Shown: one piece after another, positions 1 through 64,000 of the stretch
How the letters are laid out: every line of letters starts with the position of its first letter
How positions within the stretch are numbered: position 1 is the stretch's first letter
Source: Raja brachyura
Taxonomy: Eukaryota
Direction: 5' to 3'
NCBI GenBank assembly: GCA_963514005.1
Contig: OY740824.1
Location: forward strand, 5,456,001 to 5,520,000
Length of the DNA: 64,000 nucleotides
Notes under the pieces: generated by a model
Databases searched by the model: none
Told to the model about the DNA's origin: nothing
The model's input: the letters and a program-made list of their open reading frames with translations, nothing else
Made by a program: the position numbers and the translations under genes

Positions 1-3000
1 ATCGTCCGCCATCAAAAACCCGTCCCTGCCTTCTCCCCATATCCCTTGACTCCACTAGCCCCTAGAGCTCTATCCAACTCTCTCTTAAATCCATATCCCT
101 TGGCCTCCACTGCCCTCTGTGGCAGGGAATTACATAAATTCACGATTCTCTGGGTAAAAAAGTTTTTTCTCAGCTCAGTCTGAAATGACCTCCCTGTTAT
201 TCTAAGACTGTGGTCCCTGGTTCTGGACTGACCCAACATTGGGAACATTTTTTGTCTGCATCTAGCTTGTCCAGTCCTTTTATAATTTTATATGTTTATA
301 TAAGATACCCCTCATCCTTTTAAAATCCAGTGAATACAAGCCTAGTCTTTTGAATCTTTCCTCATCTGACAGTCCCGCCATCCCAGGGATCAATCTCGTG
401 AACCAACGCTGCACTGCCTCAATCACACGGATGTCCTTCCTCAAATTAGGAGACCAAAACTTTACACAATACTCCAGATGTGGTCTCAACAGAGCCCTAT
501 ACAATTGCAGAAGAACCTCTTTACTCCTGTACTGAAACCGTCTTGTTATGAAGGCCAACATTCCATTAGCTTTCTTTCACTGCCTGCTGTACCTGCACAC
601 CAACTTTCAGTGACTGGTGTACAAGGACACCCAGGTCTCGCTCTACATCCCCCTTACCTCATCTAACCCCATTTACATAATAATCTGCCCCCTTGTTTTT
701 GCCGCCAAAGTGGATAACCTCACATTTATCTATATTACACTGCATCTGCCACGCATCTGCCCACTCATTCAACCTCTCCGTTCACTCCTACTCTTTGCTT
801 CGGATCTGCCAACCAATTTTCTATCCATGTCAACACCCTACCCCCAATACCATGAGCTCTAATTTTAGTCAACAGTCTCCCATGCGGTACCTTATCAAAG
901 GTTTTCTGAAAGTCTAGATACACTACATGCACTGGCATCCCTTCATCCAGTTTATGTGTCACATCCTCAAAAAATTCCAAAAGATTAGTCAAGCATGATT
1001 TCCCTTTCATAAATCCATGTTGACTTGGACATAATCATTTCACTGCTATACAAATGCTCCATTATTACTTCTTTAATAATTGACTCCATCATCTTTCCCA
1101 CCACCTAAGTCAGGCTAACTGGTCTGTAATTCCCCGTTTTCTTTCTCGCTCCTTTCCTGAAAAGTGGAATAACATTAGCTATCCTCCAATCCACAGGAAC
1201 TGATGCTAAATCTATTGAACATTGGAAAATGATCACCAATGCGTCCAGTATTTCTAGAGCCACCTCCCTGAGGACCCTGGGATGCAGACCATCAGGCCCA
1301 GGCGATTTATCATCATTCAGTCCATTAGCCTGCCCAATACTATTTCTCGCCTAATGAATATCTCTTTCAGTTCCTCTGCCCCCTTAGATCCTCTGTCCTG
1401 CAGTGCATCTGGGAGATTGTTTGTGTTCTCCTTCGTGAAGACGGATCCGAAGTACATATTCAACTCTTCTGCAATTATCTCGTTATCTCGTTGCCTATAA
1501 TTCTTTCACCCGTGTCTGCCTTCAAGGGACCCACATTTGACTTTGCTACTCTTTTTCCCTTAACATATCTAAAGAAGCTTTTACTGTCCTTCTTTATATT
1601 CCTGGCCAGCTTCCCCTCGGCTACTCTTTGCTGTGTTATAGATGTTTCTTTTAGTTTCATTCTATCGCTAACCTCTCTTGTCAGCCACGGTTGCCTCCTA
1701 CTCTCCTTAGAATCGTTCTTCCTTTTAGGAATGAAATGATCCTGCGTCTTCCGGATTATGCCCAGCAATTCCTGCCATTGCCGATCCACCGTCATTCCTG
1801 GTAGGATCCCTTTCCAGTCTACTTTGGCCAGCTCCCCTCTCCTGCCTTCCTAGTCCCATTTGTTCAACTGCATAACTGCCACTTCCGATTTGACGTTCTC
1901 CTTCTCAAATTGCAGATTTAAACGAATCATATTACGATGACTACATTCAAGCGGTTCCTTTACCTCGAGTTCTCTTATCATATCTGGTTCATTGGACAGC
2001 ACTAAATCCAGAATTGCCTTTTCTCTGGTCGGCTCCATTACAAGCTGCTCTAAGAATCCATCTCGGAGGCATTCTACAAACTCTCTGTCTTGGGGTCCTG
2101 AACCAACCTGTTTTTCCCAGTCTACCTGCATATTTAAATCCCGCATCACCACAGTGGCATTACCTTTGTTACATGCCAGTTTTAGCTCCTGCTGCAACTT
2201 GCACCCTACATCCGGGCTACTATTTGGGGGTCTGTAAATAACACCAATTAGTGTCTTCTTGCCTTTACAATTCATCAACTCAATCCACAATGACTCTACC
2301 TCGTCATTCCGTATGTCTTCCCTCGCAAGGGACTGAATTCCATCCCTCACCAGCAAAGCTACCCCTCCTCCTCTGCCCACCTGCCTGTCCTTTCAATAGG
2401 ATGTATAACCCTGATTATTAAGTTACCAGGCCCGAACCGCCAGCAGCCACGTCTCAACAATCCCCACAATGTCATATCTACCAACCTCTGAGCCTCAATC
2501 TCATCTACTTTACTTTTTATACTTCACACATACATATACAATACCTTTAATTCCTTACGCATCTCACCTTTCACATCGATCCCTATTACACTTGGCCATA
2601 CTCTCCTATCCATTTATGAGCTTCCTTTCCAGTTAATTCTGGGGTCATTAACCATCCCTTTACTCTCTTTCCCTTTAACTCCATCGTCGACTATCTCATT
2701 TGACACCCCACTCCCCTTATTCAGTTTAAAACCACCCGTGTCGCAGTGGCAAACCTGCCTGCCAGAATGCTGGTCCCCCACCTGTTAAGATGCAATCCGT
2801 CCCTTTTGTACAGTCCCCTCTTACTCCAAAACAGCTCCCAGTGATCTAAGAATCTAAATCCCTGCCCCCTGCACCAGTTACTCAGCCACACATGCAGGTC
2901 CCGTATCTCCCTGTTCCTGCTCTCGCCAGCACGAGGAACTGGAAGCAAACCGGAGATAACAACCCTGGAGGTCTTGCATTTCAGCATTTTTCCGAGCTCC

Positions 3001-4423
3001 CTAAAGTCACGCTGCAGAATATTCATCCCCTTCTTTCCGACATCGTTAGTGCCGACATGCTCTACCACTTCCGGCTGTTCACCTTCGCCCTTGACGATTT
3101 TCTGCACGCTGTCCGTGTTCGGCGCTTCCCCCACCCCCTGGCGCATGCTATGTAGTTACCTTTTCTGTTTCTCTCCAGAGTGCAGGCCCCGTGGCTGGGA
3201 GTCAGGAATCAAGGGGTTAAGAGCTCCTGCACCGATTGGCCAAGCTGCGTCAGGTGACCGGCGACTCATCGGAAGCTTAAATAGCAGGAGATCCCAGAAT
3301 TCTCTCTCTTCTTCGCCGACCCTGACAAGTGAACAGGCTGCCGATCTGAGCTGCAGGAGGCCTGGCGGCATGGCGTAGAACTTTGTCTATTGTTACCTAT
3401 ATTTGTCATTTAATGTTGTATTGGGACGGATAAAGGCTGACCTGAGGGTTTTCGTGTATTTCGTTGCAGGGTTATCTCTATTTAGGCAGGATTGGAGACT
3501 CCAGTTCGACAGTCCATTGCCAGGCTGGCAGTAGCACTGTTATATTTATATGTTAGTCGATTCTTGTCCCCGTTGTTTAAATCAGGTTCGGGTTTTTGTC
3601 TTCTTTTAACAAAATTAAGACTATTTTCTTAAACTTGAACCTGGTTTTTGATTATGTTACGCGACTCTGAGGTACCTGCCTTCGGGAGTCGTAACAGTCC
3701 GTGACATCATGGATCCTGGCACCTGGAAGGCAGCACACCATCCTCGAATTCCGCCTGTGACCGCACCTCTCACAATGGAGTCTCCAACTACAATGACGTT
3801 GCCTGATGTTGGCCTCTTTGGTTTTGGCTCATCAGCCGCTCAGTGTTTAACGTCTTCTGTCCCGACAGCTTCTAAGTGGGTGTACCTGTTGACAAGAGGT
3901 TCAATGCCCGGAGAACTTTGCCTTCCAATGTTCCTTCCCTTTCCCACCGTCACCCACTATTTCCCTTTTTCCCTTAGGTGTAACAATCTGACTCTAGGAC
4001 TTGGCGAGGAACAACTTAGTTTCTCGGACGAACCTGAGGTAATCCACTTGCTTCTCCAATTCCCCAACACGGGTTTCAGGAGCTGTACCTGGATGCACTT
4101 CTCACATTTGTAGCCGTCAGAGGCACCAGAAGTGTCCTTGACCTCCCACATACAGCAAGCATCACACTGAATCAGCTTGCTTGACATCTCCTTCTTTCGT
4201 CTCTCCCTCAACAGCATTTTCCGTAGCCTCCTCTCCTCTGCCTCCTCGGCGAAGACCCTGGAGCCAAAGACTCGCACTTTTCACACAGGGCACTTTCCTC
4301 ACAAGGCTGCCCCCTCACCGCCGCGCCCCAAGAGCTGCCTGCTTGCATTGACTGATAAATTACATTATTTACCAATTTACAAACCAAATTCCGCAGTTTT
4401 CAACTGTTTCCCCCCTCTGACTC
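1..4423 (-). mobile_element. Degenerate near-full-length CR1 LINE (ORF1 zinc finger + SGNH esterase; ORF2 APE-RT), interrupted by a solo LTR
   Basis: Minus-strand ORF fragments: IQCDACCMWEV (ORF1 Zn finger), HVGTND/DGLHLN (esterase), GVIYRPPN and ILDLVLSNEP (APE), GKSCLTNLLEFFE/YLDFQKTFDKVPH (RT), LYRALLRPHLEYC (C-terminal); many stops and frameshifts. Confidence 0.9.
3116..3696 (+). mobile_element. Solo LTR of the Gmr1-type Gypsy element
   Basis: TG...CA ends (tgttcg...cgtaaca); 5-bp TSD GTCCG at 3111-3115 and 3697-3701; matches LTR sequence at about 24325-24810 and 29466-31581; empty site in unit C near 53518. Confidence 0.9.
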
Positions 4424-5347
4424 TGTGGTCTCCATCAATGGAACACTGTCTGGGAATCAGCGTTCGGATGGTCAGGAGAGATGGTAAGAATTTCCTCAGT
4501 TGCAGGGATAATAGTAATAAATATTCGCCCACAAACATGCTGAGACTCAGACTTTGGGTATGTTCTGTCCTTGAAGTTCTGGGAAGTTCACGTGGCTTCG
4601 TGCAGGACAATGATGCAGAAGTAATGAATTCGATTGATGCATCTGTCCTGATGTTTATTATGTTATTTCTTAAAACAGAGAATGAAGGCCATGAAGCAAG
4701 CTCTCCGTCGTATCTTGGTGAATGTTCTCCCATCTTTCTAGAAGTGGTAAAATAGTTTAATAAGTCTATAGTTTGACAGTCCTTTATTGTCACGTGTACA
4801 CTGAGATACATTGAAATTTGATGTTACCATACAAACATACAAACAAAAGTAACAACATACAAAGTTACATAAAAAGCAAACATGAACACCCGCCATAGCG
4901 CCGTGCGAGAATCCCAAGTCACACAGCATAGACGGAGAGCCGCAACCGTCTGTCCAATGTCCGGGCCACACACACGCTTCACCGTGATGTGACCAGAGTT
5001 GCACCGACCGTTTGTCGCTCTCTCTATCCCCGCAACACGAAGACCACGCACTCACGGCAACCCTCCGAGTCCCCGCCAGCGCAGGCAGAATCTATCTTAC
5101 GCTCGGAGACCTCGCAGTCCTCACTGTGACGGAAGGCGAATACATTTTACGTTCTTCCTCCTTCAAATGCCGGTTGATAAAGAATATATTTCCCCACATA
5201 TTGTTGCAGTAAACATTTCCAGCATAATACCGCTGGGAAATTACTCAACACCTCCCTGAACCATAGTTCCATGCTCAGTGTTTTTAGATTAGTGGGTGGA
5301 TAAAGAAATAATGCAGGATTAAGAATCACGTGCAGTCAGAGAAGACT

Positions 5348-5655
5348 ATCGCGCCACAGTGCTCTGGCCAGAAGAACTGCTGACTCACCGAGCCAAAGCA
5401 ATGCATTCGATCCCGATCCCAGATGTTTCTGTGTGTGGCATTTGCACGTTCTCATTTTGCCTGTGTACATTTCGTCCGAATACTCCGGTTCCCCCCGACA
5501 TCCAATAGACATAATGATTTTCGGTCAATTAAGCTCTGTAAATTATCCCTAGTGTACCGGATGTGGATGGGGAAAGTAGGACAACATAACTCTGACGAAA
5601 GGGTGACCGACGGCCGGCGTGGACCTGTTCGACCAAAGTGCCCGTATCATGGAGT
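5348..5655 (+). mobile_element. Degenerate V-SINE (HE1-like)
   Basis: Degenerate B-box (ttcgatccc) followed by a V-domain-like tract tgtgtggcatttgcacgttctc...tactccggttcccccc-gacatcc; paralogous copy at about 34165-34470. Confidence 0.55.
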
Positions 5656-6165
5656 CATAGATTCATAGAGGGATACAGCATGGAAACAGGGCGTTCGGCC
5701 CAACCTGCCCCCCACGACCAACATGACCCAGCTGCACTAGTCCCATCTCCACGCGTTTGGCCCTTATCCCATTAAACCATACTTCTATGTATCTGACTAA
5801 CTGTTTCTTAAAGGGTGGGATAGTTACTGCATCTACAAGCTCTTCCGGGAGCTTGTTCCATGCACCCACCGCACTTTGTGTGAAAAAGTTCCCCCTCATA
5901 TTGATATGAAATCGTTTCCCCTTCGCCTTAACCCTATGTCCTCTGGACCTCGATTCACCTACTCTGGTCCTACCAAATCTATTCCCCTCATGATTGTATA
6001 CACCTCTATGAGCTCACTCCGAATCCGCGTGTACTCCAAGGAATAGAGTCCCAGCCACCTCAACCTCTCCCTATACCTCAGACCACGGACTTGAAGGGCC
6101 GAGATGGCCTGTTTCCGTGCTGTAATTGTTATATGGTTATATGGTCCTGGCAACATTCTCGAAAA
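5656..6165 (-). mobile_element. CR1 LINE 3' fragment
   Basis: Minus-strand ORF2 C-terminal remnants (RERLRWLGLYSLE, MRGNFFTQSAVGAWNKLP) and a short-repeat tail; copies in units B and C. Confidence 0.75.
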
Positions 6166-7061
6166 ACGATTCCTTCAATCTTACCCTTTCCAGCTTGAAA
6201 ACATATTTCCATTAACATGGTGCCCATCATGATATCCATGATGTATATTTCATTCACTTCAAATGAACAGGTATCATTTTCTTCTGCACAAATTCCCAGC
6301 AGAGCCTAGTTCGAATATTTTTTCAGCAACTCTTCAATCGAGGCATTCAGCACTCACAGAGATCACTGTCCTCACTATCCATTCATCTCCTCTGTCGCAG
6401 CTTTTTGCACTCGCATTCCTCGTAGGAGCGCCCGTTGTTCAGCCACGCTGGCCATAGCCAGAAACGAGACATGAATGTGAAGCTGGAAGCAATTACTCCA
6501 ATGTTGACTGCCGCATGTGAGTAAGGCTGCAGGAGTGGAGTCCAGGGTTTTAGGTCAGGAAAAATATCTCAGCCTGGATTCGCTCCGCCTGTCAAAGGTC
6601 ATGTCCACACATCCGACATCAACTCGCTTTTATTTTCCCGCTTTCAAATCAACCGTCCCAGATTCTACCGCTTATCTGTACAGTGGGGGAATAGGCAATG
6701 GACAATTCACTAATCGGCAGGTTCATATGAATCGAGGTCACCCGTGGAACCCCACGCAGCCATAGAATCGGAACGACACTTGCACTTTAGGTAGCGTTTA
6801 AGAGGCCCACCAACATCCCTACCACACAACGCATTTCTACCGCTCACTCCACAACGCATTCAAACACTCAAACTCCCGATGCAGAGCTGAATATGAAAGC
6901 GCGGAAGAGCAAGTTATTCTCAGCATGTACTGACCCCAGATTCAGAGACACAGAGCAGTGCAAATATATTACCAGTTAGTGAAATCATGTTATGTTCAGA
7001 CACATTATGGTCATCCACACTCACACAGAATGCTCTGAAGCATGCACGTGCCCGATGACAG

Positions 7062-7466
7062 GCTGGCTCTCTCGCGGCCGGGCTGGGTCTCTCACGGGGG
7101 GTCTGGCTTTGCTCACAGCCGGGCTGGGTCTCTCACGGCCGGGCTGGCTCTCTCGCGGCCGGGCTGGCTTTGCTCACGGCCGGCATTGTTCTCTCGCGGC
7201 CGGGCTGGCTCTCTCGCGGCCGGGCTGCTTCTGCTCAGGGCCGGGCTGGCTCTCTCACGGCGGGCTGGCACTCTCGCGGCCGGGCTGGCTCACTCGCGGC
7301 CGGGCTGGCTCACTCGCGGCCGGGCTGGCTCACTCGCGGCCGGGCTGGCTCACTCGCGGCCGGGCTGGCTCACTCGCGGCCGGGCTGGCTCTCTCACGGC
7401 GGGCTGGCTCTCTCACGGCGGGCTGGCACTCTCGCGGCCGGGCTGGCTTTGCTCGCGGCCTGGCTG
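7062..7466. repeat. GC-rich minisatellite, about 20-bp unit CTCTCGCGGCCGGGCTGGCT, about 20 copies
   Basis: Directly visible tandem array; explains the repetitive SRPGWL/RGRAG ORFs. Confidence 0.95.
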
Positions 7467-8665
7467 GAGACTCGACTGTCGTCGGTGGCGGTTGCTGGGC
7501 CTGTCTGCGGGCTGCATGGTACTGGACCCACACCAGATGCCGGTGGCGGCTGCTGGGCCTGGCCGTGGGCTGCACGGCCCTGGAAATCGTTCCAGGAAAG
7601 CTGACACCGTCGCTGCCCTGGTCAGGCTTCTAGCTTCCAGCTGCACTCTTCGGTGATCCTCACTGCCCCGCTTGGTTTTGTTGCCCTCTTGCTTCCCGTT
7701 CCGACTTGTTTTTCTTTGGCGCCAATTCAAATGCAATTTGGCGCTAAATCCTTTTGCTTGGTGCTGTTCCAATTTGTGTCGCCAAATACAAACACTTTTT
7801 AAACTTTTTTATTTTCTCTTGGCAGCACTCGTTCTTCGCTTCTCTGTTCTTTCATCCTCGTCGCCAATTGTTGTGTATTCGGTGCTAGAAAAGAACTCGG
7901 ACACGGGAGGTAAATGACAAGCCGGTCCGTGTTGACATTTTCACACAAAAAGTGTTACGTATGTTGAACAAGCTATCCGAGGAGATGGTATAGGCGGGTA
8001 CCATTACAAAAGTTAACATTCATTTTAGGTAGATCGATGGTAGGAAAGTCTCAGAGAGAGATGGAACACCTGGGATAAACTCAACTTCTCACAAAGATAA
8101 TGTGCAAACTCCACAAGGGCAGCAGCCGTGGTCAGTACTGAACCGGTTCAGTGTTGCCGTGAGGCAGCAGCTCTACGAGCTGTGTCGCTGTTGTTGAGAG
8201 CAAAGGTCAGTTTGCAGTCGGCAGTTGCAGTTGATGGTTGCGGCTTCGAGTGCAAACAGACACTCGGGCCCATAAGTGGCAGTGGACACCGCTGTACAGC
8301 ACCGAGGAAACAATGCGAGCAGATATTCTGGATCAGACAGCACACCATCTGTCATCTCAGATGGAGGAGAAGTATCCCAATGTATACAGCATCAAAAACA
8401 TGATGTTCCTTTCAGTAAAGACGGGAAAATATAATTTACTCTGCCATTCCCGACACCATCCTCTTCCGACCGATTTGCCTCCAGTGAAGTGATGCGAGTG
8501 TGAAGAGAGTAAACATAGGATCCATGAAAGGCGCGGCGTTTTGCCGGCACTAACAAAGTTGAATGATGCAGCATCTCTGTCATTTTGTGAAACTTCATAT
8601 CTCTCTGTTACTCATCTATTTCTGATCGTTGTTTTTTTATCAAATATGGTCTTTGGAGCAAACTC

Positions 8666-8699
8666 GGTCTGAAGAAGGGTCTCGACCCGAAACGTCGCC
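8666..8699 (+). ncRNA. Minimal type I hammerhead ribozyme within a 100-bp Penelope-type retroelement fragment (about 8664-8763)
   Basis: ggt-CTGAAGA-a-gggtc-tc-gaccc-GAAAC-GTC-gcc: CUGANGA core, stem II GGGUC/GACCC, GAAA box, GUC cleavage triplet and short stem I GGU/GCC; fragment is absent from units B and C. Confidence 0.7.
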
Positions 8700-8914
8700 T
8701 ATCTCCTTCGCTCCTTAGATGCTGCTGCACCCGCTGAGTTTCTCCAGCGTTTTGTGTAACCTTCTATTAATAAAGCACAGCTGATCGTTTCCATCGTTTC
8801 ACCCCAAACAGCCGAATCGCATATATACATTGTTATTGCTTTACTTGAATTCCCCTTGCTGTAGACAGCGTGTAGCTTACTCATACTCGAAATCATTTCC
8901 TCAGAATACCGATG

Positions 8915-10400
8915 ATTTTCAGTCGACTTTCTCATCAACAGACCACAGTGTTTGAATTGGCAAAACACTTCTTCCACAATCACCATCGCTACGGGGGGAC
9001 ATCAAGCTGTGTGCGCAGCCCCCATACTCTATCCACTCTCTCCTCACGTCAGTTTAGCTTGGCACAGTGTGAACTCCATCTTCAAGTTCTCCGACGTTAC
9101 TGCCGTTGTTGGACGAATTACAGATGATGATGAGTCAGAGTATCGAGGTGAGATCGATCGACTGACGAAGTAGTGCCAGCACAACAACCTGCTTCTCAAT
9201 GTCAATAAGACAAATTAACTGATCGATGTCTGGAAGAGGAAGGACGAGGTCCCTCAAACCTGTCTATATCGAGATGGTGGAGAGAGTCCAAAGTATCAAA
9301 TCCCTTGGCGTGCATGTGTCTGAAGATCTTTCCTGGACCCAGCACTTACAATGGAAGTAAGCATTGAGGTACAGCAGGCGGTGAAGAAAGTAATTGGCAT
9401 GTTGGCCTTCATAACAAGAGGATTTGAGTATAGGAGCAAAGGGGTCCTTCCGCAGTTGTACAGGGCCCTAGTGAGACCACACCTGGAGTATTGTGTGCAG
9501 TTTTGGTCTCCCAATTTGAGGAAGCACACTCTTGCTATTGAGGGACTGCAGCGTGGGTTCACCAGGTTAATTCCCGGGATGGCGGGAATGTCATATGTTG
9601 ATAGAGTGGAGCGGCTAGGCTTGTATACTTTGGAGTTTAGAAGGATGAGAGACGATCTTATTGAAACATATAAGATTATATAGGGTTTGGATACGCTAGA
9701 GACAGGAAACATGTTCCCGATGTTTGGGGAGTCCAGAACAAGGGGCCACAGTTTAAAAATAAGGGGCAGTCCACTTAGAACGGGGATGAGGAAAAACGTT
9801 TTCACACAGAGTGTTGTGAGTCTGGAATTCTCTGCCTCAGAGGGTGTTGGAGGGTGGTTCTCAGGATACTTTCAAGAGAGAGCTAGACTGAACTCTTAAA
9901 GAGAGCGGAGTCAAGGGATATGGAGAGAAGACAGGAAATGGGTATTGATTATGGATGATCAGCCATGATCACATTGAATGGCGGTGCTAGCTCGAGTGGC
10001 CGAATGGCCAACTCCTGCAACTATTGCCTATTGCCTGTTGTCAATTGATGCAATTATAACGAAAGCTCATCATGGCCTCTACTTCCTGAGGCATTTGCTG
10101 AGATTCGGTCTGTCAGGGAGAATGATCTTGCAACTGCACAGTCGGGATCGATTTAACTGGTTGCGTCATGGCCTGGTTCGGCACAGAATGCCCAGGAGCG
10201 AAGAAGACTGCAAAAAGTTGTGAACACTGTCCAGTGCATCACAGTTTCTGACCTCCCCACCATCGAATGGATTTACAGGAGTCGCTGCCACACATTCCTT
10301 TCACCGCTGCCACCGGGGAAAAGATATGTGAGCTTGAAAACACTCACATGAGGAACAGTCTATCCCATACACCCAGTGGGGTATTAAACACCACAACCTC
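8915..10400 (+). mobile_element. Old Rex1/Babar-like LINE fragment with a nested CR1 3' fragment (about 9347-10043)
   Basis: IFKFSDVTAVVGRITDDDESEYR and AHHGLYFLRHLLRFG (Rex1-type RT) flank LYRALVRPHLEYCVQFWSP (CR1); same arrangement at about 37660-38775 and 58585-60060. Confidence 0.7.
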
Positions 10401-10486
10401 CATTAACCTCTGAAATACCTTGACTATTAATGCTATTGTTGCATTATCATTGCTGTTTTTTTTTTAATGATTACGCTTGTGTGCAT

Positions 10487-10517
10487 GTGTGTGTGTGTGT
10501 GTGTGTGTGTTTGTGTG
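10487..10517. repeat. (GT)n microsatellite
   Basis: Directly visible; paralog at about 60154-60170 followed by poly-G. Confidence 0.9.
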
Positions 10518-11793
10518 CGGGCGGGGGTGGCATGTGTGAGCATGTGCAGGCAAACACACACACTCGTTTATTTAATTGTTTATAGGAGCCAATGTTAACA
10601 TATTCTGTTGTGCTGCTGCAAGTAAGGATTTCATTGTTCTATTTGTTACATGTGACTCTTGGCACTTGACTCTTAAGAACACGCTTCACTGACTAATGGC
10701 AGTGAATGAATGAAACTAAAATGAGGGAGTAATGAATCAAGTCGGTACCGAAACTCTGTGATACGGGACAATAATTGATGATCAGAAGGTATATCCATCT
10801 ATAGTGGGTGGCATACGTGGGAGTCGAGCTCGCCGTTTATCCGTACATTCTGTTATGGAACCAAGTATCGCCTTTTGTGGTACACCATCCCCAATACACT
10901 GGCTGACGCGGCCTGTGACAACTGTGGCTTATTCATCTAGGTCAGCCGCAAAGTCCTGACATGTGGGCAAGTCCATTGACTCATAACTGTCTGTTATATA
11001 TACCTTGCATACCTATAGAGTGCTCGTACTCCGAAGCAAACCCGTGTCCCCCTCCTCACCTATCCCCGCGTCGTCATCCGTACCGGGAGATGCATGACAC
11101 TCGCAGTGTCCAGCATCTCTAAAAATACATGTACGTAAGACATGTTGGTAGGTGTGGGAGAGTTGGGCCGAAGGCCCCATTGTTACAATGTATGACTCTA
11201 TGATTCTATGACTCTATAATTCTATGACTGCATTTGCTGTCATCCACTTCCAATATTGTAATTTACTGAACTCGGTATACTGTCCCGGCTTTACATGTAC
11301 CGCTATTGTTCTAATACCCTCTTGCGAGTCGAAACTCATATTTATTCGATGCTAGTTCTATCACTGCGATTCTGGCGAAACTTTGAAAGTTTGTTACAGC
11401 TTGTTGAATTTCGTTTGAGCTTCGGCAGAGAAGAACCGTTTTACAGAATAAGAAAAGCCACGCCGCACATGTTGAACGTGTTACTGTAGAGCATTCGAAT
11501 TCCGACATTTAAATCAGAATTAGAGGGAAATTACGTAAATATATAATCTCAAGTTTCAGTACTTCCACTTATATTAAAACATCATTAGTGGTTATATATC
11601 GAGTGGTGAAATCATAACTGTGAAAATTGTTGATACCATGTTCAGATACCATGAAGTGATGTCAGTGTTCTTGTGTGTGTCTTCCTGGTCCCATGGGAAG
11701 ACGATCTCTAGTAGATATCAAGCCTTCCTCTAGAACGCGCTGTCAGTTGCATTCCAGCATCGAACATTGAGCTTCTCTTCGCTTCTCGCCAGG

Positions 11794-11893
11794 ATGAAAA
11801 TTACATTCACCGATTATCCGTTTTTTCTGCTGCCTCCCATAGTCCAGGCAGAAATGATTTATTACCCGATTATAGCAGTGCTTGGAATTCTTG
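11794..11893 (+). CDS. GPR139/GPR142-like orphan GPCR copy A, coding exon 1a (MKITFTDYPFFLLPPIVQAEMIYYPIIAVLGIL + G, phase 1)
   Basis: ATG at 11794 and GTAAGT donor at 11894; YYPIIAVLG is the start of TM1; G+CT joins in frame to exon 2 at 15289 to give GILANV; not in the ORF track. Confidence 0.85.
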
Positions 11894-12872
11894 GTAAGTA
11901 ATTGGATCTATGTTACGAATCGTCCATGAAAGCATTTGTTTCTACTCCATTCTTGGCAGATATGTGATGTTTAGATTTCCCTGCCCTCCAATCCAATGAA
12001 AGACGACTCCAGCCGTGTTTCTGAACTCAATATTACCTCGTTTCGGTCACTTGAAATGTACATTTTCAACCGCAAATGCTGCAGTTGTTTGAAATGATTT
12101 AGTCTCTTTCATTGATGGTCTGTTTGACTTAAACTTCCTGCAGTCAATACAATACTTTGTGTTTACTTTATTGGTTCCATTCATCGGCTAGACACTCTTC
12201 CCATCCGGAGACACCAGGTAACGTCTCGTCATTTATAGGTGTAACAAACTGCGCTTCCTCGTCGCCTCTGTGCACACATATATCGGGAACCGTTCGGTTC
12301 CAACAAATACACTATGGTTTATGAGCAAACATTATCCCGGTTGCGGTGCCGTTGGCCAGAATGTCTCCACTGCTTTACACCCAGGTGAAGGATATTATTC
12401 ATCAATATTGCAATGCCTGCCATGGGTGGATATCCACTCTGGCAGGAACAAACATAGTCTACTCTAGGGGAAGCTCAATGTTTCATTCTCTACGCATTGT
12501 TCTGTCCTTGCGCGTGAGAAGCAGTTGCCTTCTGTGGCATCTGTGACAGCAGCAACATCGCTGCCGCAGGGACTCCATTGCACCGAGTAAACAGCTGAAG
12601 GAAGACACGTCTCTGCGTGACACAGCTCACAATCTCAGGTGTGTGTGTGTGGCGGTTCCGATATCCTCACTGTGGTCACTGTGGTGAAATCATAACTGTG
12701 AATATTGTTGATACCGTGTTCAGATACCATGAAGTGATGTTAATGTTCTTGTTTGTGTCTTCCTGATCCCATGGTAAGACTATCTCTAGTGGATATCAAG
12801 TCTTCCTCCAGAACGCGCTGTCGGTTGCATTCCAGCATCGAACATTGAGCTTCTCTCTCACTTCTCTCGAGG

Positions 12873-12972
12873 ATGAAAATTATATTCACCGATTATCCGT
12901 TTTTCCTGCTGCCTCACATAGTCCAGGCAGAAATGATTTATTACCCGATTATAGCAGTGCTTGGAATTCTTG
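12873..12972 (+). CDS. GPR139/GPR142-like GPCR copy A, duplicated coding exon 1b (MKIIFTDYPFFLLPHIVQAEMIYYPIIAVLGIL)
   Basis: Second open copy of exon 1 with an intact GTAAGT donor at 12973, inside a tandem duplication of about 1.08 kb. Confidence 0.75.
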
Positions 12973-13355
12973 GTAAGTAATTGGATCTATGTTTCGAATC
13001 GTCCATGACAGCATTTGTTTCTACTCCATTCTTGGCAGATATATGATGTTTAGATGTCCCTGTCCTGCAATCCAATGAAAGACGACTCCGTGTTTCTGAT
13101 GGGCTGAACTCAATAATACCTCTTTTCGGTCACCTGAAATGTACATTTTTAACCGCAAATGCTGCAGTTGTTTGAAAGGATTTAGTGTATTTCATTAATG
13201 GTCTGTTTGACTTAAAATTCCTGCAGTCAATACAATATTTTGTGTTTACATTATTGTTTCCATTCATCGGCTAGACACTCTTCCTATCCGGTGACACCAG
13301 GTGACGTCTCGTCATTTATAGGTGTAACAATCCGCGCTTCCTCGTCGCCTCTGTG

Positions 13356-14424
13356 TAGGTATGTTACAAAACTTACCTTTAGCTGTTCTGCAGTTCTGCC
13401 GCTGGCCGTGTGCGCGACTTTGGCGCCTTTAAGGGGGGGGGGGGGGGGGGGGGGGAGGGGGGGGAGGGGTTAAAATGCTGGTTTCTCCATGCAATCCGGA
13501 GCTTTCTGTTGTCGGAGTGGGATTTATTTTTGAGATGCGTTCCGACTGCCGGTAAGTCCGTTTTTTTTTTATAAATAGCCCGACTACTTAATCACTGGAG
13601 TAAAATAAAAATTAGCTCCTAATGCCGTGAACGCCGACAACGGGGACCGATTTTACGTAGGGGACAGGTAAGTGACAGCTGTTTATTTTTACATATGAAC
13701 TTGCTTTTTTAGGGGACTCTAATCAATATTTCATGTTGCGAAACGGTGATTTAGCCCCCATATGAACTATCAGATAATTTCCTGCCGATATTGGGTTTAA
13801 ATTCACCGCAACCGCAACGTTCTAATCCATCGCGTTCCAGAAAATCCCACTCGCAAGCTGTTTAAAATGCCCATTGATTTACAGGCATTAAACACTGAAT
13901 TCCTTCAATTTGGCCTATAAAGTAATGACAATTAGATTTAAAAATCATGTTTTATTGTGAGTTATTGTGTGACTGTTAATTGGACACTTAGGCTTTAAAT
14001 TTTTTTCAATTTTTTCCTAAGAAATGGATAGATGTTTAGATCTAGTAATTGAATGTTGTAATTGGCTACAATTGGGTAACTAACTAATTATATGCTTTAA
14101 TTTCAGGTCATCCAAGTAAGATTGTTTCTTATCTTTTCAAGAATACTTCAATCTATAATATCTGAAAATGCCTTTAAGTTCTCTTAATTTTTAAGGAAGT
14201 TATGGGCTTTTGACTGTTCTCGATCACAACTTTTGTGTTAAGGCAATAGAAAAGCAATGGGAAGCAAATTGCTAATTTCCGAGTATGTAAATGGCCCTAA
14301 CTTTTTTTAATACTGAAGATATGAAAGTGAATTAGGTGTCAAATTAAACTTAATTTTATGCTTTATCTGATGGGATACATTGCAGACTTGACTTTTAAAA
14401 TCTCAAAGTTTTGTAACATTGCTA
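13356..14424. mobile_element. Non-autonomous TIR DNA transposon (hAT-like), 7-bp TSD
   Basis: Imperfect TIRs TAGgtATGTTACAAAACTT ... AAGTTTTGTAACATtgCTA; TSD CTCTGTG at 13349-13355 and 14425-14431; empty site near 12266; no transposase ORF. Confidence 0.85.
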
Positions 14425-15288
14425 CTCTGTGCACACATATATCGTGGGCCGTTCGGTTCCAACAAATACGCTCTGGTTTCTGAGCAAACATTACCCCGGT
14501 TACGGTGCCGTTGGCCAGAATGTCTCCACTGCTTTACACCCAGATGAAGGATATTATTCATCAATATTGCAATGCCTGCCATGGGTGGATATCCACTCTC
14601 AGCAGGAACAAACATAGTCTACTCAAGGGGAAGCTCAATGTTTCATTCTCCACGCATTGTTCTGTCCTTGCGCGTGAGAAGCAGTTGCCTTCTGTGGCAT
14701 CTGTGACAGCAGCAACATCGCTGCCGCAGGGACTCCATTGCACCGAGTAAACAGCTGAAGGAAGACCCGTCTCTGCGTGACACAGCTCAGAATCTCAGGT
14801 GCGTGTGTGGCGGTTCCGATATCCTGACAATGTGGCTGCAAGCAGCAATAGGAACAATGAGACATTTATACAATTTATAACTGGGGAGATGTTACCGAGA
14901 GTGACATGACAAAAGCGTTGAATGACTGATGAATTGATAAAGTGAAAATAATTGATTTTATTGATTTACTGCGGGAAGTTTCAGTCAAACAGAAAATAAT
15001 TAAAATAACTGCAATTAACTATATCGACGTAATTCGATGCAAATGACTGCATGTTTTACTGTTCGAAATATACATTTCACGTTAATGAAACGAAGAGTAA
15101 ATGAGTAAAAAACAATGAAAATCACGGCTAAATTTTCAGGAATCCATTATGAGTTATCAGATGGCATTTGATTTCACCATCTGCCACAAGTAAAACGCCG
15201 TGGCGTCTCGCTTCATTTTCAGATCACAGATTTGTAGTCTGACACTGCTTTGTTGATTTGTTGATTTCTGATTGTTCCCGTAACACAG

Positions 15289-16199
15289 CTAATGTGATAT
15301 CCATTGTCATCCTGTCCCGGGGAAAGTGCGGTCTCTCCAAATGTGTATCACGCTATCTTGTGGCCATGGCTGCGGCGGATCTGTTGGTTGCCGTAATTGA
15401 CGTTTTACTTTATCGTATCAATCAGCTATATTTCCCCACAACTTTTCTCTTCATTACTCAAGTCTGCTCCTTCCACCGGGCCCTTAACCACGCAGTCACA
15501 GACATATCCGTGTGGTTAACGCTCTCGTTCACATTTGATCGATATTTGATGATTTGTTGCCACAAGCTGAGATCCAGATTTTGCACTGAGAAAACTGCAG
15601 CCAGGGTTATTGCAACTGTGTGTCCGCTGTTATGCTTTAAAAACATCCCCTGGTACTTTGCATTTGAACCTTCTTTATCAGTACACAACGCAGCATGGGG
15701 CTGTAATGTAAAACAAGAATGCTTCATTGAACCCACATGGATATCATTCAACTGGATCCACAAATGTTTCAGCCCTCTGCTCCCAATGTTCCTGATATCG
15801 CTGCTCAACGCTCTAACAGTCGGTCACATTTTAATGGCCAGTAAAGTCCGCAAGAATCTGAGAGGCAGCAAGAATACTACGAATCAGAATGATGCCGAGC
15901 TAGAAAACAGAAGGAAGTCAATCATCTTGCTCTTTGCAATTTCCGGCAACTTTATTATGCTGTGGATGACGTATTTTATATATTTTCTCTGGACACAGAT
16001 AACAAAGCGGTTTTATTTTACCAGTCTCATTGACCCGTCGCTAATCGCGGACGAAACCAGCTACATGCTCCTGCTGCTGAGTTGCTGTACAAATACGTGT
16101 ATTTACGCGGCAACTCAGTCTAAATTCAGAGGGGAACTGAAGAGCGGGATGAAATATCTGCGGAGAATTATGTCCAAATGTGTTAATGAAGGAATCTAA
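15289..16199 (+). CDS. GPR139/GPR142-like class A orphan GPCR copy A, exon 2 (rest of TM1 to C-terminus; 336 aa when joined to exon 1)
   Basis: Acceptor ...cccgtaacacag|ct; seven-TM pattern with LVAMAAADLL (TM2), TFDRY (DRY motif), P in TM5, FIMLW (TM6) and NTCIY (NPxxY variant); uninterrupted to TAA. Confidence 0.9.
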
Positions 16200-16215
16200 C
16201 GTTGAAAATATAAGA

Positions 16216-16221
16216 AATAAA
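16216..16221 (+). promoter_or_regulatory. Candidate polyadenylation signal of GPCR copy A
   Basis: AATAAA 17 nt after the stop codon, conserved in copy B (45459-45464). Confidence 0.35.
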
Positions 16222-16470
16222 TCACAGCAGCATTGTCTCTCCCGTTTCATTTGGTCTTTCAAGCCAGCACCGCCATTCAATGTAATCATGGCTGATCATC
16301 CCCAATCAATACCTCGTTACTGCCTTCTTCCCATATCCCCTGACTCCGCTAAGAGCCCTATTTTTTAAGGGCCCTATCTAGCTCTCTCTTGAAAGCATCC
16401 AGAGAACCTGCCTCCACCGCCCTCGAAGGCAGAGAATTCCACAGACTCACCACTCTCTGTGAGAAAAAGT

Positions 16471-19400
16471 GATTGATTAAGGTTTATTTAAATAGGGACA
16501 GATACAAAAACATAGATACACTTGAAACAGTCATCTGATGTACGCATCATAGCGTTTTTAGCCAAGCCAATTCCTGTCCCTAGTAGGGCTTTTGGTTAAA
16601 AATGATAATACAGATTAACATTATTAAAAATAGGAAAATGGAAATGGAAATTAGATAAAAAATGGAAAAGAGAAAAAGACATACAGAGAGAGCACAGTGT
16701 AAAAACTAAATATGAGAACACGATTGTTGTTGAATTAACCACAATTTTGTGTTCCTTTTGGATGTGACATATGCAGGGATACATTTCAAGTGGTCTAGCA
16801 GTGAGTGCCATAATTTTGTCCCTTTTCCTGAAAAGGCATTTTGAGCAAAAGATGTTCTGCAGAAGGGGATACTACAATTGCCTTTTGACGCTGCCCGGGT
16901 GGTGGATCTGGTACCACTTTGCAGTCTTGTTATTGTTTTGCACAGCAGCTGGAGAGCAGCGCCATTAAGGCACCTGAAGACCAATTTAACTAAATTTAAA
17001 GAAATTAAGTTGGCAAAACGTAGGATCTTATATTTGCTTAGAATTTGACAGTGATGATACCTTATTCTTTATTTGTCCCGGACTTTCAAGGCTCGGTTAT
17101 AGAGAAAACTCCATGGCCTTAATTGATGACTGGTGAGCCTGGGACCATGTGGTTAAGCCATCAGATATATGTGCGAGAATCATAGAATTCATGAAAAGAA
17201 AAGCACAGTTAAAAGTCAAACAGGTTTTTATATCATAAAACAGCCCAAGTTTGCCTTAATGGTTTTACACATTTTCTTAATATGACTTTTAAAGTTCAAC
17301 TGATTGTCTATAATTATTCCCAGATACTTTACTTCAGGTACTTGTTCAATGAGCTCACCATTGATTTTTATATTGAGGAGGTGTGTTTGGGGTAGTTTTT
17401 TGATGGAGAAGCAGAAATAGTTTGTCTTTTTTAGTGTTTAAAGTTAAACAAGATGAGGGCAGCCAAGATGATATTTTGTCTAAGTTGGCATTCAGTTTCT
17501 CAGCCACAAAAGTACAGGTTTCACCAGATGCATATACAACTGTGTCATCTGCACACACTTGTAGACATATATCTGGGCATACATCAGGCAAATCATTGAT
17601 GTAGAGGCTGAAGAGTATAGGTCCCAAGACAGTGCCCTGAGGGATCCCTGTTTCAATTTTTAGAAAATTGGATCTCACACTATTAATTGTAACACATTGT
17701 TCACGGCCATTTAAGTATGACTCAAACCAGGACAATGACTGTTTTGAAAAATTGAACTTAGTTAGTTTTGAAATTAAGGTGTCATGATTTACTGTATCAA
17801 ACGCCTTTTTTAGATCTAAAAATACTCCACCAACCACATTTCCTTTATCAAGTGAATGTTTGATATTTTCGGTTAAAAAACAAGTGGCAGATTCTGCAGA
17901 ATAGTTGCGTCTGAATCCGAATTGCAGGGGATGCAAATAATGGTTTGTCTCAAGGTGGTGCATCAGTTGTTCTGAGACAATCTTCTCCAGGACTTTAGAG
18001 AAAACGGGAAGAAGACTAATGGGTCTATAGTTAGAGTTAATTTTAGTATCTCCAGACTTAAAGAGTGGTATTACTTGAGCAGTATTCCACCCATCTGGGA
18101 ATTGCCCTGATTTAATGGAGATATTAATAAGATCGGTGAGAGGCTGGATAAGAATGCTACTATATTTCATAAGAAAAGCTGTGTCTAGATTATAAATATC
18201 TTTTGAGTAAGTGGTGTTTAGGTCATGTATAGCTTTTAGGTCAGCTGTCTGACCAACCTCCCTGAGCTGAAATGAGCTATCTTGATCGTCGGGCATGTCT
18301 ATTGCTGTTAGGGCAGTATCATTCCTGCAGGAGAAACCTGAGGCAAAGTTTTTAACAGATTCTATGAAGAAATTATTGAACTCGTTTGATACTTGAGTGC
18401 TATCAGTGATTATGTTTTCTCGAATTTTAAGTTTGTATTGGCTTTGGGTGGCGTTAACCTTTGGATTTAATAGGCTATTTAATTGCTTCCAGATACTTTT
18501 GCCATTTCCTTTTGCCTCTGATAGAGCGTGGGTGTAATAATTTGATTTGGACGTTCTGAGTTGTTTAACCACTTGATTACGCAAGACTTGAAATAGTTTC
18601 AGATCAATGTCACTACGAGTTTTGATAAAAAGTTTTCAGGGCATAGTCCCTCCTTTTCATTAGTTTTCGAATGTCAACTTTCATCCATGGTAGCTGGAAT
18701 TTTCTTTGGGATTTTTTTCGCTTTTTAATAAATTTATCAACAATACATCCAATGGTAGACGTTAGCTGATTACAACAGCCGTTTACTTGGTCAAGTAGTT
18801 GGAGCTCATCCCAGTTAACACCCTTTAATTCGTTCTCAAATTGAGTCATTGTTTTACGAGGGATCTCAAGTTTTTAAAAAAATCTGGTTTTGATTTATAA
18901 ACCTTGTCAGTCGTTTCTTTGTGAGTTTTCTTGCTATCAATGTCAAGTTATGATCAGATAGGCCAGTGACTAGATTATACGTTTTTATGATTCTATCAGG
19001 TTTGTTCGTGAAAATTAAATCTATTAGTGTTTGAGTGTTTCTGGTAATACGTGTGGGGGCTTCGATCTTCTGACTGAAGTTATGTTTCGATGTGAGATCC
19101 TTTAGTTTTTTTCTGCAGTTTTTGTCTAACCAATTTGTATTAAAGTCTCCGAAGACAAGTACCTCACTGTTGTGCTTATAGTTCTTCAACAGCGCATCTA
19201 AGAGTTCGCATAGCGCCGCAGTGCACGCAGAGGGAGGGTTGTGTACCACCACGATGTTAAATTGCATGTTTTGTGACAATGTTAAATTAATACATAGACA
19301 TTCAGTAGATATATCAGCAGTCGGGGAAATTTCATTTGCATTGAGTGAGTCCTTAATGTATATCAACACACCCCCTCCCCTTCCCACAGTTCGGTCCCTA

Positions 19401-20485
19401 CTAAAGCATTTATATCCCTGAACATTGATTATGCTGGCTGCGATTTTATCATGCAGCCACGTTTCACTAATACATAGAAAATCAATATTGGACTCGTACA
19501 ACAATATTCTAATCTCATCACACTTGGGAGCTAGGCTTCGGATGTTTAAATGGCCTCCCAAAATACCTTTAGGTTTTACCGCAGGATCCCAAACCACTTT
19601 GGCATGATTAACAGTTTGAAAGAATAGAGTCTGCCTCTGATTCGTCCGTGCTTGTGTTTGGAGTGTTTTTACTTGAGCGGGGACAGCTGATCCTCGCCAG
19701 CGAACGTTGTCAGCTGAGCGGTCCAAGGCACTGGTTAGGCCTACTTTGTTTCCAATCTCCGTCCCGGCCTCCGTCACCTGCACTTCCAGGGCCTTCTGGT
19801 GGTTTCTCTGCCTCTCCAACCCGAGGGGTCCGACGACCGGCGTTGGCCCCAGCCAGCTCCTGGGCAGCGTCGTACCCGGTCCCGAGGCTTGCAGCTGGGC
19901 AGCGGCGTCGCCGGCGCTCGGTACCAGCCCCGGGTCACTCGGCGAGGCGACCACACCTCCCGAAGCTGCCGCCGGGAGGTGTGAGTGATCACCGAGGCTC
20001 TTGGTGTGGCCGACAAGCAGCTGATGCAGCCGCCGACTTCCCTGGCGCTGTTGGGGGCTGCTGCTGCTGCTGCTCCGGCCGGTCGTGCTCGAAGCCATTG
20101 GCGAGCTCGGCGGGCCGGCGGCCGTCCAGTGAAATGTTTTTGAGGAAGCTGAGGGCGGCCTGTCTCCGCCGGGAGTCGGTGCGCCTCCTGACATGTTGGT
20201 GCTGCTGCTGCTGCTGCTGTTGATGATGATGGTAGCGGTGATGCTCCTTCGTGCAGCCGTGCTTGAGGCTACAGAAGCGAAGCGCACCGCCGGCACACGT
20301 AGCGGCCGCCATTGTTCTCTCATCTTGTTCCATCATCTTGTTCCCTCAAACGCCGCATCATTTCAAATTGTTTTTTCCTTTTCCAGGATCGTGAAGAATC
20401 AGAAATATATCAACATAATAAATCTGTTCACTCATTTTGCTGCTGGCAGAATTTTCTCTATCCGCAGCTTTTAGAGCACATTCAC
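16471..20485 (-). mobile_element. Chimeric retro-insertion: CABLES2 5' UTR/exon 1 fused to an L2/Crack-group LINE ORF2 with 3' tail
   Basis: 4-bp duplication AAGT at 16467-16470 and 20486-20489 versus the empty site in unit B; minus-strand 3' end AATAAAcctt(AATC)2; APE motifs (GGHLNIRSL, ISETWL, VFGDFN, SDH) and RT motifs (NYRPISLL, FLDLKKAFDTV, GIPQGTVLGP, CADD) with several frameshifts. Confidence 0.85.
19806..20485 (-). pseudogene. CABLES2: Retroposed CABLES2 5' UTR + exon 1 fragment (ATG at 20312; one frameshift near 20000)
   Basis: MAAATC...RRRTDSRRRQAALSFLKNISLDGRRP matches the CABLES N-terminal signature (human CABLES2 RRRGDSRRRQAALFFLNNISLDGRPP, from recall); WLGPTPVVGPLGLERQR matches the exon 1 end (PTQVPTGLGLDGQRQR); CpG-rich with a His/Gln tract. 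Confidence 0.8.
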
Positions 20486-23400
20486 AAGTCTTTCCTCGTC
20501 TCCGTCCTAAATGGCTTACCCCTTATTCTTAAACTGTGGCCCCAGGTTCTGGACTCCCCCAACATCGGGAACGTGTTTCCTGCCTCTAGTGTGTCCAAGC
20601 CCTTAACAATCTTATATGTTTCAATGAGATATCCTCTCATCATTCTAAACTCCAGAGTGTACAAACCCATCTGCTCCATTCTCTCAGCATATGACAGTCC
20701 CGCCATCCCGGGGATTAACCTTGTCAACCTACGCTGCACTCCCTCAATAGCAAGAATGTCCTTCCTCAAATTAAGGGACCAAAACTGCACACAATACTCC
20801 AGGGGTGGTCACACTAGGGCTCTGTACAATTGCAGAGGGACCTCTTTGCTCATATATTCGATTCCTCTTGTTATGAAGGCCATTCGCTTTCTACACTGCC
20901 TGCTGTACCTGCATGCTTACTTTCACAGACTGATGTACAAGGACACCCAGATCCCGTTGTACTTGCCCTTTTCCCAATTTGACGCCATTAAGATAGTAAT
21001 CTGATATCCTGTTTTTGCTACCAAAGTCGATAACCTCACATTTATCCGCACTAAACTTCATCTGCCATGCATCTGCCCACTGCCCCAACCTGTCCAAGTC
21101 ACCCTGCATTCTCATAGCATCCTCCTCACAGTTCCCACTGCCACACAGTTCTGTGTCATCTGCAAATTTGCTAATTTTACTTTGAATATATTTGATATAT
21201 TCTCGCGTATATCTGACCTATCTCAGTGCAACATCCAAACGATCCTGAAGACTTCTACATTTTCCGTTAGTGAACAAGTCGGCAGATTTAGACTGGGTTA
21301 GATACTGAGCGAGCTGATGGTCACGTGCTAAATCGTTATCATGCATGCACACAACTTAATTAAAAACCTTGTTTGTCGGGGTTCGTGGTCATAGAACCAT
21401 AGAAACATAGAAAATACGTGCAGGAGGAGGCCATTCGGCCCTTCGATCCAGCACCGCCATTCGTTGTGATCATGGCTGATCGTCCGCTATCAATAACACG
21501 TGCCTGCCTTCTCCCCATATCCCTTCACTCCACTAGCCCCTAGAGCTCTATCCAACTCTCTCTTAAATCCATCCAGTGATTTGGCCTCCACTGCCCTCCG
21601 TGGCAGGGAAGTCCATAAATTCACAACTCTCTGGGTAAAAACGTTTTTTCTCGGCTCAGTCTTAAATGACCTCCCCTTTATTCTAAGACTGTGGCCCCTG
21701 GTTCTGCACTCACCCACCATTGGGAACATGTTTCCTGCATCTAGCTTGTCCAGTCCTTTTATAATTTTATAAGATCCTTTTATAAGTTTCTATAAGATCC
21801 CTCCTCATCCTTCTAAACTCCAGTGAATACAAGCCTAGTCTTTACAATCCTTCCTCATATGACAGTTCCGCCATCCCAGGGATCAATCTCGCGAACATTC
21901 GCTGCACTGCCTCAATCACAAGGATGTCCTTCCTCAAATTAGGAGACCAAAACTGTACACAATACTCCAGATGTGGTCTCATCAGAGCCCTATACAACTG
22001 CAGAAGAACCTCTTTACTCCTGTACAGAAATCCTCTTGTTATGAAGGCCAACATTCCATTAGCTGTCTTCACTGCCTGCTGTTAGATAATAATCTGCCCC
22101 CTTCTTTTAGCCTCCAAAGTGGATAACCTCACATGTATCTATATTGCACTGCATCTGCCACGCATCTACCGACTCATTCAACCTGTCCAGATCCCCCTGC
22201 AATCTCCTAACGTCCTCTTCACAGTTCACACTGCCACCCAGCTTTGTGTCATCCGCAAACTTGCCAGTGTTGCTCCTAATTCCCTCTTCCAAATCATTAA
22301 TATATATGGTAAGCAGTTGCGGCCCCAACACCGAGCCTTGCGACACTCCACTCGCCACTGCCTGTCATTCTGAAAAGGACCCGTTCACTCCTAATCTTTG
22401 CTTCCGGTCTGCAAACCAATTTTCCATCCATGTCAGCACCCTACCCACAATACCATGTGCTCTAATTTTAGTCACCAGTCTCCCGTGCGGGACCTTATCA
22501 AAGGCTTTCTAAAGTCTAGATACAGTGCATCCCCTGGCACCCCTTCATCCATTTTACGTGTCACATCCTCAAAAAATTCCAGAAGATTAGTCAAGCATGA
22601 TTTTCCGCTATCCAAATGGCACATTATTACCTCGTTAATAAATGATTCCATCATCTTTCCCACCACGGAACTCAGGCTAACTGGCCTGTAATTCCCCGTT
22701 TTCTTTCTCGCTCCTTTTTTGAAAAGTGGGATAACATTAGCTATTCTCCAATCGGCAGGAACTGATCCTCAATCAATTGAACATTGGATAATGATCACCA
22801 ATGCGTCCATTATTTCGAGAGCCACCTCCCTGAGGACCCTGGGATGCAGACCATCAGGCCCAGGGGATTTATCATCCTTCAGTCCCATTAGCCTACCCTA
22901 TACTATTTCTCGCCTAATGAAAATGTCTTTCAGTTCTTCTACCCCCTGACATTTTCTGTCCTCCAGTACATCTGGGAGATTGTTTGTGTTCTACTTAGTG
23001 AAGACGGATCAGAAGTACCTATTCAACACTTCTGCCATTTCCTTGTTGCCCACAATTATTTCACCCGTGTCTGCCTTCAAGGGACCCACATTTGACTTTG
23101 CTATTCTTTTTCCCTTACCATATCTAAACAAGCTTTTACTGTGCTTTTTTATATTCCCAGCCAGCTTCCCCTTGTACTCCAAGCGGTTCCTTTACCTCGA
23201 GTTCTCTTATCATATCTGATTCATTGGACAACACTAAATCCAGAATTGCGTTTTCTCTGGTCGGCTCCATTACAAGCTGTTCTAAGTATCCATCTCGGAG
23301 GCATTCTACAAACTCTCTTTCTTGGGGTCCTGAAGCAACCCGATTTTCCCAGTCTACCTACATATTGAAATGCCCCATCACCACAGTGGCATTACCTTTG

Positions 23401-24812
23401 TTACATGCCAGTTTTAGCTCCTGCTGCAACTTACACCTTACATCCGGGCTAATATTTGGGGGTCTGTAAATAACCCCAATTAGTGTCTTCTAGCCTTTAG
23501 AATTCCTCAACTCAATCCACAGTGACTTTACCTCGTTATTCCATACGTCTTCCCTCGCAAGGGACTGAATTCCATCCATCACCAGCAGAGATATCCCTCC
23601 TCACCTGCCTGTCCTTTCTATATGATGTATAACCCTGAATATTAAGTTCCCAGGTCCGAACCTCCCGCAGCCACGCCTCAATAGTCCCCCCAATGTCATA
23701 TCTACCAACCCCTAACTGAGCCTCAAGATCATCTACTTTACTTCTTATACTTCATGTATTCATATACCATACGTTTAATTCCTTATGCATCTCACCTTTC
23801 ACATTGATCCCTATTACACTTGGCCATACTCTCCTATCCTTTTGTGAGCTTCCTTTCCCGTTAATCCTGGGGTCATTGACCATCCCTTTACTCTCTTTCC
23901 CTTTAACTCCACCGTCGACTCTCTCATTTGACACCCCACTCCCCCTATTCAGTTTTAAAACACCCGTGTAGCAGTGGCAAACCTGCCAGCCAGAATGCCG
24001 GTCCCCCCACCTGTTAAGATGCAATCCGTCCCTTTTGTACAGTTCCCCCTTACTCCAAAATAGCTCCCAGGATCTAAGAATCTAAATCCCTGCCCCCTGC
24101 ACCAGTTACTCAGCCACACATTCAGGTCCCGTATCGCCCTTTTCCTGGTCTCGCCAGCACGAGGAACTGGAAGCAAACCGGAGATAACAACCCTGGAGGT
24201 CCTGCTTTTCAGCATTTTTCCGAGCTCTCTAAAGTCACGCTGCAGAATATTCATCCCCTTCTATCGGACATCGTTTGTGCCGACATGCACTGCCACTTCC
24301 GGCTGTTCACCGTTGGAACGAACGGGTCTGGAATGAAGGGGTTAAGAGCTCCTATACCCGATTGGCCAAGCTGCGTCAGGTGACCGGTGACTCATCGGAA
24401 GCTTAAATAGCAGGAGAACCCAGAATTATCTCTCTTCTTTGCCGACCCTGACAAGTGTACAGGCTGCCGGTCTGAGCTGCAGGAGGCCTGGCCGCATGGC
24501 ATAGAACTTTGTGTATTGTTACCTATATTTGTCAATTAATGTTGTATTGGGACGGATAAGGGCTGACCTGTGGGTTTTCGTGTATTTTGTTGCAGGGTTA
24601 TCTCTATTTAGGCAGGCTTAGAGACTCCAGTTCGACGGTCCATTGCGAGGCTGGCTGGAGCACTGTTATATTTATTTGTGAGTCGATTCTTGTCCCTGAC
24701 TGTGTTGTTTAAATCAGGTTCAGGTTTTTGTCTTCTTTTAACAAAATTAAAGACTATTTTCTTAAACTTGAACCTGGTTTTTGGTTATGTTATTCGGCTC
24801 TGAGGTACAAAA

Positions 24813-24825
24813 TGGGGGCTCGTCC
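24813..24825 (+). promoter_or_regulatory. Primer-binding site, tRNA-Pro type
   Basis: TGGGGGCTCGTCC directly after the 5' LTR; complementary to the tRNA-Pro 3' end. Confidence 0.8.
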
Positions 24826-24970
24826 TAAGCTTTGAGGACCTTAAACAGTTTTGGGTTTTGTTTGGTAGGCTTCTGAGGAAGTCTGTGTTGTGAGGGGATT
24901 TTTTTTCTCTTCCGTTTGTGGGAACATTTGTGCGCAGGGTTTGGCTGGAGGTTTGGTCCTGACATTTGAT

Positions 24971-27900
24971 ATGGAGTTTAAAGTGGAGGATTTTTTGAAG
25001 CTCCTAGTCGGGAGTTGTTCGACAAATGTATGAAGGAGCAGTTGTTAGTGCTGGCAGAGAGCTATAAGGTGCCTATTGATAAGCATTCGAAGAAAGAAGC
25101 TATAAAGTCGGTGTTATGGCCTGCGTTGAAGAGGAGTGAGGTATTGCCTGCTGAGGCAGGCAGTCCTCTAGCTTCTACACAGCCTGGTCAGGAAATGGGG
25201 GACCTCATTCGATTGAGGGAGTTGGAGCTTGAAATGAAAAAGGAGGAGCTGGCAACGGAAAAGGAGGAGAGGGCCTTAAGAGAGAAAGAGCTCATGCTCA
25301 AATTAAAGCTTGAAATGAAAAAGGAGGAGAGGGCCTTAAGAGAGAAAGAGCTTGAGATTGAACACCTCGAGATACGGGAGAAGGAATTGAATGCCTCCCG
25401 AGTTTCTTCTGGGGAAAGGGAGTTTGATATGAGCAAGAACATCCGTCAGGTTCGCCCGTTTAATGAGAATGATGTGGACAAGTATTTCGCAGTGTTTGAA
25501 CGTGTGGCTTCGTCCTTGAAGTGGCCTAGGGACATGTGCTCCTTGCTCTTGCAGTGTGTCCTTGTGGGTAAAGCACGGGAGGTGTATTCGTCTTTATCTC
25601 TTTGCAACAGGCGGGACTATGAGTGTGTGAAGTCTACGGTATTAAGGGCTTACGAATTAGTTCCAGAGGCGTACCGGCAGAAGGCCCAGCGCTTTAGGAA
25701 GTTTGATAGTCAGTCCTATGTGGAGATTGCTTCGGAGAAGGAGGCATTTTTTGAGAGGTGGTGCGCTTCTCAAGGTGTGAAGGATTTTTAGCTGCTGCGG
25801 GCCTTGATGATTATGGAAGGTTTTAAGAACTGTCGCCTTGAGAGGGTTGCTACTTACCTTAATGAGCAGAAGGTGACGGAGGTGTCTAAGGCCGCGGTGT
25901 TAGCAGATGAGCATGTATTGACTAATAAAACTGAGTATTTTGGGCGATCCTATAGCTTTGGTGCGCGGCCAGTTAATCGTGGTGGTGTCACCGGTGGCAG
26001 TGTCAAAGCTGCTTCTGTGCCTGCAAGTGTCAGCACAGTGATACAGGGGGAGGTCCGAGCTGATAAGGTTGACGGAGATCTCAGGACCAAGGAATGTCCT
26101 GTGTGCTGCTATTGTAAAGGGAGCGGGCACATCTAAAAGTCGTGTCCCGTCCTGCACAAGAAAAATGCAAAGCCTGTGGTTTTGGTGGGTAGACAAAAAG
26201 CACCTGTGGTTCCTGGGATGCCTGCGTCTGATGCGTGTAGTAATTATTCTGCGTTCATCACGAAAGGTCATGTTTCTCTAGAGGATGGGTGTCACAGAGT
26301 TCAAGTATCCATCTTGCGTGATACTGGTGCTACTCAGTCCTTTATATTGTATAGTGTACTGCTGTTTTCTGGAGCGCCATCGGTTGGGTCCGGTGTCCCT
26401 GTGGTAGGATTCGGGTTGGAGGACATGGTAGTGCCTTTGCATACCGTGAGTCTTGAGTCCGAGTTGGTTTCAGGCCGGGTAATTGTTGGGTTACGGCCGT
26501 TTTTTCCCGTTGCGGGAGTTTCTGTGATTTTGGGGAATGACTTGGCAGGAGGTAGATTTTTCGTTACTCATGAGGTGACGGCTGTTCCGGTGGTGCAGAG
26601 TCCTGTTGATTGGCTATGCAGCATCCGACGGTCTTCACATCTTGTGCTGTCACGAGGGCTATGGCTAAGATGGGGTATTGTCTGAAAGCAAAAGAGTGTT
26701 CCAGGTTTATCGGATCTGTTCGACTGCGCGGTACCTGAGGGCGATATGGATTCCACAGCAAAGGAGTATTTCCTGAGGAATGGCTTACTGATGCGAAAGT
26801 CTTGGATATGTCAGGGCATGATGATTGGAGCGTGGTTGATCAGATTGTGATACCCCGTCGGTTTAGGGACGAGGTACTCAGTTTGGCTCATGGTGGACCT
26901 CTGGGTGGACATTTAGGGGTCAATAAGACGTATGACCGTATCTTACGGAATTTATTTTGGCCAGGGTTGAAAAAGGACGTGAAGCAGCACTGTAGGTGTT
27001 GTCACATTTGCCAGGTGGCAGGAATGCCGAACCAATCAATTGTTCCTGCGCCTTTATATCCAATGCCTGTGGTCGGGGAGCCGTCTGAACGGATTCTAGT
27101 TGATTGGCTGGGTCCTCTACCTCAGACAAGGGTGGGCAACAAGTTTTCATTGACTATTATGTGTGCGTCTACCCGCTTCCCGTATGTGGTCCCTTTGCGT
27201 TACATTACTGCCCCTGCCATTATGAAGTCTCTCACTAAGTTTTTTTCGTTGTTCGGTATGCCCCAAGGTTGTGCAGAGTGTCCAAGGTTCCAACTTCATG
27301 TCAAAGGTTTTGGTCAGGTAATGAAGTTGTTGGATATTGAGCATTGTTACTCCAGTGCGTATCATCCTGGAAGCCAGGGAGCTCTCGAGCGCTTTCACCA
27401 GACTTTGAAATCTATGTTGAAGACTTACTGCCTGGAGTATGAAAAAGGCTGGGATGAGGGGGTTCATCTAGTTATGTTTGCGGTGCGTGAGGTCGTGCAG
27501 GAGTCTTTAGGGTTTAGTCCTGCTGACCTGGTGTTCGCGCATACTGTTCGTGGCCCGTTGAGGGTCCTGAAGGAGAAATGGCTGCAGGAGAATTCAAAAC
27601 GTAGTATTTTAGACCACGTCTGTTATTTTAGGTCTAGACTACGGAGGGCATGCGAACTGGCAATGGGTAATCTTGCTACTGCTCAGTCAAGGATAAAGGG
27701 CTGGTTCGACAGGAAGGCTTGTAGTAGGAATTTATCTCCAGGTGACAAGGTCCTGGTGCTGTTGCCTATTCCTGGGTCCAGTCTGCAGGCTCGGTATAGT
27801 GGTCCCTATCAGGTGGTTAAGAAGGTTGGTGCAAGGCATTACGTTATTGGTACCCCTGATCGGAGGCGCAAGACTCAGCTCTGTCATGTCAACATGCTGA

Positions 27901-29448
27901 AGCAGTACCATCAGCAGGAGCATGTGCAGGTTAATGGGGAGCAGCTGTGTCCTTCGGTTTTGCCTGTGCCAGTTTTGGCTGTAGCAGTGCTGCCCCCTGA
28001 CACTGGGGTGATGTGGGTGAGGCACGGTTGTCTGTGGCAGTGATGCAGGGAAAGCTGTGCAACTCTGAAGCTTTGGGGTCGCTTCGCTTGCAGTTGTCTC
28101 AATTGCCTGGAAGTCAGCGGGATGATCTGCTTGCTTTGGTGGGGTCAAATGGGTCACTGCTTTCCGATGTGCCTTCTCAGACGTCTGTGCTGCAGCATGA
28201 CATTGACGGGGCCGGTGCTGCGCCAATTAAACAGCATCCGTATCGGGTCAATCCTGACAAGCGTCATCGCCTAAGAGGTCAGGTTGACTATATGCTGCAG
28301 CATGCAATTGCTGAACCTAGTTGTGGTCCGTGGAGCTCTCCGTGTCTACTGGCTACGAAGGCTAATGGGGAGGACAGATTTTGCACGGACTTTCGGAGGT
28401 GAATGGTGTAACTAAGCCGGATTGCTGTCCTCTTCCACGGATGCAGGATTGCGTGGATCATGTGGGAAGTGAATCTTTTGTGTCTAAGTTGGACTTGCTG
28501 AAAGGGTATTGGCAAGTTCCTTTGACTAGGCGGGCGAGGGAGATCTCAGTGTTCGTTACGCCTGATAACTTTCTTCAGTACACGGTAATGGCATTTGGAA
28601 TGCGCAATGCGCCGGCAACCTTCTAACGGTTAGTGAACGTGGTATTGTCTGGTTTGTCCTTCTGTGAAGCATACCTTGATGATTTAGTTGTGTGCTCCAG
28701 GTCTTGGATCGAACACATCGGTCATCTGAAGGAGGTATTTTATCGTCTAGCGGAGGCAAACCTAATGATCAATCTGGGGAAGTGTGAGTTTGGCCAGGCC
28801 ACGTTGACGTACCTTGGTAAGATGGTGGGCCGGGGTCTGGTTCGCGCTCTCGAGGACAAGGTGGGACATATTGTCGCATTTCCTGTTCCAACATCTAGGA
28901 CTGAACTCCGTAGGTATCTGGTTATGTTTGGGTACTATAGGGGGTTCTGTCCAAACTTCTCTGCAGCGGCTGCTCCGTTGACGGATTTGCTGAGTCCGAA
29001 GGTAGATTTGTGTGGTCCACTGAGTGTCAACAATCCTTTGATGACACTAAAGGTCTTCTGATGCCGCACCTGTGCTTGCGGCACCTGATTTTGAGCGTCC
29101 ATTTGAGCTGGCAGTGGATGCTAGTGACAGTGGGGTTGGTGGGGTTCCTATACAGGATGATTCAGATGGGGTGGGGCATCCAGATTTGTACTTTTCTAAG
29201 ACGTTTAATCCCCATCAGTGGTGGTACTCCACTATTGAGAAAGAACCCCTTGCTGTATTAATGTCCCTGAGTCATTGCGAGGTTTATGTGGGCTCCTCGA
29301 ATGCCCCGTCATCGTATTCACGGATCATAACCCTATGGTTTTTTTTTGTAGAACATGAAGAATATGGCAGCTGCAAGAATACAACCTGGAGTTCAGGCAC
29401 ATCAGGGGCAAGGATAATATCTTGGCTGACGCCTTGTCGCGCCAGTAG
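24971..29448 (+). pseudogene. Disrupted gag-pol of the Gmr1-type element
   Basis: Successive + strand ORF fragments 25015-25791, 25804-26136, 26176-26685, 26802-28043, 28013-28402, 28381-28626, 28633-29061 and 29072-29491, separated by stops and frameshifts. Confidence 0.85.
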
Positions 29449-29824
29449 TGTTTTAGTACTTAGTACGGCGAATCATCGGACGCTTAAATAGCAGTAGATC
29501 TCAGAATTCTCTCTCTTCTTCTCCGACCCTGACAAGTGAACAGGCTGCCGATCTGCGTTGCAGGAGGCATGGCGTAAAACTTTGTCTATTGTTACCTATA
29601 TTTGTCATTTAATGTTGTATTGGGACGGATAAGGGCTGACCTGAGGGTTTTCGTGTATTTCGTTGCAGGGTTATCTCTATATAGGCAGGATTAGAGACTC
29701 CAGTTCTACGGTCCATTGCGAGGCTGGCTGGAGCACATTTATATTTATATGTTAGTCGATTCTTGTCCCCGACTGTATTGTTTAAATCAGGTTCGGGACT
29801 TTTGTCTTCTTTTAACAAAATTAA

Positions 29825-31484
29825 ATTAAATTAAATTCAATTCAATTCAATTCAATTCAAGTTTAATATCATTGCACAAATACAAGTATAGGTACAACGA
29901 AATGCAGTTTAGCGTTGTTCTTAGTGATAGCGATATAGAAAAATAAATACAGAGTGCAGTGGTAGCAATATGGAAAATAAATAAATACAGGGTACAGACA
30001 AGTCTATCAGCTGGGCTCCGAGTTCAGCAGTCGGATGGTGTAGTTGAAGAAGCTGTTCTTCGTCCTACTGGTGCGGGACCTGAGGCTCCTGTACCGCCTC
30101 CCTGATGGGAGGAGGGCAAACAGTCCATGATTAGGGTGTGAGGGGTCCTTGATGATCTTCCCCCCGCTTCAGGCACCGTTTTCGGTGGAGGGCATCCAAG
30201 GCAGGGAGCGGGGCACCGATGATGTACTGGGCGGTTTTCACCACCCGTTGAAGTGCCTTCCTGTCTGCCACGGTGCAACTGCTGTACCATACCGTAAAGC
30301 AGGTGGTCAGGATGCTTTCGATGGTGCAGCGGTAGAAGTTCGTCAGGATCTGGGGGGACAGGTGGGCTTTTTTGAGCCTCCTCAGAAAGTAAAGGCGCTG
30401 CTGTGCCTTTTTGATTAGCTTTGAGGTGTTGAGGGACCAGGACAGATCCTCCGAGATGTGTACCCCGAGGAATTTGTAGTTGGAGACCCTCTCCACCTCA
30501 GTCCCGTTTATATGGATGGGGGTGTGTCTGCCCCCTCTGTTCTTCCGAAAGTCAACAATTATTTCCTTCGTCTTCTGGGAGTTGAGGACGAGGTTATTGT
30601 TGGCACACCAGGTAGTCAGGTGCTGGACCTCCTCCCTGTAGGCTGATTCGTCATTATCACTGATCAGTCCTACCACCGTGGTGTCATCGGCAAGTTTTAT
30701 GATGGCGTTGGAGCCATACTTGGGGATGCAGTCATGCGTGAAGAGGGAGTAGAGGAGAGGGCTGAGCACACAGCCCTGTGGCACGCCGGTGTTCAGTGTT
30801 ATAGTGGAGGAGGTGAGGTTGTTGACCCTAACAGACTGTGGTCTGTTAGTGAGGAAATCCAGTGTCCAATTGCAGAGGGAGGTGGAGATGCCAAGACCGC
30901 TGAGTTTGGTGATCAAGCTAGCGGGTATGACAGTGTTAAAGGCAGAGCTGAAGTCAATAAACAGCAGCCTGATGTAGGTGTTGTTGCTGTCCAGGTGGGT
31001 CAGTGCAGAGTGTAGGGCCGTCGATATGGCGTCCTCTGTAGACCTGTTTGACCGGTAGGCAAATTGGTGGGAGTCCAGTGTGGGGGGGAGGCTGGCTTTG
31101 AGGTGAGCCAGGATCAGCCGCTCAAAGCACTTAGCGATGACAGGGGTGAGTGCCACTGGCCGGTAGTCGTTGAGACTCCCTGTCGCTGATTGTTTGGGCA
31201 CTGGCACAATGGTAGATGTCTTGAGGCAAGTGGGGACGACACCCTGGGCCAGTGACAGATTGAAAATGTCAGTGAGGACCAGGGATAGTTGTCCGGCACA
31301 TGCCCTGAGCCCCCGCCCGGGGATGCCATCGGGGCCGGCAGCTTTGTGCTCATTCACCTTGCTCAGTGCGTCTTGTACAGCAGAGGTGGAGAGACTGAGG
31401 GGTTGTTCATTCGGGGGTGGAGCAACTTTGATGGCGGGAGTTTTGTTGTCCCGGTCAAAGCGAGCATAGAAGTGGTTTAGCTCT
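29825..31484 (-). mobile_element. 5'-truncated Rex1/Babar LINE nested in the Gypsy 3' LTR; RT ORF 30131-31357 largely intact
   Basis: [64 protein letters not shown]; (TTGAA)n tail at about 29835-29860; LTR sequence resumes near 31503. Confidence 0.9.
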
Positions 31485-34164
31485 TTTCATGACTATTTTG
31501 TTAGACTATTTTCTTAAACTTGAACCTGGTTTTTGATTATGTTACGTGACTCTGAGATACCTGCCTTCGGGACTCGTAACAGTCAGTGACATCCTGGATC
31601 CTGGCACCAGGAAAGCAGCACACCATCCTCGAATCCCGTCTGTGGCCGCAGAAACCCCTCTCCGTATCTCCCACAATGGAGTCTCCAACTAGAATGGCGT
31701 TGCCTGATGTTGGCCTCTTTGGTTTTGGCTCAACAGCCGCTCAGTGTTTTAACGTTTTCTGTCCCGTCAGCTTCTAAGTGGGTGTACCTGTTGACAAGAG
31801 GTTCAACGCCCGGAGACCTTTGCATTCCAATTTTCCCTCCCTTTCCCACCGTCACCCACTTTTTCCTTCCAGTACCTTCGGTGTAACAATCTCACTGTAG
31901 GATTTGTCGAGGAACGACTCTGCTTCTCGGCCGAACCTGAGGTAATCCAATTGCTTCTCCAATCCCCCAACACGGTCTTTCAGGAGCTGTACCTGGATGC
32001 ACTTTTCACATTTGTAGCCGTCAGAGGCACCAGAAGTGTCCTTGACCTCCCACATACTGCAAGCATCACACTAAATCAGCTTGCTTGACATCGCCATCTT
32101 TCGTCTCTCCCCCAACAGCATTTTCCGTAGCCTCCTCTCCTCAGCCTCCTCGCCGAAGGCCCTGGAGACAAAGACTATCACTTTTCTCACAGGGCACTTT
32201 CCTCTCAAGGCTGCTCCTCACTGCCGCTCCCCAAGAGCTGTCTTGCTTATACTGACTGATAAATTGCCTAATTTACCAATTTACAAACCAAATTCCTCAG
32301 TTTTCACCTGTTTTCCCCCTCTGACTCACTTCTAACTCTCCTCCCACTCGGGCTGGAGCCAATCAGTGGTCCTGGGAAATAGATGGTTGGACATTTGTTT
32401 TAGAAAGCAAAATATCTTTCCTCTCAACCTGTACATAAAATATTTCCTCTCAAACTGCATCATCAAATCTCCAATAAATGAACTGCTCAGAAGAACGGGT
32501 AATTAACAAGCTTCAGTGTGCGTTCAGTCAACACTCTGGGTGCAGTGAGTTGTACCTCATAGGCTGTGATGCAGTTCCCAATAATACAGATCACAATGTT
32601 ACATTGAACGACACATTAACAATTTCCTACTGTTGACCACCGCTTGGTATTTATAGTGGAAGTGAGAATACTGCTATTCTTGTCATTGATAAATGTGGTG
32701 GCTGGTGGATTTGTCCAGGGTTCGATTAGTTTGTTAGCGGAGCGCGGAAAGGCTTCGTGTCATATGTTTTAAATTAAATACGCATAATCAGTGATTTCAT
32801 GGCAGACGCAGACACAGTGGGTAGAATATACTTCGGTATTATACGACTCTATGGAGCAGATACTGTAAAGTCAAATCCAGACCTAGAGCCAGATTACTGC
32901 TTCTACACCGTCCCATCATGCACCACCACGCTCTATGCAGTACCGGTGTAAACTAGTACACGATTCTGTGGACTGTCTGAACACGCACGTTTAATAGAGA
33001 AGCAGCGAGGTCGATCGAACTGTGGAACCTCGCCACTCTGTGGGCTCCATCAATGGAACACAGTCTGGGAATCAGCGTTCAGATGGTCAAGAGAGATGGG
33101 AAGCTTTTCCTCAGTTACAGGGATAATAGTAATAAATATTCGCCCACAAACATGCTGAGACTCAGACATTGGGTATGTCCTGTCCTTGATGTTCAGGGAA
33201 GTTCACGTGGCTTCGTGCAGGACAATGATGCAGAAGTAATGAATTCGATTGATGCATCTGTCCTGCTGTTTATTATGTTATTACTTAAAACAGAGAATGA
33301 AGGCCATGCAACAAGTTTTCCGTCGCATCTTGGTGAATATTCTCCCATCTTTCTAGATGTGGTAAAATAGTTTAATAAGTCAATAGTTTGACAGTCCTTT
33401 ATTGTCACGTGTACACTGAGATTCATTGAAATTTGATGCTGCCATACAAACATACAAACAAAAGTAACAACATACAAAGTTACATAAAAACGTAAACATG
33501 AACAGCCGCCATAACGGCGTGCGAGAATCCCAAGTCACACCCAGTAGGCGGATAGCCACAGCCGTCAGTCCCGTGTCCGGGCCACACACACGCTCCACCG
33601 TGATGTGACCAGAGTTGCACCTACCGTTTGTCGCTCTCTCTGACAGAAAGCCGTCCGCACTCGCACCAGTCTCCAGGTCACTCCCGTGTTATGACGTCCC
33701 CGCAACACCGAGACCACGCACTCACGGCAATCCCTCCGAGTCCCCACCAGCGCAGTTTGACTATAACAAACAAGTTCAGATAATTGGGATCTCTTGAATA
33801 CACATTAAGGTAAGTCAAATCACATTCCACATTTGGCGACCAGTACATCAATGCATTTAGAAATGCTGTTTCTATCTTTTCATTGGAAAGCAATTTATTA
33901 TAGATCCATCTTGCGCACGGAGACCTCGCATTCCTCACTGTGACGGGAGGCGAATAAATTTCACGTTCTTCCTACTTCAAATGCCGGTTGATAAAGAATT
34001 TCCCCACATATTGTCGCAGCAAACATTTCCAGCATAATACCGCTGGCAAATTACTCAACACCTCCCTGAACGATAGATCCATGTTCAGTGATTTAGATTA
34101 CTTTTAGATTAATGTGTGGATCAATAAATAAAGCAGGATTAAGAATTACGTTCAGTCAGAGAAG

Positions 34165-34470
34165 ACTATGGCGCCACAGTGCCGCAGCTGGAAGAACTGC
34201 TGCCTCACAAAGCCAGAAACATGCATTCGATCTCGACCCCAGATGTTTCTGTGTGTGACGTTTGCACATTCTCATTTGACAGTATACGTCTCGTCCGAAT
34301 GCTCCGGTTTTCCCCGACATTCCATAGACATAATGATTTATCGGTCAATTAAGCTCTGTAAATTATCCCTAGTGTACCGGATGTGGCTGGGGAAAGTAGA
34401 TTACATCACTCTGACGAAAGGCTGACCAAATGGCCGGCGTGGACCAGTTCGACCAAAGTGCCCGTATCCT
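34165..34470 (+). mobile_element. Degenerate V-SINE, unit B copy
   Basis: Paralog of 5348-5655. Confidence 0.5.
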
Positions 34471-35844
34471 GGAGTCATAGATTCGTGGAGGGGTACAGCA
34501 CGGAAACAGGAACTTCGGCCCAACCTTCCCCCCACGACCAACATGTCCCAGCTACACTAGTCCCATCTGCACGCGTTTGGCCCTTATCCCACTAAACCAT
34601 ACCTCTATGTATCTGTCTAACTGTTTCTAAAAGGGTGGGAGAGCTACTGCATGTTCAACCTCCTCTGGGAGCTTGTTCCATGCACCCACCAACCTTATTG
34701 TGAAAAAGATCCCCCTCATATTGATATAAAATCGTTTCCCCTTCGCCTTAACCCTAAGTCCTCTGGACCTCAATTCACCTACTCTAGTCCTACCAAATCA
34801 ATTTCCCTCGTGATTGTATACACCTCTATGTGATCACTCCGCATCCGCCTGCACTCCAAGGAATAGAGTCCCAGCCAGCTCAACCTCTCCCTATACCTCA
34901 GACTGTCTGGTCCTGGCATCATTCTCGTAAAACGTTTCCTTCAATCTTACCCTTTCCAGCTAGAAAACACATTTCCATTAACATGTTGCCCTTCGTGATA
35001 TCCATGTTGTAAATTTCATTCACATCAAATGAATAGGTATGATTTTCTTCTGCACAAATTCCCAGCATAGCCTAGTTCGAATATTTTCTCAGCAACTCTT
35101 CAATCGAGGCATTCCGCACTCACAGAAATCACTGTCCTCACAGTCCTTTCATCTCCTCTGTCGCAGCTTTTTGCACTCGTATTCCTCGTTGTTCAGCCAC
35201 GCTGGTCACAGCCAGAAACGAGACATGAATGTGAAGTTGGAAGCAATGATTTGAATGTTGAATGCCGAATGTGGGTAAGGCTGCAGGGGTGGAGTCCAGG
35301 GTTTTAGGTCAGGAATAATATCTCAGCCTGCATACGCTCCGACTGTCAAAGTTCATGTCCACACATCCGACATCTACTCGCTTTCATTTTCCCGCTTTCA
35401 AATCAACCGTCCCAGATTCTACCACTTATCTGTACAGTGGCGGGAACGGCAATGGACAATTCACTAATCGGCAGGTACATATGAATCGTGGTCACCCGTG
35501 GAACCCCACGTAGTCACGGAATCGGAACGACACTTGTACTTTAGGTAGTGTTTAAGAGGCTCACCAACATCTCTACCGCTCACTCCACAACGCATTCAAA
35601 CACTCAAACTCCCGATGCAGAGCTGAATATGAAAGCGCGGAAGAAGACGTTATTCTCTGCATGCAGTGACCACAGATTCAGAGAAACAGGGCAGTGCAAC
35701 TATAATACCAGTTAGTGAAATCATGTCATGTTCAGACACATTATTGGTCATCCACACTCACATAGAATGCTCTGAAGAATGCACGTGCCCGAAGACAGGC
35801 GGAGAAACACAAGCACAGAAACACGTGATTGTGTTGGCTTTGCT

Positions 35845-35918
35845 GGCGGCCGGGCTGCCTCACTCGCGGCCGGGCTGGGTCTCTCACAGCCGGGCTGGGT
35901 CACTCGCGGCCGGGCTGG
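35845..35918. repeat. Short version (about 4 units) of the 20-bp GC-rich minisatellite
   Basis: gcggccgggctg units at the position paralogous to 7062-7466. Confidence 0.85.
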
Positions 35919-38900
35919 AGGCTCGGCTGTCGTCGATGGCGGGTGCCGGACCTCTCCGTGGGCTGCATGGTACTGGACCCCCACCCGATGCCGGTGGCGG
36001 CTGCTGGGCCTGGCCGTGGGCTGCACGGCTCTGGAAAGCGTTCCAGGTAAACTGACACCGTCGCTGTCCTGTTGGTTAGGATTCTAACTTCCAGCTGCAC
36101 TGTTCGGTGACCCTTACTGCCCCGTGTGTTTTTGTTGCCCTCTTGTTTCCCGTTCCGACTTCTTTTCTTTGGCGACAATTCAAATACAATTTGGCGCCAG
36201 ATCGTCTTGCTTGGTGCCGTTCCAATTTGAGTCGCGAAATACAAACACTTTTTAAACGTTTTTATTTTCTCTTGGCAGCACTCGATCTTCGCTTCTCTGT
36301 TATTTGATCCTCGTCGCCAATTGTTGTGCATTTAGTGCTAGAAACGGACATTAAATAACACGGGAGGTAACTGACAAGCTTCTATATTCTGAACGCCACC
36401 ACGTGTCTCTCCTGCGCATACGTACCATTGCGCAAGACATTATGTATGTTAATTATCTTTCAAACATAACCTTTCTTTAAATTCAGGAGCACAGCCACTA
36501 AATTTGGCTAAATCAGTGATGGAAGGCAATAAAGTTCAGTCATCTTCCTCGTTTGAACACCCGTGGTCGGGGCTAATCCCTCCGCACATGCCGTTGCCGT
36601 CGCTCCGTGGTGACATTTTCACACAAAAAGTGATACGTATGTTGTACAAGCTATCCGAGGAGATGGTATTGGCGAGTACCATTACAGAAGTTAACGTTAG
36701 TTTGGGTAGATCGATGGTAGGAAAGTCTCAGAGAGAGATGGGCTAAACTGAATCAAGCAGGCCGAGTTTAAGTGAGAGCCTTGGCTGGCATGGGAACGTT
36801 GGGCTGAAGGGCTTTCTTCATGCCGTAAACTGCGGGACAGCTAATCTACCAACCAGCGGATATTTGAGATGTTTGACGGAACAGGAACACCTGGGAGAAA
36901 CTCAACTTCTCACAAAGATAATGTACAAAAACTCCACAAGGGCAGCAGCCGTGGTCAGTGCTGAACCGGTTCAGTGTTTCCGTGAGGCAGCAGTTCTACG
37001 AGCTGTGTCGCTGTTGTTGAGAGCAAAGGTCAGTTTGCAGTCGGCGCTGATGGTTGCTGCTTCGAGACCAAACCGACACTCGGGCCCATAAGTGGCAGTG
37101 GACACCGCTGTACAGCACCGAGGAAGCAATGCGAGCAGATATTCTGGATCAGATAACACCCCATCTGTCATCTCAGATGGAGGAGAAGTATCCCAATGTA
37201 TACAGCGTCAAAAACATGAAGTTCTTCTCAGTAAAGGCGGAAAAATATAATCTGCTCTGCCATTCCCGACACCCTCCTCTTCCGACCGATTTGCCTCCAG
37301 CGAGGTGATGCGAGTGTGAAGAGAGTAAACATGGGATGCATGAAAGGTGCGGCGTTTTGCCGGCACTAACAAAGTTGAATGATGCAGCATCTCTGTCATT
37401 TTGTGAAACTTCATATCTCTCTGTTACTCATCTATTTCTTATTGTTGTTTTTATCAAATATGGACTTTGGTAAGATTGCGATCGCAATTTCCTAATTTGT
37501 TGGAGCAAACATCTATTAATAAAGCACAGCTGATCGTTTCCATCGTTTCACCCCAAACAGCTGCATCGCATATATACATAGTCATTGCTCTGCTAGAATT
37601 CCCCTTGCTGTAGACAGCGTGTAGCTTACACATACTCGAAATCATTTCCTCAGAATACCGATGATTTTCAGTCGACTTTCTCTTCAACAGACCACAGTCT
37701 GTTTGAATTGGCAAAACACTTCTTCCACATAACCATCAGTACGGGGGGACCTCAAGCTGTGTGCGCAGCCTCCATATTCTATCCACTCTCTCCTCACGAC
37801 AGTTTAGCTTGACACAGTGTGAACTCTATCTTCAAGTTCTCCGACGTTACTACCGTTGTTGGACGAATTACAGATGATGATGAGTCAGAGCATTGAGGTG
37901 AGATCGATCGACTGACCAAGTAGTGCCAGCACAACAACGTGGTTCTCAATATCAATAAGACCAATTATCTGATCGATGAATGGTAGTGGAAGGACGTGGT
38001 CCCTCAAACCTGTCTATATCGAGATAGTGGAGAGAGTCCTAAGTATCAGATTCCTTTGCGTGCATATGTCCAATGGAAGTAAGTATTCAGGTACAGCAGA
38101 CGGTGAAGAAAGTAATTGGCATGTTGGCCTTGATAACAAGAGGAGTTGAGTATAGGAGCAAAAGTGTACTTCTGCAGTTGTACACGGCTCTAGTGAGACC
38201 ACACCTGGAGTATTGTGTGCAGTTTTGGTCGCCCAATTTGAGGAAGCACTTTCTTGGTATTGAGGTTGGCGGGAATGTCATATGTTGATAGAATGGAGCG
38301 GCTAGTCTTGTATACTATGGAGTTGAGAAATATGAGAGGGAATCTTAATGAAACATATAAGATTATATAGGGGTTGGACACGCTAGAGACATGAAACATG
38401 GTCCCGATGTTTGGGGAGTCCAGAACCAGGGGCTACAGTTTAAAAATAAGGGACAGTCCACTTAGAACGGGGATGAGGAGAAATGTTTTCACACAGAGGG
38501 TTGTGAGTCTGGAATTCTCTGCCTCAGAGGGTGGTGGAGGCTGGTTCTCTGTATATATGCAAGAGAGATCTAGGCTGAGCTCTTAAAGAGAGCGGAGTCA
38601 AGGGATATGGAGAGAAGACAGGGACTGGGTATTGATTATGGATCATCAGCCATGATCACATTGAATGACGGTGCAAGCTCGAGTGACCGAATGGCCAACT
38701 CCTGCACCTATTGTCAATTGTCTATTTTCAATTGATGCAATTATCACGAAAGCTCATCAACGCCTCTACTTCCTGAGAGGAAGCATGTAGGTACCGAATA
38801 TCTGTGATACGGGACAATAACTGATGATCAGAAGGTATATTCATCTGTAGTGGGTGGTTTACGTCTCGCTCTCACTTGACACTATAGATGGGGAATATAC

Positions 38901-41464
38901 AACAGTATAATTCTGGACCAGATATATGCCGAGTCTGATTCCTTCATAAACAAGATTAGTGTAGTCAGGGACACAGCTCGAACTTCTGGAATCTCCAACT
39001 GCAGAAATTGTGTCCGGGTGAGGGTCCACGGTTATCACTCATCTTGCTCAGCTTTTTCAAAAGATACTCAAAACCGTCCAAAAATATGTGTGCAGCTGCT
39101 TTGAAATAAAACATTAAAATATAAATTGTCTGTCCCTCTGGATCCCACAAATCTCTTCAAGGTGATTCTCCACATCTCGTAGATAACCTGACAGTCTTTG
39201 CCATCACCGCCCACAGATTCCGTCATGAATAGTCTCCATCATACACACATCTCGTCAACGGAGATAACAGAAAGGTCAAGTGAAGCATGGTGGTTGAGAG
39301 GGATATGTGAGCCATTATTGAATGGCGGAGTAGACAACGGGCCGAATGGCCGAATGCTGGTTCTATCACTTATGAACATGAATTCTGAACTCATGGAAAG
39401 ACAATAAAGAAGCCTAATAATGCAAGGGAAGAAGCTGTTCTCGGGTCTAGTGGAGTGCGCTTTCAAGCTTCTGTGCCTTTTCCCAGACCAGTGCATGTAG
39501 TAGAACGAATGACCGATCTGGGACAAGTTTATGTGTATTGGCTGCTTTTCTGAACAGTGCGAAATGTAGATGGAATCAATGATGTTTGTGTGACGAACTA
39601 AGATACATTCTCAACTCTGCAATTTCAGGGTGTTCCCGAACCAACCAGTGTTACCACCCGACGATATGCTGTGCAAGTGCATCCGCAAGAGTCATTGGAA
39701 AGAAGCCGATTTCCCTACTATCCTCAGGAAGTAAAGACGGCAGAGTGCCGTCTTGGCTGTTGCTTTAATGTGGGTGCTCGCATCTTGGCCGCAGGTCGTG
39801 GGGATATGGGGAGCATACTGTAGGACCGGGACCGCATCTGTATGGGACACCCGTGTCGAGAATTATAGTGGACGAGGTGTTGTAATCTATCCTGACTGAT
39901 CATGATCTTTGGGTCAGACAGCCGAGGGAATAGTGGCGGAGAGGGATGGTGACTTCCAGGTTCAGGAAATTGGCGATAGGATTGGATGTGAATATGGCAT
40001 TGAAGGCGGAGTAATAGCCGAACAATACGAGCCTGAAGCAGGAATCCTTCTTATCGAAGTGTTCGAAAGATGTTTAGGGGTCAAGGAAGTGGCGTTCTCT
40101 GTCGACCTGTTGGGACTGCAGGTAAATGCAACATGTCAAGTTGTCTGTGAGGCAGGAAAGACACCGCCATCACTAACATCTGGAAGTACTTGCCGGTGCT
40201 GGATGCCAGAGTAATTAGAGGATAGCAATGTCACCTTTGCTTTCCCTTGTATCAGGGTGAAGCCCGTCTTCTTCAAATAGGTTATATTCATAATCGAGTG
40301 GAGAGTAAAGATGCATTTAATGAACAGATCCCATCCTGTGCAAGCCTTGACGAAAACCACCGACATTCATGCAGTTGGCTCGGGACATCATCGTTGTCCG
40401 CAATACCCTCGGGGTACCCTTAATAATTCTGCGGAGATCGTAAGTAGACATCTTGTACCGCTCAGGATCATTTCACCTGAACGTTGCAGACATGAATTTC
40501 ACGTGGGAGTCGACCTCGCTGTTTATCCGTAGATTATATTATGGAACCATGTATCGCCTTTTTTGGTGCACCATTCCCAATACACTTGCTGACGCGGTCT
40601 GTGACAACTGAGGCTTATTCAGCTAGGTCAACCGCAAAGTCCTGACATATGGACAAGTCCATCGGCTCATAACTGTCTGTTATATATACCTTGCATACCT
40701 ATAGAGTGCTCGACCTGAGGAACAAACCCAGGTCCCCCTCCTCACCTATCCCCGCGTCGTCATCCGTACCGGGAGATGCATGACACTCGCAGTATCCCAG
40801 CAACTCTAAAAATACATGTACGTAAGACATGTTGGTAGGTGTGGGAGAGTTGGGCCGAAGGCCCTATTGTCACAATGTGTGACTCTACGACTCTATGACA
40901 ACATTTGCTGTCATCCACTCCCAATATTGTAATTTACTGAACTCGCTATACTGTCCCGGCTTTACATGTACCGTTCTTGTTCTAATACTCTCTTGCGAGT
41001 CGAAACTCATATTAATCGAAGCTAGTTCTATCACTGCGAGCCTAGCGACACTTTCAAAGTTTGTTACAGCTTGTTGAATTTCGTTTGAGTTTCGGCAGAG
41101 AAGAACCGTTTTACAGAATAAGAGAAGCGAGGCTGCACATGTTGAACGTGTTACGGGAGAGCATTCAAATTCCGACATTTAAATCAGAATTAGAGGGAAA
41201 TTACATAAATATATAATCTCAAGTTTCAGTACTTCCACTCAGATTAAAACATCATTAGTGGTTATATATCGAGTAGTGAAATCATAACTGTGAATATTGT
41301 TGATACCTTGTTCAGATACCATGAAGTGATGTTAATGTTCTTGTTTGTGTCTTCCTTATCCCAGGGGATGACTTTCTCTAGTAGATATCAAGCCTTCCTC
41401 CAGAACGTGCTGTCGGTTTCATTCCAGCATCGAACTTTGAGCTTCTCTCTCACTTCTCTCCAGG

Positions 41465-41564
41465 ATGAAAATTATATTCACCGATTATCCGTTTTTCCTG
41501 CTGCCTCCCATAGTCCAGTCAGGAATGATTTATTACCCGATTATAGCAGTGCTTGGAATTCTTG
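41465..41564 (+). CDS. GPR139/GPR142-like GPCR copy B, coding exon 1 (MKIIFTDYPFFLLPPIVQSGMIYYPIIAVLGIL)
   Basis: ATG at 41465 and GTAAGT donor at 41565; phase 1, joins exon 2 at 44532 in frame. Confidence 0.88.
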
Positions 41565-42508
41565 GTAAGTATTTGGATCTCTGTTACGAATCGTCCATGA
41601 AAGCATTTGTTTCTACTCCATTCTTGGCAGATATGTGATGTTTAGATTTCCCTGTCCTCCAATCCAATGAAAGACGACTACAGCCGTGTTACTGATGGGC
41701 TGAACTCAATAATACCTCGTTTCGGTCACCTGAAATGTATATTTTCAACCGCAAATGCTGCAGTTGTTTGAAATGATTTCAACGATGGTCTGTTTGGCTT
41801 AAACTTCCTGCAGTCAATACAATATTTTGTGTTTACATTATTGTTTCATTTCGTCGGCTACACACACTTCCTACCCGGTGACACCAGGTAACGTCTCGTC
41901 ATTTATAGGTGTAACAAACCGCGCTTCCTCGTCGCCTCTGTGCACACATATATCGTGAGCCGTTCAGTTTCATCAAATACACTCTGGTTTCCGAGCAAAC
42001 ATTACCCAGGTTGCGGTGCCGTTGGCCAGAATGTCTCCACTGCTTTACACCCAGATGACGGATATTATTCCTCAATATTGCAATGCCTGTCATGGGTGGA
42101 TATCCACTCTTAGCAGGAACAAACATAGCCTACTCAAGGGGAAGCTCAATGTTTCATTCGCTACGCATTGTTCTGTCCTTGCGCGTGAGAAGCAGTTGCG
42201 TTCTGTGGCATCTGTGACAGCAGCAACACCGCTGCCGCAGGGACTCCATTGCACCGAGTAAACAGCTGAAGGAAGACCCGTCTCTGCGTGACACAGCTCA
42301 GAATTTCAGGTGTGTGTGTGGCGGTTCCGATATCCTGACAATGTGTCTGTAAGCAGCAATATGACAATGAGACATTTATACAATTTCTAACTGGGGAGAC
42401 GTTACCGAGAGTGATAGGACAAAAGCGTTGAATGACTGATGAATTGATAAAGTGCAAATAATTGATTTTATTGATTTACTGCGGGAAGTTTCAGTCAAAC
42501 AGAAAATG

Positions 42509-42944
42509 TCCAGTCAAGTCAAGTCAAACAACCTTTATTGTCATTTAGAAATACATTGATATATGCAGTTCCAAACGAAATTACGTTGCATTTGGCTCCC
42601 TGTGCAACACGATAAATTAACAGAAGGGTAGGCATGGATAAAAAGGATAAAAGGTTAAATAGACAATGGTGGCAGCCCGCTACATGGCATTCAGGAGTCT
42701 GACGGCTCGTGGGAAGAAGCTGTTGCAGAACCTTGATGTTCTGCTCCTTATGCTGCGATATCTTTTTCCCGAGGGCAGCAGAGTGAACAGTCCGTGATGG
42801 AGATGTGTGGGGTCTTTTATAATACTGCTGGCCTTAGACACGCAACGTTTGGTTGCAATATCCCCGATTGAGGGGAGAGAGGTCCCGATGATTTTTTCCG
42901 CTGTCCTCACCACTCTCTGCACAGACTTCCAGTCGGAGGCCATT
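42509..42944 (-). mobile_element. Rex1-type LINE 3' fragment in the intron of copy B
   Basis: VQRVVRTAEKIIG...LLPSGKRYRS...NSFFPRAVRLLN; (GACTT)n tail; flanked by an AAATG duplication; absent in A and C. Confidence 0.8.
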
Positions 42945-42997
42945 AAATGATTAATATAACTGCAATTAACTATATCGATGTAATTCAATGCAAATAA

Positions 42998-44013
42998 TAG
43001 GTATGTTACAAAATTTACCTTGAGTAGCGCTGTAGTTCTGCCGCTCCCCGTGTGCGCGACTTTGGTGGGCTTAAAGTGCCGTTTTTCCACAGGCAGGGAA
43101 AATCGATTAATTTCGGGCGATTTTGTTGCGGAAGAAAAATCGCTCCGACATTTCATGAATGAAGGTATTTTTAAATTACTCTAAATTATTTATTAACTAG
43201 AGTAATTTAAAAATGACCTTTAAAAGCCGTGAGCGCCGACAACCGGAAGGATTTTGCGTAGGGGAGAAAAAAAATGTGAATAGTTTATTTTTATTTTAAA
43301 AGTTGGTTTTTCGGGAGGCTTTAATAACATTTTCATGTTGCGAAATGGGGTCCAAAAAATGTATGAACAAACAGTATTTGTCCTCCCGACTTCACCGCTA
43401 ACCGCAACGTTCCAATCCACCGCATTCCACTAAAACCCACTCGCTATTTGATTTAAATGGCCATTAATTTACAGGAATCAAACACTAAATTCCTTCCATT
43501 TAGCCCAGAAATTCATGAAAATGAGATTTAAAAATTATGTTATTTTGTGGATTATTGTGTGAATGTTATTTGGACACTTAGGCAATTTTAAAAAAGTTTA
43601 TCTTTTCTTAAGAAATGGATAGATGTTTAGATCTACTCATTGAATTTTGTAATTGGCTACAATTAGATAACTAACTAATTATATGCTTTAATTTCAGGTC
43701 GTCCAAGTAAGATTGTTTCATATTTGTTTCAGAATCCTTCAATCTATAATAACTGAACATTTCATTGAGTTCTCTTAATTTTTAAGAAAGTTATGGGCTA
43801 TGAACTGTCCAGATCACAGCTTTTGAGTTAAGTCAATTAAAAGGCACTGGGGAACAAGATGCTAATTTCCGAGTATGAAAACGGCCATAACTTTCTTAAT
43901 ACTGAAGATATGAAAGTGAATTAGGTGTCAAATTAAACTTATTTTTATGCTTTATCTGATGGGATCAATTGCAGACTTGATTTTTAAAATCTCAAAATTT
44001 TGTCACATTGCTA
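42998..44013. mobile_element. Non-autonomous TIR DNA transposon (same family as 13356-14424), 7-bp TSD
   Basis: TAGGTATGTTACAAAATTT ... AAATTTTGTCACATTGCTA; TSD CAAATAA at 42991-42997 and 44014-44020. Confidence 0.85.
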
Positions 44014-44531
44014 CAAATAACTGCATTGTTTACTGTTCGAAATATACATTTCATGTCAATAAAACGAAGGGTAAATGAGTAAAAAACGAAGAAAATCACG
44101 GCTAAATTTTCAGGAATCCATTATGAGTTATCAGATGGCATTTGATTTCACTATCTGCCACAAGTAAAACGCCGTGGCGTCTCGCTTCATTTTCAGATCA
44201 CAGATTTGTAATACCTGCCGCGTGCACCATGTTTATCCGACCCGATTAAATACTATTCCGTATAAATTCATTGGAACATTGTCATTATTTTCATTCACGT
44301 ACCTATTGCGATTCCATTCGCCCGCCAAAACTGGCGACAGTCCTAACAGTGGAAAGACGTTTCTTTCTACCCGCCCAACCTATAAAACATGTTGTGCGGT
44401 GGGCCGCTCGCCCTGTCATGAATGTCTATGCTCAACTCTAACCTTCATGTGAAATCGCGTGTTACGTGGGGCACCCTGTAACCTGCACTGTTAATGCACT
44501 TTGTTTATTTCTGATTGTTCCCGTAACACAG

Positions 44532-45442
44532 CTAATGTGATATCCATTGTGATCCTGTCCCGGGGAAAGTGCGGTCTCTCCAAATGTGTATCACGCTATC
44601 TTGTGGCCATGGCTGCGGCGGATCTGTTGGTTGTTGTAATTGACGTTTTACTTTTTCGTATCAATCATATATATTTCCCCGAAACTTTTCTCTTCATTAC
44701 TCAAGTGTGCGCCTTCCACCGGGCCCTGAACCATGCAGTCACAGACATTTCCGTGTGGTTAACACTCTCGTTCACATTTGATCGATATTTGATGATTTGT
44801 TGCCACAAGCTCAGGTCCAGATTTTGCACCGAGGAAACAGCAGCCAGGGTTATAGCAACTGTGTGTCCGCTGTTATGCTTTAAAAACATCCCCTGGTACT
44901 TTGCATTTGAACCTAAAATATCAGTACACAATGTAGCATGGGGCTGTAATGTAAAACAAGAATGCCTCATTGAACCCACATGGATATCATTCAACTGGAT
45001 CCACAGATGTATCAGCCCTCTGCTCCCAATGTTCCTGATATCACTGCTCAACGCTCTAACAGTCGGGCACATTTTAATGGCCAGTAAAGTCCGCAGGAAT
45101 CTGAGAGGCAGCAAGAATACTACGAATCAGAATGATGCTGAGCTGGAAAGTAGAAGAAATTCAATCATCTTGCTCTTTGCAATTTCGGGCAACTTTATTA
45201 TGCTGTGGATGACGTATTTTATATGTTTCCTCTGGGCACAGATAACAACGCGGCGTTATTTTACCGGTTTGAGTGACCCGTCGCTAATCGCGGACGAAAC
45301 CAGCTACATGCTCCTGCTGCTGAGTTGCTGTACAAACACGTGTATTTACGCGGTAACTCAGTCTAAATTCAGAGGGGAACTGAAGAGCGGGATGAAATAT
45401 CTGTGGAGAATGATGTCCAAATGTGTTAAGGAAGGATTCTAA
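44532..45442 (+). CDS. GPR139/GPR142-like class A orphan GPCR copy B, exon 2 (336 aa when joined to exon 1)
   Basis: Acceptor ...ccgtaacacag|ct; intact seven-TM ORF with DRY and NTCIY; about 27 residues differ from copy A. Confidence 0.9.
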
Positions 45443-45889
45443 CGTTGAAACTATAAGAAATAAATCACAGCAGCATTGTCTCTCCCGTTTCATTTGGTCT
45501 TTCGAGCCAGCACCGCCATTCAATGTGATCACGGTTGATCATCCCCAATCAATACCCCGTTCCTGTCTTCTTCCAATATCCCCTGACTCCGCTAAGAGCC
45601 CTATTTTTAAAGAGCCCTCTCTAGCTATCTCTTGAAAGCATCCAGAGAACCTGCCTCCACCGCCCTCTGAGGCAGAGAATTCCACAGACTCACCACTCTC
45701 TGTGAGAAAAAGTCTGTCCTCGTCTCCGTTCTAAATGGCTTACTTCACATTCTTAAACTGTGGCCCCTGGTTCTGGACTCCCGAACATCGGGAATATGTT
45801 TCCTGCCTCTAGTGTGTACCAACCCTTAACAATATTACATGTTTCAATGAGATCACCTCTCATCCTTCTGAGCTCCAGAGTGTACAAGC

Positions 45890-48800
45890 CATATAACCAT
45901 ATAACAATTACAGCACGGAAACAGGCCATCTCGGCCCTTCAAGTCCGTGCCGAACAACTTTTTTCTCTTCGTCCCACCTGCCTGCACTCATACCATAACC
46001 CTCCATACCCTTCTCATCCATATGCCTATCCAATTTATTTTTAAATGATACCAACGAACCTGCCGCCACCACTTCCACTGGAAGCTCATTCCACACCGCT
46101 ACCACTCTCTGAGTAAAGAAGTTCCCCCTCATGTTAACCCTAAACCTCTGTCCCTTAATTCTAAAGTCATGTCCTCGTGTTTGAATCTTCCCTATTCTCA
46201 AAGGGAAAAGCTTGTCCACATTAACTCTGTCTATCCCTCTCATCATTTTAAAGACCTCTATCAAGTCCCCCCTTAACCTTCTGCGCTCCAGAGAATAAAG
46301 ACCTAACTTATTTAACCTATCTCTGTAACTTAGCTGTTGAAACCCAGGCAACATTCTAGTAAATCTCCTCTGTACCATCTCTATTTTGTTGACATCCTTC
46401 CTATAATTGGGTGACCAAAACTGCACACCATACTCCAGATTTGGTCTCACCAACGCCTTGTACAATTTTAACATTACATCCCAGCTTCTATACTCAATGC
46501 TCTGATTTATAAAGGCTAGCATACCAAAAGCTTTCTTTACCACCCTATCTATATGAGATTCCACCTTCAAGGAACTATGCACGGTTATTCCCAGATCCCT
46601 CTGTTCAATTGTATTCTTCAATTCCCTACCGTTTACCATGTACGTCCTATTTTGATTTGTCCTGCCAAGGTGTAGCACCTCACATTTATCAGCATTAAAC
46701 TCCATCTGCCATCTTTCAGCCCATTTTTCCAACTGGCCTAAATCACTCTGTAGACTTTGGAAATCCTCTTCATGATCCACAACACCCCCTATCTTGGTAT
46801 CATCTGCATACTTACTAATCCAATTTACCACCCCTTCATCCAGATCATTGATGTACATGACAAACAACAAAGGACCCAACACAGATCCCTGAGGCACCCC
46901 ACTAGTCACCTGCCTCCAACCCGACAAACAGCCATCCACCATTACTCTCTGGCTTCTCCCATTCAGCCACTGTTGAATCCATCTTGCTATTCCTGCATTT
47001 ATACCCAACAGTTGAACCTTCTTAACCAACCTTCCATGAGGAACCTTGTAAAAGGCCTTACTGAAGTCCATATAGACAACATCCACTGCTTTACCCTCGT
47101 CAATTTCCCTAGTAACCTCTTCAAAAAATTCAAGAAGATTAGTCAAACATGACCTTCCAGGCATAAATCCATGTTGACTGTTCCTAATTAGACCCTCTTT
47201 ATCCAGATACTTATATATATTATCTCTAAGTATCTTTTCCATTAATTTGCCCACCACTGAAGTCAAACTAACCGGTCTATAATTGCTAGGTTTACTTTTA
47301 GAGCCCTTTTTAAACAATGGAACAACATGCGCAGTACGCCAATCCTCGGGGACTATTCCAGTTTCTAATGACATTTGAAATATTTCTGTCATAGCCCCGG
47401 CTATTTCTACACTAACTTCCCTCAATGTCCTAGGGAATATCCTGTCAGGACATGGAGACTTATCCACTTTTATATTTTTCAAAAGTGCCAGTACTTCTTT
47501 TACTTTGAAACTCATAGTATCCATAGCTACTCTACTAGTTTCCCTTACCTCACATAATTCAATATCCTTCTCCTTGGTGAATACCGAAGAAAAGAAATTG
47601 TTCAACATCTCCCCCATCTCTTTTGGCTCTGCAGATAGCTGTCCACTCGGTCTCTCCAATGGACCAATTTTATCCCTTGTTATCCTTTTGCTATTAATAT
47701 AGCTGTAGAAACCCTTTGGATTTACTTTCACCTTACTTGCCAAAGCAACCTCATATCTTCTTTTAGCTTTTCTAATTTCTTTCTTAAGATTCTTTTTACA
47801 TTCCTTATACTCCTCAAGCACCTCATTTGCTTCATGCTGCTTATAATTATTGTAGATCTCCCTCTTTTTCCGAACAAGATGTCCAATTTCCCTTGAAAAC
47901 CAGGGCTCTTTCCAATTTTTCCGGGTTCCTTTCAACCGAACAGGAACATAAAGATTTTGTACTCTTAAAATTTCCCCTTTAAATGTCCTCCATTTCTCCT
48001 CTACATCTTTCCCATAAAACAAAATGTCCCAGTTCACTCCTTTTAAATCATCTCGCATCTCGTTACAGTTAGCCTTTCTCCAATCAAAAATCTCAACCCT
48101 AGGCCCAGTTCTGTCCTCCTCCATAATTATATTGAAACTAATGGTATTGTGATCACTGGACCCGAAGTGCTCCCCTACGCATACCTCCGCCACCTGTCCC
48201 GTCTCATTTCCTAACAGGAGGTCCAGCACTGCCCCTCCTCTAGTAGGCACCTCTATGTATTGCTGCAAAAAACTATCCTGCACACATTTTACAAACTCCA
48301 AACCATCCAGCCCATTTACAGAATGTGTTTCCCAGTCTATGTGTGGAAAGTTGAAATCTCCCACAATCACTACCTTGTGCTTACTACTAATATCTGCTAT
48401 CTCTTTACATATTTGCTCTTCCAATTCTCGTTCCCCATTTGGCGGTCTATAATATACCCCTATAAGTGTTGCTACACCTTTCCCACTTCTAAGTTCCACC
48501 CAAATAGCCTCCCTAGATGAATCTATCCTGCCAAAGCACTGCTGTAATATCTTCCCTGACTAGCAATGCAACACCTCCACCTCTTGCCCCTCCAATTCTA
48601 TCACACCTGAAGCAACGAAATCCTGGAATATTTATTTTCCAATCACAGCCCTCCTGCAACCATGTTTCACTGATCGCCACAACATCATACTTCCAGGTGT
48701 CTATCCAGACTCTAAGCTCATCCACCTTTCTGACAATGCTCCTAGCATTAAAATATGCACATTTAAGAAACCCCCCATCTGTTGTTCTCTGTTTATTTCC

Positions 48801-49412
48801 TTGTTTTTCTTTCTCCTCTTGTGTCCGAGTGCTTCCCTTTTCTGCTTCCTGCCTCCCATTCTGTCTACTAGCTTTTGCTATTTGCATCCCTCGTCCCAAC
48901 CATTCTAGTTTAAAGTCTCCCCAGTGGCCTTTGCAAATTTCCCCGCCAGGATATTGGTCCCCCTCGGGTTCAGGTGCAACCCATCCTTTCTGTACAGGTC
49001 CCACTTACCCCAAAAGAAGTCCCAATGATCCAGAAACTTGAATCCCTGCCCTCTGCACCAGTCTTTCAGCCAAGCATTTATCCTCCACCTTGCTCCATTT
49101 ATACTCTCACTGTCACGTGGCACAGGCAGTAATACTGAGATTGTTACCTTTTTGGTCCTTTTCCTCAACTCTCCTCCCAAGTCCTTAAATCCTCCCTTCA
49201 GGACCTCTTCCCTTTTTTTACCTATGTCATTGGTACCTATATGTACCACGACCTCAGGCTCCTCTCCCTCTGATTTGAGGATTTCTTGGACACGTTTAGA
49301 CACGTCCAAGACCTTGGCACCAGGGAGGCAGGCCACCATCCTGGTCTCCCGACTGCGTCCACAGAATCGTCTATCCAACCCCCTAACAATAGAGTCCCCA
49401 ATTACTATTGCC
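45890..49412 (-). mobile_element. Young CR1 LINE (3' part of ORF1 esterase + near-intact ORF2) nested in an older CR1 fragment
   Basis: ORF1 GDSIVRG/HIGTND/DGLHLN (48905-49414); ORF2 APE-RT 48513-49004 plus 45908-48499 (863 aa, YADD) with one frameshift; (TTATATGG)n tail; absent in unit A. Confidence 0.92.
45908..48499 (-). CDS. CR1 ORF2 endonuclease/reverse transcriptase (major part)
   Basis: 863-aa ORF: GVYYRPP, VGDFN, SSDH, NYRPVSLT, YMDFSKAF, GVPQGSVLGP, KYADD. Confidence 0.8.
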   Translation of the reverse strand: MELRSGKGVATLIGVYYRPPNGERELEEQICKEIADISSKHKVVIVGDFNFPHIDWETHSVNGLDGLEFVKCVQDSFLQQYIEVPTRGGAVLDLLLGNETGQVAEVCVGEHFGSSDHNTISFNIIMEEDRTGPRVEIFDWRKANCNEMRDDLKGVNWDILFYGKDVEEKWRTFKGEILRVQNLYVPVRLKGTRKNWKEPWFSREIGHLVRKKREIYNNYKQHEANEVLEEYKECKKNLKKEIRKAKRRYEVALASKVKVNPKGFYSYINSKRITRDKIGPLERPSGQLSAEPKEMGEMLNNFFSSVFTKEKDIELCEVRETSRVAMDTMSFKVKEVLALLKNIKVDKSPCPDRIFPRTLREVSVEIAGAMTEIFQMSLETGIVPEDWRTAHVVPLFKKGSKSKPSNYRPVSLTSVVGKLMEKILRDNIYKYLDKEGLIRNSQHGFMPGRSCLTNLLEFFEEVTREIDEGKAVDVVYMDFSKAFYKVPHGRLVKKVQLLGINAGIARWIQQWLNGRSQRVMVDGCLSGWRQVTSGVPQGSVLGPLLFVMYINDLDEGVVNWISKYADDTKIGGVVDHEEDFQSLQSDLGQLEKWAERWQMEFNADKCEVLHLGRTNQNRTYMVNGRELKNTIEQRDLGITVHSSLKVESHIDRVVKKAFGMLAFINQSIEYRSWDVMLKLYKALVRPNLEYGVQFWSPNYRKDVNKIEMVQRRFTRMLPGFQQLSYRDRLNKLGLYSLERRRLRGDLIEVFKMMRGIDRVNVDKLFPLRIGKIQTRGHDFRIKGQRFRVNMRGNFFTQRVVAVWNELPVEVVAAGSLVSFKNKLDRHMDEKGMEGYGMSAGRWDEEKKVVRHGLEGPRWPVSVL

Positions 49413-50128
49413 AATCTGCTCCATTCTCATATGTCAGTCCCGCCACCCCGGGGATTAAACTTGTAAACCTACGCTGCACTACCTCAATAGCAAGAATATC
49501 CTTCCTCAAATTAGGGGAACAAAACTGCACACAATACTCCAGTGGTGGTCTCACTAGGGCTCTGTACAATTGTAGAGGGACCTGTTTGCTCGTATATTCG
49601 ATTCCTCTTGTTATAAAGGCCAACATGCCATTCGCTGTCTTCACTGCCTGCTGTACCTGCATGCTTACTTTCACAGACTGGTGCACAAGGACCGACAAAT
49701 CCCGTTGTACTTGCCCTTTTCCCAACTTCACGCCATTTAGATAGCAATCTGACTTCCTGTTTTTGGTACCAAAGTGGATAACCTCACATTCATCCGCAAT
49801 AAACATAATCTGCCATGCATCTGCCCACTCCCACAACCTGTCCAAGTCACCCTGCATTCTCATAGCATCCTTCTCACAGTTCCCACTGCCACACAGTTCT
49901 GTGCAAATTTGATAATTTTACTTTGAATATAATTGTTGTATTCTCGCGTATATCTGACCTATCTCAGTGCAACACCCAAACGATCCTGAAGACATTTTGC
50001 GTTAGTGAACAAGTCGGCAGATTTAGACTGGGTTCGATACTGAGCGAGCTGATGGTCACGTGCTAAATCGTTATCATGCATGCAAACAACTTAATTGAAA
50101 ACCTTGTTTGTCGGGGGATCTGTGTGGT

Positions 50129-53100
50129 CATAGAACCAAAGAAATATAGAAAATACGTGCAGGAGGACGCCATTCGTCCCTTCGATCCAGCATCGCCATT
50201 CATTCTGATCATGGCTGATCGTCCGCTATCAATAACCCGTGCCTGCCTTCTCCCCATATCCCTTGACTCCACTAGCCCCTAGAGCTCTATCGAGCTGTCT
50301 CTTAAATCCATCCAGTGATTTGGACTCCACTGGCCTCTGTGGCAGGGAATTCCATAAATTCACGACTCTCTAGGTAAAAAGGTTTTTTCTCAGCTCAGTC
50401 TCAAATGAACTTCCCTTTATTCTAAGACTGTGGCCCCTGGTTCTGGACTCACCCAACATTGGGAACATTTTTCCTGCATTCAGTATTTTTATAATTGTAT
50501 ATGTTTCTATAAGACGCCCGCTCATCCTTCTAAACTCCAGTGAATACCAGCCTAATCTTTTCAATCTTTCCTCATATGACAGTCCCGCCTTCCCAGGGAT
50601 CAATCTCGTGAACCTACGCTGCACTGCCTCAATCACAAGGATGACCTTCCTCAAATTAGGAGACCAAAACTGTACACAATACTCCAGATGTGGTCTCACC
50701 AGAGCCCTATACAACTGCAGAAGAACCTCTTGATTCCTGTACTGAAATCCTCTTGTTATGAAGGCCAACATTCCATTAGCTTTCTTCACTGCCTGCTGTC
50801 CCTGCACGCCAACTTTCAGTGACTGGTGTACAAGGCCACCCAGGTCTCGCTGTACCTCCCCCTTACCTAATCTAACCCCATTTAGATAAAAAGCTGCCCC
50901 CTTGTTTTTGCCGCCAAAGTGCATAACCTCACATTTATCTATATTACACTGCATCGGCCACGCATCTGCCCACTCACTCAACCTATCCAGGTCTCCCTAA
51001 AACCTCCTAACATCCTCTTCACAGTTCACACTGCCACCCAGCTTTGTATCATCCGCAAACTTGCTAGTGTTGCTCCTAATTCCCTCTTCCAAATCATTAC
51101 TATATATGGTAAACAGTAGCGGCCCGAACACCGAACCTTGCGACATTCCACTCGCCACTGGCTGCCATTTTGAAAAGGACCGGTTCACTTCTACTCTTTG
51201 CTCCCGGTCTGCCAACCAATTTTCTATCCATGTCAACACCCTACCCCCAATACCATGTGTGCTAATTTTAGTCGCCAGTCTCCCGTGCGGGACCTTATCA
51301 AAGGCTTTCTGAAGGTCTAGATACAGTACATCCACTGGCACCCCTTCATCCATTTTACTTGTTGCATCCTGAAAAAATTCCAGAAGATTAGTCAAGCATG
51401 ATTTCCCTTTCATAAATCCATGTTGACTTGGACTAATCCTTTTACTACTATACAAATGCTCCATTATTACCTCTTTAATAATTGACTCCACCATCTTTCC
51501 CACCACCGAAGTCAGGCTAACTGATAACATTAGCTATCCTCCAATCCACATGAACTGACCCTGAATCTATTGAACATTGGAAAATGATCACCAATGCGTC
51601 TACTATTTCTAGAGCCACCTTCCTGAGGACCCTGGGATGCAGACCTCAGGCCCAGGGGATTTATCATTCTTCAGCCCTATTAGCCTACCCGATACTATTT
51701 CTCGCCTAATGAAAATGTCTTTCAGTTATTCAACCCCCTGAGATTTTCTGTCCACCAGTACATCTGGGAGATTGTTTGTGTTCCACTTAGTGAAGACGGA
51801 TCCGAAGTACCTATTCAACTCTTCTGCCATTTCCTTGTTGCCCATAATTGTTTCACCTGTGTCTGCCTTCAAGGGACCCACATTTGCCTTTGCTACGCTT
51901 TTTCCCTTAACATACCTAAAGAAGCTTTTACTGTCCGTCTTTATATTCCTGGACAGCTTCCCCTCGTACTTCATCTTTTCAGCCCATATTGCCCGTTTAG
52001 TTTCTGTCCTATGAAGGTTTCCCAATCCTCCGGCTTCTGGCTACTCTTTGCTGTGTTGTACATTTTTTCTTTTAGTTTTATTATATCCCTAAACTCTCTT
52101 GTCAGCCACGGTTGCCTCCTACTCCCCTTAGAATCTTTCTTCCTCTTTGGAATGAAATGATCCTGCATCTTCCGGATTATGCCCAGCAATTCCTGCCATT
52201 GCTGTTCCGCCGTCATTCCTGCTAGGATCCCTTTCCTGTCTACTTTGGCCAGCTGCCCTCTCATGCCTTCATAGCCCCTTTGTTCAACTGCATCACTGCC
52301 ACTTCCGATTTAACGTTCTCCTTCTCAAATTGCAGATTAAAACTAATCATATTATGATTACTACCTCTAAGCGGTTCCTTTGCCTCGAGTTCTCTTATCA
52401 TATCTGGTTCATTGGAAAACACTAAATCCAGAATTGCCTTTTCTCTGGTCGGCTCCATTACAAGCTGCTCTCAGAATCCATCTCGGAGGCATTCTACAAA
52501 CTATTTCTTGGGGTCCTGAAACAACCTGATTTTCCCAGTCTACCTGCATATTGAAATCCCCCATCTCCACAGAGGCATTACCTTTGTTACAAGCCAGTTT
52601 TAACTCCTACATCCGGACTACTATTTGGGGGTCTGTAAATAACACCAATTAGTGTCTTCCTTCCTTTACAATTCCTCAACTCAATCCAAAGTGACTCTCC
52701 CTCGTCAGTCCGTATGCTTCCATCGCAAGGGACTGAATTCCATCCCTCAACAGCAAAGCTACCCCATCTCCTCTGCCCACCTGCCTGTCCTTTCTATCGG
52801 ATGAATAACACTGAATAGTAAGTTCCCAGGCCCGATCCTCCTGCAGCCTCGTAGCAATAATCCCCACAATGTCATATCTAACAACCTCTAACTGAGCCTC
52901 AAGCTCATCTACTTTACTTCTTATACTTCACGCATTCATATACAATACGTTTAATTCCTTACGCATCTCACCTTTCACATCGATCCATATTAAACTTGGC
53001 CATACTCTCCTATCCCTTTGTGAGCTTCCCTTCCCTTTAATTCTGAGGTCATTATCCATCCCTTTACTCTCTTTCCCTTTAATTCCACCGTCGACTATCT

Positions 53101-54300
53101 AATTTGACACCCCCCCCCCCCCCTTATTCAGTTCAAAACCACCCGTGTAGCAGTGGCAAACCAGCCTACCAGAATGCTGGTCCCCCATCTGTTAAGATGC
53201 AATCCGTCCCTTTTGTACAGATCCCCCTTACTCCAAAACAGATCCCAGTGATCTAAGAATCTAAATCCCTACCCCCTGCACCAGTTTCTCAGCCATACAT
53301 TCAGGTCCCGTATCTCCCTGTTCCTGCTCTCGCCAGCACGAGGAACTAGAAGCAAACCGGAGATTACAATCCTGGAGGTCCTGCTTTTCAGCATTTTTCC
53401 GAGCTCTCTAAAGTCACGCTGCAGAATATTCCTCCCCTTCTTTCCGACATCGTTTGTGCCGACATGTACGACCACCTCCGGCTGTTCACCTTCGCCGTTG
53501 AGGATTTTCTGCACTCTGTCCGTGACATTCTGGATCCTGGCACCAGGAAGGCAGCAAACTATCCTCGAATCCCGTCTGTTCCTGCAGAAACCCCTGTCCG
53601 TACCTCTTAGAATCGAGTCTCCAACTACAATGCCGTTGCCTGATGTTGGCCTCTTTCGTTTTGGCTCAACAGCCCTTTTTGACTCGCTAGCCAGTGTGAT
53701 AACGTCTTCTGTCCCGACAGCTTCTAAGTGGGTGAACCTGTTGACGAGAGGTACGACGCCCGGAGACCTTTGCATTCCAAGTTTCCCTCGCTTTCGTACC
53801 GTCACCCACTTTTTTCCCTCCCAGTACCTTAGGTGTAACAATCTCACTGTAGGACCTGTCGAGGAACGACTCCGTTTCTCGGACGAACTTGAGGTCGTCC
53901 ACTTGCTTCTCCAATTCCCCAACACGGCCCTTCAGAGCAGTACCTGGATGCATTTCTCACATTTGTGGCAGCTAGAGGCACCAGCAGTGTCCTTGACCTC
54001 CCACATACTGCAAGCATCACACTGAATCAGCTTGCTTGACATCTCTTTCTTTCGCCTCTCCCTCAACAGCATTTTGCGTAGCCTCCTCTCCTCAGCCTCC
54101 TCGCCGAAGACCCTGGACCCGAAGACTCGCACTTTTCTCACAGGGCACTTTCCTCACAAGCCTGCTCCCTCACTGCCGCTCCCCAAGAGCTGTCTTGCTT
54201 ATACTGACTGATAACTTGACTAATTTACCAATTTACAAACCAAATTCCTCAGTTTTCACCTGTTTTCCCCCTCTGACTCACTTCTAACTCTCCTGCCACT
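50129..54300 (-). mobile_element. Degenerate near-full-length CR1 LINE, unit C copy (no LTR insertion)
   Basis: ORF1 IQCDACSMWEV, GDSILRG, HVGTND; ORF2 GKSCLTNLLEFF, KFADDTKLGG, LYRALVRPHLEYC. Confidence 0.88.
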
Positions 54301-57300
54301 CGGGCAAGAGCCAATCAGTGGTCCTGGAAAATAGATGGTTGGACATTTGATTTAGAAAGCAAAATATCTTTCCTCTCAACCTGCATCATCAAATCTCCAA
54401 TAAATAAACTGCTCAGAAGAACGGGTAATTAGCAAGTACCTCATAGGCTGTGATGCAGTTACCAATAATACAGATCACAATGCCACATTGAACGACACAT
54501 TAACAATTTGCTACTGTTGACCACCGCTTGATATTTATAGTGGAAGTGACTTAATACTGCCATTCTTGTCATTGATAAAGGTGGTGGCTGGTGGATTTGT
54601 CCAGGGTTTTATTAGTTTGTGAGAGGAGCGCGGAAAGGCTTCGTGTCATATGTTTTAAATTAAATACGCATTATCAGTGATTTCATGGCAGACGCCGACA
54701 CCGTGGGTAGAATATACTTCGGTATTATACGACTCTATGGAGCAGATACTGTAAAGTCAAATCCACACCTAGAGCCAGATTACCGCTTTTGAACCGTCCC
54801 ATCATGCACCACCAAGTTCTATGCAGTACCGTTGTAAAATAGTACACGATTCTGTGGACTGTCTGAACACGCACGTTTAATAGAGAAGCACCGAGGTCGA
54901 TCGAACTGTGGAACCTCGCCACTCTGTGGGCTCCATCAATGCAACACAGTCTGGAAATCAGCGTTCAGATGGCCAGGAGAGATGGGAAGAATTTCCTCAG
55001 TTGCAGGGATAATAGTAATAAATATTCGCCCACAAACATGCTGAGACTCAGACATTGGGTATATTCTGTCCTTGATGCTCAGGGAAGTTCACGTGGCTTC
55101 GTGCAGGACAATGATGCAGAAGTAATGAATTCGATTGATGCATCTGTCCTGCTGTTTATTAGGTTATTACTTAAAACAGAGAATGAAGGCCATGCAACAA
55201 GCTCTCCGTCGTATCTTGGTGAATATTCCCCCATCTTTACAGATGTGGTAAAATAGTTTAATAAATCAATAGTTTGACAGTCCTTTATTGCCACGTGTAC
55301 ACTGAGATACATTGAAATTTGACGTTACCATACAAACATACAAACAAAAGTAACAACATACAAAGTTACATATAAACGTAAACCTAAACAGCCGCCATAG
55401 CGCCGTGCGAGAATCCTAAGACACACAGCACAGACGGAGAGCCACAGCCGTCAGTCCAATGTCCGGGCCACACACACGCTCCACCGTGATGTGACCAGAG
55501 TTGCACCGACCGTTTGCCGCTGTCTTTGTCAGAAAGCCGTCCGCACTCGCACCATTCAGCAGGCCGCTCACGTGTTATGACGCCCCCGCAACACCGAGAC
55601 CACGCACTCACGGCAATCCCTCCAAGTCCCCACCAGCGCAGGCAGCATCAGCAGCATGGGGAAAGTAGGATAACATAACTCTGACGAAAGGGTGACCGAT
55701 GGCCGGCGTGGACCTGTTCGACCAAAGTGCCCGTATCATGGAGTCACAGATTCATAGAGGGATACAGCATGGAAATAGGGCGTTCGTCCCAACCTTCCCC
55801 CCACGACCAACATGTCCCAGCTACACAAGTCCCATCTGCACGCGTTTGGCCCATATCCCACTAAACCATACCTCTATATGTCTGTCCAACTGTTTCTAAA
55901 AGGGTGGGATAGTTACTGCATCTGCAACCTCCTCCGGGAGCTTGTTCCATGCACCCACCACCCTTTGTGTGAAAAGGTTCCCCCTCATATTGATATGAAA
56001 TCGTTTCCCCTTCGCCTTAACCCCATGTCCTCTGGACCTCGATTCACCTACTCTGGTCCTACCAAATCTATTCCCCTCGTGATTGCATACATCTCCATAA
56101 GATCACCCCGCATCCGCCTACACTCCAAGGAATAGAGCCCCAGCCAGCTCAACATCTCCCTATGCCTCAGACCATATGGTCCTGGTACCATTCTCGTTAA
56201 TCGTCTCCTACAACTTACCCTTTCCAGATTGAAAACACATTCCCATTAACATGGTGCCCATCATGATATCCATGATGTATATTTCATTCACATCAAATGA
56301 ATAGGTATGATTTTCTTCTGCACAAATTCCCAGCTAAGCCTAGATTTCGCAGCAACTCTTCAATCGAGGCATTCAGCACTCACAGAGATCACTGTCCTCA
56401 CTGCCCATTCATCTCCTCTGTCGCAGCTCTTTGCACTCGCATTCCTGGTAGGAGCGCCCGTTGTTCAGCCACGCTGGTCATAGCCAGAAAGGAGACATGT
56501 GTGTGAAGTTGGAAGCAATGACTTCAATGTTGAATGCCGCATGTTTGTAAGGCTGGAGGAGTGGAGTCCAGGGTTTTATGTCAGGAATAATATCTCAGCC
56601 TGGATCCGCTCCGTCTGTCAAAGGTCATGTCCACACATCCGACATCACCTCGCTTTTATTTTCCCGCTTTCGGCTGTCGTCGGTGGCGGGTGCCGGACCT
56701 GTCCGTGGGCTGCATGGTACTGGACCCCCCCACCCGATGCCGATGGCGGCTGCTGGGCCTGGCGGTAGGCTGCACGGCCCTGGAAAGCGTTTCAGGTAAG
56801 CAGATACGATCGCTGTCCTGATGTTTAGGCTTCTAGCTTCCAGCTGCACTCTTCGTGACCCTTACTGCCCCGTTTGTTTTTGTTGCCCTCTTGTTTCCCG
56901 TTCCGACTTCTTTTCGTTGGCGCCAATTCATATACAATTTGGCGCCAAATCCTCTTGCTTGGTGCCGTTCCAATTTGTGTCGCCAAATACAAACACATTT
57001 TAAACGTTTTATTTTAACTTGGCAGCACTCGATCTTCGCTTCTCTGTTCTTTGATCCTCGTCGCCAATTGTTGTGTATTTGGTGCTAGAAACGGACTTTA
57101 AATAACACTGGGACACGGGAGGTAACTGACAAGCTTCTATATTCTGAACGCCACCACGAGTCTCTCCTGCGCATACGTACCATTGCGCAAGACATTAAAT
57201 ATATTAATTATCTTTCAAACATAACCTTTCTTTAAATTCAGGACCCCAGACACTGAATTTGGCTGAATCAGCCCCAGCCCAGTCACTCAAGGTTCAAGAT

Positions 57301-60300
57301 TCAATTCAATTGTCACATGGACCAAATTAAGGTACAGTTAAAGTTGAGATGCCAAACAGCCATACTAAGTGAGAAAAGCAACAAGACACACTGTCACATA
57401 AAATAAATGTAACTTAAACATCTACCACAGCGGAATCCACATTACTCACTGTGATGGAAGGCAATAAAGTTCAGTCATCTTCCTCGTTTGAACACCCGTG
57501 GTCGGGGCTAATCCCTCCGCACATGCCGTTGCCGTCGGTCCGTGGTGACAATTTCACACAAAAAGTGATACGTATGTTGAACAAGCTATCCGAGGAGATG
57601 GCATAGGCGAGTACCATTACAAAAGTTAACATTAATTTGGGTAGATCGATGGTAGGAAAGTCTCAGAGAGAGATGGGCTAAACTGAATCAAGCAGGACGA
57701 GGTTAAGTGAGAGCATTGGCTGGCATGGGAACGCTGGGCTGAAGGGCTTTCTTCGTGCCGTAAAACTGCGGGACAGCTAATCTACCAACCAGCGGATATT
57801 TGAGATGTTTGACGGAACAGGAACACCTGGGAGAAACTCAACTTCTCACAAAGATAATGTGCAAACTCCACAAGGGCAGCAGCCGTGGTCAGTGCTGAAC
57901 CGGTTCAGTGTTGCCGTGATCCAGCAGTTCTACGAGCTGTGTCGCTGTTGTTGAGAGCAAAGGTCAGTTTGCAGTCGGCGCTGATGGTTGCGGCTTCGAG
58001 TGCAAACAGACACTCGGGCCCATAAGTGGCAGTGGACACCGCTGAACAGCACCGAGGAAGCAATGTGAGCAGATATTCTGGATCAGATAGCACACCATCT
58101 GTCATCTCAGATGGAGGAGAAGTATCCCAATGTATACAGCATCAAAAACATGAAGTTACTTTCACTAAAGACGGGAAAATATAATCTGCTCTGCCATTCC
58201 CGACACCGCCCTCTTCCGACCGCTTTGCCCCCAGCGAGGTGATGCGAGTGTGAAGAGAGTAAACATAGGACCCATGAAAGGCTCGGCGTTTTGCCGGCAC
58301 TAACAAAGTTGAATGATGCAGCATCTCTGTTACTTTGTGAAACTTCATATCTCTCTGTTACTCATCTATTTCTGATTGTTGATTTTATCAAATATGGTCT
58401 TTAGTCAGATTGCGATCGCAATTTCCTAATTTGTTGGAGCTAACTTAATAAAGCACAGCTGATCGTTTCACCCCAAACAGCTGCATCGCATATGTACATT
58501 GTTATTGCTCTACTAGAAATCCCCTTGCTGTAGACAGCGTGTAGCTTACACATTCTCGAAATCATTTCCTCAGAATGCCGATGATTTTCAGTCGACTTTC
58601 TCATCAACAGACCACAGTCTGTTTGAATTGGCAAAACACTTCTTCCTCAATAACCATCAGCACGGGGGTCCTCAAGCTGTGTGCGCAGCCCCCATACTCT
58701 ATCCACTCTCTCCTCACGACAGTTTAGCTTGACACAGTGTGAACTCCATCTTCCGATGAAGTTCTCCGACGATACTACTGTTATTGGACGAATTATAGAT
58801 GATGATGAGTATTGAGGTGAGATCGATCGACTGATCAAGTAGTGCCAGAACAACAACCTGGTTCTCAATGTCAATAAAACCAATTAACTGATCGATGTCT
58901 GGAAGAGGAAGGACGAGGTCCCTCAAACCTGTCTATATCGAGATGGTTGAGAGAGTCCACAGTATCAAATCCCTTGGCGTGCATATGTCTGAAGATCTTT
59001 CCTGGACCCAGCACTTCCAATGGAAGTAAGCATTCAGGTAGAGCAGGCGGTGAAGAAAGTAATTGACATGTTGGCCTTCATAACAAGAGAATTTGTGTAT
59101 AAGAGCAAAGGGGTCATTCTGCAGTTTTACCGGGCCCTAGTGAGACCACACCTGGAGTATTGTATGCAGTTTTGGTCTCCCAATTTGAGGAAGCACATTC
59201 TTGCTACTGAGGGAGGGCAGCGTGTGTTCACCAGGTTAATTCCCGGGATGGCGGGAATGTCATATGTTGATAGAGTGGAGCGGCTTGGCTTCTATACTTG
59301 GAGTTTGGAAGGATGAGAGGGTATCTTATTGAAACATATAAGTTTCTGTAGGGTTTGGACAAGCTAGACACAGGAAACATGTTCCCGATGTTTGGGGAGT
59401 CCAGAACCAGGGGCTACAGTATAAAAGTAAGGGGCAGTCCACTTAGAAGGGCGATGAGGAGAAACGATTTCACACAGAGGGTTGTGAGTCTGGAATTCTC
59501 TGCCTCAGAGGGTGTTGCAGGCTGGTCCTCTGGATACTTTCAAGAGAGAGCTAGACTGAGCTCTTAAAGAGAGCGGAGTCAAGGGATATGGAGAGAAGAC
59601 AGGAACTGGGTATTGATTATGGAAGATCAGCCATGATCACATTGAATGGCGGTGCGAGCTCGAGTGGCCGAATGGTCAACTCCTGCACCTATTGTCTATT
59701 GTCTATTATCAATTGATGCAATTATAACGAAAGCTCATCAACGGCTCTACTTCCTGAGACGTTTGCGGAGATTCGGTATGTCAGGGAGAACGATCTTGCA
59801 ACTGCACAGTCGGGATCGATTTAACTGGTTGCGAAATGGCCTGGTTCGGCCCAGAATGTCCTGGAGCGAAGAAGACTGCAAAAAGTTGTGGACAATGACC
59901 AGTGCATCACAGTTGCTGATCTGCCCACCATCGAATGGATTTACAGGAGTCGCTGCCACACATTCCTTTCACCGCGGCCACCGGGGAAAAGATCTATGAG
60001 CTTGAAAACGCTCACATCAGGAACAGTCTATCCCATACACCCAGTGGGGTATTAAACTCCACAACCTCCATTAACCTCTGAAATACCTTGACTATTAATG
60101 CTATTGTTGCATTATCATTGTTGTTTGTTTTTAATTAATACGCTTGTGTGCATGTGTGTGTGTGTGTGTGGGGGGGGGGGGGGGTGGTATGTGTGAGTAT
60201 GTGTATGCAAACACACACACTCGTTTATTAATTGTTTATAGGAGCCTATGTTAACATATTCTGGTGTGCTGCTGCAAGTGAGGATTCAATTCTTCTATCT

Positions 60301-63300
60301 GTTGCAAATGACAATTTGTCTCTTGGCACTTGACTCTTAAGAACACGCTTCACTGACTTCTGGCAGGGAATGAATGTAACTAAAATGAGGGAGCAATGAA
60401 GCATGTAGGTACCGAAACTCTGTGATACGGAACAATATCTGATGATCAGAAGGTATATCCATCTATAGTGGGTGGCATACGTCTCGCCCTCACTTGACAC
60501 TATAGATGGGGAATATAAAACAGTATATTTCGGGACCAGGTATATGCCGAGTCTGATTCCTACATAGACAATGTTAATGTAGTCAGGGACACCGCTGGAA
60601 CTTCTGGAATCTACAATTGCAGAAATTGTGTCCGGGTGAGGTTCCACGGTTATCACTCATCTTGCTCAGTTTTGTCAAAATATACTCAAAACATTCCAAA
60701 GATATGTGTGCAGCTGCATTAAAATAAAACATTAAAAGATAAATTGTCTATCCCTCTGGATCCCACAAATCTCTTCAAGGTGACTCTCCACATCTCGTAG
60801 ATAACCTGACAATCTTCGCCATCACCGTCCACAGATTCCGTCATGAATAGTCTCCATCATACACACATCTCGTCAACTGAGATAATGGAAAGGTCAAGTG
60901 AAACATGGTAGTTCAGAGGGATATGTGAGCCATTATTGAATGTCGGAGTAGACAATGGGCGGAATGGCCGAATGCTGGTTCTATCACTTATGAACATCAA
61001 TTCTGAACTCATGGAAAGACAATAACGAAGGCCTAATGCAAGGGAAGAAGCTGTTCTCGGGTCTAGTGGAGTGCGCTTTCAAGCTTCTGTGCCTTTTCCC
61101 AGACGAGTGCATGCAGTAGAACGAACGACCGGTCTGCGACAAGTATATGTGTATTGGCTGCTTTTCCGAACAGTGTGAAATGTGGATGGAATCAATGATG
61201 TTTGTGTGATGAACTCAGATACATTCTCAACTCTGCAATTTCAGGGTGTTCCAAGCAGCGTTGCCACCCGACGATATGCTGTCCAAATGCATTCTTAAGA
61301 GTCATTGCAAAGAAGCCGTCCGTCTCCTCAGGAAGTAAAGTCGGCAGTGTACCCTCTTGGCTGTTGCATTAATGTGGGTGGTCGCATCTTGGCCGCATCT
61401 TGGAGACTACGCCATCACTAACATCTGGAACTACTTGCCGGTGCTGGGTGTCAGTGTAATTAGAGGATAGCAATTAAGGCACGTTACCTTTGCTTTCCCT
61501 TGTATCAGGGCGAAGGCCGTCTTCTTCAAGTAGGTTATATTTATAATCGCGTGGAGAGTAAAAATGCATTTAATGAATAGATCCCATCCCGTGCAAGCCT
61601 TGCCGAAAGCCACCGACATTCATGCAGTTGTCTCGGGACTTCATCCTTGTCCGCAATACCCTCGCGGGACCCTTAATAATTCTGCGGAGATCGTAAGTAG
61701 ACATCTTGTACCGCTCAGGATCATTTGACCTGAACGTTGCAGACATGAACGTCACGTGGGAGTCGAGCTCGCGGTTTATCCGTAGATTATGTTATGGAAC
61801 CAAGTATCGTCTTTTTTGGTGCACATCCCCAATACACTTGCTGACGCGGTCTGTGACAACTGAGGCTTATTCGTCCAGGTTAGCCGCAAAGTCCTGACAT
61901 ATGGACAAGTCCATCGACTCATAACTGTCTGTTATATATACCTTGCATACCAATAGAGTGCTCGTACTCCGAAGCAAACCCATGTCCCCCTCCTCACCTA
62001 TCCCCGCGTCGTCATCCGTACCGGGAGATGCATCACACTCGCAGTGTCCCAGCAACTCTAAAAATACATGTACGTAAGACATGTTGGCAGGTGTGGGAGA
62101 GTTGGGCCGAAGGCCCTATTGTTACAATGTATGACTCTATGATTCTATGACTCTATAATTCTATGACTACATTTGCTGTCATCCACTCCCAATATTGTAA
62201 TTTACTGAACTCGCTCTACTGTCCCGGCTTTACATGTAGCATTACTGTTCTGATACCCTCTTGTGAGTCGAAACTCATATTCATAAGATGCTAGTTCTAT
62301 CACTGCGATTCTGGCGAAACTTTGAAAGTTTGTTGCAGCTTGTTGAATTTCGTTTGAGCTTCGGCAGAGAAGAACCATTTTACAGAATAAGAGAAGCGAG
62401 GCCGCACATGTTGAACGTGTTACAGTAGAGCATTCGAATTCCGACATTTAAATCAGAATTAGAGGGAAATTACGTAAATATATAATCTCAAGTTTCAGTA
62501 CTTCCACTTAAATTAAAACATCATTAGTGGTTATATATCGAGTGGTGAAATCATAACTGTGAATGTTGTTGATACCATGTTCAGATACCATGAAGTGATG
62601 TTAATGTTCTTGGTTGTGTCTTCCTGATCCCATGGGAAGACTATCTCTAGTAGATATCAAGCCTTCCTCCAGAACGCGCTGTCGGTTCCATTCCAGCATC
62701 GAACATTGAGCTTCTCTTTCACTTCTCTCCAGGATGAAAATTATATTCACCGATTATCCGTTTTTTCTGCTGCCTCCCATAGTCCAGGCAGAAATGATTT
62801 ATTACCCGATTATAGCAGTGCTTGGAATTCTTGGTAAGTAATTGGATCTATGTTACGAATCGTCCATGAAAGCATTTGTTTCTACTCCATTATTGGCAGA
62901 TATGTGATGTTTAGATTTCCCTGTCCACCAATCCAATGAAAGACGACTCCAGCTGTGCTTCTGAAGGGCTGAACTCAATAATACCTCGTTTCGGTCACCT
63001 GAAATGCACATTTTCAACCGCAAATGCTGCAGTTATTTGAAATGATTTAGTGTATTTCATTGGTGGTCTGTTTGACTTAATCTTCCTGCAGTCAATACAA
63101 TATTTTGTGTTTAGTTTATTGTTTCCATTCGTCGGCTAGACACTCTTCCTATGCGGTGACACCAGGTACGTCTCGTCATTTATAGGTGTAACAAACCGCG
63201 CTTCCTCGTCGCCTCTGTGTACACATATGTCATGAGCCGTCCGGTTCCAACAAATATACTCCGGTTTGTGAGCAAACATTATCCCGGTTGCGGTGCCGTT

Positions 63301-64000
63301 GGCCGGAATATCTCCATATCGTGTTCCGATATCGTGACAATGTGTCTGTAAGCTGCAATAGGAACAATGAGACATTTATACAATTTATAACTGGCGAGAC
63401 GTTAACGAGAATGATAGGACAAAAGCGTTGAATGACTGATGAATTGATAAAGTGAAAATAATTGATTTTATAGATTTACTGCGGGAAGTTTCAGTAAAAC
63501 AGAAAATGATTAAAATAACTGCAATTAACTGTATCGATGTAATTCGATGCAAATAACAGAATTTTTACTGTTCGAAATGTACAAACGAAGCGTAAATTAG
63601 TTAAAGACTTACAAAATCACGGCTAAATTTTCAGGCAGCCATTATGAGTTATCAGATGATTTCACCATCTGCCACAGGTAAAACGCCGTGGCGTCGCTTC
63701 ATTTTCAGATCACAGATTTGTAGTCTGACACTGCACCTGCCGCCTACACCATGTTTATCCGACCTGATAAAATACTATTCCGTGTAAATTCATTGGAAAA
63801 TTGTCATTATTTTCATTCACGCACATATTGCGATATTGTCAACACTGGCGACAGTCCTAACAGTGGAAAGACATTTCTTTCTCGTCGCACAACCTTTAAA
63901 ACGTTTTGTGCTGTGTCCGCTCGCCCTGTCATGAATGTCTATGCTCAACTCTAATCTTCATGTGAAATCGCGTGTTACGTGGGGCACCCTGTAACCTGCA
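50218..64000 (+). repeat. Tandem segmental duplication, unit C (truncated by window end)
   Basis: Collinear with A and B; the last bases (gtaacctgca) match 44478-44487, about 45 nt upstream of the exon 2 acceptor in unit B. Confidence 0.9.
62734..62833 (+). CDS. GPR139/GPR142-like GPCR copy C, coding exon 1 (MKIIFTDYPFFLLPPIVQAEMIYYPIIAVLGIL); exon 2 expected just beyond the window
   Basis: ATG at 62734 and GTAAGT donor at 62834; the downstream intron is collinear with copy B up to the window end. Confidence 0.85.

What the first reader, a model, noticed from the sequence alone, without database searches (positions are those of the whole stretch)
11794..64000. Tandem array of intact orphan GPR139/142-like GPCRs: a candidate expanded receptor repertoire
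Seen: at least three paralogs, one per duplication unit of about 21-29 kb. All visible exons are open with canonical phase-1 splice sites, while surrounding TEs are full of stops and indels. Non-canonical NTCIY (for NPxxY) and FIMLWMT (for CWxP) motifs. Knowledge: mammalian GPR139 and GPR142 are single-copy aromatic amino acid sensors. Inference: a lineage-specific birth-and-death expansion resembling chemosensory or immune receptor clusters, with unknown ligands and tissue.
Basis: partly seen in the sequence, partly recalled or inferred. Interest (0 to 1): 0.72.

Follow-up and report, generated by a model that had tools for sequence, protein, structure and literature searches.

The report
Thousand-gene skate receptor family, likely smell
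These receptor genes belong to a family of over 1,300 copies in a skate-like fish, related to but separate from GPR139, whose variable binding sides and smell-receptor-like promoters suggest they likely form an overlooked set of chemical sensors, though where they are active is untested.

Summary
The array is real, but only part of it is intact. The window holds two complete two-exon class A GPCR genes plus exon 1 of a third. The third gene's exon 2, just outside the window, has lost the TM7 tyrosine. The local array has 13 copies in a ~66-kb three-gene repeat: 6 intact, 1 in-frame deletion, 6 broken. A TM3 motif occurs 1,339 times genome-wide, control 0; 33 of 40 and at least 26 of 40 sampled exons 2 are open. 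These are not GPR139/142 orthologs: both exist separately, each found once. The family is one cartilaginous-fish clade, chimaera included, sister to a conserved amphibian/sturgeon gene. The intracellular half is constrained (omega 0.24-0.30); the extracellular half is near 0.9, not above 1. Divergent paralogs share TATA, homeodomain and degenerate O/E (EBF) promoter sites like mouse odorant-receptor genes; the pre-set held-out test is modest (3 of 23 vs 1.4%). Best reading: a nasal chemoreceptor repertoire (~55%). No expression data were obtained. The scan noted this family before on other DNA; my literature searches found no description of it.

The parts
11689..11698 (+). Perfect O/E (EBF)-type palindrome TCCC-NN-GGGA, 105 bp before the ATG of copy 1; a TATA-like TAGATA follows at 11712-11717
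   Evidence: same form as the Ebf site of the mouse OMP promoter probe; binding not tested
11794..11893 (+). Copy 1 (type A) coding exon 1a: 33 codons plus 1 base, phase-1 GTAAGT donor
   Evidence: matches the N-terminus of the RefSeq model P0001
12873..12972 (+). Duplicated exon 1b of copy 1, open, with a one-mismatch O/E site (12767-12776); also present in two other type-A copies
15289..16199 (+). Copy 1 exon 2, 302 codons, TM1-TM7 and helix 8, intact
41359..41368 (+). Perfect O/E-type site of copy 2; differs from copy 1 only at a free spacer position
41465..41564 (+). Copy 2 (type B) coding exon 1
44532..45442 (+). Copy 2 exon 2, intact, 92% identical in protein to copy 1; differences cluster in ECL1, ECL2 and ECL3
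62628..62637 (+). Perfect O/E-type site of copy 3
62734..62833 (+). Copy 3 (type C) coding exon 1; its exon 2 lies just beyond the window (L008) and lacks three codons including the TM7 tyrosine; all 5 type-C copies of the array are damaged
1..64000 (.). Almost one whole ~66.2-kb higher-order repeat (A-B-C) of a 13-copy array; same-type copies 94-99.6% alike over 4-10 kb (the most recent 98.5-99.6%), different types about 90-92%

Best explanation
The window is one 66-kb repeat of a tandem array within a family of at least 1,339 class A GPCR loci, distinct from GPR139 and GPR142, that likely serves as a chemoreceptor repertoire predicted to be expressed in nasal sensory neurons and to detect small water-borne molecules through a variable outer pocket and a conserved G-protein face. 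SHOWN: gene structure, copy number, local pseudogenes, phylogenetic position, constraint on the intracellular half and relaxed constraint on the extracellular half, and shared promoter motifs. INFERRED: (1) A single jawed-vertebrate gene, still present as one conserved protein cluster per species in amphibians and in sturgeon, multiplied in cartilaginous fishes by tandem and segmental duplication with some gene conversion. (2) A TATA box with a degenerate O/E (EBF) site about 21-25 bp upstream, often next to a homeodomain site, would be read by Ebf and a Lhx2-type factor in olfactory neurons. (3) Each neuron would express one or a few members. (4) Ligands are probably amino acids, amines or short peptides, given kinship to the Trp/Phe receptor GPR139 and an acidic residue at 3x37 in 31 of 37 members. 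Steps 2-4 are untested.
For: Size: 1,339 exact TM3-motif matches and 988 TM7-motif matches, reversed controls 0. In the range both lists cover, 85 of 95 TM7 hits pair with a TM3 hit (hand count), so up to about 1,500 loci. Intact exon 2 in 33 of 40 evenly spaced loci from C1-C9 and in at least 26 of 40 one-per-cluster loci. Selection in 22 intact subfamily copies: intracellular omega 0.24-0.30 (2dlnL 84.5 against omega=1), extracellular 0.88-0.91. Across 37 members the mean top-residue frequency is 0.51 outside vs 0.73 inside, p=1e-13. GPR139 pocket positions 3x33, 5x43 and 7x38 vary across the family while W6x48 is kept in 36 of 37. Promoters: TCCCNNGGGA with <=1 mismatch at -140..-70 in 9 of 22 non-redundant discovery promoters vs 49 of 2050 control windows, and in 3 of 23 held-out promoters vs 31 of 2205, p=0.004. 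TATA in 17 of 22 and 14 of 23 vs 11-13%; YTAATTR in 7 of 22 and 12 of 23 vs 8%. O/E-like site 20-25 bp before TATA (<=3 mismatches) in 11 of 17 and 11 of 16 vs 9-11%. A homeodomain+O/E pair with the 1-base gap of the mouse Sfaktiria enhancer occurs in 2 of 22 and 4 of 23 vs 0.2-0.4%. Mouse OR promoters are enriched for O/E, homeodomain and TATA sites (PMC3247239). In the local subfamily the O/E site varies at its free positions and is broken in two frameshifted copies and in the spare exon 1b. Two single-copy relatives show no TATA and no O/E site within one mismatch in the 300 bp before their candidate starts (n=2).
Against: No expression or ligand data were obtained. Most O/E matches are degenerate, and the only pre-set held-out test is modest (3 of 23; <=2 mismatches 8 of 23 vs 18.5%, p=0.048). 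The homeodomain, TATA-anchored, composite and Fox tests were designed after seeing both promoter sets. The window's own promoters have TAGATA and TAATGT rather than canonical TATA and YTAATTR. EBF and Fox factors also act in B cells and other neurons (recalled). Extracellular omega does not exceed 1 (LRT 0.74; NG86 0.68, CI 0.47-1.06), so relaxation is as good an account as diversifying selection. The catshark nose is reported as all TRPC2/Go microvillous neurons with a V2R-dominated repertoire (PMC10116579). Its top-50 olfactory-library genes contain no GPCR (PMC11979771; none of the known V2Rs either). Some near-identical copies (99.6%) and about 20 of 128 hits on small contigs may be assembly duplicates.
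Confidence: 0.55

Rival explanations
1. A chemosensory family outside the nose: taste buds, solitary chemosensory cells of skin or gill, gut sensory cells, or other Ebf/LIM-homeodomain neurons.
For: The same pocket variability and constraint pattern. GPR142 and GPR139 sense aromatic amino acids outside the nose (PMC5430874 abstract for GPR139; GPR142 recalled). The shark nose already has V2Rs.
Against: The O/E + homeodomain + TATA combination is the documented signature of odorant-receptor promoters. A thousand-gene repertoire fits one-receptor-per-neuron coding better than taste cells (inference).
Confidence: 0.17
2. An immune receptor family on leukocytes or B cells (like FPR or chemokine-type clusters), recognising microbial metabolites or peptides.
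For: Rapid birth and death with gene conversion in ECL2. EBF-type site plus a Fox-like TGTTTRY motif in 8 of 22 and 12 of 23 promoters vs 13%; EBF1 and FOXO1 are B-cell factors (recalled).
Against: Homeodomain sites and their spacing next to the O/E site resemble olfactory elements. Fox sites are also reported in OR enhancers (PMC5318403). No clear omega above 1, as is common at pathogen-facing surfaces.
Confidence: 0.12
3. Mostly passive expansion: a small two-exon gene caught in unstable, transposon-rich segmental duplications, with few functional members and many assembly duplicates.
For: 7 of 13 local copies are damaged, same-type copies reach 99.6% identity, and the surroundings are transposon-rich. 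Extracellular omega is indistinguishable from 1.
Against: Intracellular omega 0.24-0.30 among recent paralogs. 65-82% open exons 2 in two samples. Promoter motifs are kept across unalignable promoters. The expansion is shared by sharks, rays and chimaera. Four to five copies of each type cannot come from two haplotypes.
Confidence: 0.08
4. An internal signalling family (neuropeptide or hormone receptors, or sperm/reproductive-tract receptors).
For: The closest folds are peptide receptors (NTSR1, GPR139, opioid), and the sister lineages are conserved genes.
Against: Endogenous ligands do not usually need over a thousand receptors with divergent pockets (inference).
Confidence: 0.08

Closest known systems
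GPR139 and GPR142 (class A orphans activated by L-Trp/L-Phe; PDB 7VUG, 9M42)
   Same: Best solved-structure sequence hit (E 2e-6). Same phase-1 intron just before the TM1 asparagine in this genome's own GPR139 and GPR142-like genes. Same loss of the NPxxY proline; W6x48 kept; copy 1 keeps H5x43.
   Different: Only 21-22% identical. Both genes exist separately, each found once, on C21 and C23, and form their own clade (support 100). F3x33 and N7x38 are not kept, and pocket residues vary across the family.
Unnamed conserved 'GPR139-like' genes of amphibians and sturgeon (e.g. XP_069092602.1), within the three orphan sets that Rinne et al. 2019 tentatively called GPR210A/B (PMC6504862)
   Same: Sister group of the family (SH-aLRT 98.5, FastTree 0.992). 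It shares the TVAFTFDR, CCxKLK and DPEM..RRxSI motifs. This genome's best hits to it are family members at 34-36%. The genome also has single orthologs of the two other related lineages.
   Different: One protein cluster per species there against over a thousand loci here. Function is unknown for both. Which GPR210 label fits which lineage was not verified.
Vertebrate olfactory chemoreceptor families (OR, TAAR, V1R/ORA, V2R/OlfC)
   Same: Large clustered repertoire with pseudogenes, conserved cytoplasmic face, variable outer half, and O/E + homeodomain + TATA promoter sites.
   Different: A separate, peptide-receptor-like GPCR lineage: Pfam gives only 7tm_1. It has an intron within the coding region. 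Cartilaginous fishes have only 6-13 OR, 3-5 TAAR, 2-4 ORA and 8-43 V2R genes (PMC10116579). Olfactory expression is shown for those families, not for this one.

Membership tests
Class A (rhodopsin-like) GPCR | Seven TM helices, 7tm_1 profile, DRY-type motif, TM3-ECL2 cysteines | tested here: met
   Pfam 7tm_1 61 and 59 bits; AlphaFold model of the 85%-identical relative P0001 has seven helices plus H8, pLDDT 87.5; Foldseek hits are class A receptors; FDR[YF] and both cysteines conserved
GPR139 / GPR142 orthologs | Orthology by tree and high identity to human GPR139 | tested here: not met
   22% identity; separate GPR139 (531 bits to the human protein) and GPR142-like loci exist; distinct clades
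GPR139 / GPR142 orthologs | Trp/Phe-site residues F3x33, H5x43, W6x48, N7x38 | tested here: not met
   copy 1 has H, H, W, Y; three of the four positions vary across 37 members
GPR139/142-related group in the wide sense | Shared phase-1 intron before the TM1 asparagine and nearest-relative status | tested here: met
   same acceptor position and phase in the family, GPR139, GPR142-like, L171 and L172; trees (rooted on unnamed database proteins)
OR / TAAR / V1R / V2R / T2R families | Family-specific profile or homology | tested here: not met
   only 7tm_1 matched in Pfam; no olfactory receptor among the PDB sequence hits or the listed fold hits
Olfactory chemoreceptor repertoire (functional class) | Large clustered birth-and-death family | tested here: met
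Olfactory chemoreceptor repertoire (functional class) | Diversified ligand-facing half, conserved signalling half | tested here: met
   positive selection itself not shown
Olfactory chemoreceptor repertoire (functional class) | O/E and homeodomain promoter sites | tested here: inconclusive
   enriched in discovery and held-out sets but degenerate, and partly post hoc; factor binding untested
Olfactory chemoreceptor repertoire (functional class) | Sparse, one-per-neuron expression in olfactory epithelium | not tested
Olfactory chemoreceptor repertoire (functional class) | Activation by external odorants | not testable with these tools
   needs cell assays

The most novel reading that the evidence does not exclude
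Sharks, rays and chimaeras smell mainly with a fifth, independently evolved receptor family of about a thousand genes, born from one GPR139-related orphan receptor and placed under the same Ebf/homeodomain gene-choice grammar as mammalian odorant receptors, which would overturn the view that their olfactory repertoire is a few dozen genes.
Probability: 0.45. Interest if true: 0.92.

Novelty: new variant of a known kind. Interest (0 to 1): 0.72.

Why it matters
Published counts give cartilaginous fishes a few dozen olfactory receptor genes despite their large noses, and this has been explained as a trade of discrimination for sensitivity (PMC10116579). A family of over a thousand loci, hidden under the automatic label 'probable GPR139', makes that puzzle directly testable with one in situ or single-cell experiment. 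If olfactory, it is a new vertebrate chemoreceptor family and a second case of convergence on Ebf/homeodomain receptor choice. If not, it is still one of the largest vertebrate GPCR expansions and needs a function. The conserved amphibian sister gene offers a tractable route to the ancestral ligand.

Tried and rejected
Orthology to GPR139/142: rejected. A skate-only origin: rejected. Pure haplotype artefact: rejected for the bulk, since there are 4-5 copies per type with distinct lesions; not excluded for single 99.6% pairs. Positive selection: not shown; extracellular omega is not above 1; no site models were available. Support for the window's subfamily including shark members was unstable (FastTree 1.0, IQ-TREE 12-14), so I do not claim it. 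Most discovery 5/6-mers did not replicate in the held-out promoters. Exon 1 of GPR139 and of the L172 lineage was not found in 30-40 kb upstream, so those promoter controls are missing. Literature searches without a description of the expansion: GPR139 + cartilaginous fish, 'G-protein coupled receptor 139' + shark, GPR139 with shark/skate/chondrichthy/elasmobranch, 2 of 5 terms, 40 of 5,289 listed, gpr139 + shark, 'receptor 139' + cartilaginous, GPR139/GPR142/evolution, elasmobranch olfactory GPCR expansion, 30 of 59 listed, GPR210 (89). The library lacks most subscription papers. The supplement of PMC11979771 (catshark tissue expression) could not be read and may bear on expression. No complex prediction was run.
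Full report
Observation. The window comes from a 2.7-Gb vertebrate assembly (G000:C48:5456001-5520000). Its closest database protein is from the skate Rhinoraja at 85% identity, so the organism is likely a skate. Four 100-nt coding first exons with phase-1 GTAAGT donors lie at 11794, 12873, 41465 and 62734. Two open second exons of 302 codons lie at 15289-16199 and 44532-45442. The model agrees with the RefSeq protein P0001 and both copies match Pfam 7tm_1. The third gene's exon 2 begins just past the window and lacks three codons, including the TM7 tyrosine (L008).

Local array. Thirteen copies of this subfamily lie at C48:5.265-5.538 Mb in three types. Types A, B and C differ by 39-56 of about 905 bases; copies of one type differ by 2-17 among the nine compared. 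The recent part is an A-B-C repeat of about 66.2 kb (positions), so the window is nearly one repeat. Six copies are open, one has the in-frame deletion, two have stops and four have frameshifts; all five type-C copies are damaged. The most recent same-type flanks are 98.5-99.6% alike, the two older C copies 94%. Two haplotypes cannot give four to five copies per type, but single pairs could be assembly duplicates; read depth was not available. One A copy carries a run of six B-type bases in ECL2, which looks like gene conversion.

Family size. A protein search gave 2,629 candidates, of which the 128 scored all exceeded 320 bits. A TM3 pattern has 1,339 exact matches and a TM7 pattern 988, both with 0 for the reversed control. 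In the range both lists cover, 85 of 95 TM7 hits pair with one of 100 TM3 hits (hand count), which puts the total between 1,339 and roughly 1,500 loci, pseudogenes and possible duplicates included. Of 40 evenly spaced loci taken from the 100 listed (C1-C9 only), 33 have an open exon 2; one of these, L088, was missed by a regex and restored. Of 40 further loci chosen one per cluster, 26 are open, 9 truncated and 5 unresolved. That suggests roughly 900-1,200 open exons 2. Database members carry the label 'probable GPR139' (a few carry other automatic names) in many sharks and rays, and one comes from the chimaera Callorhinchus.

Identity. The genome has one true GPR139 (531 bits to the human protein) and one GPR142-like gene. 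They are 21-22% identical to copy 1. All share a phase-1 intron before the TM1 asparagine with the family and with two further relatives found once each. In the final tree (78 sequences, 298 columns; three unnamed outgroups dropped; rooted on an unnamed protein), the 55 family members form one clade (SH-aLRT 95.2). Its sister is a conserved gene of amphibians and sturgeon (98.5), and GPR139+GPR142 lie outside. Family monophyly was weaker in earlier trees (0.864 and 58.9). The sister gene appears as one protein cluster per species in 20 amphibian clusters plus sturgeon among 25 hits. Rinne et al. noted three orphan sets beside GPR139/142 in fishes and coelacanth and named two GPR210A/B (PMC6504862, passages); the passages seen mention no cartilaginous fish, and I did not match their labels to my lineages.

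Selection. Topology came from an AlphaFold model of P0001. In 22 intact subfamily exons (of 28 loci examined), codon models give omega 0.24-0.30 for 157 intracellular-half codons (2dlnL 84.5 against 1) and 0.88-0.91 for 124 extracellular-half codons (2dlnL 0.74). Pairwise estimates are 0.22 and 0.68 (CI 0.47-1.06); ECL2 gives 1.04 and the TM6-ECL3-TM7 top 1.22, both with intervals spanning 1. So the genes are constrained as proteins and their outer half is free to vary; positive selection is not shown. Of the four GPR139 residues needed for Trp/Phe activation (PMC5430874, abstract), only W6x48 is family-wide, and an aspartate at 3x37 is present in 31 of 37 members.

Promoters. Earlier scan notes suggested an odorant-receptor-like promoter, and I tested this. 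Three of the window's four first exons have a perfect TCCCNNGGGA about 105 bp upstream, the form of the mouse OMP Ebf probe (PMC5608512, supplementary file 7). Among 53 promoters reduced to 22 non-redundant ones, 9 have a site within one mismatch at -140..-70, against 49 of 2050 control windows (window chosen after viewing). With the rule fixed, 35 new promoters reduced to 23 gave 3 of 23 against 31 of 2205 (p=0.004), and 8 of 23 against 18.5% at two mismatches (p=0.048). Tests designed after viewing both sets show TATA boxes (17 of 22, 14 of 23), YTAATTR homeodomain sites (7 of 22, 12 of 23 vs 8%), an O/E-like site 20-25 bp before the TATA box, a homeodomain+O/E pair spaced like the Sfaktiria enhancer (2 of 22, 4 of 23 vs 0.2-0.4%) and a Fox-like motif. 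Mouse OR promoters are enriched for O/E, homeodomain and TATA sites (PMC3247239, passages; PMC5318403, passages), and composite sites tolerate degenerate Ebf halves (PMC5608512, passages). Two single-copy relatives lack a TATA box and a one-mismatch O/E site in 300 bp upstream, a weak control.

Mechanism and rivals. The best reading is a chemoreceptor repertoire in nasal neurons (0.55): size, clustering, turnover, asymmetric constraint and promoter grammar all point that way. Expression, cell type and ligands are untested. Against it stand the degenerate motifs, the post hoc tests, and reports that the catshark nose is a V2R-dominated microvillous organ (PMC10116579, abstract and first half of Results) with no GPCR among its top 50 genes (PMC11979771, section 11; supplement unreadable). 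Rivals are extranasal chemosensing (0.17), immune sensing (0.12), passive expansion (0.08) and internal signalling (0.08).

Novelty. The genes are in public annotations under a misleading automatic name, but eight searches of the held library found no description of the expansion (listings seen, plus passages of PMC12294341). This scan noted the same family in other genomes and elsewhere in this one; those notes are not independent evidence. Verdict: a new variant of a known kind, interest 0.72; 0.92 if olfactory expression is shown.

Noticed in passing
window 45908-48559 (-): An 882-aa open LINE frame with endonuclease and reverse-transcriptase domains right behind copy 2: a young, nearly intact insertion.
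   Followed up: partly
window 24982-29491 (+): Degraded LTR (Gypsy-like) element with integrase zinc-binding and SH3 domains inside the A-B spacer.
   Followed up: partly
window 11603-13357: Internal duplication of promoter plus exon 1 in type-A copies (3 of 4); exon 1a has the perfect O/E site, exon 1b a mismatched O/E site but a TAATG element, so alternative first exons are possible.
   Followed up: partly
L156 and L160 (C48:5.24 and 5.58 Mb): C2H2 zinc-finger-like open frames flank the receptor array on both sides (seen by eye, not scanned).
   Followed up: no
L171 (C24:30.97 Mb) and L172 (C5:119.21 Mb): Two further conserved GPR139-related orphan genes, each found once, orthologous to fish/coelacanth/amphibian/turtle genes (L171) and to an anchovy gene (L172); no mammalian hit was among those listed.
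   Followed up: partly
L002 (C48:5537504-5538430): Type-A copy with a type-B patch in ECL2, suggesting gene conversion shuffles the outer loop.
   Followed up: partly
window 7061-7467: Short-period GC-rich tandem repeat, expanded in this unit relative to the paralogous units.
   Followed up: no
family promoters (L052-L153): Fox-like TGTTTRY motif enriched 70-250 bp upstream of the ATG in both promoter sets.
   Followed up: partly

Follow-up and report, generated by a model that had tools for sequence, protein, structure and literature searches.

In SVA_F1, the first exon of MAST2 heads a retroelement, an instance of promoter co-option by cis-splicing. Host RNA also occurs at the 5' ends of human L1 insertions, for which Law and Burns (10.1101/2025.02.02.635956) list 17 chimeras with gene RNAs, 6 of them ending precisely at splice donors. 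According to the same preprint, these chimeras are mostly near-full-length, some lack an acceptor or carry short untemplated linkers, and 15 parent genes have no intronic LINE; it leaves the route of formation open. Bipartite and tripartite LINE chimeras, in which several RNAs are fused in the same orientation within one target-site duplication (TSD), have been attributed to repeated jumps of the reverse transcriptase (RT) (Gogvadze et al. 2007, PMC2104539). Single-ORF APE LINEs of the Rex1, L2, Crack, and CR1 clades can carry a 2A-like N-terminus (Odon et al. 2013, PMC3708506). How LINEs gain new 5' ends has yet to be settled, as has the choice between trans-splicing, ligation, and RT jumping as the source of exon-LINE chimeras.

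Here, we describe a 64,000-nt stretch of the Raja brachyura genome (assembly GCA_963514005.1, contig OY740824.1, positions 5,456,001 to 5,520,000; "the window"), which contains a near-full-length LINE that has captured exon 1 of the host gene CABLES2. A single chimera of this sort is of a kind already known from human L1. The two share sense first exons on a near-full-length LINE, one TSD, and no intronic source. The skate LINE differs in being non-mammalian with a structure that is not L1-like, and in that three of the four independent near-full-length insertions found are chimeric. Its chains draw on two to five sources and include exon-to-exon joints, whereas the human 5' pieces in the sections at hand are single-gene (Supplementary Table 4 of that report might hold multi-gene cases), and an inner NOA1 piece recurs in every near-full-length copy, in a family that numbers hundreds. 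Like the template-switch chimeras described by Gogvadze, Buzdin, and colleagues, the window copy is a same-orientation fusion of several RNAs within direct repeats, here a 4-bp TSD with an empty site; theirs, however, are full-length 5' RNAs, mostly non-coding or SINE, while the skate chains contain 3'-truncated exon pieces ending at donors.

RAP1GDS1-L1PA2 and SVA_F1/MAST2 likewise have a host first exon at the head, and in skate the NOA1 head marks a whole subfamily. Those cis-spliced cases have an intronic source and an acceptor, whereas the CABLES2 piece has neither. The CABLES2 piece ends at a host donor; the NOA1 piece ends in the middle of exon 1 and is coding in frame, and it alone shows the same exon-element junction at several independent sites (four insertions). 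The closest protein relatives, LINEs of the type described by Odon et al., keep a 2A-like N-terminal extension, which the skate family has lost, with NOA1 in its place. Multi-gene chains, a three-in-four rate of chimerism, and a host coding exon at the head of a whole family did not appear in the portions of the literature searched, a search of limited reach that missed even Law and Burns.

Results

One retrotransposed LINE insertion on the minus strand occupies positions 16471 to 20485 of the window (Table 1). It is bounded by an AAGT duplication, and the paralogous site within the window is empty, as the preliminary description of this DNA had stated. The empty site has a single AAGT and contiguous flanks. 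The AAGT on the 5' side lies in a repeat that we take to be older and CR1-like. The domains reported earlier were also recovered: ORF2 matches PF03372 (E=6e-14) and RVT_1 (E=2e-35), and an AATAAA precedes the (AATC)n tail, which amounts to just (AATC)2. Judged by sequence, the element appears to be an APE-type LINE of the CR1/L2/Crack group. Its closest protein relatives are 45 to 64% identical, and the named ones among them are teleost proteins.

Table 1. Features of the chimeric insertion in the window, from its 5' to its 3' side
Feature	Position	Strand	Evidence
Target-site duplication AAGT, element 5' side	20486..20489	.	empty site at 45710-45713
154-nt piece from contig C5 (G000:C5:103535773-103535926)	20332..20485	-	92% identity
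19-nt linker, stuttered re-copy of the C5 piece's final 13 nt	20313..20331	-	
CABLES2 exon 1, ATG to splice donor	19806..20312	-	alignment to C22 exon
AA dinucleotide, identical to the opening two bases of CABLES2 exon 2	19804..19805	-	
Host NOA1 exon 1, 29-nt remnant (HQKALEVQV) of the head common to the family	19775..19803	-	
LINE ORF2, N-truncated, with APE endonuclease	18866..19774	-	
Remaining ORF2 in several frames (frameshifted), RVT_1 ~17412-18044	16706..18865	-	
3' UTR; AATAAA 16488-16483; tail (AATC)2	16471..16705	-	
Target-site duplication AAGT, element 3' side	16467..16470	.	empty site

The CABLES2 piece aligns to a single-copy exon on contig C22 with approximately 6% substitutions, and the match stops exactly at the donor GCAGAG/gtgggt. 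The product of the C22 exon has chondrichthyan CABLES2 proteins as its best matches (E=9e-77), and CABLES2 exons 2 onward were found downstream on C22. The alignment and these matches bear out the proposed identity of the piece as CABLES2 exon 1, its ATG at 20312 is confirmed, and the chimeric junction coincides with the exon 1 donor, a check that had been suggested. The frame opened by this ATG had been thought to run on into the endonuclease. Instead, it meets a stop at codon 109 (19988-19986) after 108 open codons. Relative to its parent, the piece carries indels of +15, -13, and -25, of which the 13-nt deletion is common to all four paralogs, and none of the four reads into ORF2; only the junction itself preserves the CABLES2 frame into ORF2. 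Changes from the parent common to the four pieces (7 synonymous, 11 non-synonymous) look neutral, and the window copy is dead and probably without function.

The exon is not followed directly by LINE sequence, as had been supposed, but by AA and 29 nt of host NOA1, with the LINE after that; the earlier account of the junction had overlooked this shared head. The AA matches the start of CABLES2 exon 2 (cag/AAGTAGG), a match expected by chance 1 time in 16. Upstream of the ATG, the reported leader of about 170 nt is present (173 nt), but it is not CABLES2 5' UTR; it consists of the C5 piece and the stuttered linker. The C5 piece is in sense orientation to flanking EGF-repeat exons, does not end at a donor, and is probably intronic.

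The preliminary description had explained the chimera by splicing of exon 1 into a LINE resident in a CABLES2 intron. We searched 50 kb covering the whole gene (C22:34340000-34389999, including the 20.9-kb intron 1) and obtained no match to the window LINE, a lost allele being conceivable. Ahead of the junction point, the three other copies that bear a leader read ...TCATCC, without AG. The absence of this LINE from the gene and of an acceptor at the junction, together with the early stop in the ATG frame, argues against that explanation.

A same-genome search with 19800-20485 returned the window itself, another three copies from its contig, the single-copy C22 exon, and, apart from these, a 154-nt match on C5. 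Because the additional three also align with the window across their flanks, the four CABLES2-bearing copies, which are 0.8 to 4.4% apart with identical junctions, are segmental duplicates of one insertion; copies with the CABLES2-LINE junction at distinct sites, for which a search had been proposed, were not among them. Between a one-off copy and an exon-headed subfamily, the alternatives raised earlier, CABLES2 thus falls on the one-off side; a subfamily headed by a host exon does exist, and its head is NOA1.

With the LINE 3' end as query, the genome yielded 548 candidates at first look, and 40 of these were scored; with C48 paralogs left out, 35 of 35 fetched matches were 5'-truncated. Searching with the 5' part of the LINE recovered four independent insertions extending as far as the 5' end, on C48 (the window), C20, C26, and C3. 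All four are headed by NOA1 exon-1 sequence, which replaces the LINE's own N-terminus. Further host pieces, derived from other chromosomes, occur in C48, C20, and C26, while the C3 copy has none beyond the NOA1 head. The 5' junctions of 42 copies truncated within the LINE body showed no obvious exon, in a weak test that judged flanks by eye and CpG count. Family copies have (AATC)n or A-rich 3' tails with TSDs that are short or absent, and they are related in a star-like manner, lying on average 2.2% from the column majority and showing few signs of sub-lineages. Each extant near-full-length copy is frameshifted somewhere. In the window ORF2, numbered from the junction, the first Met is residue 179, within the endonuclease, and NIRS lies at 86, leaving no Met ahead of the endonuclease motif. 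Long N-termini among the 27 closest protein relatives often bear a 2A-like motif of the GD(V/I)xxNPGP type ahead of the endonuclease; the skate family lacks this region and has NOA1 sequence there instead.

The NOA1 head is in frame with ORF2 and joined at one same point in all four insertions. It spans approximately 300 nt in the C20 and C26 copies and corresponds to residues about 123 to 228, including a CxxC..CxxC motif that we take to be a zinc finger. The piece stops inside exon 1, approximately 480 nt short of the real donor. NOA1 sequence upstream of residue 123 was found in the parent gene and in no LINE copy, other matches being short and in a repetitive stretch, and an annotated NOA1-LINE fusion protein was absent among 22 matches.

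Differences from host NOA1 that are common to the covering copies, counted without polarization, are synonymous in 12 of 12 cases (P about 1e-7 over 84 synonymous and 234 non-synonymous sites, or 6e-6 with transitions only). Private changes fall in both classes (C20, 5 synonymous and 5 non-synonymous; C26, 3 and 4). At 14%, the synonymous distance that the copies share is much larger than their age of ~2% (P about 6e-7), and at the residues where Leucoraja NOA1 differs, the piece agrees with this host at three of four, the fourth being ambiguous. Together, these observations indicate that the NOA1 capture predates the burst. The synonymous excess could reflect either coding constraint in an active element, or changes on the host branch, or a donor from another lineage. 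Two of the other captured pieces are also rich in synonymous changes relative to their parents, suggesting that fast synonymous change on the host side may contribute: a threonyl-tRNA synthetase (ThrRS) exon has 6 synonymous and 3 non-synonymous (by script, two of the latter a repeat-slippage artefact), and RAB18 has 3 and 1 (hand count). On balance, we lean toward the view that the NOA1 capture founded this LINE family and was retained under coding constraint.

Outside the NOA1 head, three copies carry chains of host pieces. The C48 chain runs from the C5 piece through the stuttered linker, CABLES2 exon 1, and AA to NOA1. In C26, the RAB18 5' UTR and spliced exons 1 and 2 are followed by a 9-nt linker, ThrRS exon 1 (from C41), and NOA1. 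The RAB18 piece ends exactly at the exon 2 donor and lacks the 5.1-kb intron, so its template was RNA, and the ThrRS piece ends at CAG/gtaggg. The C20 chain comprises 25 unmapped nt, 41 nt from C14 (probably intronic), a 22-nt repeat, 57 nt from C16, AG, 48 nt from C29, a linker, and NOA1. Its C16 piece comes from a CpG island and ends 1 nt ahead of C/gtaagt, and its C29 piece ends at CAT/gtgagt. The 22-nt piece is a high-copy repeat (75 matches against 0 for a control), presumably a SINE. By flank continuity, the C20 chain lies inside its own insertion; the flanks of C26 match a target that occurs in multiple copies, and their 3' side is somewhat rearranged.

The nine mapped pieces derive from eight contigs and one repeat. 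All chain pieces are 3'-truncated, and their orientation is uniformly sense wherever direction is known. A donor-like GT lies within 1 nt of the end in five of the nine (CABLES2 exon 1, RAB18 exon 2, ThrRS exon 1, C16, and C29), which against a background of 0.014 per end gives P about 6e-8 for a pattern chosen after seeing the data. The donors of CABLES2 and RAB18 are confirmed by downstream exons and that of ThrRS by a downstream exon other than exon 2, while C16 and C29 are supported by consensus only. A parental AG precedes the 5' boundary in one of seven pieces inspected, and there a 9-nt linker intervenes. Linkers between pieces in the three chimeric leaders measure 0 to 19 nt. In all three leaders, the ATG frame of the innermost exon meets the ORF2 frame at the junction, an agreement noted post hoc that has a chance probability of 1/27; for C29, the ATG is created across the junction.

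Several candidate assignments within the chains were discarded. RARS1 was considered as the parent of the C41 exon on a weak PDB match (E=0.0016) and rejected, the ArgRS N-domain being on C11 and a ThrRS exon lying downstream on C41; we assume this ThrRS gene to be TARS3-like. Its exon 2 was sought and not located. The C20 linker does not match the C29 gene as the start of an exon 2 anywhere in 60 kb, and the RAB18 linker does not match RAB18 exon 3. Pfam searches of the C14, C16, C29, and C5 regions, one of them covering 109 of 245 candidate frames, identified no gene.

Discussion

From the anatomy of the copies, their parent loci, and the donor ends, all directly observed, we infer, with a probability of roughly one half, that the chains arose by serial RT jumps onto RNA 3' ends, mainly those of free 5'-exon splicing intermediates. 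The master LINE would already have been headed by NOA1 from an earlier capture. During insertion, the RT would run off its own RNA and reach the free 3' ends of nuclear RNAs, its templates likely being free 5'-exon intermediates that end at donors, and repeated jumps would have added CABLES2 exon 1 and then the C5 piece to the window copy. The shared orientation, the spliced RAB18 piece, the donor ends, the missing acceptors, and the short linkers all fit such jumps, and the 13-mer copied in stutter at the C5/CABLES2 joint fits repeated priming. The star-like copies with little sub-lineage structure fit de novo additions to one master. In a possible variant of RT jumping, the templates would be putative 3'-trimmed decay intermediates, presumably stalled near exon junctions. 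Nascent RNA is rich in free exon ends at 5' splice sites, which form a prominent class of its ends (10.1101/611020). In vitro, non-LTR RTs jump from one template to a separate one (PMC8857657).

Other observations weigh against RT jumping. The R2 RT adds mostly A to cDNA (PMC8857657), which would appear as T on the element strand, and the AA matches the start of exon 2, which a free exon 1 template would lack. Jumping at insertion does not predict three of three in-frame inner junctions; joining before translation does. The authors of PMC8857657 themselves doubt jumping as the source of human chimeras. We also note that four of the nine mapped pieces lack donor ends and that the chains represent only three events.

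Given the in-frame inner junctions and the AA matching exon 2, joining at the RNA level stays alive as a tentative alternative: host 5' exons may have been attached to LINE RNA before reverse transcription, by trans-splicing or RNA ligation. The LINE would lack a start codon of its own, so that only joins with an in-frame ATG yielded ORF2p and moved in cis. Pieces ending at donors and a window copy with no Met ahead of its endonuclease suit this account, and trans-splicing has been put forward for human L1 by Law and Burns (10.1101/2025.02.02.635956). There is, however, no AG acceptor on the LINE side, linkers measure 2 to 19 nt, and chains of up to five pieces include a repeat fragment and non-donor ends. 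Cleaved 5' exons end in a 3'-OH. RtcB ligation, although shown for U6/L1, needs a 2',3'-cyclic phosphate (PMC6789731), and this mismatch of substrate argues against RtcB joining. It seems quite unlikely that CABLES2 and the other genes formerly harboured source copies that were cis-spliced to upstream exons under host promoters, retrotransposed, and later disappeared from the population. Such a history has a precedent in RAP1GDS1-L1PA2 (10.1101/2025.02.02.635956) and would explain the in-frame junction, and the AA too, had the source lain 2 nt inside exon 2. It would nevertheless require several separate lost sources, and the record shows no acceptor, no family copy in the CABLES2 gene, and, among the family matches, none near NOA1, RAB18, C41, C16, or C29; the exon-to-exon joints of RAB18 with ThrRS and of C16 with C29 would be left unexplained.

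Stuttered linkers, short linkers, and a very short TSD are signs of alternative end joining, and all three fit a scenario in which host repair, through templated insertion of the Pol theta type that copied RNA, cDNA, or distant DNA, patched pieces into the 5' junction, as do the probably intronic C5 and C14 pieces. We nonetheless consider this unlikely in light of the uniform sense orientation, the spliced RAB18 piece, and the donor ends; moreover, the extra pieces occur only on NOA1-reaching copies and are not evident in the 42 body-truncated ones, by the weak test described above. An assembly artefact is highly improbable. Among the contig pieces listed for four public runs, none bridges the 19803-19806 junction, the contigs of run X1 break there, and run X6 shows the parental C5 locus alone. 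However, contigs of three of the four runs, under three organism labels, cross the C5/linker/CABLES2 joint (20274 or 20284 to 20413), four diverged paralogs share identical junctions, and the insertion has both a TSD and an empty site.

Chimeras are the rule among near-full-length copies of this skate family, and they come in chains. Exon-to-exon joints with linkers and without acceptors are hard to produce by splicing, so more such junctions, gathered from related genomes, can separate the mechanisms. The NOA1 head may represent a chimera that founded an active family, in which a LINE domesticated a protein domain of its host, whereas domestication usually runs the other way. One could speculate further, and with considerable reserve, that this is an exon-snatching LINE: having shed the promoter, start codon, and 2A-like N-terminus that it once had, it would have adopted the NOA1 zinc-finger exon as a selected N-terminal domain of ORF2p and would owe its continued mobility solely to repeatedly borrowed host first exons (CABLES2, threonyl-tRNA synthetase, and others) that give an in-frame ATG and CpG-island promoter activity, with the 5' chains as a fossil record of captured splicing intermediates. 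As a minor observation, the 5' flank of one of the 42 body-truncated copies (L101) is CpG-rich.

Captured exons at the 5' ends of the LINE copies

Two independent near-full-length copies of the LINE family, those on contigs C20 and C26 (L021 and L023), are both headed by a piece of host NOA1 exon 1, and the points at which this piece begins lie only about 9-13 nt apart. Because these starts nearly coincide, they suggest that the RNA of the master, the presumed active source element, had its 5' end, or the reverse transcriptase its stop, near this position. The CABLES2 piece of the insertion in the window (20312) starts 1 nt ahead of its ATG, and the piece of threonyl-tRNA synthetase (ThrRS) exon 1 in the C26 copy starts 4 nt ahead of its own. 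A body-truncated copy (L101, G000:C16:41172100-41177099) has a CpG-rich 5' flank (GC 0.61, 14 CpG in 150 nt), which could be a further capture or mere flank.

Age and origin of the family

The four paralogs on C48, comprising the insertion in the window and its three segmental duplicates, differ from the family majority by 3.2-3.4%, compared to about 2% in other long copies, and from one another by up to 4.4%. This higher divergence reflects either an older insertion or a region that mutates faster. Among 78 matches to the LINE ORF2, the closest relatives were metagenome contigs and teleost proteins, at 45-64%, and no named chondrichthyan protein was found. Together with the single burst, this pattern in the protein matches hints that the family may have arrived horizontally.

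Genomic surroundings of the copies

The window is a mosaic of segmental duplications (85-95%) and is probably a receptor gene array. The C26 copy is embedded in multi-copy sequence (flanks; L052-L071), of which there are dozens of near-identical copies, many of them on C54, C9, and small contigs.

Features neighboring the LINE copies and a captured exon
Feature	Location	Strand	Position
LTR-retrotransposon-like element (zinc knuckle, protease, RT, RNase H)	genomic stretch L078:1058-3242	-	closely downstream of ThrRS exon 1
Intronless 7tm_1 GPCR open frame	window 15243-16199	+	270 nt away from the LINE element's 3' end
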